Positions 1-64,000 of a stretch of DNA of 64,000 bases are shown here, in pieces. The stretch is from Auanema rhodensis. Taxonomy: Eukaryota; Animalia; Nematoda. The position numbers and the translations under genes are program-made. Positions within the stretch are counted from its first letter, which is position 1. The number at the start of each line of letters is the position of its first letter. Location: assembly GCA_964057225.1 (NCBI GenBank), contig OZ059900.1:23064001-23128000 (forward strand), given 5' to 3'. Below the pieces are notes generated by a model that was not told the origin of the DNA, did no database searches, and saw only the letters and a program-made list of their open reading frames with translations.

Positions 1-684
1 TTTGTTCATATGAGTCGTCAAATGCAACGAATTTCAGCGTGTTACATACTAAAATGAAGCATTTTACATGCTGAACACTAGAAAAATACAAAAACACAGT
101 ATTTCCTATGAGAAATATTTTATTATGCTGGAAAACCAGTTTTTGGAAATTTCGCTGTAAACAAGGTTTTGACTTACGATTTCATGTGTTCAAACTCATG
201 CAATGTCAATGAAACCTAGCTCAAAATTGTTCGTACAACGTCTAGTTCCACTTTCACGACAAAAAAACAGGGGTTAGAAAATTAAGGAAATTAGCATATT
301 CTGAGGGCACGCCCCTTATGGCTAATATTGATTAAATCGATTTTTGTTCATATGAGTCGTCAAATGCAACGAATTTCAGCGTGTTACATACTAAAATGAA
401 GCATTTTACATGCTGAACACTGAAAGAATACAAAAACACAGTATTTCTCATGAGAAATATTTTATTATGCTGGAAAACCAGTTTTTGGAAATTTCGCTGT
501 AAACAAGGTTTTGACTTACGATTTCATGTGTTCAAACTCATGCAATGTCAATGAAACTTGGCTCAAAATTGTTCGTACAACGTCTAGTTCCACTTTCACG
601 ACAAAAAAACAGGGGTTAGAAAATTAAGGAAATTAGCATATTCTGAGGGCACGCCCCTTATGGCTAATATTGATTAAATCGATT

Positions 685-3422
685 TTTGTTCATATGAGTC
701 GTCAAATGCAACGAATTTCAGCGTGTTACATACTAAAATGAAGCATTTTACATGCTGAACACTAGAAAAATACAAAAACACAGTATTTCCTATGAGAAAT
801 ATTTTATTATGCTGGAAAACCAGTTTTTGGAAATTTCGCTGTAAACAAGGTTTTGACTTACGATTTCATGTGTTCAAACTCATGCAATGTCAATGAAACC
901 TAGCTCAAAATTGTTCGTACAACGTCTAGTTCCACTTTCACGACAAAAAAACAGGGGTTAGAAAATTAAGGAAATTAGCATATTCTGAGGGCACGCCCCT
1001 TATGGCTAATATTGATTAAATCGATTTTTGTTCATATGAGTCGTCAAATGCAACGAATTTCAGCGTGTTACATACTAAAATGAAGCATTTAACATGCTGA
1101 ACACTAGAAAAATACAAAAACACAGTATTTCTCATGAGAAATATTTTATTATGCTGGAAAACCAGTTTTTGGAAATTTCGCTGTAAACAAGGTTTTGACT
1201 TACGATTTCATGTGTTCAAACTCATGCAATGTCAATGAAACCTAGCTCAAAATTGTTTGTACAACGTCTAGTTCCACTTTCACGACAAAAAAACAGGGGT
1301 TAGAAAATTAAGGAAATTAGCATATTCTGAGGGCACGCCCCTTATGGCTAATATTGATTAAATCGATTTTTTGTTCATATGAGTCGTCAAATGCAACGAA
1401 TTTCAGCGTGTTACATACTAAAATGAAGCATTTTACATGCTGAACACTAGAAAAATACAAAAACACAGTATTTCCCATGAGAAATTATTTATTATGCTGG
1501 AAAACCAGTTTTTGGAAATTTCGCTGTAAACAAGGTTTTGACTTACGATTTCATGTGTTCAAACTCATGCAATGTCAATGAAACCTAGCTCAAAATTGTT
1601 CGTACAACGTCTAGTTCCACTTTCACGACAAAAAAACAAGGGTTAGAAAATTAAGGAAATTAGCATATTCTGAGGGCACGCCCCTTATGGCTAATATTGA
1701 TTAAATCGATTTTTGTTCATATGAGTCGTCAAATGCAACGAATTTCAGCGTGTTACATACTAAAATGAAGCATTTTACATGCTGAACACTAGAAAAATAC
1801 AAAAACACAGTATTTCCCATGAGAAATATTTTATTATGCTGGAAAACCAGTTTTTGGAAATTTCGCTGTAAACAAGGTTTTGACTTACGATTTCATGTGT
1901 TCAAACTCATGCAATGTCAATGAAACCTAGCTCAAAATTGTTCGTACAACGTCTAGTTCCACTTTCACGACAAAAAAACAGGGGTTAGAAAATTAAGGAA
2001 ATTAGCATATTCTGAGGGCACGCCCCTTATGGCTAATATTGATTAAATCGATTTTTGTTCATATGAGTCGTCAAATGCAACGAATTTCAGCGTGTTACAT
2101 ACTAAAATGAAGCATTTTACATGCTGAACACTAGAAAAATACAAAAACACAGTATTTCCTATGAGAAATATTTTATTATGCTGGAAAACCAGTTTTTGGA
2201 AATTTCGCTGTAAACAAGGTTTTGACTTACGATTTCATGTGTTCAAACTCATGCAATGTCAATGAAACCTAGCTCAAAATTGTTCGTACAACGTCTAGTT
2301 CCACTTTCACGACAAAAAAACAGGGGTTAGAAAATTAAGGAAATTAGCATATTCTGAGGGCACGCCCCTTATGGCTAATATTGATTAAATCGATTTTTGT
2401 TCATATGAGTCGTCAAATGCAACGAATTTCAGCGTGTTACATACTAAAATGAAGCATTTAACATGCTGAACACTAGAAAAATACAAAAACACAGTATTTC
2501 TCATGAGAAATATTTTATTATGCTGGAAAACCAGTTTTTGGAAATTTCGCTGTAAACAAGGTTTTGACTTACGATTTCATGTGTTCAAACTCATGCAATG
2601 TCAATGAAACCTAGCTCAAAATTGTTTGTACAACGTCTAGTTCCACTTTCACGACAAAAAAACAGGGGTTAGAAAATTAAGGAAATTAGCATATTCTGAG
2701 GGCACGCCCCTTATGGCTAATATTGATTAAATCGATTTTTTGTTCATATGAGTCGTCAAATGCAACGAATTTCAGCGTGTTACATACTAAAATGAAGCAT
2801 TTTACATGCTGAACACTAGAAAAATACAAAAACACAGTATTTCCCATGAGAAATTATTTATTATGCTGGAAAACCAGTTTTTGGAAATTTCGCTGTAAAC
2901 AAGGTTTTGACTTACGATTTCATGTGTTCAAACTCATGCAATGTCAATGAAACCTAGCTCAAAATTGTTCGTACAACGTCTAGTTCCACTTTCACGACAA
3001 AAAAACAAGGGTTAGAAAATTAAGGAAATTAGCATATTCTGAGGGCACGCCCCTTATGGCTAATATTGATTAAATCGATTTTTGTTCATATGAGTCGTCA
3101 AATGCAACGAATTTCAGCGTGTTACATACTAAAATGAAGCATTTTACATGCTGAACACTAGAAAAATACAAAAACACAGTATTTCCCATGAGAAATATTT
3201 TATTATGCTGGAAAACCAGTTTTTGGAAATTTCGCTGTAAACAAGGTTTTGACTTACGATTTCATGTGTTCAAACTCATGCAATGTCAATGAAACCTAGC
3301 TCAAAATTGTTCGTACAACGTCTAGTTCCACTTTCACGACAAAAAAACAGGGGTTAGAAAATTAAGGAAATTAGCATATTCTGAGGGCACGCCCCTTATG
3401 GCTAATATTGATTAAATCGATT
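685..3422 (+). repeat. Local 4-mer HOR of satellite A, 1369 bp x2 (mirrored at 37406-40143)
   Basis: The variant series (cctatg; tttaacatg+ctcatg+ttgtttg+extra T; aattattt+caaggg; consensus) repeats at +1369. Confidence 0.9.
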
Positions 3423-4448
3423 TTTGTTCATATGAGTCGTCAAATGCAACGAATTTCAGCGTGTTACATATTAAAATGAAGCATTTAACATGCTGAACAC
3501 TAAAAAAATACAAAAACACAGTATTTCCTATGAGAAATATTTTATTATGCTGGAAAACCAGTTTTTGGAAATTTCGCTGTAAACAAGGTTTTGACTTACG
3601 ATTTCATGTGTTCAAACTCATGCAATGTCAATGAAACCTAGCTCAAAATTGTTCGTACAACGTCTAGTTCCACTTTCACGACAAAAAAACAGGGGTTAGA
3701 AAATTAAGGAAATTAGCATATTCTGAGGGCACGCCCCTTATGGCTAATATTGATTAAATCGATTTTTGTTCATATGAGTCGTCAAATGCAACGAATTTCA
3801 GCGTGTTACATACTAACATGAAGCATTTTACATGCTGAACACTAAAAGAATACAAAAACACAGTATTTCCCATGAGAAATATTTTATTATGCTGGAAAAC
3901 CAGTTTTTGGAAATTTCGCTGTAAACAAGGTTTTGACTTACGATTTCATGTGTTCAAACTCATGCAATGTCAATGAAACCTAGCTCAAAATTGTTCGTAC
4001 AACGTCTAGTTCCACTTTCACGACAAAAAAACAGGGGTTAGAAAATTAAGGAAATTAGCATATTCTGAGGGCACGCCCCTTATGGCTAATATTGATTAAA
4101 TCGATTTTTGTTCATATGAGTCGTCAAATGCAACGAATTTCAGCGTGTTACATACTAAAATGAAGCATTTTACATGCTGAACACTAGAAAAATACAAAAA
4201 CACAGTATTTCCCATGAGAAATATTTTATTATGCTGGAAAACCAGTTTTTGGAAATTTCGCTGTAAACAAGGTTTTGACTTACGATTTCATGTGTTCAAA
4301 CTCATGCAATGTCAATGAAACCTAGCTCAAAATTGTTCGTACAACGTCTAGTTCCACTTTCACGACAAAAAAACAGGGGTTAGAAAATTAAGGAAATTAG
4401 CATATTCTGAGGGCACGCCCCTTATGGCTAATATTGATTAAATCGATT

Positions 4449-7400
4449 TTTGTTCATATGAGTCGTCAAATGCAACGAATTTCAGCGTGTTACATACTAA
4501 AATGAAGCATTTTACATGCTGAACACTAGAAAAATACAAAAACACAGTATTTCCCATGAGAAATATTTTATTATGCTGGAAAACCAGTTTTTGGAAATTT
4601 CGCTGTAAACAAGGTTTTGACTTACGATTTCATGTGTTCAAACTCATGCAATGTCAATGAAACTTGGCTCAAAATTGTTCGTACAACGTCTAGTTCCACT
4701 TTCACGACAAAAAAACAGGGGTTAGAAAATTAAGGAAATTAGCATATTCTGAGGGCACGCCCCTTATGGCTAATATTGATTAAATCGATTTTTGTTCATA
4801 TGAGTCGTCAAATGCAACGAATTTCAGCGTGTTACATACTAAAATGAAGCATTTTACATGCTGAACACTAGAAAAATACAAAAACACAGTATTTCCTATG
4901 AGAAATATTTTATTATGCTGGAAAACCAGTTTTTGGAAATTTCGCTGTAAACAAGGTTTTGACTTACGATTTCATGTGTTCAAACTCATGCAATGTCAAT
5001 GAAACCTAGCTCAAAATTGTTCGTACAACGTCTAGTTCCACTTTCACGACAAAAAAACAGGGGTTAGAAAATTAAGGAAATTAGCATATTCTGAGGGCAC
5101 GCCCCTTATGGCTAATATTGATTAAATCGATTTTTGTTCATATGAGTCGTCAAATGCAACGAATTTCAGCGTGTTACATACTAAAATGAAGCATTTTACA
5201 TGCTGAACACTAGAAAAATACAAAAACACAGTATTTCTCATGAGAAATATTTTATTATGCTGGAAAACCAGTTTTTGGAAATTTCGCTGTAAACAAGGTT
5301 TTGACTTACGATTTCATGTGTTCAAACTCATGCAATGTCAATGAAACCTAGCTCAAAATTGTTTGTACAACGTCTAGTTCCACTTTCACGACAAAAAAAC
5401 AAGGGTTAGAAAATTAAGGAAATTAGCATATTCTGAGGGCACGCCCCTTATGGCTAATATTGATTAAATCGATTTTTGTTCATATGAGTCGTCAAATGCA
5501 AGGAATTTCAGCGTGTTACATACTAAAATGAAGCATTTTACATGCTGAACACTAGAAAAATACAAAAACACAGTATTTCCCATGAGAAATATTTTATTAT
5601 GCTGGAAAACCAGTTTTTGGAAATTTCGCTGTAAACAAGGTTTTGACTTACGATTTCATGTGTTCAAACTCATGCAATGTCAATGAAACCTAGCTCAAAA
5701 TTGTTCGTACAACGTCTAGTTCCACTTTCACGACAAAAAAACAGGGGTTAGAAAATTAAGGAAATTAGCTTATTCTGAGGCACGCCCCTTATGGCTAATA
5801 TTGATTAAATCGATTTTTGTTCATATGAGTCGTCAAATGCAACGAATTTCAGCGTGTTACATACTAAAATGAAGCATTTTACATGCTGAACACTAGAAAA
5901 ATACAAAAACACAGTATTTCCCATGAGAAATATTTTATTATGCTGGAAAACCAGTTTTTGAAAATTTCGCTGTAAACAAAGTTTTGACTTACGATTGCAT
6001 GTGTTCAAACTCATGCAATGTCAATGAAACCTAGCTCAAAATTGTTCGTACAACGTCTAGTTCCACTTTCACGACAAAAAAACAGGGGTTAGAAAATTAA
6101 GGAAATTAGCATATTCTGAGGGCACGCCCCTTATGGCTAATATTGATTAAATCGATTTTTGTTCATATGAGTCGTCAAATGCAACGAATTTCAGCGTGTT
6201 ACATACTAAAATGAAGCATTTTACATGCTGAACACTAGAAAAATACAAAAACACAGTATTTCCCATGAGAAATATTTTATTGAGCTGGAAAACCAGTTTT
6301 TGGAAATTTCGCTGTAAACAAGGTTTTGACTTACGATTTCATGTGTTCAAACTCATGCAATGTCAATGAAACCTAGCTCAAAATTGTTCGTACAACGTCT
6401 AGTTCCACTTTCACGACAAAAAAACAGGGGTTAGAAAATTAAGGAAATTAGCATATTCTGAGGGCACGCCCCTTATGGCTAATATTGATTAAATCGATTT
6501 TTGTTCATATGAGTCGTCAAATGCAACGAATTTCAGCGTGTTACATACTAAAATGAAGCATTTTACATGCTGAACACTAGAAAAATACAAAAACACAGTA
6601 TTTCCCATGAGAAATATTTTATTATGCTGGAAAACCAGTTTTTGGAAATTTCGCTGTAAACAAGGTTTTGACTTACGATTTCATGTGTTCAAACTCATGC
6701 AATGTCAATGAAACTTGGCTCAAAATTGTTCGTACAACGTCTAGTTCCACTTTCACGACAAAAAAACAGGGGTTAGAAAATTAAGGAAATTAGCATATTC
6801 TGAGGGCACGCCCCTTATGGCTAATATTGATTAAATCGATTTTTGTTCATATGAGTCGTCAAATGCAACGAATTTCAGCGTGTTACATACTAAAATGAAG
6901 CATTTTACATGCTGAACACTAGAAAAATACAAAAACACAGTATTTCCTATGAGAAATATTTTATTATGCTGGAAAACCAGTTTTTGGAAATTTCGCTGTA
7001 AACAAGGTTTTGACTTACGATTTCATGTGTTCAAACTCATGCAATGTCAATGAAACCTAGCTCAAAATTGTTCGTACAACGTCTAGTTCCACTTTCACGA
7101 CAAAAAAACAGGGGTTAGAAAATTAAGGAAATTAGCATATTCTGAGGGCACGCCCCTTATGGCTAATATTGATTAAATCGATTTTTGTTCATATGAGTCG
7201 TCAAATGCAACGAATTTCAGCGTGTTACATACTAAAATGAAGCATTTTACATGCTGAACACTAGAAAAATACAAAAACACAGTATTTCTCATGAGAAATA
7301 TTTTATTATGCTGGAAAACCAGTTTTTGGAAATTTCGCTGTAAACAAGGTTTTGACTTACGATTTCATGTGTTCAAACTCATGCAATGTCAATGAAACCT

Positions 7401-8550
7401 AGCTCAAAATTGTTTGTACAACGTCTAGTTCCACTTTCACGACAAAAAAACAAGGGTTAGAAAATTAAGGAAATTAGCATATTCTGAGGGCACGCCCCTT
7501 ATGGCTAATATTGATTAAATCGATTTTTGTTCATATGAGTCGTCAAATGCAAGGAATTTCAGCGTGTTACATACTAAAATGAAGCATTTTACATGCTGAA
7601 CACTAGAAAAATACAAAAACACAGTATTTCCCATGAGAAATATTTTATTATGCTGGAAAACCAGTTTTTGGAAATTTCGCTGTAAACAAGGTTTTGACTT
7701 ACGATTTCATGTGTTCAAACTCATGCAATGTCAATGAAACCTAGCTCAAAATTGTTCGTACAACGTCTAGTTCCACTTTCACGACAAAAAAACAGGGGTT
7801 AGAAAATTAAGGAAATTAGCTTATTCTGAGGCACGCCCCTTATGGCTAATATTGATTAAATCGATTTTTGTTCATATGAGTCGTCAAATGCAACGAATTT
7901 CAGCGTGTTACATACTAAAATGAAGCATTTTACATGCTGAACACTAGAAAAATACAAAAACACAGTATTTCCCATGAGAAATATTTTATTATGCTGGAAA
8001 ACCAGTTTTTGAAAATTTCGCTGTAAACAAAGTTTTGACTTACGATTGCATGTGTTCAAACTCATGCAATGTCAATGAAACCTAGCTCAAAATTGTTCGT
8101 ACAACGTCTAGTTCCACTTTCACGACAAAAAAACAGGGGTTAGAAAATTAAGGAAATTAGCATATTCTGAGGGCACGCCCCTTATGGCTAATATTGATTA
8201 AATCGATTTTTGTTCATATGAGTCGTCAAATGCAACGAATTTCAGCGTGTTACATACTAAAATGAAGCATTTTACATGCTGAACACTAGAAAAATACAAA
8301 AACACAGTATTTCCCATGAGAAATATTTTATTGAGCTGGAAAACCAGTTTTTGGAAATTTCGCTGTAAACAAGGTTTTGACTTACGATTTCATGTGTTCA
8401 AACTCATGCAATGTCAATGAAACCTAGCTCAAAATTGTTCGTACAACGTCTAGTTCCACTTTCACGACAAAAAAACAGGGGTTAGAAAATTAAGGAAATT
8501 AGCATATTCTGAGGGCACGCCCCTTATGGCTAATATTGATTAAATCGATT
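4449..8550 (+). repeat. Local 6-mer HOR of satellite A, 2051 bp x2 (mirrored at 32278-36379)
   Basis: Markers acttggc, caaggaat, gcttattctgaggcac (1-bp deletion), the ORF haplotype (5805 and 7856) and ttgagctg all repeat at +2051. Confidence 0.92.
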
Positions 8551-9917
8551 TTTGTTCATATGAGTCGTCAAATGCAACGAATTTCAGCGTGTTACATACT
8601 CAAATGAAGCATTTTACATGCTGAACACTAGAAAAATACAAAAACACAGTATTTCCCATGAGAAATATTTTATTATGCTGGAAAACCAGTTTTTGGAAAT
8701 TTCGCTGTAAACAAGGCTTTGACTTACGATTTCATGTGTTCAAACTCATGCAATGTCAATGAAACCTAGCTCAAAATTGTTCGTACAACGTCTAGTTCCA
8801 CTTTCACGACAAAAAAACAAGGGTTAGAAAATTAAGGAAATTAGCATATTCTGAGGGCACGCCCCTTATGGCTAATATTGATTAAATCGATTTTTGTTCA
8901 TATGAGTCGTCAAATGCAACGAATTTCAGCGTGTTACATACTAAAATGAAGCATTTTACATGCTGAACACTAGAAAAATACAAAAACACAGTATTTCCCA
9001 TGAGAAATATTTTATTATGCTGGAAAACCAGTTTTTGGAAATTTCGCTGTAAACAAGGTTTTGACTTACGATTTCATGTGTTCAAACTCATGCAATGTCA
9101 ATGAAACCTAGCTCAAAATTGTTCGTACAACGTCTAGTTCCACTTTCACGACAAAAAAATAGGGGTTAGAAAATTAAGGAAATTAGCTTATTCTGAGGCA
9201 CGCCCCTTATGGCTAATATTGATTAAATCGATTTTTGTTCATATGAGTCGTCAAATGCAACGAATTTCAGCGTGTTACATACTAAAATGAAGCATTTTAC
9301 ATGCTGAACACTAGAAAAATACAAAAACACAGTATTTCTCATGAGAAATATTTTATTATGCTGGAAAACCAGTTTTTGAAAATTTCGCTGTAAACAAAGT
9401 TTTGACTTACGATTGCATGTGTTCAAACTCATGCAATGTCAATGAAACCTAGCTCAAAATTGTTCGTACAACGTCTAGTTCCACTTTCACGACAAAAAAA
9501 CAGGGGTTAGAAAATTAAGGAAATTAGCATATTCTGAGGGCACGCCCCTTATGGCTAATATTGATTAAATCGATTTTTGTTCATATGAGTCGTCAAATGC
9601 AACGAATTTCAGCGTGTTACATACTAAAATGAAGCATTTTACATGCTGAACACTAGAAAAATACAAAAACACAGTATTTCCCATGAGAAATATTTTATTG
9701 AGCTGGAAAACCAGTTTTTGGAAATTTCGCTGTAAACAAGGTTTTGACTTACGATTTCATGTGTTCAAACTCATGCAATGTCAATGAAACCTAGCTCAAA
9801 ATTGTTCGTACAACGTCTAGTTCCACTTTCACGACAAAAAAACAGGGGTTAGAAAATTAAGGAAATTAGCATATTCTGAGGGCACGCCCCTCATGGCTAA
9901 TATTGATTAAATCGATT

Positions 9918-12900
9918 TTTGTTCATATGAGTCGTCAAATGCAACGAATTTCAGCGTGTTACATACTAAAATGAAGCATTTTACATGCTGAACACTAGAA
10001 AAATACAAAAACACAGTATTTCCCATGAGAAATATTTTATTATGCTGGAAAACCAGTTTTAGCATATTCTGAGGGCACGCCCCTTATGGCTAATATTGAT
10101 TAAATCGATTTTTGTTCATATGAGTCGTCAAATGCAACGAATTTCAGCGTGTTACATACTAAAATGAAGCATTTTACATGCTGAACACTAGAAAAATACA
10201 AAAACACAGTATTTCCCATGAGAAATATTTTATTGAGCTGGAAAACCAGTTTTTGGAAATTTCGCTGTAAACAAGGTTTTGACTTACGATTTCATGTGTT
10301 CAAACTCATGCAATGTCAATGAAACCTAGCTCAAAATTGTTCGTACAACGTCTAGTTCCACTTTCACGACAAAAAAACAGGGGTTAGAAAATTAAGGAAA
10401 TTAGCATATTCTGAGGGCACGCCCCTTATGGCTAATATTGATTAAATCGATTTTTGTTCATATGAGTCGTCAAATGCAACGAATTTCAGCGTGTTACATA
10501 CTCAAATGAAGCATTTTACATGCTGAAAACTAGAAAAATACAAAAACACAGTATTTCCCATGAGAAATATTTTATTATGCTGGAAAACCAGTTTTTGGAA
10601 ATTTCGCTGTAAACAAGGTTTTGACTTACGATTTCATGTGTTCAAACTCATGCAATGTCAATGAAACCTAGCTCAAAATTGTTCGTACAACGTCTAGTTC
10701 CACTTTCACGACAAAAAAACAGGGGTTAGAAAATTAAGGAAATTAGCATATTCTGAGGGCACGCCCCTTATGGCTAATATTGATTAAATCGATTTTTGTT
10801 CATATGAGTCGTCAAATGCAACGAATTTCAGCGTGTTACATACTAAAATGAAGCATTTTACATGCTGAACACTAGAAAAATACAAAAACACAGTATTTCC
10901 CATGAGAAATATTTTATTATGCTGGAAAACCAGTTTTTGGAAATTTCGCTGTAAACAAGGTTTTGACTTACGATTTCATGTGTTCAAACTCATGCAATGT
11001 CAATGAAACCTAGCTCAAAATTGTTCGTACAACGTCTAGTTCCACTTTCACGACAAAAAAACAGGGGTTAGAAAATTAAGGAAATTAGCATATTCTGAGG
11101 GCACGCCCCTTATGGCTAATATTGATTAAATCGATTTTTGTTCATATGAGTCGTCAAATGCAACGAATTTCAGCGTGTTACATACTAAAATGAAGCATTT
11201 TACATGCTGAACACTAGAAAAATACAAAAACACAGTATTTCCCATGAGAAATATTTTATTGAGCTGGAAAACCAGTTTTTGGAAATTTCGCTGTAAACAA
11301 GGTTTTGACTTACGATTTCATGTGTTCAAACTCATGCAATGTCAATGAAACCTAGCTCAAAATTGTTCGTACAACGTCTAGTTCCACTTTCACGACAAAA
11401 AAACAGGGGTTAGAAAATTAAGGAAATTAGCATATTCTGAGGGCACGCCCCTTATGGCTAATATTGATTAAATCGATTTTTGTTCATATGAGTCGTCAAA
11501 TGCAACGAATTTCAGCGTGTTACATACTAAAATGAAGCATTTTACATGCTGAACACTAGAAAAATACAAAAACACAGTATTTCCCATGAGAAATATTTTA
11601 TTATGCTGGAAAACCAGTTTTAGCATATTCTGAGGGCACGCCCCTTATGGCTAATATTGATTAAATCGATTTTTGTTCATATGAGTCGTCAAATGCAACG
11701 AATTTCAGCGTGTTACATACTAAAATGAAGCATTTTACATGCTGAACACTAGAAAAATACAAAAACACAGTATTTCCCATGAGAAATATTTTATTGAGCT
11801 GGAAAACCAGTTTTTGGAAATTTCGCTGTAAACAAGGTTTTGACTTACGATTTCATGTGTTCAAACTCATGCAATGTCAATGAAACCTAGCTCAAAATTG
11901 TTCGTACAACGTCTAGTTCCACTTTCACGACAAAAAAACAGGGGTTAGAAAATTAAGGAAATTAGCATATTCTGAGGGCACGCCCCTTATGGCTAATATT
12001 GATTAAATCGATTTTTGTTCATATGAGTCGTCAAATGCAACGAATTTCAGCGTGTTACATACTCAAATGAAGCATTTTACATGCTGAAAACTAGAAAAAT
12101 ACAAAAACACAGTATTTCCCATGAGAAATATTTTATTATGCTGGAAAACCAGTTTTTGGAAATTTCGCTGTAAACAAGGTTTTGACTTACGATTTCATGT
12201 GTTCAAACTCATGCAATGTCAATGAAACCTAGCTCAAAATTGTTCGTACAACGTCTAATTCCACTTTCACGACAAAAAAACAGGGGTTAGAAAATTAAGG
12301 AAATTAGCATATTCTGAGGGCACGCCCCTTATGGCTAATATTGATTAAATCGATTTTTGTTCATATGAGTCGTCAAATGCAACGAATTTCAGCGTGTTAC
12401 ATACTAAAATGAAGCATTTTACATGCTGAACACTAGAAAAATACAAAAACACAGTATTTCCCATGAGAAATATTTTATTGAGCTGGAAAACCAGTTTTTG
12501 GAAATTTCGCTGTAAACAAGGTTTTGACTTACGATTTCATGTGTTCAAACTCATGCAATGTCAATGAAACCTAGCTCAAAATTGTTCGTACAACGTCTAG
12601 TTCCACTTTCACGACAAAAAAACAGGGGTTAGAAAATTAAGGAAATTAGCATATTCTGAGGGCACGCCCCTTATGGCTAATATTGATTAAATCGATTTTT
12701 GTTCATATGAGTCGTCAAATGCAACGAATTTCAGCGTGTTACATACTAAAATGAAGCATTTTACATGCTGAACACTAGAAAAATACAAAAACACAGTATT
12801 TCCCATGAGAAATATTTTATTATGCTGGAAAACCAGTTTTAGCATATTCTGAGGGCACGCCCCTTATGGCTAATATTGATTAAATCGATTTTTGTTCATA

Positions 12901-13425
12901 TGAGTCGTCAAATGCAACGAATTTCAGCGTGTTACATACTAAAATGAAGCATTTTACATGCTGAACACTAGAAAAATACAAAAACACAGTATTTCCCATG
13001 AGAAATATTTTATTATGCTGGAAAACCAGTTTTTGGAAATTTCGCTGTAAACAAGGTTTTGACTTACGATTTCATGTGTTCAAACTCATGCAATGTCAAT
13101 GAAACCTAGCTCAAAATTGTTCGTACAACGTCTAGTTCCACTTTCACGACAAAAAAACAGGGGTTAGAAAATTAAGGAAATTAGCATATTCTGAGGGCAC
13201 GCCCCTTATGGCTAATATTGATTAAATCGATTTTTGTTCATATGAGTCGTCAAATGCAACGAATTTCAGCGTGTTACATACTAAAATGAAGCATTTTACA
13301 TGCTGAACACTAGAAAAATACAAAAACACAGTATTTCCCATGAGAAATATTTTATTATGCTGGAAAACCAGTTTTAGCATATTCTGAGGGCACGCCCCTT
13401 ATGGCTAATATTGATTAAATCGATT
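9918..13425 (+). repeat. Region with four 193-bp deleted monomers (9918, 11479, 12698, 13233) sharing one 149-bp deletion
   Basis: Identical junction aaccagtttt|agcatattct at 10060, 11621, 12840 and 13375. Confidence 0.95.
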
Positions 13426-15353
13426 TTTGTTCATATGAGTCGTCAAATGCAACGAATTTCAGCGTGTTACATACTAAAATGAAGCATTTTACATGCTGAA
13501 CACTAGAAAAATACAAAAACACAGTATTTCTCATGAGAAATATTTTATTATGCTGGAAAACCAGTTTTTGGAAATTTCGCTGTAAACAAGGTTTTGACTT
13601 ACGATTTCATGTGTTCAAACTCATGCAATGTCAATGAAACCTAGCTCAAAATTGTTTGTACAACGTCTAGTTCCACTTTCACGACAAAAAAACAGGGGTT
13701 AGAAAATTAAGGAAATTAGCATATTCTGAGGGCACGCCCCTTATGGCTAATATTGATTAAATCGATTTTTGTTCATATGAGTAGTCAAATGCAACGAATT
13801 TCAGCGTGTTACATACTTAAATGAAGCATTTTACATGCTGAACACTAGAAAAATACAAAAACACAGTATTTCCCATGAGAAATATTTTATTATGCTGGAA
13901 ACCAGTTTTTGGAATTTTCGCTGTAAACAAGGTTTTGACTTACGATTTCATGTGTTCAAACTCATGCAATGTCAATGAAACCTAGCTCAAAATTGTTCCT
14001 ACAACGTCTAATTCCACTTTCACGACAAAAAAACAGGGGTTAGAAAATTTAGGAAATTAGCATATTCTGAGGGCACGCCCCTTATGGCTAATATTGATTA
14101 AATCGATTTTTGTTCATATAAGTCGTCAAATGCAACGAATTTCAGCGTGTTACATACTAAAATGAAGTATTTTACATGCTGAACACTAGAAAAATACAAA
14201 AACACAGTATTTCCCATGAGAAATATTTTATTATGCTGGAAAACCAGTTTTTGGAAATTTCGCTGTAAACAAGGTTATGACTTACGATTTCATGTGTTCA
14301 AACTCATGCAATGTCAATGAAACCTAGCTCAAAATTGTTCGTACAACGTCTAGTTCCACTTTCACGACAAAAAAACAGGGGTTAGAAAATTTAGGAAATT
14401 AGCATATTCTGAGGGCACGCCCCTTATGGCTAATATTGATTAAATCGATTTTTGTTCATATGAGTCGTCAAGTGCAACGAATTTCAGCGTGTTACATACT
14501 AAAATGAAGTATTTTACATGCTGAACACTAGAAAAATACAAAAACACAGTATTTCCCATGAGAAATATTTTATTATGCTGGAAAACCAGTTTGAAAATTT
14601 CGCTGTAAACAAAGTTTTGACTTACGATTGCATGTGTTCAAACTCATGCAATGTCAATGAAACCTAGCTCAAAATTGTTCGTACAACGTCTAGTTCCACT
14701 TTCACGACAAAAAAACAGGGGTTAGAAAATTAAGGAAATTAGCATATTCTGAGGGCACGCCCCTTATGGCTAATATTGATTAAATCGATTTTTGTTCATA
14801 TGAGTCGTCAAATGCAACGAATTTCAGCGTGTTACATACTAAAATGAAGCATTTTACATGCTGAACACTAGAAAAATACAAAAACACAGTATTTCCCATG
14901 AGAAATATTTTATTGAGCTGGAAAACCAGTTTTTGGAAATTTCGCTGTAAACAAGGTTTTGACTTACGATTTCATGTGTTCAAACTCATACAATGTCAAT
15001 GAAACCTAGCTCAAAATTGTTCGTACAACGTCTAGTTCCACTTTCACGACAAAAAAACAGGGGTTAGAAAATTAAGGAAATTAGCATATTCTGAGGGCAC
15101 GCCCCTTATGGCTAATATTGATTAAATCGATTTTTGTTCATATGAGTCGTCAAATGCAACGAATTTCAGCGTGTTACATACTAAAATGAAGCATTTTACA
15201 TGCTGAACACTAGAAAAATACAAAAACACAGTATTTCCCATGAGAAATATTTTATTATGCTGGAAAACCAGTTTTTGAAAATTTCGCTGTAAACAAAGTT
15301 TTGACTTACGATTGCATGTGTTCAAACTCATGCATAGTCAATGAAACCTAGCT

Positions 15354-18300
15354 ACTGGAAACAGGCAGTACGCGATACGCAAATATTTGAATGACAGCTT
15401 TAATACAATACGACTTAGCTTACTCAATCATATCAAGCTTCATGAACAGGGACTGCTTGAGTAATAGATGATAGCAATGATAGTTTCGTTTCTTTTTTTA
15501 ATTAACTTTCCAGTACGCGAGCTATAATATTTAGAACGCGATTCCTTGATAATGAAAAACTTTCAGAGCCTGCACTGATAATATAACTGGAAACAGGCAA
15601 TACTAAAACATTTGAATGACAGCTTTATTACAATAGGACTTAGTTTACTCAATCATACCAATCTTCATGAACACGGACTGTTTGTGTAATAGATAATAGC
15701 AATAATAGTTTCGTTTGTGTTTTTAATTAACTTTCCTGTACGCGAGTTATAATATTTAGAACGTGATTCCTTGATTATGAAAAATTTTTAGAGCCTGCAC
15801 TGATAATATAACTGGAAACAGGCAGTACGCGATACGCAAATATTTGAATGACAGCTTTAATACAAGACGACTTAGCTTACTCAATCATATCAAGCTTCAT
15901 GAACAGGGACTGCTTGTGTAATAGATGATAGCAATGATAGTTTCGTTTCTTTTTTTAATTAACTTTCCAGTACGCGAGTTATCATATTTAGAACGCGATT
16001 GCTTCATAATGAAAAATGTTTAGAGCCTGCACTGATATTATAATTGGAAACAGGCAGTACGCAATACGCAAACATTTGAATGGCAGCTTTAATACAAGAC
16101 GACTTAGTTTACTCAATCATATCAAGCTTCATGAACACGGACTGTTTGTGCAATAGATGATAGCAATGATAGTTTCGTTTCTTTTTTTAACTAACTTTCC
16201 AGTACGCGAGTTATAATATTTAGAACGCGATTCCTTGATAATGAAAAACTTTCAGAGCCTGCACTGATAATATAATTGGAAACAGGCAGTACGCAATACG
16301 CAAACATTTGAATGACAGCTTTATTATAATACGACTTAGTTTACTCAATTATATCAAGCTTCATGAACACGGACTGCTTGTGTAATATATAATAGCAATA
16401 ATAGTTTCGTTTCTGTTTTTAATTAACTTTCCTGTACGCGAGTTATAATATTTAGAACGTGATTCCTTGATTATGAAAAACTTTCAGAGCCTGCACTGAT
16501 AATATAACTGGAAACAGGCAGTACGCGATACGCAAATATTTGAATGACAGCTTTAATACAAGACGACTTAGCTTACTCAATCATATCAAGCTTCATGAAC
16601 AGGGACTGCTTATGTAATAGATGATAGCAATGATAATTTCGTTTCTTTTTTCAATTAACTTTCCAGTACGCGAGTTATTATATTTAGAACGTGATTCCTT
16701 CATAATGAAAACTTTTTAGAGCCTGCTCTGATAATATAACTGGAAACAGGCAATACTAAAACATTAGAATGACAGCTTTATTACAATAGGACTTAGTTTA
16801 CTCAATCATACCAATCTTCATGAACACGGACTGTTTGTGTAATAGATAATAGCAATAATAGTTTCGTTTCTGTTTTTAATTAACTTTCCTGTACGCGAGT
16901 TATAATATTTAGAACGTGATTCCTTGATTATGAAAAACTTTCAGAGCCTGCACTGATAATATAATTGGAAACAGGCAGTACGCAATACGCAAACATTTGA
17001 ATGACAGCTTTATTACAATACGACTTAGTTTACTCAATTATATCAAGCTTCATGAACACGGACTGCTTGTGTAATATATAATAGCAATAATAGTTTTGTT
17101 TCTGTTTTTAATTAACTTTCCTGTACGCGAGTTATAATATTTAGAACGTGATTCCTTGATTATGAAAAACTTTCAGAGCCTGCACTGATAATATAATTGG
17201 AAACAGGCAGTACGCAATACGCAAACATTTGAATGACAGCTTTATTACAATACGACTTAGTTTACTCAATTATATCAAGCTTCATGAACACGGACTGCTT
17301 GTGTAATATATAATAGCAATAATAGTTTCGTTTCTGTTTTTAATTAACTTTCCTGTACGCGAGTTATTATATTTAGAACGTGATTCCTTCATAATGAAAA
17401 ATTTTTAGAGCCTGCACTGATAATATAACTGGAAACAGGCAATACTAAAACATTTGAATGACAGCTTTATTACAATAGGACTTAGTTTACTCAATCATAT
17501 CAAGCTTCATGAACACGGACTGTTTGTGCAATAGATGATAGCAATGATTATTTCGTTTCTTTTTTCAATTAACTTTCCAGTACGCGAGTTATTATATTTA
17601 GAACGTGATTCCTTCATAATGAAAAATTTTTAGAGCCTGCACTGATAATATAACTGGCAACAGGCAATACGCAAACATTTGAATGACAGCTTTATTACAA
17701 TACGACTTAGTTTACTCAATCATATCAAGCTTCATGAACACGGACTGTTTGTGCAATAGATGATAGCAATGATAGTTTCGTTTCTTTTTTTAACTAACTT
17801 TCCAGTACGCGAGTTATAATATTTAGAACGCGATTCCTTGATAATGAAAAACTTTCAGAGCCTGCACTGATAATATAATTGGAAACAGGCAGTACGCAAT
17901 ACGCAAACATTTGAATGACAGCTTTATTACAATACGACTTAGTTTACTCAATCATATCAAGCTTCATGAACACGGACTGTTTGTGCAATATATAATAGCA
18001 ATAATAGTTTCGTTTCTGTTTTTAATTAACTTTCCTGTACGCGAGTTATAATATTTAGAACGTGATTCTTTGATTATGAAAAACTTTCAGATCCTGCACT
18101 GATAATATAATTGGAAACAGGCAGTACGCAATACGCAAACATTTGAATGGCAGCTTTATTACAATACGACTTAGTTTACTCAATTATATCAAGCTTCATG
18201 AACACGGACTGTTTGTGCAATAGATGATAGCAATGATAATTTCGTTTCTTTTTTCAATTAACTTTCCAGTACGCGAGTTATTATATTTAGAACGTGATTC

Positions 18301-20339
18301 CTTGATTATGAAAAACTTTCAGAGCCTGCACTGATAATATAACTGGAAACAGGCAGTACGCAATAGGCAAACATTTGAATGACAGCTTTATTACAATACG
18401 ACTTAGTTTACTCAATTATATCAAGCTTCATGAACACGGACTGCTTGTGTAATATATAATAGCAATAATAGTTTTGTTTCTGTTTTTAATTAACTTTCCT
18501 GTACTCGAGTTACAATATTTAGAACGTGATTCCTTCATAATGAAAAATTTTTAGAGCCTGCACTGATAATATAACTGGAAACAGGCAATACTAAAACATT
18601 TGAATGACAGCTTTATTACAATAGGACTTAGTTTACTCAATCATATCAAGCTTCATGAACACGGACTGTTTGTGCAATAGATGATAGCAATGATTATTTC
18701 GTTTCTTTTTTCAATTAACTTTCCAGTACGCGAGTTATTATATTTAGAACGTGATTCCTTCATAATGAAAAATTTTTAGAGCCTGCACTGATAATATAAT
18801 TGGAAACAGGCAGTACGCAATACGCAAACATTTGAATGACAGCTTTATTACAATACGACTTAGCTTACTCAATCATATCAAGCTTCATGAACAGGGACTG
18901 TTTGTGTAATAGATGATAGCAATGATAGTTTCGTTTCTTTTTTTAATTAACTTTCCAGTACGCGAGTTATCATATTTAGAACGCGATTGCTTCATAATGA
19001 AAAATGTTTAGAGCCTGCACTGATAATATAACTGGCAACAGGCAATACGCAAACATTTGAATGACAGCTTTATTACAATAGGACTTAGTTTACTCAATCA
19101 TACCAATCTTCATGAACACGGACTGTTTGTGTAATAGATAATAGCAATAATAGTTTCGTTTCTGTTTTTAATTAACTTTCCTGTACGCGAGTTATAATAT
19201 TTAGAACGTGATTCCTTGATTATGAAAAATTTTTAGAGCCTGCACTGATAATATAACTGGAAACAGGCAGTACGCGATACGCAAATATTTGAATGACAGC
19301 TTTATTACAATACGACTTAGTTTACTCAATCATATCAAGAGTCATGAACACGGACTGTTTGTGTAATAGATAATAGCAATAATAGTTTCGTTTCTGTTTT
19401 CAAATAACTTTCCAGTACGCGAGTTATTATATTTAGAACGTGATTCCTTCATAATGAAAAATTTTTAGAGCCTGCACTGATAATATAACTGGAAACAGGC
19501 AGTACGCGATACGCAAACATTTGAATGACAGCTTTATTACAATACGACTTAGTTTACTCAATTATATCAAGCTTCATCAACACGGACTGTTTGTGCAATA
19601 GATGATAGCAATGATAATTTCGTTTCTTTTTTTAATTAACTTTCCAGTACGCGAGTTATCATATTTAGAACGCGATTGCTTCATAATGAAAAATGTTTAG
19701 AGCCTGCACTGATAATATAACTGGCAACAGGCAATACGGAAACATTTGAATGACAGCTTTATTACAATACGACTTAGTTTACTCAATCATATCAAGCTTC
19801 ATGAACACGGACTGTTTGTGTAATAGATAATAGCAATAATAGTTTCGTTTCTGTTTTCAAATAACTTTCCAGTACGCGAGTTATTATATTTAGAACGTGA
19901 TTCCTTCATAATGAAAAATTTTTAGAGCCTGCACTGATAATATAACTGGAAACAGGCAGTACGCGATACGCAAATATTTGAATGACAGCTTTAATACAAT
20001 ACGACTTAGCTTACTCAATCATATCAAGCTTCATGAACAGGGACTGCTTGTGTAATAGATGATAGCAATGATAGTTTCGTTTCTTTTTTTAATTAACTTT
20101 CCAGTACGCGAGTTATCATATTTAGAACGCGATTGCTTCATAATGAAAAATGTTTAGAGCCTGCACTGATAATATAACTGGCAACAGGCAATACGGAAAC
20201 ATTTGAATGACAGCTTTATTACAATACGACTTAGTTTACTCAATCATATCAAGCTTCATGAACACGGACTGTTTGTGTAATAGATGATAGCAATGATAAT
20301 TTCGTTTCTTTTTTCAATTAACTTTCCAGTACGCGAGTT
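15354..20339 (+). repeat. Satellite B array, 232/225-bp monomers, forward orientation; 21 complete units (14 x 232, 7 x 225) plus a 163-bp partial
   Basis: The a(c/t)tgg(a/c)aacaggca unit start recurs at 15354, 15586, 15811, 16043, 16275, 16507, 16739, 16964 ... 19945, 20177. The length classes differ by one 7-bp block in gcagtac-gc(a/g)atac-gcaaa. Confidence 0.98.
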
Positions 20340-20488
20340 GTTCATGAAGATTGGTATGATTGAGTAAACTAAGTCCTATTGTAATAAAGCTGTCATTCAA
20401 ATGTTTTAGTATTGCCTGTTTCCAGTTATATTATCAGTGCAGGCTCTGAAAGTTTTTCATTATCAAGGAATCGCGTTCTAAATATTAT
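20340..20488 (-). other. Unpaired 149-bp central spacer of the palindrome (reverse-oriented satellite B); orientation switch at 20339/20340
   Basis: Forward ...ccagtacgcgagtt (ends 20339) is joined directly to reverse gttcatgaagattggtatg. The mirror partner of 20339 is 20489 (aactcgcgtactgg). Confidence 0.93.
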
Positions 20489-23400
20489 AACTCGCGTACT
20501 GGAAAGTTAGTTAAAAAAAGAAACGAAACTATCATTGCTATCATCTATTGCACAAACAGTCCGTGTTCATGAAGCTTGATATGATTGAGTAAACTAAGTC
20601 GTATTGTAATAAAGCTGTCATTCAAATGTTTCCGTATTGCCTGTTGCCAGTTATATTATCAGTGCAGGCTCTAAACATTTTTCATTATGAAGCAATCGCG
20701 TTCTAAATATGATAACTCGCGTACTGGAAAGTTAATTAAAAAAAGAAACGAAACTATCATTGCTATCATCTATTACACAAGCAGTCCCTGTTCATGAAGC
20801 TTGATATGATTGAGTAAGCTAAGTCGTATTGTATTAAAGCTGTCATTCAAATATTTGCGTATCGCGTACTGCCTGTTTCCAGTTATATTATCAGTGCAGG
20901 CTCTAAAAATTTTTCATTATGAAGGAATCACGTTCTAAATATAATAACTCGCGTACTGGAAAGTTATTTGAAAACAGAAACGAAACTATTATTGCTATTA
21001 TCTATTACACAAACAGTCCGTGTTCATGAAGCTTGATATGATTGAGTAAACTAAGTCGTATTGTAATAAAGCTGTCATTCAAATGTTTCCGTATTGCCTG
21101 TTGCCAGTTATATTATCAGTGCAGGCTCTAAACATTTTTCATTATGAAGCAATCGCGTTCTAAATATGATAACTCGCGTACTGGAAAGTTAATTAAAAAA
21201 AGAAACGAAATTATCATTGCTATCATCTATTGCACAAACAGTCCGTGTTGATGAAGCTTGATATAATTGAGTAAACTAAGTCATATTGTAATAAAGCTGT
21301 CATTCAAATGTTTGCGTATCGCGTACTGCCTGTTTCCAGTTATATTATCAGTGCAGGCTCTAAAAATTTTTCATTATGAAGGAATCACGTTCTAAATATA
21401 ATAACTCGCGTACTGGAAAGTTATTTGAAAACAGAAACGAAACTATTATTGCTATTATCTATTACACAAACAGTCCGTGTTCATGACTCTTGATATGATT
21501 GAGTAAACTAAGTCGTATTGTAATAAAGCTGTCATTCAAATATTTGCGTATCGCGTACTGCCTGTTTCCAGTTATATTATCAGTGCAGGCTCTAAAAATT
21601 TTTCATAATCAAGGAATCACGTTCTAAATATTATAACTCGCGTACAGGAAAGTTAATTAAAAACAGAAACGAAACTATTATTGCTATTATCTATTACACA
21701 AACAGTCCGTGTTCATGAAGATTGGTATGATTGAGTAAACTAAGTCCTATTGTAATAAAGCTGTCATTCAAATGTTTGCGTATTGCCTGTTGCCAGTTAT
21801 ATTATCAGTGCAGGCTCTAAACATTTTTCATTATGAAGCAATCGCGTTCTAAATATGATAACTCGCGTACTGGAAAGTTAATTAAAAAAAGAAACGAAAC
21901 TATCATTGCTATCATCTATTACACAAACAGTCCCTGTTCATGAAGCTTGATATGATTGAGTAAGCTAAGTCGTATTGTAATAAAGCTGTCATTCAAATGT
22001 TTGCGTATTGCGTACTGCCTGTTTCCAATTATATTATCAGTGCAGGCTCTAAAAATTTTTCATTATGAAGGAATCACGTTCTAAATATAATAACTCGCGT
22101 ACTGGAAAGTTAATTGAAAAAAGAAACGAAATAATCATTGCTATCATCTATTGCACAAACAGTCCGTGTTCATGAAGCTTGATATGATTGAGTAAACTAA
22201 GTCCTATTGTAATAAAGCTGTCATTCAAATGTTTTAGTATTGCCTGTTTCCAGTTATATTATCAGTGCAGGCTCTAAAAATTTTTCATTATGAAGGAATC
22301 ACGTTCTAAATATTGTAACTCGAGTACAGGAAAGTTAATTAAAAACAGAAACAAAACTATTATTGCTATTATATATTACACAAGCAGTCCGTGTTCATGA
22401 AGCTTGATATAATTGAGTAAACTAAGTCGTATTGTAATAAAGCTGTCATTCAAATGTTTGCCTATTGCGTACTGCCTGTTTCCAGTTATATTATCAGTGC
22501 AGGCTCTGAAAGTTTTTCATAATCAAGGAATCACGTTCTAAATATAATAACTCGCGTACTGGAAAGTTAATTGAAAAAAGAAACGAAATTATCATTGCTA
22601 TCATCTATTGCACAAACAGTCCGTGTTCATGAAGCTTGATATAATTGAGTAAACTAAGTCGTATTGTAATAAAGCTGCCATTCAAATGTTTGCGTATTGC
22701 GTACTGCCTGTTTCCAATTATATTATCAGTGCAGGATCTGAAAGTTTTTCATAATCAAAGAATCACGTTCTAAATATTATAACTCGCGTACAGGAAAGTT
22801 AATTAAAAACAGAAACGAAACTATTATTGCTATTATATATTGCACAAACAGTCCGTGTTCATGAAGCTTGATATGATTGAGTAAACTAAGTCGTATTGTA
22901 ATAAAGCTGTCATTCAAATGTTTGCGTATTGCGTACTGCCTGTTTCCAATTATATTATCAGTGCAGGCTCTGAAAGTTTTTCATTATCAAGGAATCGCGT
23001 TCTAAATATTATAACTCGCGTACTGGAAAGTTAGTTAAAAAAAGAAACGAAACTATCATTGCTATCATCTATTGCACAAACAGTCCGTGTTCATGAAGCT
23101 TGATATGATTGAGTAAACTAAGTCGTATTGTAATAAAGCTGTCATTCAAATGTTTGCGTATTGCCTGTTGCCAGTTATATTATCAGTGCAGGCTCTAAAA
23201 ATTTTTCATTATGAAGGAATCACGTTCTAAATATAATAACTCGCGTACTGGAAAGTTAATTGAAAAAAGAAACGAAATAATCATTGCTATCATCTATTGC
23301 ACAAACAGTCCGTGTTCATGAAGCTTGATATGATTGAGTAAACTAAGTCCTATTGTAATAAAGCTGTCATTCAAATGTTTTAGTATTGCCTGTTTCCAGT

Positions 23401-25474
23401 TATATTATCAGTGCAGGCTCTAAAAATTTTTCATTATGAAGGAATCACGTTCTAAATATAATAACTCGCGTACAGGAAAGTTAATTAAAAACAGAAACGA
23501 AACTATTATTGCTATTATATATTACACAAGCAGTCCGTGTTCATGAAGCTTGATATAATTGAGTAAACTAAGTCGTATTGTAATAAAGCTGTCATTCAAA
23601 TGTTTGCGTATTGCGTACTGCCTGTTTCCAATTATATTATCAGTGCAGGCTCTGAAAGTTTTTCATAATCAAGGAATCACGTTCTAAATATTATAACTCG
23701 CGTACAGGAAAGTTAATTAAAAACAGAAACAAAACTATTATTGCTATTATATATTACACAAGCAGTCCGTGTTCATGAAGCTTGATATAATTGAGTAAAC
23801 TAAGTCGTATTGTAATAAAGCTGTCATTCAAATGTTTGCGTATTGCGTACTGCCTGTTTCCAATTATATTATCAGTGCAGGCTCTGAAAGTTTTTCATAA
23901 TCAAGGAATCACGTTCTAAATATTATAACTCGCGTACAGGAAAGTTAATTAAAAACAGAAACGAAACTATTATTGCTATTATCTATTACACAAACAGTCC
24001 GTGTTCATGAAGATTGGTATGATTGAGTAAACTAAGTCCTATTGTAATAAAGCTGTCATTCTAATGTTTTAGTATTGCCTGTTTCCAGTTATATTATCAG
24101 AGCAGGCTCTAAAAAGTTTTCATTATGAAGGAATCACGTTCTAAATATAATAACTCGCGTACTGGAAAGTTAATTGAAAAAAGAAACGAAATTATCATTG
24201 CTATCATCTATTACATAAGCAGTCCCTGTTCATGAAGCTTGATATGATTGAGTAAGCTAAGTCGTCTTGTATTAAAGCTGTCATTCAAATATTTGCGTAT
24301 CGCGTACTGCCTGTTTCCAGTTATATTATCAGTGCAGGCTCTGAAAGTTTTTCATAATCAAGGAATCACGTTCTAAATATTATAACTCGCGTACAGGAAA
24401 GTTAATTAAAAACAGAAACGAAACTATTATTGCTATTATATATTACACAAGCAGTCCGTGTTCATGAAGCTTGATATAATTGAGTAAACTAAGTCGTATT
24501 ATAATAAAGCTGTCATTCAAATGTTTGCGTATTGCGTACTGCCTGTTTCCAATTATATTATCAGTGCAGGCTCTGAAAGTTTTTCATTATCAAGGAATCG
24601 CGTTCTAAATATTATAACTCGCGTACTGGAAAGTTAGTTAAAAAAAGAAACGAAACTATCATTGCTATCATCTATTGCACAAACAGTCCGTGTTCATGAA
24701 GCTTGATATGATTGAGTAAACTAAGTCGTCTTGTATTAAAGCTGCCATTCAAATGTTTGCGTATTGCGTACTGCCTGTTTCCAATTATAATATCAGTGCA
24801 GGCTCTAAACATTTTTCATTATGAAGCAATCGCGTTCTAAATATGATAACTCGCGTACTGGAAAGTTAATTAAAAAAAGAAACGAAACTATCATTGCTAT
24901 CATCTATTACACAAGCAGTCCCTGTTCATGAAGCTTGATATGATTGAGTAAGCTAAGTCGTCTTGTATTAAAGCTGTCATTCAAATATTTGCGTATCGCG
25001 TACTGCCTGTTTCCAGTTATATTATCAGTGCAGGCTCTAAAAATTTTTCATAATCAAGGAATCACGTTCTAAATATTATAACTCGCGTACAGGAAAGTTA
25101 ATTAAAAACAGAAACGAAACTATTATTGCTATTATCTATTACACAAACAGTCCGTGTTCATGAAGATTGGTATGATTGAGTAAACTAAGTCCTATTGTAA
25201 TAAAGCTGTCATTCAAATGTTTTAGTATTGCCTGTTTCCAGTTATATTATCAGTGCAGGCTCTGAAAGTTTTTCATTATCAAGGAATCGCGTTCTAAATA
25301 TTATAGCTCGCGTACTGGAAAGTTAATTAAAAAAAGAAACGAAACTATCATTGCTATCATCTATTACTCAAGCAGTCCCTGTTCATGAAGCTTGATATGA
25401 TTGAGTAAGCTAAGTCGTATTGTATTAAAGCTGTCATTCAAATATTTGCGTATCGCGTACTGCCTGTTTCCAGT
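20340..25474 (-). repeat. Satellite B array, reverse orientation; 22 complete units plus an 87-bp partial
   Basis: Reverse complement of the 15354-20339 array (tgcctgtttccagt unit ends). The monomer variants occur in mirrored order. Confidence 0.98.
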
Positions 25475-27402
25475 AGCTAGGTTTCATTGACTATGCATGA
25501 GTTTGAACACATGCAATCGTAAGTCAAAACTTTGTTTACAGCGAAATTTTCAAAAACTGGTTTTCCAGCATAATAAAATATTTCTCATGGGAAATACTGT
25601 GTTTTTGTATTTTTCTAGTGTTCAGCATGTAAAATGCTTCATTTTAGTATGTAACACGCTGAAATTCGTTGCATTTGACGACTCATATGAACAAAAATCG
25701 ATTTAATCAATATTAGCCATAAGGGGCGTGCCCTCAGAATATGCTAATTTCCTTAATTTTCTAACCCCTGTTTTTTTGTCGTGAAAGTGGAACTAGACGT
25801 TGTACGAACAATTTTGAGCTAGGTTTCATTGACATTGTATGAGTTTGAACACATGAAATCGTAAGTCAAAACCTTGTTTACAGCGAAATTTCCAAAAACT
25901 GGTTTTCCAGCTCAATAAAATATTTCTCATGGGAAATACTGTGTTTTTGTATTTTTCTAGTGTTTAGCATGTAAAATGCTTCATTTTAGTATGTAACACG
26001 CTGAAATTCGTTGCATTTGACGACTCATATGAACAAAAATCGATTTAATCAATATTAGCCATAAGGGGCGTGCCCTCAGAATATGCTAATTTCCTTAATT
26101 TTCTAACCCCTGTTTTTTTGTCGTGAAAGTGGAACTAGACGTTGTACGAACAATTTTGAGCTAGGTTTCATTGACATTGCATGAGTTTGAACACATGCAA
26201 TCGTAAGTCAAAACTTTGTTTACAGCGAAATTTTCAAACTGGTTTTCCAGCATAATAAAATATTTCTCATGGGAAATACTGTGTTTTTGTATTTTTCTAG
26301 TGTTCAGCATGTAAAATACTTCATTTTAGTATGTAACACGCTGAAATTCGTTGCACTTGACGACTCATATGAACAAAAATCGATTTAATCAATATTAGCC
26401 ATAAGGGGCGTGCCCTCAGAATATGCTAATTTCCTAAATTTTCTAACCCCTGTTTTTTTGTCGTGAAAGTGGAACTAGACGTTGTACGAACAATTTTGAG
26501 CTAGGTTTCATTGACATTGCATGAGTTTGAACACATGAAATCGTAAGTCATAACCTTGTTTACAGCGAAATTTCCAAAAACTGGTTTTCCAGCATAATAA
26601 AATATTTCTCATGGGAAATACTGTGTTTTTGTATTTTTCTAGTGTTCAGCATGTAAAATACTTCATTTTAGTATGTAACACGCTGAAATTCGTTGCATTT
26701 GACGACTTATATGAACAAAAATCGATTTAATCAATATTAGCCATAAGGGGCGTGCCCTCAGAATATGCTAATTTCCTAAATTTTCTAACCCCTGTTTTTT
26801 TGTCGTGAAAGTGGAATTAGACGTTGTAGGAACAATTTTGAGCTAGGTTTCATTGACATTGCATGAGTTTGAACACATGAAATCGTAAGTCAAAACCTTG
26901 TTTACAGCGAAAATTCCAAAAACTGGTTTCCAGCATAATAAAATATTTCTCATGGGAAATACTGTGTTTTTGTATTTTTCTAGTGTTCAGCATGTAAAAT
27001 GCTTCATTTAAGTATGTAACACGCTGAAATTCGTTGCATTTGACTACTCATATGAACAAAAATCGATTTAATCAATATTAGCCATAAGGGGCGTGCCCTC
27101 AGAATATGCTAATTTCCTTAATTTTTTAACCCCTGTTTTTTTGTCGTGAAAGTGGAACTAGACGTTGTACAAACAATTTTGAGCTAGGTTTCATTGACAT
27201 TGCATGAGTTTGAACACATGAAATCGTAAGTCAAAACCTTGTTTACAGCGAAATTTCCAAAAACTGGTTTTCCAGCATAATAAAATATTTCTCATGAGAA
27301 ATACTGTGTTTTTGTATTTTTCTAGTGTTCAGCATGTAAAATGCTTCATTTTAGTATGTAACACGCTGAAATTCGTTGCATTTGACGACTCATATGAACA
27401 AA

Positions 27403-30400
27403 AATCGATTTAATCAATATTAGCCATAAGGGGCGTGCCCTCAGAATATGCTAAAACTGGTTTTCCAGCATAATAAAATATTTCTCATGGGAAATACTGT
27501 GTTTTTGTATTTTTCTAGTGTTCAGCATGTAAAATGCTTCATTTTAGTATGTAACACGCTGAAATTCGTTGCATTTGACGACTCATATGAACAAAAATCG
27601 ATTTAATCAATATTAGCCATAAGGGGCGTGCCCTCAGAATATGCTAATTTCCTTAATTTTCTAACCCCTGTTTTTTTGTCGTGAAAGTGGAACTAGACGT
27701 TGTACGAACAATTTTGAGCTAGGTTTCATTGACATTGCATGAGTTTGAACACATGAAATCGTAAGTCAAAACCTTGTTTACAGCGAAATTTCCAAAAACT
27801 GGTTTTCCAGCATAATAAAATATTTCTCATGGGAAATACTGTGTTTTTGTATTTTTCTAGTGTTCAGCATGTAAAATGCTTCATTTTAGTATGTAACACG
27901 CTGAAATTCGTTGCATTTGACGACTCATATGAACAAAAATCGATTTAATCAATATTAGCCATAAGGGGCGTGCCCTCAGAATATGCTAAAACTGGTTTTC
28001 CAGCATAATAAAATATTTCTCATGGGAAATACTGTGTTTTTGTATTTTTCTAGTGTTCAGCATGTAAAATGCTTCATTTTAGTATGTAACACGCTGAAAT
28101 TCGTTGCATTTGACGACTCATATGAACAAAATTCGATTTAATCAATATTAGCCATAAGGGGCGTGCCCTCAGAATATGCTAATTTCCTTAATTTTCTAAC
28201 CCCTGTTTTTTTGTCGTGAAAGTGGAACTAGACGTTGTACGAACAATTTTGAGCTAGGTTTCATTGACATTGCATGAGTTTGAACACATGAAATCGTAAG
28301 TCAAAACCTTGTTTACAGCGAAATTTCCAAAAACTGGTTTTCCAGCTCAATAAAATATTTCTCATGGGAAATACTGTGTTTTTGTATTTTTCTAGTGTTC
28401 AGCATGTAAAATGCTTCATTTTAGTATGTAACACGCTGAAATTCGTTGCATTTGACGACTCATATGAACAAAAATCGATTTAATCAATATTAGCCATAAG
28501 GGGCGTGCCCTCAGAATATGCTAATTTCCTTAATTTTCTAACCCCTGTTTTTTTGTCGTGAAAGTGGAATTAGACGTTGTACGAACAATTTTGAGCTAGG
28601 TTTCATTGACATTGCATGAGTTTGAACACATGAAATCGTAAGTCAAAACCTTGTTTACAGCGAAATTTCCAAAAACTGGTTTTCCAGCATAATAAAATAT
28701 TTCTCATGGGAAATACTGTGTTTTTGTATTTTTCTAGTTTTCAGCATGTAAAATGCTTCATTTGAGTATGTAACACGCTGAAATTCGTTGCATTTGACGA
28801 CTCATATGAACAAAAATCGATTTAATCAATATTAGCCATAAGGGGCGTGCCCTCAGAATATGCTAATTTCCTTAATTTTCTAACCCCTGTTTTTTTGTCG
28901 TGAAAGTGGAACTAGACGTTGTACGAACAATTTTGAGCTAGGTTTCATTGACATTGCATGAGTTTGAACACATGAAATCGTAAGTCAAAACCTTGTTTAC
29001 AGCGAAATTTCCAAAAACTGGTTTTCCAGCTCAATAAAATATTTCTCATGGGAAATACTGTGTTTTTGTATTTTTCTAGTGTTCAGCATGTAAAATGCTT
29101 CATTTTAGTATGTAACACGCTGAAATTCGTTGCATTTGACGACTCATATGAACAAAAATCGATTTAATCAATATTAGCCATAAGGGGCGTGCCCTCAGAA
29201 TATGCTAAAACTGGTTTTCCAGCATAATAAAATATTTCTCATGGGAAATACTGTGTTTTTGTATTTTTCTAGTGTTCAGCATGTAAAATGCTTCATTTTA
29301 GTATGTAACACGCTGAAATTCGTTGCATTTGACGACTCATATGAACAAAAATCGATTTAATCAATATTAGCCATAAGGGGCGTGCCCTCAGAATATGCTA
29401 ATTTCCTTAATTTTCTAACCCCTGTTTTTTTGTCGTGAAAGTGGAACTAGACGTTGTACGAACAATTTTGAGCTAGGTTTCATTGACATTGCATGAGTTT
29501 GAACACATGAAATCGTAAGTCAAAACCTTGTTTACAGCGAAATTTCCAAAAACTGGTTTTCCAGCTCAATAAAATATTTCTCATGGGAAATACTGTGTTT
29601 TTGTATTTTTCTAGTGTTCAGCATGTAAAATGCTTCATTTTAGTATGTAACACGCTGAAATTCGTTGCATTTGACGACTCATATGAACAAAAATCGATTT
29701 AATCAATATTAGCCATAAGGGGCGTGCCCTCAGAATATGCTAATTTCCTTAATTTTCTAACCCCTGTTTTTTTGTCGTGAAAGTGGAACTAGACGTTGTA
29801 CGAACAATTTTGAGCTAGGTTTCATTGACATTGCATGAGTTTGAACACATGAAATCGTAAGTCAAAACCTTGTTTACAGCGAAATTTCCAAAAACTGGTT
29901 TTCCAGCATAATAAAATATTTCTCATGGGAAATACTGTGTTTTTGTATTTTTCTAGTGTTCAGCATGTAAAATGCTTCATTTTAGTATGTAACACGCTGA
30001 AATTCGTTGCATTTGACGACTCATATGAACAAAAATCGATTTAATCAATATTAGCCATAAGGGGCGTGCCCTCAGAATATGCTAATTTCCTTAATTTTCT
30101 AACCCCTGTTTTTTTGTCGTGAAAGTGGAACTAGACGTTGTACGAACAATTTTGAGCTAGGTTTCATTGACATTGCATGAGTTTGAACACATGAAATCGT
30201 AAGTCAAAACCTTGTTTACAGCGAAATTTCCAAAAACTGGTTTTCCAGCATAATAAAATATTTCTCATGGGAAATACTGTGTTTTTGTATTTTTCTAGTT
30301 TTCAGCATGTAAAATGCTTCATTTGAGTATGTAACACGCTGAAATTCGTTGCATTTGACGACTCATATGAACAAAAATCGATTTAATCAATATTAGCCAT

Positions 30401-30910
30401 AAGGGGCGTGCCCTCAGAATATGCTAATTTCCTTAATTTTCTAACCCCTGTTTTTTTGTCGTGAAAGTGGAACTAGACGTTGTACGAACAATTTTGAGCT
30501 AGGTTTCATTGACATTGCATGAGTTTGAACACATGAAATCGTAAGTCAAAACCTTGTTTACAGCGAAATTTCCAAAAACTGGTTTTCCAGCTCAATAAAA
30601 TATTTCTCATGGGAAATACTGTGTTTTTGTATTTTTCTAGTGTTCAGCATGTAAAATGCTTCATTTTAGTATGTAACACGCTGAAATTCGTTGCATTTGA
30701 CGACTCATATGAACAAAAATCGATTTAATCAATATTAGCCATAAGGGGCGTGCCCTCAGAATATGCTAAAACTGGTTTTCCAGCATAATAAAATATTTCT
30801 CATGGGAAATACTGTGTTTTTGTATTTTTCTAGTGTTCAGCATGTAAAATGCTTCATTTTAGTATGTAACACGCTGAAATTCGTTGCATTTGACGACTCA
30901 TATGAACAAA
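27403..30910 (-). repeat. Mirror copy of the four 193-bp deleted monomers
   Basis: Junction agaatatgct|aaaactgg at about 27453, 27988, 29207 and 30768, each equal to 40828 minus the left-arm position. Confidence 0.95.
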
Positions 30911-33900
30911 AATCGATTTAATCAATATTAGCCATGAGGGGCGTGCCCTCAGAATATGCTAATTTCCTTAATTTTCTAACCCCTGTTTTTTTGTCGTGAA
31001 AGTGGAACTAGACGTTGTACGAACAATTTTGAGCTAGGTTTCATTGACATTGCATGAGTTTGAACACATGAAATCGTAAGTCAAAACCTTGTTTACAGCG
31101 AAATTTCCAAAAACTGGTTTTCCAGCTCAATAAAATATTTCTCATGGGAAATACTGTGTTTTTGTATTTTTCTAGTGTTCAGCATGTAAAATGCTTCATT
31201 TTAGTATGTAACACGCTGAAATTCGTTGCATTTGACGACTCATATGAACAAAAATCGATTTAATCAATATTAGCCATAAGGGGCGTGCCCTCAGAATATG
31301 CTAATTTCCTTAATTTTCTAACCCCTGTTTTTTTGTCGTGAAAGTGGAACTAGACGTTGTACGAACAATTTTGAGCTAGGTTTCATTGACATTGCATGAG
31401 TTTGAACACATGCAATCGTAAGTCAAAACTTTGTTTACAGCGAAATTTTCAAAAACTGGTTTTCCAGCATAATAAAATATTTCTCATGAGAAATACTGTG
31501 TTTTTGTATTTTTCTAGTGTTCAGCATGTAAAATGCTTCATTTTAGTATGTAACACGCTGAAATTCGTTGCATTTGACGACTCATATGAACAAAAATCGA
31601 TTTAATCAATATTAGCCATAAGGGGCGTGCCTCAGAATAAGCTAATTTCCTTAATTTTCTAACCCCTATTTTTTTGTCGTGAAAGTGGAACTAGACGTTG
31701 TACGAACAATTTTGAGCTAGGTTTCATTGACATTGCATGAGTTTGAACACATGAAATCGTAAGTCAAAACCTTGTTTACAGCGAAATTTCCAAAAACTGG
31801 TTTTCCAGCATAATAAAATATTTCTCATGGGAAATACTGTGTTTTTGTATTTTTCTAGTGTTCAGCATGTAAAATGCTTCATTTTAGTATGTAACACGCT
31901 GAAATTCGTTGCATTTGACGACTCATATGAACAAAAATCGATTTAATCAATATTAGCCATAAGGGGCGTGCCCTCAGAATATGCTAATTTCCTTAATTTT
32001 CTAACCCTTGTTTTTTTGTCGTGAAAGTGGAACTAGACGTTGTACGAACAATTTTGAGCTAGGTTTCATTGACATTGCATGAGTTTGAACACATGAAATC
32101 GTAAGTCAAAGCCTTGTTTACAGCGAAATTTCCAAAAACTGGTTTTCCAGCATAATAAAATATTTCTCATGGGAAATACTGTGTTTTTGTATTTTTCTAG
32201 TGTTCAGCATGTAAAATGCTTCATTTGAGTATGTAACACGCTGAAATTCGTTGCATTTGACGACTCATATGAACAAAAATCGATTTAATCAATATTAGCC
32301 ATAAGGGGCGTGCCCTCAGAATATGCTAATTTCCTTAATTTTCTAACCCCTGTTTTTTTGTCGTGAAAGTGGAACTAGACGTTGTACGAACAATTTTGAG
32401 CTAGGTTTCATTGACATTGCATGAGTTTGAACACATGAAATCGTAAGTCAAAACCTTGTTTACAGCGAAATTTCCAAAAACTGGTTTTCCAGCTCAATAA
32501 AATATTTCTCATGGGAAATACTGTGTTTTTGTATTTTTCTAGTGTTCAGCATGTAAAATGCTTCATTTTAGTATGTAACACGCTGAAATTCGTTGCATTT
32601 GACGACTCATATGAACAAAAATCGATTTAATCAATATTAGCCATAAGGGGCGTGCCCTCAGAATATGCTAATTTCCTTAATTTTCTAACCCCTGTTTTTT
32701 TGTCGTGAAAGTGGAACTAGACGTTGTACGAACAATTTTGAGCTAGGTTTCATTGACATTGCATGAGTTTGAACACATGCAATCGTAAGTCAAAACTTTG
32801 TTTACAGCGAAATTTTCAAAAACTGGTTTTCCAGCATAATAAAATATTTCTCATGGGAAATACTGTGTTTTTGTATTTTTCTAGTGTTCAGCATGTAAAA
32901 TGCTTCATTTTAGTATGTAACACGCTGAAATTCGTTGCATTTGACGACTCATATGAACAAAAATCGATTTAATCAATATTAGCCATAAGGGGCGTGCCTC
33001 AGAATAAGCTAATTTCCTTAATTTTCTAACCCCTGTTTTTTTGTCGTGAAAGTGGAACTAGACGTTGTACGAACAATTTTGAGCTAGGTTTCATTGACAT
33101 TGCATGAGTTTGAACACATGAAATCGTAAGTCAAAACCTTGTTTACAGCGAAATTTCCAAAAACTGGTTTTCCAGCATAATAAAATATTTCTCATGGGAA
33201 ATACTGTGTTTTTGTATTTTTCTAGTGTTCAGCATGTAAAATGCTTCATTTTAGTATGTAACACGCTGAAATTCCTTGCATTTGACGACTCATATGAACA
33301 AAAATCGATTTAATCAATATTAGCCATAAGGGGCGTGCCCTCAGAATATGCTAATTTCCTTAATTTTCTAACCCTTGTTTTTTTGTCGTGAAAGTGGAAC
33401 TAGACGTTGTACAAACAATTTTGAGCTAGGTTTCATTGACATTGCATGAGTTTGAACACATGAAATCGTAAGTCAAAACCTTGTTTACAGCGAAATTTCC
33501 AAAAACTGGTTTTCCAGCATAATAAAATATTTCTCATGAGAAATACTGTGTTTTTGTATTTTTCTAGTGTTCAGCATGTAAAATGCTTCATTTTAGTATG
33601 TAACACGCTGAAATTCGTTGCATTTGACGACTCATATGAACAAAAATCGATTTAATCAATATTAGCCATAAGGGGCGTGCCCTCAGAATATGCTAATTTC
33701 CTTAATTTTCTAACCCCTGTTTTTTTGTCGTGAAAGTGGAACTAGACGTTGTACGAACAATTTTGAGCTAGGTTTCATTGACATTGCATGAGTTTGAACA
33801 CATGAAATCGTAAGTCAAAACCTTGTTTACAGCGAAATTTCCAAAAACTGGTTTTCCAGCATAATAAAATATTTCTCATAGGAAATACTGTGTTTTTGTA

Positions 33901-36900
33901 TTTTTCTAGTGTTCAGCATGTAAAATGCTTCATTTTAGTATGTAACACGCTGAAATTCGTTGCATTTGACGACTCATATGAACAAAAATCGATTTAATCA
34001 ATATTAGCCATAAGGGGCGTGCCCTCAGAATATGCTAATTTCCTTAATTTTCTAACCCCTGTTTTTTTGTCGTGAAAGTGGAACTAGACGTTGTACGAAC
34101 AATTTTGAGCCAAGTTTCATTGACATTGCATGAGTTTGAACACATGAAATCGTAAGTCAAAACCTTGTTTACAGCGAAATTTCCAAAAACTGGTTTTCCA
34201 GCATAATAAAATATTTCTCATGGGAAATACTGTGTTTTTGTATTTTTCTAGTGTTCAGCATGTAAAATGCTTCATTTTAGTATGTAACACGCTGAAATTC
34301 GTTGCATTTGACGACTCATATGAACAAAAATCGATTTAATCAATATTAGCCATAAGGGGCGTGCCCTCAGAATATGCTAATTTCCTTAATTTTCTAACCC
34401 CTGTTTTTTTGTCGTGAAAGTGGAACTAGACGTTGTACGAACAATTTTGAGCTAGGTTTCATTGACATTGCATGAGTTTGAACACATGAAATCGTAAGTC
34501 AAAACCTTGTTTACAGCGAAATTTCCAAAAACTGGTTTTCCAGCTCAATAAAATATTTCTCATGGGAAATACTGTGTTTTTGTATTTTTCTAGTGTTCAG
34601 CATGTAAAATGCTTCATTTTAGTATGTAACACGCTGAAATTCGTTGCATTTGACGACTCATATGAACAAAAATCGATTTAATCAATATTAGCCATAAGGG
34701 GCGTGCCCTCAGAATATGCTAATTTCCTTAATTTTCTAACCCCTGTTTTTTTGTCGTGAAAGTGGAACTAGACGTTGTACGAACAATTTTGAGCTAGGTT
34801 TCATTGACATTGCATGAGTTTGAACACATGCAATCGTAAGTCAAAACTTTGTTTACAGCGAAATTTTCAAAAACTGGTTTTCCAGCATAATAAAATATTT
34901 CTCATGGGAAATACTGTGTTTTTGTATTTTTCTAGTGTTCAGCATGTAAAATGCTTCATTTTAGTATGTAACACGCTGAAATTCGTTGCATTTGACGACT
35001 CATATGAACAAAAATCGATTTAATCAATATTAGCCATAAGGGGCGTGCCTCAGAATAAGCTAATTTCCTTAATTTTCTAACCCCTGTTTTTTTGTCGTGA
35101 AAGTGGAACTAGACGTTGTACGAACAATTTTGAGCTAGGTTTCATTGACATTGCATGAGTTTGAACACATGAAATCGTAAGTCAAAACCTTGTTTACAGC
35201 GAAATTTCCAAAAACTGGTTTTCCAGCATAATAAAATATTTCTCATGGGAAATACTGTGTTTTTGTATTTTTCTAGTGTTCAGCATGTAAAATGCTTCAT
35301 TTTAGTATGTAACACGCTGAAATTCCTTGCATTTGACGACTCATATGAACAAAAATCGATTTAATCAATATTAGCCATAAGGGGCGTGCCCTCAGAATAT
35401 GCTAATTTCCTTAATTTTCTAACCCTTGTTTTTTTGTCGTGAAAGTGGAACTAGACGTTGTACAAACAATTTTGAGCTAGGTTTCATTGACATTGCATGA
35501 GTTTGAACACATGAAATCGTAAGTCAAAACCTTGTTTACAGCGAAATTTCCAAAAACTGGTTTTCCAGCATAATAAAATATTTCTCATGAGAAATACTGT
35601 GTTTTTGTATTTTTCTAGTGTTCAGCATGTAAAATGCTTCATTTTAGTATGTAACACGCTGAAATTCGTTGCATTTGACGACTCATATGAACAAAAATCG
35701 ATTTAATCAATATTAGCCATAAGGGGCGTGCCCTCAGAATATGCTAATTTCCTTAATTTTCTAACCCCTGTTTTTTTGTCGTGAAAGTGGAACTAGACGT
35801 TGTACGAACAATTTTGAGCTAGGTTTCATTGACATTGCATGAGTTTGAACACATGAAATCGTAAGTCAAAACCTTGTTTACAGCGAAATTTCCAAAAACT
35901 GGTTTTCCAGCATAATAAAATATTTCTCATAGGAAATACTGTGTTTTTGTATTTTTCTAGTGTTCAGCATGTAAAATGCTTCATTTTAGTATGTAACACG
36001 CTGAAATTCGTTGCATTTGACGACTCATATGAACAAAAATCGATTTAATCAATATTAGCCATAAGGGGCGTGCCCTCAGAATATGCTAATTTCCTTAATT
36101 TTCTAACCCCTGTTTTTTTGTCGTGAAAGTGGAACTAGACGTTGTACGAACAATTTTGAGCCAAGTTTCATTGACATTGCATGAGTTTGAACACATGAAA
36201 TCGTAAGTCAAAACCTTGTTTACAGCGAAATTTCCAAAAACTGGTTTTCCAGCATAATAAAATATTTCTCATGGGAAATACTGTGTTTTTGTATTTTTCT
36301 AGTGTTCAGCATGTAAAATGCTTCATTTTAGTATGTAACACGCTGAAATTCGTTGCATTTGACGACTCATATGAACAAAAATCGATTTAATCAATATTAG
36401 CCATAAGGGGCGTGCCCTCAGAATATGCTAATTTCCTTAATTTTCTAACCCCTGTTTTTTTGTCGTGAAAGTGGAACTAGACGTTGTACGAACAATTTTG
36501 AGCTAGGTTTCATTGACATTGCATGAGTTTGAACACATGAAATCGTAAGTCAAAACCTTGTTTACAGCGAAATTTCCAAAAACTGGTTTTCCAGCATAAT
36601 AAAATATTTCTCATGGGAAATACTGTGTTTTTGTATTTTTCTAGTGTTCAGCATGTAAAATGCTTCATTTTAGTATGTAACACGCTGAAATTCGTTGCAT
36701 TTGACGACTCATATGAACAAAAATCGATTTAATCAATATTAGCCATAAGGGGCGTGCCCTCAGAATATGCTAATTTCCTTAATTTTCTAACCCCTGTTTT
36801 TTTGTCGTGAAAGTGGAACTAGACGTTGTACGAACAATTTTGAGCTAGGTTTCATTGACATTGCATGAGTTTGAACACATGAAATCGTAAGTCAAAACCT

Positions 36901-39900
36901 TGTTTACAGCGAAATTTCCAAAAACTGGTTTTCCAGCATAATAAAATATTTCTCATGGGAAATACTGTGTTTTTGTATTCTTTTAGTGTTCAGCATGTAA
37001 AATGCTTCATGTTAGTATGTAACACGCTGAAATTCGTTGCATTTGACGACTCATATGAACAAAAATCGATTTAATCAATATTAGCCATAAGGGGCGTGCC
37101 CTCAGAATATGCTAATTTCCTTAATTTTCTAACCCCTGTTTTTTTGTCGTGAAAGTGGAACTAGACGTTGTACGAACAATTTTGAGCTAGGTTTCATTGA
37201 CATTGCATGAGTTTGAACACATGAAATCGTAAGTCAAAACCTTGTTTACAGCGAAATTTCCAAAAACTGGTTTTCCAGCATAATAAAATATTTCTCATAG
37301 GAAATACTGTGTTTTTGTATTTTTTTAGTGTTCAGCATGTTAAATGCTTCATTTTAGTATGTAACACGCTGAAATTCGTTGCATTTGACGACTCATATGA
37401 ACAAAAATCGATTTAATCAATATTAGCCATAAGGGGCGTGCCCTCAGAATATGCTAATTTCCTTAATTTTCTAACCCCTGTTTTTTTGTCGTGAAAGTGG
37501 AACTAGACGTTGTACGAACAATTTTGAGCTAGGTTTCATTGACATTGCATGAGTTTGAACACATGAAATCGTAAGTCAAAACCTTGTTTACAGCGAAATT
37601 TCCAAAAACTGGTTTTCCAGCATAATAAAATATTTCTCATGGGAAATACTGTGTTTTTGTATTTTTCTAGTGTTCAGCATGTAAAATGCTTCATTTTAGT
37701 ATGTAACACGCTGAAATTCGTTGCATTTGACGACTCATATGAACAAAAATCGATTTAATCAATATTAGCCATAAGGGGCGTGCCCTCAGAATATGCTAAT
37801 TTCCTTAATTTTCTAACCCTTGTTTTTTTGTCGTGAAAGTGGAACTAGACGTTGTACGAACAATTTTGAGCTAGGTTCCATTGACATTGCATGAGTTTGA
37901 ACACATGAAATCGTAAGTCAAAACCTTGTTTACAGCGAAATTTCCAAAAACTGGTTTTCCAGCATAATAAATAATTTCTCATGGGAAATACTGTGTTTTT
38001 GTATTTTTCTAGTGTTCAGCATGTAAAATGCTTCATTTTAGTATGTAACACGCTGAAATTCGTTGCATTTGACGACTCATATGAACAAAAAATCGATTTA
38101 ATCAATATTAGCCATAAGGGGCGTGCCCTCAGAATATGCTAATTTCCTTAATTTTCTAACCCCTGTTTTTTTGTCGTGAAAGTGGAACTAGACGTTGTAC
38201 AAACAATTTTGAGCTAGGTTTCATTGACATTGCATGAGTTTGAACACATGAAATCGTAAGTCAAAACCTTGTTTACAGCGAAATTTCCAAAAACTGGTTT
38301 TCCAGCATAATAAAATATTTCTCATGAGAAATACTGTGTTTTTGTATTTTTCTAGTGTTCAGCATGTTAAATGCTTCATTTTAGTATGTAACACGCTGAA
38401 ATTCGTTGCATTTGACGACTCATATGAACAAAAATCGATTTAATCAATATTAGCCATAAGGGGCGTGCCCTCAGAATATGCTAATTTCCTTAATTTTCTA
38501 ACCCCTGTTTTTTTGTCGTGAAAGTGGAACTAGACGTTGTACGAACAATTTTGAGCTAGGTTTCATTGACATTGCATGAGTTTGAACACATGAAATCGTA
38601 AGTCAAAACCTTGTTTACAGCGAAATTTCCAAAAACTGGTTTTCCAGCATAATAAAATATTTCTCATAGGAAATACTGTGTTTTTGTATTTTTCTAGTGT
38701 TCAGCATGTAAAATGCTTCATTTTAGTATGTAACACGCTGAAATTCGTTGCATTTGACGACTCATATGAACAAAAATCGATTTAATCAATATTAGCCATA
38801 AGGGGCGTGCCCTCAGAATATGCTAATTTCCTTAATTTTCTAACCCCTGTTTTTTTGTCGTGAAAGTGGAACTAGACGTTGTACGAACAATTTTGAGCTA
38901 GGTTTCATTGACATTGCATGAGTTTGAACACATGAAATCGTAAGTCAAAACCTTGTTTACAGCGAAATTTCCAAAAACTGGTTTTCCAGCATAATAAAAT
39001 ATTTCTCATGGGAAATACTGTGTTTTTGTATTTTTCTAGTGTTCAGCATGTAAAATGCTTCATTTTAGTATGTAACACGCTGAAATTCGTTGCATTTGAC
39101 GACTCATATGAACAAAAATCGATTTAATCAATATTAGCCATAAGGGGCGTGCCCTCAGAATATGCTAATTTCCTTAATTTTCTAACCCTTGTTTTTTTGT
39201 CGTGAAAGTGGAACTAGACGTTGTACGAACAATTTTGAGCTAGGTTTCATTGATATTGCATGAGTTTGAACACATGAAATCGTAAGTCAAAACCTTGTTT
39301 ACAGCGAAATTTCCAAAAACTGGTTTTCCAGCATAATAAATAATTTCTCATGGGAAATACTGTGTTTTTGTATTTTTCTAGTGTTCAGCATGTAAAATGC
39401 TTCATTTTAGTATGTAACACGCTGAAATTCGTTGCATTTGACGACTCATATGAACAAAAAATCGATTTAATCAATATTAGCCATAAGGGGCGTGCCCTCA
39501 GAATATGCTAATTTCCTTAATTTTCTAACCCCTGTTTTTTTGTCGTGAAAGTGGAACTAGACGTTGTACAAACAATTTTGAGCTAGGTTTCATTGACATT
39601 GCATGAGTTTGAACACATGAAATCGTAAGTCAAAACCTTGTTTACAGCGAAATTTCCAAAAACTGGTTTTCCAGCATAATAAAATATTTCTCATGAGAAA
39701 TACTGTGTTTTTGTATTTTTCTAGTGTTCAGCATGTTAAATGCTTCATTTTAGTATGTAACACGCTGAAATTCGTTGCATTTGACGACTCATATGAACAA
39801 AAATCGATTTAATCAATATTAGCCATAAGGGGCGTGCCCTCAGAATATGCTAATTTCCTTAATTTTCTAACCCCTGTTTTTTTGTCGTGAAAGTGGAACT

Positions 39901-41249
39901 AGACGTTGTACGAACAATTTTGAGCTAGGTTTCATTGACATTGCATGAGTTTGAACACATGAAATCGTAAGTCAAAACCTTGTTTACAGCGAAATTTCCA
40001 AAAACTGGTTTTCCAGCATAATAAAATATTTCTCATAGGAAATACTGTGTTTTTGTATTTTTCTAGTGTTCAGCATGTAAAATGCTTCATTTTAGTATGT
40101 AACACGCTGAAATTCGTTGCATTTGACGACTCATATGAACAAAAATCGATTTAATCAATATTAGCCATAAGGGGCGTGCCCTCAGAATATGCTAATTTCC
40201 TTAATTTTCTAACCCCTGTTTTTTTGTCGTGAAAGTGGAACTAGACGTTGTACGAACAATTTTGAGCCAAGTTTCATTGACATTGCATGAGTTTGAACAC
40301 ATGAAATCGTAAGTCAAAACCTTGTTTACAGCGAAATTTCCAAAAACTGGTTTTCCAGCATAATAAAATATTTCTCATGAGAAATACTGTGTTTTTGTAT
40401 TCTTTCAGTGTTCAGCATGTAAAATGCTTCATTTTAGTATGTAACACGCTGAAATTCGTTGCATTTGACGACTCATATGAACAAAAATCGATTTAATCAA
40501 TATTAGCCATAAGGGGCGTGCCCTCAGAATATGCTAATTTCCTTAATTTTCTAACCCCTGTTTTTTTGTCGTGAAAGTGGAACTAGACGTTGTACGAACA
40601 ATTTTGAGCTAGGTTTCATTGACATTGCATGAGTTTGAACACATGAAATCGTAAGTCAAAACCTTGTTTACAGCGAAATTTCCAAAAACTGGTTTTCCAG
40701 CATAATAAAATATTTCTCATAGGAAATACTGTGTTTTTGTATTTTTCTAGTGTTCAGCATGTAAAATGCTTCATTTTAGTATGTAACACGCTGAAATTCG
40801 TTGCATTTGACGACTCATATGAACAAAAATCGATTTAATCAATATTAGCCATAAGGGGCGTGCCCTCAGAATATGCTAATTTCCTTAATTTTCTAACCCC
40901 TGTTTTTTTGTCGTGAAAGTGGAACTAGACGTTGTACGAACAATTTTGAGCTAGGTTTCATTGACATTGCATGAGTTTGAACACATGAAATCGTAAGTCA
41001 AAACCTTGTTTACAGCGAAATTTCCAAAAACTGGTTTTCCAGCATAATAAAATATTTCTCATGGGAAATACTGTGTTTTTGTATTTTTCTAGTGTTCAGC
41101 ATGTAAAATGCTTCATTTTAGTATGTAACACGCTGAAATTCGTTGCATTTGACGACTCATATGAACAAAAATCGATTTAATCAATATTAGCCATAAGGGG
41201 CGTGCCCTCAGAATATGCTAATTTCCTTAATTTTCTAACCCTTGTTTTT

Positions 41250-44200
41250 TTGTCGTGAAAGTGGAACTAGACGTTGTACGAACAATTTTGAGCTAGGTTT
41301 CATTGACATTGCATGAGTTTGAACACATGAAATCGTAAGTCAAAACCTTGTTTACAGCGAAATTTCCAAAAACTGGTTTTCCAGCATAATAAAATATTTC
41401 TCATGGGAAATACTGTGTTTTTGTATTTTTCTAGTGTTCAGCATGTAAAATGCTTCATTTTAGTATGTAACACGCTGAAATTCGTTGCATTTGACGACTC
41501 ATATGAACAAAAATCGATTTAATCAATATTAGCCATAAGGGGCGTGCCCTCAGAATATGCTAATTTCCTTAATTTTCTAACCCCTGTTTTTTTGTCGTGA
41601 AAGTGAAACTAGACGTTGTACAAATAATTTTGAGCTAGGTTTCATTGACATTGCATGAGTTTGAACAAATGAAATCGTAAGTCAAAACCTTGTTTACAGC
41701 GAAATTTCCAAAAACTGGTTTTCCAGCATAATAAAATATTTCTCATGGGAAATACTGTGTTTTTGTATTTTTCTAGTGTTCAGCATGTAAAATGCTTCAT
41801 TTTAGTATGTAACACGCTGAAATTCGTTGCATTTGACGACTCATATGAACAAAAATCGATTTAATCAATATTAGCCATAAGGGGCGTGCCCTCAGAATAT
41901 GCTAATTTCCTTAATTTTCTAACCCCTGTTTTTTTGTCTTGAAAGTGGAACTAGACGTTGTACGAACAACTTTGAGCTAGGTTTCATTGACATTGCATGA
42001 GTTTGAACACATGAAATCGTAAGTCAAAACCTTGTTTACAGCGAAATTTCCAAAAACTGGTTTTCCAGCATAATAAAATATTTCTCATGGGAAATACTGT
42101 GTTTTTGTATTTTTCTAGTGTTCAGCATGTAAAATGCTTCATTTTAGTATGTAACACGCTGAAATTCGTTGCATTTGACGACTCATATGAACAAAAATCG
42201 ATTTAATCAATATTAGCCATAAGGGGCGTGCCCTCAGAATATGCTAATTTCCTTAATTTTCTAACCCTTGTTTTTTTGTCGTGAAAGTGGAACTAGACGT
42301 TGTACGAACAATTTTGAGCTAGGTTTCATTGACATTGCATGAGTTTGAACACATGAAATCGTAAGTCAAAACCTTGTTTACAGCGAAATTTCCAAAAACT
42401 GGTTTTCCAGCATAATAAAATATTTCTCATGAGAAATACTGTGTTTTTGTATTTTTCTAGTGTTCAGCATGTAAAATGCTTCATTTTAATATGTAACACG
42501 CTGAAATTCGTTGCATTTGACGACTCATATGAACAAAAATCGATTTAATCAATATTAGCCATAAGGGGCGTGCCCTCAGAATATGCTAATTTCCTTAATT
42601 TTCTAACCCCTGTTTTTTTGTCGTGAAAGTGGAACTAGACGTTGTACGAACAATTTTGAGCTAGGTTTCATTGACATTGCATGAGTTTGAACACATGAAA
42701 TCGTAAGTCAAAACCTTGTTTACAGCGAAATTTCCAAAAACTGGTTTTCCAGCATAATAAAATATTTCTCATGGGAAATACTGTGTTTTTGTATTTTTCT
42801 AGTGTTCAGCATGTAAAATGCTTCATTTTAGTATGTAACACGCTGAAATTCGTTGCATTTGACGACTCATATGAACAAAAATCGATTTAATCAATATTAG
42901 CCATAAGGGGCGTGCCCTCAGAATATGCTAATTTCCTTAATTTTCTAACCCCTGTTTTTTTGTCGTGAAAGTGAAACTAGACGTTGTACAAATAATTTTG
43001 AGCTAGGTTTCATTGACATTGCATGAGTTTGAACAAATGAAATCGTAAGTCAAAACCTTGTTTACAGCGAAATTTCCAAAAACTGGTTTTCCAGCATAAT
43101 AAAATATTTCTCATGGGAAATACTGTGTTTTTGTATTTTTCTAGTGTTCAGCATGTAAAATGCTTCATTTTAGTATGTAACACGCTGAAATTCGTTGCAT
43201 TTGACGACTCATATGAACAAAAATCGATTTAATCAATATTAGCCATAAGGGGCGTGCCCTCAGAATATGCTAATTTCCTTAATTTTCTAACCCCTGTTTT
43301 TTTGTCTTGAAAGTGGAACTAGACGTTGTACGAACAACTTTGAGCTAGGTTTCATTGACATTGCATGAGTTTGAACACATGAAATCGTAAGTCAAAACCT
43401 TGTTTACAGCGAAATTTCCAAAAACTGGTTTTCCAGCATAATAAAATATTTCTCATGGGAAATACTGTGTTTTTGTATTTTTCTAGTGTTCAGCATGTAA
43501 AATGCTTCATTTTAGTATGTAACACGCTGAAATTCGTTGCATTTGACGACTCATATGAGCAAAAATCGATTTAATCAATATTAGCCATAAGGGGCGTGCC
43601 CTCAGAATATGCTAATTTCCTTAATTTTCTAACCCTTGTTTTTTTGTCGTGAAAGTGGAACTAGACGTTGTACGAACAATTTTGAGCTAGGTTTCATTGA
43701 CATTGCATGAGTTTGAACACATGAAATCGTAAGTCAAAACCTTGTTTACAGCGAAATTTCCAAAAACTGGTTTTCCAGCATAATAAAATATTTCTCATGA
43801 GAAATACTGTGTTTTTGTATTTTTCTAGTGTTCAGCATGTAAAATGCTTCATTTTAATATGTAACACGCTGAAATTCGTTGCATTTGACGACTCATATGA
43901 ACAAAAATCGATTTAATCAATATTAGCCATAAGGGGCGTGCCCTCAGAATATGCTAATTTCCTTAATTTTCTAACCCCTGTTTTTTTGTCGTGAAAGTGG
44001 AACTAGACGTTGTACGAACAATTTTGAGCTAGGTTTCATTGACATTGCATGAGTTTGAACACATGAAATCGTAAGTCAAAACCTTGTTTACAGCGAAATT
44101 TCCAAAAACTGGTTTTCCAGCATAATAAAATATTTCTCATGGGAAATACTGTGTTTTTGTATTTTTCTAGTGTTCAGCATGTAAAATGCTTCATTTTAGT

Positions 44201-45500
44201 ATGTAACACGCTGAAATTCGTTGCATTTGACGACTCATATGAACAAAAATCGATTTAATCAATATTAGCCATAAGGGGCGTGCCCTCAGAATATGCTAAT
44301 TTCCTTAATTTTCTAACCCCTGTTTTTTTGTCGTGAAAGTGAAACTAGACGTTGTACAAATAATTTTGAGCTAGGTTTCATTGACATTGCATGAGTTTGA
44401 ACAAATGAAATCGTAAGTCAAAACCTTGTTTACAGCGAAATTTCCAAAAACTGGTTTTCCAGCATAATAAAATATTTCTCATGGGAAATACTGTGTTTTT
44501 GTATTTTTCTAGTGTTCAGCATGTAAAATGCTTCATTTTAGTATGTAACACGCTGAAATTCGTTGCATTTGACGACTCATATGAACAAAAATCGATTTAA
44601 TCAATATTAGCCATAAGGGGCGTGCCCTCAGAATATGCTAATTTCCTTAATTTTCTAACCCCTGTTTTTTTGTCTTGAAAGTGGAACTAGACGTTGTACG
44701 AACAACTTTGAGCTAGGTTTCATTGACATTGCATGAGTTTGAACACATGAAATCGTAAGTCAAAACCTTGTTTACAGCGAAATTTCCAAAAACTGGTTTT
44801 CCAGCATAATAAAATATTTCTCATGGGAAATACTGTGTTTTTGTATTTTTCTAGTGTTCAGCATGTAAAATGCTTCATTTTAGTATGTAACACGCTGAAA
44901 TTCGTTGCATTTGACGACTCATATGAACAAAAATCGATTTAATCAATATTAGCCATAAGGGGCGTGCCCTCAGAATATGCTAATTTCCTTAATTTTCTAA
45001 CCCTTGTTTTTTTGTCGTGAAAGTGGAACTAGACGTTGTACGAACAATTTTGAGCTAGGTTTCATTGACATTGCATGAGTTTGAACACATGAAATCGTAA
45101 GTCAAAACCTTGTTTACAGCGAAATTTCCAAAAACTGGTTTTCCAGCATAATAAAATATTTCTCATGAGAAATACTGTGTTTTTGTATTTTTCTAGTGTT
45201 CAGCATGTAAAATGCTTCATTTTAATATGTAACACGCTGAAATTCGTTGCATTTGACGACTCATATGAACAAAAATCGATTTAATCAATATTAGCCATAA
45301 GGGGCGTGCCCTCAGAATATGCTAATTTCCTTAATTTTCTAACCCCTGTTTTTTTGTCGTGAAAGTGGAACTAGACGTTGTACGAACAATTTTGAGCTAG
45401 GTTTCATTGACATTGCATGAGTTTGAACACATGAAATCGTAAGTCAAAACCTTGTTTACAGCGAAATTTCCAAAAACTGGTTTTCCAGCATAATAAAATA
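41250..45500 (-). repeat. Local 4-mer HOR, 1368 bp x3 (boundaries approximate)
   Basis: The gtgaaactag/caaataatt/gaacaaatg monomer occurs at 41606, 42974 and 44342. The gtcttgaa/aacaactt and ttttaatatg markers also recur at +1368. Confidence 0.9.
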
Positions 45501-48500
45501 TTTCTCATAGGAAATACTGTGTTTTTGTATTTTTCTAGTGTTCAGCATGTAAAATGCTTCATTTTAGTATGTAACACGCTGAAATTCGTTGCATTTGACG
45601 ACTCATATGAACAAAAATCGATTTAATCAATATTAGCCATAAGGGGCGTGCCCTCAGAATATGCTAATTTCCTTAATTTTCTAACCCCTGTTTTTTTGTC
45701 GTGAAAGTGGAACTAGACGTTGTACGAACAATTTTGAGCCAAGTTTCATTGACATTGCATGAGTTTGAACACATGAAATCGTAAGTCAAAACCTTGTTTA
45801 CAGCGAAATTTCCAAAAACTGGTTTTCCAGCATAATAAAATATTTCTCATGGGAAATACTGTGTTTTTGTATTTTTCTAGTGTTCAGCATGTAAAATGCT
45901 TCATTTTAGTATGTAACACGCTGAAATTCGTTGCATTTGACGACTCATATGAACAAAAATCGATTTAATCAATATTAGCCATAAGGGGCGTGCCCTCAGA
46001 ATATGCTAATTTCCTTAATTTTCTAACCCCTGTTTTTTTGTCGTGAAAGTGGAACTAGACGTTGTACGAACAATTTTGAGCTAGGTTTCATTGACATTGC
46101 ATGAGTTTGAACACATGAAATCGTAAGTCAAAACCTTGTTTACAGCGAAATTTCCAAAAACTGGTTTTCCAGCATAATAAAATATTTCTCATGGGAAATA
46201 CTGTGTTTTTGTATTTTTCTAGTGTTCAGCATGTAAAATGCTTCATTTTAGTATGTAACACGCTGAAATTCGTTGCATTTGACGACTCATATGAACAAAA
46301 ATCGATTTAATCAATATTAGCCATAAGGGGCGTGCTCTCAGAATATGCTAATTTCCTTAATTTTCTAACCCTTGTTTTTTTGTCGTAAAAGTGGAACTAG
46401 ACGTTGTACGAACAATTTTGAGCTAGGTTTCATTGACATTGCATGAGTTTGAACACATGAAATCGTAAGTCAAAACCTTGTTTACAGCGAAATTTCCAAA
46501 AACTGGTTTTCCAGCATAATAAAATATTTCTCATGGGAAATACTGTGTTTTTGTATTTTTCTAGTGTTCAGCATGTAAAATGCTTCATTTTAGTATGTAA
46601 CACGCTGAAATTCGTTGCATTTGACGACTCATATGAACAAAAATCGATTTAATCAATATTAGCCATAAGGGGCGTGCCCTCAGAATATGCTAATTTCCTT
46701 AATTTTCTAACCCTTGTTTTTTTGTCGTGAAAGTGGAACTAGACGTTGTACGAACAATTTTGAGCTAGGTTTCATTGACATTGCATGAGTTTGAACACAT
46801 GAAATCGTAAGTCAAAACCTTGTTTACAGCGAAATTTCCAAAAACTGGTTTTCCAGCATAATAAATAATTTCTCATGGGAAATACTGTGTTTTTGTATTT
46901 TTCTAGTGTTCAGCATGTAAAATGCTTCATTTTAGTATGTAACACGCTGAAATTCGTTGCATTTGACGACTCATATGAACAAAAAATCGATTTAATCAAT
47001 ATTAGCCATAAGGGGCGTGCCCTCAGAATATGCTAATTTCCTTAATTTTCTAACCCCTGTTTTTTTGTCGTGAAAGTGGAACTAGACGTTGTACAAACAA
47101 TTTTGAGCTAGGTTTCATTGACATTGCATGAGTTTGAACACATGAAATCGTAAGTCAAAACCTTGTTTACAGCGAAATTTCCAAAAACTGGTTTTCCAGC
47201 ATAATAAAATATTTCTCATGAGAAATACTGTGTTTTTGTATTCTTCTAGTGTTCAGCATGTTAAATGCTTCATTTTAGTATGTAACACGCTGAAATTCGT
47301 TGCATTTGACGACTCATATGAACAAAAATCGATTTAATCAATATTAGCCATAAGGGGCGTGCCCTCAGAATATGCTAATTTCCTTAATTTTCTAACCCTT
47401 GTTTTTTTGTCGTAAAAGTGGAACTAGACGTTGTACGAACAATTTTGAGCTAGGTTTCATTGACATTGCATGAGTTTGAACACATGAAATCGTAAGTCAA
47501 AACCTTGTTTACAGCGAAATTTCCAAAAACTGGTTTTCCAGCATAATAAAATATTTCTCATGGGAAATACTGTGTTTTTGTATTTTTCTAGTGTTCAGCA
47601 TGTAAAATGCTTCATTTTAGTATGTAACACGCTGAAATTCGTTGCATTTGACGACTCATATGAACAAAAATCGATTTAATCAATATTAGCCATAAGGGGC
47701 GTGCCCTCAGAATATGCTAATTTCCTTAATTTTCTAACCCCTGTTTTTTTGTCGTGAAAGTGGAACTAGACGTTGTACGAACAATTTTGAGCTAGGTTTC
47801 ATTGACATTGCATGAGTTTGAACACATGAAATCGTAAGTCAAAACCTTGTTTACAGCGAAATTTCCAAAAACTGGTTTTCCAGCATAATAAAATATTTCT
47901 CATAGGAAATACTGTGTTTTTGTATTTTTCTAGTGTTCAGCATGTAAAATGCTTCATTTTAGTATGTAACACGCTGAAATTCGTTGCATTTGGCGACTCA
48001 TATGAACAAAAATCGATTTAATCAATATTAGCCATAAGGGGCGTGCCCTCAGAATATGCTAATTTCCTTAATTTTCTAACCCCTGTTTTTTTGTCGTGAA
48101 AGTGGAACTAGACGTTGTACGAACAATTTTGAGCCAAGTTTCATTGACATTGCATGAGTTTGAACACATGAAATCGTAAGTCAAAACCTTGTTTACAGCG
48201 AAATTTCCAAAAACTGGTTTTCCAGCATAATAAAATATTTCTCATGGGAAATACTGTGTTTTTGTATTTTTCTAGTGTTCAGCATGTAAAATGCTTCATT
48301 TTAGTATGTAACACGCTGAAATTCGTTGCATTTGACGACTCATATGAACAAAAATCGATTTAATCAATATTAGCCATAAGGGGCGTGCCCTCAGAATATG
48401 CTAATTTCCTTAATTTTCTAACCCCTGTTTTTTTGTCGTGAAAGTGGAACTAGACGTTGTACGAACAATTTTGAGCTAGGTTTCATTGACATTGCATGAG

Positions 48501-49790
48501 TTTGAACACATGAAATCGTAAGTCAAAACCTTGTTTACAGCGAAATTTCCAAAAACTGGTTTTCCAGCATAATAAAATATTTCTCATGGGAAATACTGTG
48601 TTTTTGTATTTTTCTAGTGTTCAGCATGTAAAATGCTTCATTTTAGTATGTAACACGCTGAAATTCGTTGCATTTGACGACTCATATGAACAAAAATCGA
48701 TTTAATCAATATTAGCCATAAGGGGCGTGCTCTCAGAATATGCTAATTTCCTTAATTTTCTAACCCTTGTTTTTTTGTCGTAAAAGTGGAACTAGACGTT
48801 GTACGAACAATTTTGAGCTAGGTTTCATTGACATTGCATGAGTTTGAACACATGAAATCGTAAGTCAAAACCTTGTTTACAGCGAAATTTCCAAAAACTG
48901 GTTTTCCAGCATAATAAAATATTTCTCATGGGAAATACTGTGTTTTTGTATTTTTCTAGTGTTCAGCATGTAAAATGCTTCATTTTAGTATGTAACACGC
49001 TGAAATTCGTTGCATTTGACGACTCATATGAACAAAAATCGATTTAATCAATATTAGCCATAAGGGGCGTGCCCTCAGAATATGCTAATTTCCTTAATTT
49101 TCTAACCCTTGTTTTTTTGTCGTGAAAGTGGAACTAGACGTTGTACGAACAATTTTGAGCTAGGTTTCATTGACATTGCATGAGTTTGAACACATGAAAT
49201 CGTAAGTCAAAACCTTGTTTACAGCGAAATTTCCAAAAACTGGTTTTCCAGCATAATAAATAATTTCTCATGGGAAATACTGTGTTTTTGTATTTTTCTA
49301 GTGTTCAGCATGTAAAATGCTTCATTTTAGTATGTAACACGCTGAAATTCGTTGCATTTGACGACTCATATGAACAAAAAATCGATTTAATCAATATTAG
49401 CCATAAGGGGCGTGCCCTCAGAATATGCTAATTTCCTTAATTTTCTAACCCCTGTTTTTTTGTCGTGAAAGTGGAACTAGACGTTGTACAAACAATTTTG
49501 AGCTAGGTTTCATTGACATTGCATGAGTTTGAACACATGAAATCGTAAGTCAAAACCTTGTTTACAGCGAAATTTCCAAAAACTGGTTTTCCAGCATAAT
49601 AAAATATTTCTCATGAGAAATACTGTGTTTTTGTATTCTTCTAGTGTTCAGCATGTTAAATGCTTCATTTTAGTATGTAACACGCTGAAATTCGTTGCAT
49701 TTGACGACTCATATGAACAAAAATCGATTTAATCAATATTAGCCATAAGGGGCGTGCCCTCAGAATATGCTAATTTCCTTAATTTTCTAA
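45350..49790 (-). repeat. Local 7-mer HOR, 2395 bp, about 2 copies (boundaries approximate)
   Basis: gagccaag at 45740/48135, gtgctctc at 46336/48731, aataatttc at 46866/49261 and gtattcttct at 47243/49638 are all offset by 2395. Confidence 0.88.
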
Positions 49791-51100
49791 CCCCTGTTTT
49801 TTTGTCGTGAAAGTGGAACTAGACGTTGTACGAACAATTTTGAGCTAGGTTTCATTGACATTGCATGAGTTTGAACACATGAAATCGTAAGTCAAAACCT
49901 TGTTTACAGCGAAATTTCCAAAAACTGGTTTTCCAGCATAATAAAATATTTCTCATAGGAAATACTGTGTTTTTGTATTTTTCTAGTGTTCAGCATGTAA
50001 AATGCTTCATTTTAGTATGTAACACGCTGAAATTCGTTGCATTTGACGACTCATATGAACAAAAATCGATTTAATCAATATTAGCCATAAGGGGCGTGCC
50101 CTCAGAATATGCTAATTTCCTTAATTTTCTAACCCTTGTTTCTTTGTCGTGAAAGTGGAACTAGACGTTGTACGAACAATTTTGAGCTAGGTTTCATTGA
50201 CATTGCATGAGTTTGAACACATGAAATCGTAAGTCAAAACCTTGTTTACAGCGAAATTTCCAAAAACTGGTTTTCCAGCATAATAAATAATTTCTCATGG
50301 GAAATACTGTGTTTTTGTATTTTTCTAGTGTTCAGCATGTAAAATGCTTCATTTTAGTATGTAACACGCTGAAATTCGTTGCATTTGACGACTCATATGA
50401 ACAAAAAATCGATTTAATCAATATTAGCCATAAGGGGCGTGCCCTCAGAATATGCTAATTTCCTTAATTTTCTAACCCCTGTTTTTTTGTCGTGAAAGTG
50501 GAACTAGACGTTGTACAAACAATTTTGAGCTAGGTTTCATTGACATTGCATGAGTTTGAACACATGAAATCGTAAGTCAAAACCTTGTTTACAGCGAAAT
50601 TTCCAAAAACTGGTTTTCCAGCATAATAAAATATTTCTCATGAGAAATACTGTGTTTTTGTATTATTCTAGTGTTCAGCATGTTAAATGCTTCATTTTAG
50701 TATGTAACACGCTGAAATTCGTTGCATTTGACGACTCATATGAACAAAAATCGATTTAATCAATATTAGCCATAAGGGGCGTGCCCTCAGAATATGCTAA
50801 TTTCCTTAATTTTCTAACCCCTGTTTTTTTGTCGTGAAAGTGGAACTAGACGTTGTACGAACAATTTTGAGCTAGGTTTCATTGACATTGCATGAGTTTG
50901 AACACATGAAATCGTAAGTCAAAACCTTGTTTACAGCGAAATTTCCAAAAACTGGTTTTCCAGCATAATAAAATATTTCTCATAGGAAATACTGTGTTTT
51001 TGTATTTTTCTAGTGTTCAGCATGTAAAATGCTTCATTTTAGTATGTAACACGCTGAAATTCGTTGCATTTGACGACTCATATGAACAAAAATCGATTTA
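49080..51100 (-). repeat. Local 3-mer duplication, 1027 bp x2 (boundaries approximate)
   Basis: The aataatttc+extra-A monomer, the tacaaac/catgtta monomer and the catagg monomer repeat at +1027 (49261/50288). Confidence 0.8.
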
Positions 51101-51699
51101 ATCAATATTAGCCATAAGGGGCGTGCCCTCAGAATATGCTAATTTCCTTAATTTTCTAACCCCTGTTTTTTTGTCGTGAAAGTGGAACTAGACGTTGTAC
51201 GAACAATTTTGAGCCAAGTTTCATTGACATTGCATGAGTTTGAACACATGAAATCGTAAGTCAAAACCTTGTTTACAGCGAAATTTCCAAAAACTGGTTT
51301 TCCAGCATAATAAAATATTTCTCATGGGAAATACTGTGTTTTTGTATTCTTTTAGTGTTCAGCATGTAAAATGCTTCATTTTAGTATGTAACACGCTGAA
51401 ATTCGTTGCATTTGACGACTCATATGAACAAAAATCGATTTAATCAATATTAGCCATAAGGGGCGTGCCCTCAGAATATGCTAATTTCCTTAATTTTCTA
51501 ACCCCTGTTTTTTTGTCGTGAAAGTGGAACTAGACGTTGTACGAACAATTTTGAGCTAGGTTTCATTGACATTGCATGAGTTTGAACACATGAAATCGTA
51601 AGTCAAAACCTTGTTTACAGCGAAATTTCCAAAAACTGGTTTTCCAGCATAATAAAATATTTCTCATAGGAAATACTGTGTTTTTGTATTTTTCTAGTG

Positions 51700-54600
51700 T
51701 TCAGCATGTAAAATGCTTCATTTTAGTATGTAACACGCTGAAATTCGTTGCATTTGACGACTCATATGAACAAAAATCGATTTAATCAATATTAGCCATA
51801 AGGGGCGTGCCCTCAGAATATGCTAATTTCCTTAATTTTCTAACCCCTGTTTTTTTGTCGTGAAAGTGGAACTAGACGTTGTACGAACAATTTTGAGCTA
51901 GGTTTCATTGACATTGCATGAGTTTGAACACATGAAATCGTAAGTCAAAACCTTGTTTACAGCGAAATTTCCAAAAACTGGTTTTCCAGCATAATAAAAT
52001 ATTTCTCATGGGAAATACTGTGTTTTTGTATTTTTCTAGTGTTCAGCATGTAAAATGCTTCATTTTAGTATGTAACACGCTGAAATTCGTTGCATTTGAC
52101 GACTCATATGAACAAAAATCGATTTAATCAATATTAGCCATAAGGGGCGTGCTCTCAGAATATGCTAATTTCCTTAATTTTCTAACCCTTGTTTTTTTGT
52201 CGTAAAAGTGGAACTAGACGTTGTACGAACAATTTTGAGCTAGGTTTCATTGACATTGCATGAGTTTGAACACATGAAATCGTAAGTCAAAACCTTGTTT
52301 ACAGCGAAATTTCCAAAAACTGGTTTTCCAGCATAATAAAATATTTCTCATGGGAAATACTGTGTTTTTGTATTTTTCTAGTGTTCAGCATGTAAAATGC
52401 TTCATTTTAGTATGTAACACGCTGAAATTCGTTGCATTTGACGACTCATATGAACAAAAATCGATTTAATCAATATTAGCCATAAGGGGCGTGCCCTCAG
52501 AATATGCTAATTTCCTTAATTTTCTAACCCCTGTTTTTTTGTCGTGAAAGTGGAACTAGACGTTGTACAAATAATTTTGAGCTAGGTTTCATTGACATTG
52601 CATGAGTTTGAACAAATGAAATCGTAAGTCAAAACCTTGTTTACAGCGAAATTTCCAAAAACTGGTTTTCCAGCATAATAAAATATTTCTCATGGGAAAT
52701 ACTGTGTTTTTGTATTTTTCTAGTGTTCAGCATGTAAAATGCTTCATTTTAGTATGTAACACGCTGAAATTCGTTGCATTTGACGACTCATATGAACAAA
52801 AATCGATTTAATCAATATTAGCCATAAGGGGCGTGCCCTCAGAATATGCTAATTTCCTTAATTTTCTAACCCCTGTTTTTTTGTCTTGAAAGTGGAACTA
52901 GACGTTGTACGAACAACTTTGAGCTAGGTTACATTGACATTGCATGAGTTTGAACACATGAAATCGTAAGTCAAAACCTTGTTTACAGCGAAATTTCCAA
53001 AAACTGGTTTTCCAGCATAATAAAATATTTCTCATGGGAAATACTGTGTTTTTGTATTTTTCTAGTGTTCAGCATGTAAAATGCTTCATTTTAGTATGTA
53101 ACACGCTGAAATTCGTTGCATTTGACGACTCATATGAACAAAAATCGATTTAATCAATATTAGCCATAAGGGGCGTGCCCTCAGAATATGCTAATTTCCT
53201 TAATTTTCTAACCCTTGTTTTTTTGTCGTGAAAGTGGAACTAGACGTTGTACGAACAATTTTGAGCTAGGTTTCATTGACATTGCATGAGTTTGAACACA
53301 TGAAATCGTAAGTCAAAACCTTGTTTACAGCGAAATTTCCAAAAACTGGTTTTCCAGCATAATAAAATATTTCTCATGGGAAATACTGTGTTTTTTATTT
53401 TTCTAGTGTTCAGCATGTAAAATGCTTCATTTTAGTATGTAACACGCTGAAATTCGTTGCATTTGACGACTCATATGAACAAAAATCGATTTAATCAATA
53501 TTAGCCATAAGGGGCGTGCCCTCAGAATATGCTAATTTCCTTAATTTTCTAACCCCTGTTTTTTTGTCGTGAAAGTGGAACTAGACGTTGTACAAATAAT
53601 TTTGAGCTAGGTTTCATTGACATTGCATGAGTTTGAACAAATGAAATCGTAAGTCAAAACCTTGTTTACAGCGAAATTTCCAAAAACTGGTTTTCCAGCA
53701 TAATAAAATATTTCTCATGGGAAATACTGTGTTTTTGTATTTTTCTAGTGTTCAGCATGTAAAATGCTTCATTTTAGTATGTAACACGCTGAAATTCGTT
53801 GCATTTGACGACTCATATGAACAAAAATCGATTTAATCAATATTAGCCATAAGGGGCGTGCCCTCAGAATATGCTAATTTCCTTAATTTTCTAACCCCTG
53901 TTTTTTTGTCTTGAAAGTGGAACTAGACGTTGTACGAACAATTTTGAGCTAGGTTACATTGACATTGCATGAGTTTGAACACATGAAATCGTAAGTCAAA
54001 ACCTTGTTACAGCGAAATTTCCAAAAACTGGTTTTCCAGCATAATAAAATATTTCTCATGGGAAATACTGTGTTTTTGTATTTTTCTAGTGTTCAGCATG
54101 TAAAATGCTTCATTTTAGTATGTAACACGCTGAAATTCGTTGCATTTGACGACTCATATGAACAAAAATCGATTTAATCAATATTAGCCATAAGGGGCGT
54201 GCCCTCAGAATATGCTAATTTCCTTAATTTTCTAACCCCTGTTTTTTTGTCGTGAAAGTGGAACTAGACGTTGTACGAACAATTTTGAGCTAGGTTTCAT
54301 TGACATTGCATGAGTTTGAACACATGAAATCGTAAGTCAAAACCTTGTTTACAGCGAAATTTCCAAAAACTGGTTTTCCAGCATAATAAAATATTTCTCA
54401 TGGGAAATACTGTGTTTTTGTATTTTTCTAGTGTTCAGCATGTAAAATGCTTCATTTTAGTATGTAACACGCTGAAATTCGTTGCATTTGACGACTCATA
54501 TGAACAAAAATCGATTTAATCAATATTAGCCATAAGGGGCGTGCCCTCAGAATATGCTAATTTCCTTAATTTTCTAACCCCTGTTTTTTTGTCGTGAAAG

Positions 54601-57600
54601 TGGAACTAGACGTTGTACGAACAATTTTGAGCTAGGTTTCATTGACATTGCATGAGCTTGAACACATGAAATCGTAAGTCAAAACCTTGTTTACAGCGAA
54701 ATTTCCAAAAACTGGTTTTCCAGCATAATAAAATATTTCTCATGGGAAATACTGTGTTTTTGTATTTTTCTAGTGTTCAGCATGTAAAATGCTTCATTTT
54801 AGTATGTAACACGCTGAAATTCCTTGCATTTGACGACTCATATGAACAAAAATCGATTTAATCAATATTAGCCATAAGGGGCGTGCCCTCAGAATATGCT
54901 AATTTCCTTAATTTTCTAACCCTTGTTTTTTTGTCGTGAAAGTGGAACTAGACGTTGTACAAACAATTTTGAGCTAGGTTTCATTGACATTGCATGAGTT
55001 TGAACACATGAAATCGTAAGTCAAAACCTTGTTTACAGCGAAATTTCCAAAAACTGGTTTTCCAGCATAATAAAATATTTCTCATGGGAAATACTGTGTT
55101 TTTGTATTTTTCTAGTGTTCAGCATGTAAAATGCTTCATTTTAGTATGTAACACGCTGAAATTCGTTGCATTTGACGACTCATATGAACAAAAATCGATT
55201 TAATCAATATTAGCCATAAGGGGCGTGCCCTCAGAATATGCTAATTTCCTTAATTTTCTAACCCCTGTTTTTTTGTCGTGAAAGTGGAACTAGACGTTGT
55301 ACGAACAATTTTGAGCTAGGTTTCATTGACATTGCATGAGTTTGAACACATGAAATCGTAAGTCAAAACCTTGTTTACAGCGAAATTTCCAAAAACTGGT
55401 TTTCCAGCATAATAAAATATTTCTCATGGGAAATACTGTGTTTTTGTATTTTTCTAGTGTTCAGCATGTAAAATGCTTCATTTTAGTATGTAACACGCTG
55501 AAATTCGTTGCATTTGACGACTCATATGAACAAAAATCGATTTAATCAATATTAGCCATAAGGGGCGTGCTCTCAGAATATGCTAATTTCCTTAATTTTC
55601 TAACCCTTGTTTTTTTGTCGTAAAAGTGGAACTAGACGTTGTACGAACAATTTTGAGCTAGGTTTCATTGACATTGCATGAGTTTGAACACATGAAATCG
55701 TAAGTCAAAACCTTGTTTACAGCGAAATTTCCAAAAACTGGTTTTCCAGCATAATAAAATATTTCTCATGGGAAATACTGTGTTTTTGTATTTTTCTAGT
55801 GTTCAGCATGTAAAATGCTTCATTTTAGTATGTAACACGCTGAAATTCGTTGCATTTGACGACTCATATGAACAAAAATCGATTTAATCAATATTAGCCA
55901 TAAGGGGCGTGCCCTCAGAATATGCTAATTTCCTTAATTTTCTAACCCCTGTTTTTTTGTCGTGAAAGTGGAACTAGACGTTGTACAAATAATTTTGAGC
56001 TAGGTTTCATTGACATTGCATGAGTTTGAACAAATGAAATCGTAAGTCAAAACCTTGTTTACAGCGAAATTTCCAAAAACTGGTTTTCCAGCATAATAAA
56101 ATATTTCTCATGGGAAATACTGTGTTTTTGTATTTTTCTAGTGTTCAGCATGTAAAATGCTTCATTTTAGTATGTAACACGCTGAAATTCGTTGCATTTG
56201 ACGACTCATATGAACAAAAATCGATTTAATCAATATTAGCCATAAGGGGCGTGCCCTCAGAATATGCTAATTTCCTTAATTTTCTAACCCCTGTTTTTTT
56301 GTCTTGAAAGTGGAACTAGACGTTGTACGAACAACTTTGAGCTAGGTTACATTGACATTGCATGAGTTTGAACACATGAAATCGTAAGTCAAAACCTTGT
56401 TTACAGCGAAATTTCCAAAAACTGGTTTTCCAGCATAATAAAATATTTCTCATGGGAAATACTGTGTTTTTGTATTTTTCTAGTGTTCAGCATGTAAAAT
56501 GCTTCATTTTAGTATGTAACACGCTGAAATTCGTTGCATTTGACGACTCATATGAACAAAAATCGATTTAATCAATATTAGCCATAAGGGGCGTGCCCTC
56601 AGAATATGCTAATTTCCTTAATTTTCTAACCCTTGTTTTTTTGTCGTGAAAGTGGAACTAGACGTTGTACGAACAATTTTGAGCTAGGTTTCATTGACAT
56701 TGCATGAGTTTGAACACATGAAATCGTAAGTCAAAACCTTGTTTACAGCGAAATTTCCAAAAACTGGTTTTCCAGCATAATAAAATATTTCTCATGGGAA
56801 ATACTGTGTTTTTTATTTTTCTAGTGTTCAGCATGTAAAATGCTTCATTTTAGTATGTAACACGCTGAAATTCGTTGCATTTGACGACTCATATGAACAA
56901 AAATCGATTTAATCAATATTAGCCATAAGGGGCGTGCCCTCAGAATATGCTAATTTCCTTAATTTTCTAACCCCTGTTTTTTTGTCGTGAAAGTGGAACT
57001 AGACGTTGTACAAATAATTTTGAGCTAGGTTTCATTGACATTGCATGAGTTTGAACAAATGAAATCGTAAGTCAAAACCTTGTTTACAGCGAAATTTCCA
57101 AAAACTGGTTTTCCAGCATAATAAAATATTTCTCATGGGAAATACTGTGTTTTTGTATTTTTCTAGTGTTCAGCATGTAAAATGCTTCATTTTAGTATGT
57201 AACACGCTGAAATTCGTTGCATTTGACGACTCATATGAACAAAAATCGATTTAATCAATATTAGCCATAAGGGGCGTGCCCTCAGAATATGCTAATTTCC
57301 TTAATTTTCTAACCCCTGTTTTTTTGTCTTGAAAGTGGAACTAGACGTTGTACGAACAATTTTGAGCTAGGTTACATTGACATTGCATGAGTTTGAACAC
57401 ATGAAATCGTAAGTCAAAACCTTGTTACAGCGAAATTTCCAAAAACTGGTTTTCCAGCATAATAAAATATTTCTCATGGGAAATACTGTGTTTTTGTATT
57501 TTTCTAGTGTTCAGCATGTAAAATGCTTCATTTTAGTATGTAACACGCTGAAATTCGTTGCATTTGACGACTCATATGAACAAAAATCGATTTAATCAAT

Positions 57601-58900
57601 ATTAGCCATAAGGGGCGTGCCCTCAGAATATGCTAATTTCCTTAATTTTCTAACCCCTGTTTTTTTGTCGTGAAAGTGGAACTAGACGTTGTACGAACAA
57701 TTTTGAGCTAGGTTTCATTGACATTGCATGAGTTTGAACACATGAAATCGTAAGTCAAAACCTTGTTTACAGCGAAATTTCCAAAAACTGGTTTTCCAGC
57801 ATAATAAAATATTTCTCATGGGAAATACTGTGTTTTTGTATTTTTCTAGTGTTCAGCATGTGAAATGCTTCATTTTAGTATGTAACACGCTGAAATTCGT
57901 TGCATTTGACGACTCATATGAACAAAAATCGATTTAATCAATATTAGCCATAAGGGGCGTGCCCTCAGAATATGCTAATTTCCTTAATTTTCTAACCCCT
58001 GTTTTTTTGTCGTGAAAGTGGAACTAGACGTTGTACGAACAATTTTGAGCTAGGTTTCATTGACATTGCATGAGCTTGAACACATGAAATCGTAAGTCAA
58101 AACCTTGTTTACAGCGAAATTTCCAAAAACTGGTTTTCCAGCATAATAAAATATTTCTCATGGGAAATACTGTGTTTTTGTATTTTTCTAGTGTTCAGCA
58201 TGTAAAATGCTTCATTTTAGTATGTAACACGCTGAAATTCCTTGCATTTGACGACTCATATGAACAAAAATCGATTTAATCAATATTAGCCATAAGGGGC
58301 GTGCCCTCAGAATATGCTAATTTCCTTAATTTTCTAACCCTTGTTTTTTTGTCGTGAAAGTGGAACTAGACGTTGTACAAACAATTTTGAGCTAGGTTTC
58401 ATTGACATTGCATGAGTTTGAACACATGAAATCGTAAGTCAAAACCTTGTTTACAGCGAAATTTCCAAAAACTGGTTTTCCAGCATAATAAAATATTTCT
58501 CATGGGAAATACTGTGTTTTTGTATTTTTCTAGTGTTCAGCATGTAAAATGCTTCATTTTAGTATGTAACACGCTGAAATTCGTTGCATTTGACGACTCA
58601 TATGAACAAAAATCGATTTAATCAATATTAGCCATAAGGGGCGTGCCCTCAGAATATGCTAATTTCCTTAATTTTCTAACCCCTGTTTTTTTGTCGTGAA
58701 AGTGGAACTAGACGTTGTACGAACAATTTTGAGCTAGGTTTCATTGACATTGCATGAGTTTGAACACATGAAATCGTAAGTCAAAACCTTGTTTACAGCG
58801 AAATTTCCAAAAACTGGTTTTCCAGCATAATAAAATATTTCTCATGGGAAATACTGTGTTTTTGTATTTTTCTAGTGTTCAGCATGTAAAATGCTTCATT
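51700..58900 (-). repeat. Local 10-mer HOR, 3418 bp x2 (boundaries approximate)
   Basis: gtgctctc at 52153/55571, two 1-bp deletions (gttttttatt at ~53391/56809; cttgttacag at ~54003/57421) and gagcttg at 54657/58075 are all offset by 3418 (10x342-2). Confidence 0.9.
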
Positions 58901-60550
58901 TTAGTATGTAACACGCTGAAATTCGTTGCATTTGACGACTCATATGAACAAAAATCGATTTAATCAATATTAGCCATAAGGGGCGTGCCCTCAGAATATG
59001 CTAATTTCCTTAATTTTCTAACCCCTGTTTTTTTGTCGTGAAAGTGGAACTAGACGTTGTACGAACAATTTTGAGCTAGGTTTCATTGACATTGCATGAG
59101 CTTGAACACATGAAATCGTAAGTCAAAACCTTGTTTACAGCGAAATTTCCAAAAACTGGTTTTCCAGCATAATAAAATATTTCTCATGGGAAATACTGTG
59201 TTTTTGTATTTTTCTAGTGTTCAGCATGTAAAATGCTTCATTTTAGTATGTAACACGCTGAAATTCCTTGCATTTGACGACTCATATGAACAAAAATCGA
59301 TTTAATCAATATTAGCCATAAGGGGCGTGCCCTCAGAATATGCTAATTTCCTTAATTTTCTAACCCTTGTTTTTTTGTCGTGAAAGTGGAACTAGACGTT
59401 GTACAAACAATTTTGAGCTAGGTTTCATTGACATTGCATGAGTTTGAACACATGAAATCGTAAGTCAAAACCTTGTTTACAGCGAAATTTCCAAAAACTG
59501 GTTTTCCAGCATAATAAAATATTTCTCATGGGAAATACTGTGTTTTTGTATTTTTCTAGTGTTCAGCATGTAAAATGCTTCATTTTAGTATGTAACACGC
59601 TGAAATTCGTTGCATTTGACGACTCATATGAACAAAAATCGATTTAATCAATATTAGCCATAAGGGGCGTGCCCTCAGAATATGCTAATTTCCTTAATTT
59701 TCTAACCCCTGTTTTTTTGTCGTGAAAGTGGAACTAGACGTTGTACGAACAATTTTGAGCTAGGTTTCATTGACATTGCATGAGTTTGAACACATGAAAT
59801 CGTAAGTCAAAACCTTGTTTACAGCGAAATTTCCAAAAACTGGTTTTCCAGCATAATAAAATATTTCTCATGGGAAATACTGTGTTTTTGTATTTTTCTA
59901 GTGTTCAGCATGTAAAATGCTTCATTTTAGTATGTAACACGCTGAAATTCGTTGCATTTGACGACTCATATGAACAAAAATCGATTTAATCAATATTAGC
60001 CATAAGGGGCGTGCCCTCAGAATATGCTAATTTCCTTAATTTTCTAACCCCTGTTTTTTTGTCGTGAAAGTGGAACTAGACGTTGTACGAACAATTTTGA
60101 GCTAGGTTTCATTGACATTGCATGAGCTTGAACACATGAAATCGTAAGTCAAAACCTTGTTTACAGCGAAATTTCCAAAAACTGGTTTTCCAGCATAATA
60201 AAATATTTCTCATGGGAAATACTGTGTTTTTGTATTTTTCTAGTGTTCAGCATGTAAAATGCTTCATTTTAGTATGTAACACGCTGAAATTCCTTGCATT
60301 TGACGACTCATATGAACAAAAATCGATTTAATCAATATTAGCCATAAGGGGCGTGCCCTCAGAATATGCTAATTTCCTTAATTTTCTAACCCTTGTTTTT
60401 TTGTCGTGAAAGTGGAACTAGACGTTGTACAAACATTTTTGAGCTAGGTTTCATTGACATTGCATGAGTTTGAACACATGAAATCGTAAGTCAAAACCTT
60501 GTTTACAGCGAAATTTCCAAAAACTGGTTTTCCAGCATAATAAAATATTT
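57900..60550 (-). repeat. Local 3-mer HOR, 1026 bp, about 3 copies, overlapping the end of the 10-mer
   Basis: The gagcttgaac + attccttgc + ccttg/tacaaac markers occur at 58075, 59101 and 60127. Confidence 0.88.
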
Positions 60551-63500
60551 CTCATGAGAAATACTGTGTTTTTGTATTTTTCTAGTGTTCAGCATGTAAA
60601 ATGCTTCATTTTAGTATGTAACACGCTGAAATTCGTTGCATTTGACGACTCATATGAACAAAAATCGATTTAATCAATATTAGCCATAAGGGGCGTGCCC
60701 TCAGAATATGCTAATTTCCTTAATTTTCTAACCCCTGTTTTTTTGTCGTGAAAGTGGAACTAGACGTTGTACGAACAATTTTGAGCTAGGTTTCATTGAC
60801 ATTGCATGAGTTTGAACACATGAAATCGTAAGTCAAAACCTTGTTTACAGCGAAATTTCCAAAAACTGGTTTTCCAGCATGATAAAATATTTCTCATGGG
60901 AAATACTGTGTTTTTGTATTTTTCTAGTGTTCAGCATGTAAAATGCTTCATTTTAGTATGTAACACGCTAAAATTCGTTACATTTGACGACTCATATGAA
61001 CAAAAATCGATTTAATCAATATTAGCCCTAAGGGGCGTGCCCTCAGAATATGCTAATTTCCTTAATTTTCTAGCCCCTGTTTTTTTGTCGTGAAAGTGGA
61101 ACTAGACGTTGTACGAACAATTTTGAGCTAGGTTTCATTGACATTGCATGAGTTTGAACACATGAAATCGTAAGTCAAAACCTTGTTTACAGCGAAATTT
61201 CCAAAAACTGGTTTTCCAGCATAATAAAATATTTCTCATGGGAAATACTGTGTTTTTGTATTCTTCTAGTGTTCAGCATGTAAAATGTTTTATTTTAGTA
61301 TGTAACACGCTGAAATTCGTTGCATTTGACGACTCATATGAACAAAAATCGATTTAATCAATATTAGCCATAAGGGGCGTGCCCTCAGAATATGCTAATT
61401 TCCTTAATTTTCTAACCCCTGTTTTTTTGTCGTGAAAGTGGAACTAGACGTTGTACGAACAATTTTGAGCTAGGTTTCATTGACATTGCATGAGCTTGAA
61501 CACATGAAATCGTAAGTCAAAACCTTGTTTACAGCGAAATTTCCAAAAACTGGTTTTCCAGCATAATAAAATATTTCTCATGGGAAATACTGTGTTTTTG
61601 TATTTTTCTAGTGTTCAGCATGTAAAATGCTTCATTTTAGTATGTAACACGCTGAAATTCGTTGCATTTGACGACTCATATGAACAAAAATCGATTTAAT
61701 CAATATTAGCCATAAGGGGCGTGCCCTCAGAATATGCTAATTTCCTTAATTTTCTAACCCTTGTTTTTTTGTCGTGAAAGTGGAACTAGACGTTGTACGA
61801 ACAATTTTGAGCTAGGTTTCATTGACATTGCATGAGTTTGAACACATGAAATCGTAAGTCAAAACCTTGTTTACAGCGAAATTTCCAAAAACTGGTTTTC
61901 CAGCATAATAAAATATTTCTCATGGGAAATACTGTGTTTTTGTATTTTTCTAGTGTTCAGCATGTAAAATGCTTCATTTTAGTATGTAACACGCTGAAAT
62001 TCGTTGCATTTGACGACTCATATGAACAAAAAATCGATTTAATCAATATTAGCCATAAGGGGCGTGCCCTCAGAATATGCTAATTTCCTTAATTTTCTAA
62101 CCCCTGTTTTTTTGTCGTGAAAGTGGAACTAGACGTTGTACAAACAATTTTGAGCTAGGTTTCATTGACATTGCATGAGTTTGAACACATGAAATCGTAA
62201 GTCAAAACCTTGTTTACAGCGAAATTTCCAAAAACTGGTTTTCCAGCATAATAAAATATTTCTCATGAGAAATACTGTGTTTTTGTATTTTTCTAGTGTT
62301 CAGCATGTAAAATGCTTCATTTTAGTATGTAACACGCTGAAATTCGTTGCATTTGACGACTCATATGAACAAAAATCGATTTAATCAATATTAGCCATAA
62401 GGGGCGTGCCCTCAGAATATGCTAATTTCCTTAATTTTCTAACCCCTGTTTTTTTGTCGTGAAAGTGGAACTAGACGTTGTACAAACAATTTTGAGCTAG
62501 GTTTCATTGACATTGCATGAGTTTGAACACATGAAATCGTAAGTCAAAACCTTGTTTACAGCGAAATTTCCAAAAACTGGTTTTCCAGCATGATAAAATA
62601 TTTCTCATGGGAAATACTGTGTTTTTGTATTTTTCTAGTGTTCAGCATGTGAAATGCTTCATTTTAGTATGTAACACGCTGAAATTCGTTGCATTTGACG
62701 ACTCATATGAACAAAAATCGATTTAATCAATATTAGCCATAAGGGGCGTGCCCTCAGAATATGCTAATTTCCTTAATTTTCTAACCCCTGTTTTTTTGTC
62801 GTGAAAGTGGAACTAGACGTTGTACGAACAATTTTGAGCTAGGTTTCATTGACATTGCATGAGTTTGAACACATAAAATCGTAAGTCAAAACCTTGTTTA
62901 CAGCGAAATTTCCAAAAACTGGTTTTCCAGCATAATAAAATATTTCTCATGGGAAATACTGTGTTTTTGTATTTTTCTAGTGTTCAGCATGTAAAATGCT
63001 TCATTTTAGTATGTAACACGCTGAAATTCGTTGCATTTGACGACTCATATGAACAAAAATCGATTTAATCAATATTAGCCATAAGGGGCGTGCCCTCAGA
63101 ATATGCTAATTTCCTTAATTTTCTAACCCCTGTTTTTTCGTCGTGAAAGTGGAACTAGACGTTGTACGAACAATTTTGAGCTAGGTTTCATTGACATTGC
63201 ATGAGTTTGAACACATGAAATCGTAAGTCAAAACCTTGTTTACAGCGAAATTTCCAAAAACTGGTTTTCCAGCATAATAAAATATTTCTCATGGGAAATA
63301 CTGTGTTTTTGTATTTTTCTAGTGTTCAGCATGTAAAATGCTTCATTTTAGTATGTAACACGCTGAAATTCGTTGCATTTGACGACTCATATGAACAAAA
63401 ATCGATTTAATCAATATTAGCCATAAGGGGCGTGCCCTCAGAATATGCTAATTTCCTTAATTTTCTAACCCCTGTTTTTTTGTCGTGAAAGTGGAACTAG

Positions 63501-64000
63501 ACGTTGTACGAACAATTTTGAGCTAGGTTACATTGACATTGCATGAGTTTGAACACATGAAATCGTAAGTCAAAACCTTGTTTACAGCGAAATTTCCAAA
63601 AACTGGTTTTCCAGCATAATAAAATATTTTTCATGGGAAATACTGTGTTTTTGTATTTTTCTAGTGTTCAGCATGTAAAATGCTTCATTTTAGTATGTAA
63701 CACGCTGAAATTCGTTGCATTTGACGACTCATATGAACAAAAATCGATTTAATCAATATTAGCCATAAGGGGCGTGCCCTCAGAATATGCTAATTTCCTT
63801 AATTTTCTAACCCTTGTTTTTTTGTCGTGAAACTGGAACTAGACGTTGTACAAACAATTTTGAGCTAGGTTTCATTGACATTGCATGAGTTTGAACACAT
63901 AAAATCGTAAGTCAAAACCTTGTTTACAGCGAAATTTCCAAAAACTGGTTTTCCAGCATAATAAAATATTTCTCATGGGAAATACTGTGTTTTTGTATTT

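Follow-up and report, generated by a model that had tools for sequence, protein, structure and literature searches.

A palindrome of at least 40.8 kb, built from two nested satellites, occupies the left part of the window (the whole 64,000-nucleotide stretch of Auanema rhodense DNA analysed here). As far as the assembly goes, it is probably real and recent, the product of a fold-back or template-switch inverted duplication in which the right arm was copied to the left. The fold-back process is well known, and the palindrome is an unusually large and clean example of it.

When each position i was compared, without gaps, with the complement of position 40828-i, the segments 1-20339 and 20489-40827 proved to be reverse complements that differ by 12 substitutions in 20339 pairs and by no indel, while mirror pairing was absent at 20340-20488. 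Identity in this register was 99.96% over the first 15 kb, compared with 82% at offsets of ±342 bp and 68% or less elsewhere; the constant register i+j=40828 named in the preliminary description is thus unique. The left arm is cut at the window start and its outer end lies outside, so the length of 40.8 kb is a minimum; any mirror partner of 40828-64000 would likewise lie upstream of the window. No N occurs in the whole window, which places the palindrome within contiguous sequence.

TRF assigned satellite A (342 bp) to 1-15353 on the plus strand and 25475-64000 on the minus strand, and satellite B (232 bp, with a 457-bp dimer) to 15354-20339 on the plus strand and 20339-25474 on the minus strand, an A/B layout that is itself mirrored. 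The two satellites proved unrelated when their kinship was tested, sharing only chance matches of 8-20 nt. Each arm holds four 193-bp truncated A monomers at mirrored coordinates (e.g. 9866-10253 and 30575-30962), which agrees with an earlier report of four mirrored deletions, and the HOR lags listed in that report were found to the right of 40828. The features of the window are summarized in the table.

Table. Features of the palindrome and of the adjoining array, with strand and basis of assignment
Feature	Position	Strand	Basis and remarks
Left arm, satellite A, 342-bp monomers	1..15353	+	TRF; XT-2 probe once per monomer; mirror of 25475-40827
Left arm, satellite B, 225/232-bp monomers	15354..20277	+	TRF; monomer alignment; near-perfect mirror of 20551-25474
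Innermost 62 bp of left arm, B stretch of a different variant type	20278..20339	+	Monomer alignment
Strand-switch joint B(+)/B(-)	20339..20340	.	Direct sequence reading; monomer alignment
Single-copy spacer, 149 bp	20340..20488	-	In-phase continuation of the right B(-) array
Mirror partner of the 62-bp patch, native part of monomer B21	20489..20550	-	Monomer comparison
Right arm, satellite B	20551..25474	-	TRF; monomer alignment
Right arm, satellite A (XT-2 by probe match)	25475..40827	-	TRF; mirror of 1-15353
Further A array (XT-2 by probe match), right-arm orientation, young HORs	40828..64000	-	TRF; HOR lags 1368, 2395, 3418, 1026

At the joint 20339/20340, the B(+) array is cut after ...CGCGAGTT and fused to a B(-) array that is interrupted within a monomer at GTTCATGAAG...; the fusion is out of monomer phase and has microhomology of at most 1 nt. 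The spacer beyond the joint comprises 91 bp of the partial monomer B22 and the last 58 bp of B21, and no inverted repeat was found inside its 149 bp. Mirror copying, which the preliminary description had extended to the whole left arm, holds for 1-20277 and 20551-40827 and fails at the axis, where the joint and the single-copy spacer make the centre asymmetric.

Four of the 12 arm mismatches fall within the innermost 62 bp, where the patch at 20278-20339 shares 58/62 positions (93.5%) with its mirror partner and is identical to monomer B05 at 24152-24213 and at 16615-16676. Mutation during error-prone synthesis was considered as the source of these four mismatches and rejected, because jointly they match an existing monomer variant exactly; they reflect a change from one monomer variant to another. 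B21, a coherent B10-type monomer, differs from B10 at one site over its whole length. As the coherent monomer lies in the right arm and a chimeric one in the left, the right arm is the template side and copying ran from right to left, a polarity that is directly readable near the axis. Because the innermost 62 bp belong to another B variant and the centre is asymmetric, the true young arms end at 20277 and 20551, and they differ at 8 of 20277 sites. The structure is thus an inverted duplication copied in mirror image, as had been proposed, rather than a mere strand switch or a simple inversion, and its combination of arms, a short single-copy spacer and a single non-homologous joint matches the anatomy of fold-back or template-switch inverted duplications.

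All eight outer differences are singleton derived bases, absent from the other matched copies in each arm (approximately 40-46 for A or 16-22 for B). The derived bases are split 6:2 between the arms, with the six in the right arm; five of the eight changes are G:C>A:T, in DNA of 34% GC, and only two mismatches (15717 and 19545) lie in the B part of the arms (15354-20277). Homopolymer indels between the arms were absent, and this absence, together with the singleton bases, indicates that two real molecules or segments are distinguished rather than consensus noise. No stretch longer than 9.2 kb lacks a distinguishing site, so HiFi reads above that length could phase the arms.

These differences bear on the possibility of an assembly artefact, in which hifiasm would have joined a second copy of a single A-B array in reverse through a single chimeric or hairpin-derived read or a handful of them, the second copy being a residual allelic haplotype or reads placed on both sides. 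Near-identical inverted satellite arms are where assemblers fail, the PacBio HiFi/hifiasm assembly has a coverage of only ~29x in repeat blocks and underwent purge_dups and manual curation, and 0.04% divergence without indels could equally represent two alleles in an imperfectly inbred line. We nevertheless regard an artefact as unlikely, given that the sequenced strain is the APS4 inbred line, that the eight substitutions are private to their arms and unaccompanied by indels, and that arms longer than 20 kb must each be backed by many independent reads. HiFi data from genomic DNA "virtually" lack fold-back artefact reads (PMC12870357), and such reads turn symmetrically at the end of a molecule, whereas the centre here is asymmetric. 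Nor does read-through create a 149-bp spacer, an out-of-phase joint or a 62-bp variant patch. The marks of a long-read fold-back artefact (a symmetric turn, arms of at most half a read, arms from a single molecule) were not seen in the palindrome.

To place the palindrome in its chromosomal setting, published FISH probes were compared with the window. The 27-nt "X-elim" probe for XT-2 recurs once in each 342-bp monomer, with 150 exact and 161 near matches where none was expected, while the probes AT-1, XR-1 and XT-1 were absent from the window. By its sequence, satellite A is the XT-2 repeat of A. rhodense, and since it carries this probe, the locus is placed within the X-terminal tandem-repeat block that persists in the germline but is removed from somatic cells. 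For the XT-2 family as a whole, germline-only coverage and loss of the somatic FISH signal are described in passages of a preprint (Gonzalez de la Rosa et al. 2026, bioRxiv 10.64898/2026.08.27.747507), which also describe rhabditid-type chromosomes as broken up by programmed elimination. Rhabditid nematodes are holocentric, with distributed centromere function (PMC8022731). An X-terminal, germline-restricted satellite in a holocentric animal gives no support to the isochromosome, B-chromosome and centromere-axis readings. The layout also departs from that of an S. pombe-type regional centromere, in which a unique, CENP-A-binding core on a monocentric chromosome is flanked by inverted repeats; the worm core is tandem satellite placed head to head around a 149-bp spacer. 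In the relevant preprint passages, XT-2 blocks appear as tandem repeats only, with no inverted or palindromic organisation, and the one palindrome mentioned is the 29-bp SFE break motif (bioRxiv 10.64898/2026.08.27.747507). A search by palindrome shape (14+1+14, at least 10/14 pairs), not by the SFE sequence itself, found no SFE-like 29-bp palindrome recurring at the 3.4-kb HOR spacing, and no telomere repeat (TTAGGC x3) occurred within the window.

The arm identity also invites comparison with long palindromes of sex chromosomes. Human Y palindromes have an arm identity of ~99.96%, which the value obtained here matches, and the two cases would share a sex chromosome with restricted recombination. 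The human and ape Y palindromes P1-P8 are gene-bearing, with spacers of kb scale or longer, and are reportedly conserved across species by gene conversion; the worm palindrome, in contrast, is pure non-coding satellite without evidence of conservation or conversion. We consider it very improbable that the worm structure is likewise an old palindrome held near-identical by arm-to-arm gene conversion, a maintained dyad with, for example, a role in X pairing or inheritance. The 9.2-kb difference-free stretch slightly exceeds the expected length (p about 0.07), which is in keeping with conversion, as is the lack of recombination of the A. rhodense X in hermaphrodites, and passages of the same preprint speculate on a role of X repeat blocks in meiotic pairing (bioRxiv 10.64898/2026.08.27.747507). 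Weighing against conversion, the 62-bp inner patch remains unhomogenised, and the arms contain no gene, no ORF of at least 90 aa in an ORF scan and no RNA family in an Rfam scan of 14000-21000, which covered both satellites and the axis. Furthermore, this array changes fast, by direct duplications of 2-4 kb, and yet the arms show zero register shift, which fits youth better; the maintained macro-dyad suggested in the preliminary description finds no support in these results.

In the favoured fold-back or template-switch duplication, a double-strand break or collapsed fork inside the small B satellite would have left a 3' end, which may have paired back onto the complementary strand of the same chromatid or of its sister. 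From there, DNA synthesis would have run outward along the right-hand arm, through B and then A, for at least 20.3 kb, producing the left arm as the reverse complement of the right, followed by resolution of the outer end. The non-homologous B(+)|B(-) joint, the 149-bp loop or spacer and the 62-bp variant stretch would together be the scar of initiation. For the 62-bp stretch itself, two origins are conceivable. It may be what is left of an inverted B fragment, older and diverged, that provided the short homeologous inverted repeat either for annealing of the fold-back or for repair of an earlier palindrome over a long tract. Alternatively, it may be a first short template-switch tract off a B05-type monomer, made before synthesis settled on the neighbouring monomer. 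After the event, the arms would have gained the eight independent point changes without monomer gain or loss.

Several features of this reading have published counterparts. A spacer was present in 21/21 sequenced human fold-back junctions, and in three of these the junction involves homologous LINE/SINE repeats in inverted orientation, in one case 296 bp of AluY with 90% identity (PMC3907307). In yeast, a double-strand break near an inverted repeat leads through foldback annealing and Pol delta fill-in to an inverted duplication (PMC10622511). Inverted microhomology in the human cases is 2-8 nt (PMC3907307); a one-step parse of the worm centre gives 0 nt at the spacer ends, which is less typical and counts against the fold-back reading. 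In a two-step parse, a 62-bp inverted repeat with 58/62 identical positions flanks the 149-bp spacer. Error-prone synthesis of the BIR type predicts an excess of changes in the copied left arm, whereas most of the outer changes lie in the right arm, a split that is not significant. A palindrome with 20-kb arms and a 149-bp spacer is also expected to be fragile, and its persistence through eight substitutions needs explaining; germline heterochromatin or the imperfect centre are examples of what could account for it.

The imperfect centre could also have arisen secondarily, if a perfect palindrome had formed first, by sister-chromatid fusion or from a hairpin-capped end, and had then been stabilised by a centre-break rearrangement. 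Its asymmetric deletion of the axis would have given the right side a surplus of 149 bp and the left side a short patch of repair. The spacer merely continues one arm, as such a deletion predicts, a short tract of homologous repair could account for the 62-bp patch, and structure-specific nucleases are known to attack palindrome centres (PMC8053094). This sequence of events invokes two steps where one suffices, the features in the window fit a fold-back with a 149-nt loop equally well, and we think it very unlikely. It is in any case a variant of the fold-back or template-switch explanation, not a true alternative to it.

Comparison with human inverted duplications (Hermetz et al. 2014, PMC3907307) and yeast foldback inversions (Al-Zain et al. 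2023, PMC10622511) showed shared inverted arms around a short, non-duplicated axial spacer, a junction whose inverted homology is slight or homeologous, and a synthesis polarity that can be read from the centre. At only 149 bp, the worm spacer is shorter than its human counterparts, which range from 766 bp to 70 kb (PMC3907307). Unlike the human and yeast events, the worm palindrome lies wholly in tandem satellites, in what would be the germline-restricted DNA of a holocentric nematode, and neither a terminal deletion nor a dicentric intermediate is visible within the window. The eight later substitutions in the worm arms point to an inherited, stable allele rather than a de novo lesion.

Under the two-step parse, the palindrome further resembles systems primed by an inverted repeat next to a break, namely Tetrahymena rDNA, yeast and CHO cells (as related in parts of PMC3907307 and PMC10622511), and the fork U-turns at inverted repeats in fission yeast (Mizuno et al., as related in PMC3907307). 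The likeness lies in a 62-bp, 93.5% inverted repeat with a 149-nt loop at the exact centre, just outside which perfect copying begins; in the worm, this short inverted repeat would have had to exist beforehand. In the accounts given there, inverted-repeat-primed systems yield whole-arm palindromic chromosomes, whereas the worm duplication is presumably bounded.

For the origin of block DNA, the preprint passages name replication slippage or weak surveillance only (bioRxiv 10.64898/2026.08.27.747507). If reads confirm the palindrome, break-induced fold-back copying would also build XT-2 blocks. We suggest only tentatively, and think it rather unlikely, that fold-back inverted duplication, perhaps in recurrent cycles of breakage and fold-back, is a major route by which the multi-megabase germline-restricted blocks grow and are reorganised; palindromes might be tolerated there because holocentric chromosomes form no lethal dicentric and because this DNA is dropped from the soma after the 8-cell stage. 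Were this so, the palindrome of 40.8 kb or longer would be the youngest visible product of the process and could affect X pairing or the failure of the X to recombine. Independently of that, it offers a natural test case for the survival of a long palindrome with a very short spacer in an animal germline, and for users of the assembly it flags a spot where mis-assembly must be ruled out.

As a route of satellite expansion, which the preliminary description had already proposed, the event would have lengthened the array by at least 20.3 kb in a single step, several times more than the young direct duplications nearby, which measure 2-4 kb in the window. The idea that the palindrome is clearly younger than all direct duplications was rejected, as direct HOR copies reach 100% identity over 2.3-2.8 kb. 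The palindrome is distinguished by its length and orientation, not by identity alone.

Base-by-base comparison of the window with its own reverse complement (base i against the complement of base 40828-i, ungapped) revealed 12 mismatches and 0 indels over pairs 1–20339, bearing out the preliminary description, which had reported a mirror copy in the constant register i+j=40828. In the same comparison, a stretch from 20340 up to the geometric centre of the palindrome was unpaired. This register was unique: identity was 99.96% over the first 15 kb, 82% at a shift of one 342-bp monomer, and at most 68% elsewhere. The window contained no N bases, and since its start cuts the left arm, 40.8 kb is a lower bound on palindrome length. 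The A/B/B/A nested satellite layout was reproduced by Tandem Repeats Finder, and the four deletions that had been described as copied in reverse were recovered as four truncated A monomers per arm, their positions mirrored between the arms. Each of these 193-bp monomers has a 149-bp deletion, and their spacings are 1561, 1219, and 535 bp. The deletions equal the central spacer in length (149 bp), a match that we regard as coincidental, the deletions being in A and the spacer consisting of B sequence. The HOR lags noted right of 40828 (1368, 2395, 3418, and 1026) are likewise real.

Coordinates of the palindrome components and the basis of each call
Feature	Position	Strand	Basis
Satellite A, 342 bp	1-15353	+	Tandem Repeats Finder
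Satellite B, 232 bp + 457-bp dimer	15354-20339	+	Tandem Repeats Finder
149-bp spacer	20340-20488	-	In-phase extension of right-hand B(-) array (monomer alignment)
Satellite B, 232 bp + 457-bp dimer	20339-25474	-	Tandem Repeats Finder
Satellite A, 342 bp	25475-64000	-	Tandem Repeats Finder
Four 193-bp truncated A monomers, mirrored in each arm	9866-13568, mirror 27260-30962		Tandem Repeats Finder

The available text of the preprint by Gonzalez de la Rosa et al. 2026 (bioRxiv 10.64898/2026.08.27.747507) describes multi-megabase tandem-repeat blocks with units of 167–504 nt, including families specific to the X chromosome, and gives FISH probes in its Methods. The 27-nt XT-2 'X-elim' probe matched satellite A exactly, once per monomer, with 150 exact and 161 near matches in the window (0 expected), while the AT-1, XR-1, and XT-1 probes had no match there. 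Because the XT-2 probe matches each monomer, satellite A is, as judged by sequence, XT-2, the X-terminal germline-restricted repeat. Satellite B was unrelated to satellite A in sequence comparison, and neither contained an ORF of at least 90 aa, an Rfam family, or telomere repeats. The A/B boundary is abrupt at 15353/15354 and mirrored at 25474/25475: the A side ends with a monomer truncated after ...AATGAAACCTAGCT, and B begins 4 bp into its own monomer (ACTGGAAAC...), with no transition zone and no A-B similarity. The B array, ~5 kb in length, is placed at the end of the XT-2 array. Its monomers (20340–25474) have irregularly interleaved 232-bp and 225-bp forms, the latter with a 7-bp alignment gap at either of two nearby sites (columns 4–10 or 16–22). 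Mosaicism of a few variant blocks in the alignment of these monomers suggests that short conversion between them is frequent.

The strand switch consists of one joint, 20339/20340, at which B(+) ending ...CGCGAGTT meets B(-) starting GTTCATGAAG...; the joint is out of monomer phase, with microhomology of at most 1 nt. The spacer was rejected as diverged or foreign sequence, as it runs in phase with the right-hand B(-) array and consists of a 91-bp piece of a normal B01/B06/B16-type monomer together with the final 58 bp of B21. Four of the 12 arm mismatches (20278, 20299, 20315, and 20318) fall in the final 62 bp of the left arm. They were rejected as mutations: this innermost stretch is identical to the matching part of monomer B05 (24152–24213; mirror 16615–16676), and the four differences therefore represent a switch of monomer variant. 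In the right arm, B21 is coherently B10-type throughout (1 difference from B10), and its mirror monomer in the left arm is chimeric, B10-type to 20277 and then B05-type, an asymmetry suggesting that, close to the axis, the left arm was copied from the right. A single strand of the central sequence is predicted to fold into a long stem with a ~149-nt loop (-120.7 kcal/mol, z = -19.7).

Outside the centre (1–20277 versus 20551–40827), 8 sites (0.039%) distinguish the arms. In every case, one arm has a base absent from all other monomers of both arms and the other has the array majority base, with roughly 40–46 A or roughly 16–22 B copies matched per arm; of the derived bases, six belong to the right arm and two to the left. 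This pattern is not a mixing of paralogous monomers. G:C>A:T transitions account for five of the eight, one at a CpG, in DNA of 34% GC, and this is similar to the spectrum of spontaneous mutations in nematodes. HiFi consensus noise consists mostly of homopolymer indels; the arms showed no homopolymer length differences, and such noise would not be expected to give the 8-site pattern. Assuming the C. elegans mutation-accumulation rate near 2-3e-9 per site per generation, the arm pair would be several tens of thousands of generations old, and its divergence would predate laboratory inbreeding of the strain. The arms are a stably inherited, slightly diverged pair and not identical copies. The longest stretch lacking a distinguishing site is 9.2 kb (longest perfect run 9224 bp), and HiFi reads >9.2 kb could phase them.

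The palindrome is probably a real event on this sequence evidence. The assembly derives from the APS4 inbred line (PacBio HiFi, hifiasm 0.16.1, purge_dups, YaHS, and manual curation) with ~29x coverage in repeat blocks; satellites are hard to assemble at this depth, and a head-to-head join of two alleles would likewise be compatible with indel-free arms at 0.04% divergence. However, the strain is inbred, the arms carry private singleton bases and are longer than any HiFi read, and read-through or fold-back reads are symmetric about the molecule end, whereas here a spacer separates the arms, the joint is out of phase, and a variant patch lies at the centre. Fold-back reads are also virtually absent from HiFi genomic data (Heinz, Meyerson and Li, PMC12870357), and an assembly or read artefact is unlikely.

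For a real event, a simple two-break inversion is ruled out by the mirror-image identity of the arms. By analogy with described cases, two arms around a short single-copy spacer, with one joint almost devoid of homology, are the anatomy of a fold-back inverted duplication. Human examples had a non-duplicated spacer between the arms in 21 of 21 sequenced cases, as here, with 2–8 nt of inverted microhomology in 13 cases and fold-back via inverted homologous LINE/SINE repeats in three, one involving 296 bp of 90%-identical AluY (PMC3907307). Yeast breaks near an inverted repeat are processed by foldback annealing, trimming of flaps, and fill-in by Pol delta, and a variant without a dicentric intermediate is resolved by template switching at repeats (PMC10622511). 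Two versions fit the window sequence. The first takes two steps and presupposes an older B(+)|B(-) joint, whose inverted repeat (62 bp, 58/62 matched, 149-nt loop) would guide fold-back annealing or long-tract repair after a break at about 20277/20278; synthesis would then overwrite or create the left arm, outward. In the second, of one step with two template switches, a 3' end at 20340 would copy 62 nt of a B05-type monomer and then switch in phase to the adjacent monomer B21. A perfect palindrome that formed first and was altered afterwards by a break at its centre would be a third, conceivable variant, at the cost of additional events.

The isochromosome axis and B chromosome proposed earlier found no pointer, nor did a centromere core: rhabditid nematodes have distributed (holocentric) centromere function according to the available text of PMC8022731, and the satellite is an X-specific germline-restricted family. 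No positive evidence emerged for the other proposal, a maintained functional dyad, to which the preprint leaves a small opening by speculating, in its available text, about a role of X repeat blocks in meiotic pairing (bioRxiv 10.64898/2026.08.27.747507). In the searched text of that preprint, 'palindromic' describes the 29-bp SFE break motif alone, and inverted repeat-block organisation is not mentioned. The process and structure type are already known; new are the identification of the locus as XT-2 germline-restricted DNA, the base-level scar at the centre that gives copying polarity, and the slight divergence of a stably inherited arm pair. The palindrome is of moderate interest. Fold-back copying may contribute substantially, in a way so far undescribed, to how a holocentric animal's eliminated repeat blocks grow, which makes a read-level check and genome-wide census worthwhile.

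Direct HOR copies in the array reached 99.95% identity over 4 kb; one was perfect over 2317 bp at lag 2051 (32228–36595, mirror 4233–8600) and another over 2775 bp at lag 3418 (51669–57861). Given these perfect copies, we rejected the view that the palindrome is much younger than every direct duplication. The lag-2051 duplication occurs in both arms and is therefore older than the palindrome. Since such copies are perfect or near-perfect, the array is being remodelled by direct duplications of 2–4 kb on the same timescale as the palindrome, and 6- and 10-monomer units are still being exchanged unequally on that timescale. The palindrome stands apart in orientation and in size, with at least 20.3 kb copied in one step. 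No monomer gain or loss was found between the arms despite active direct duplication in the array, which argues for a recent event and not an old structure under maintenance. A scan for 29-bp palindromes showed none recurring at the 3418–3422-bp HOR spacing; the A/XT-2 array at 45952–60240 (~14 kb) is organised as this HOR, of 10 monomers.
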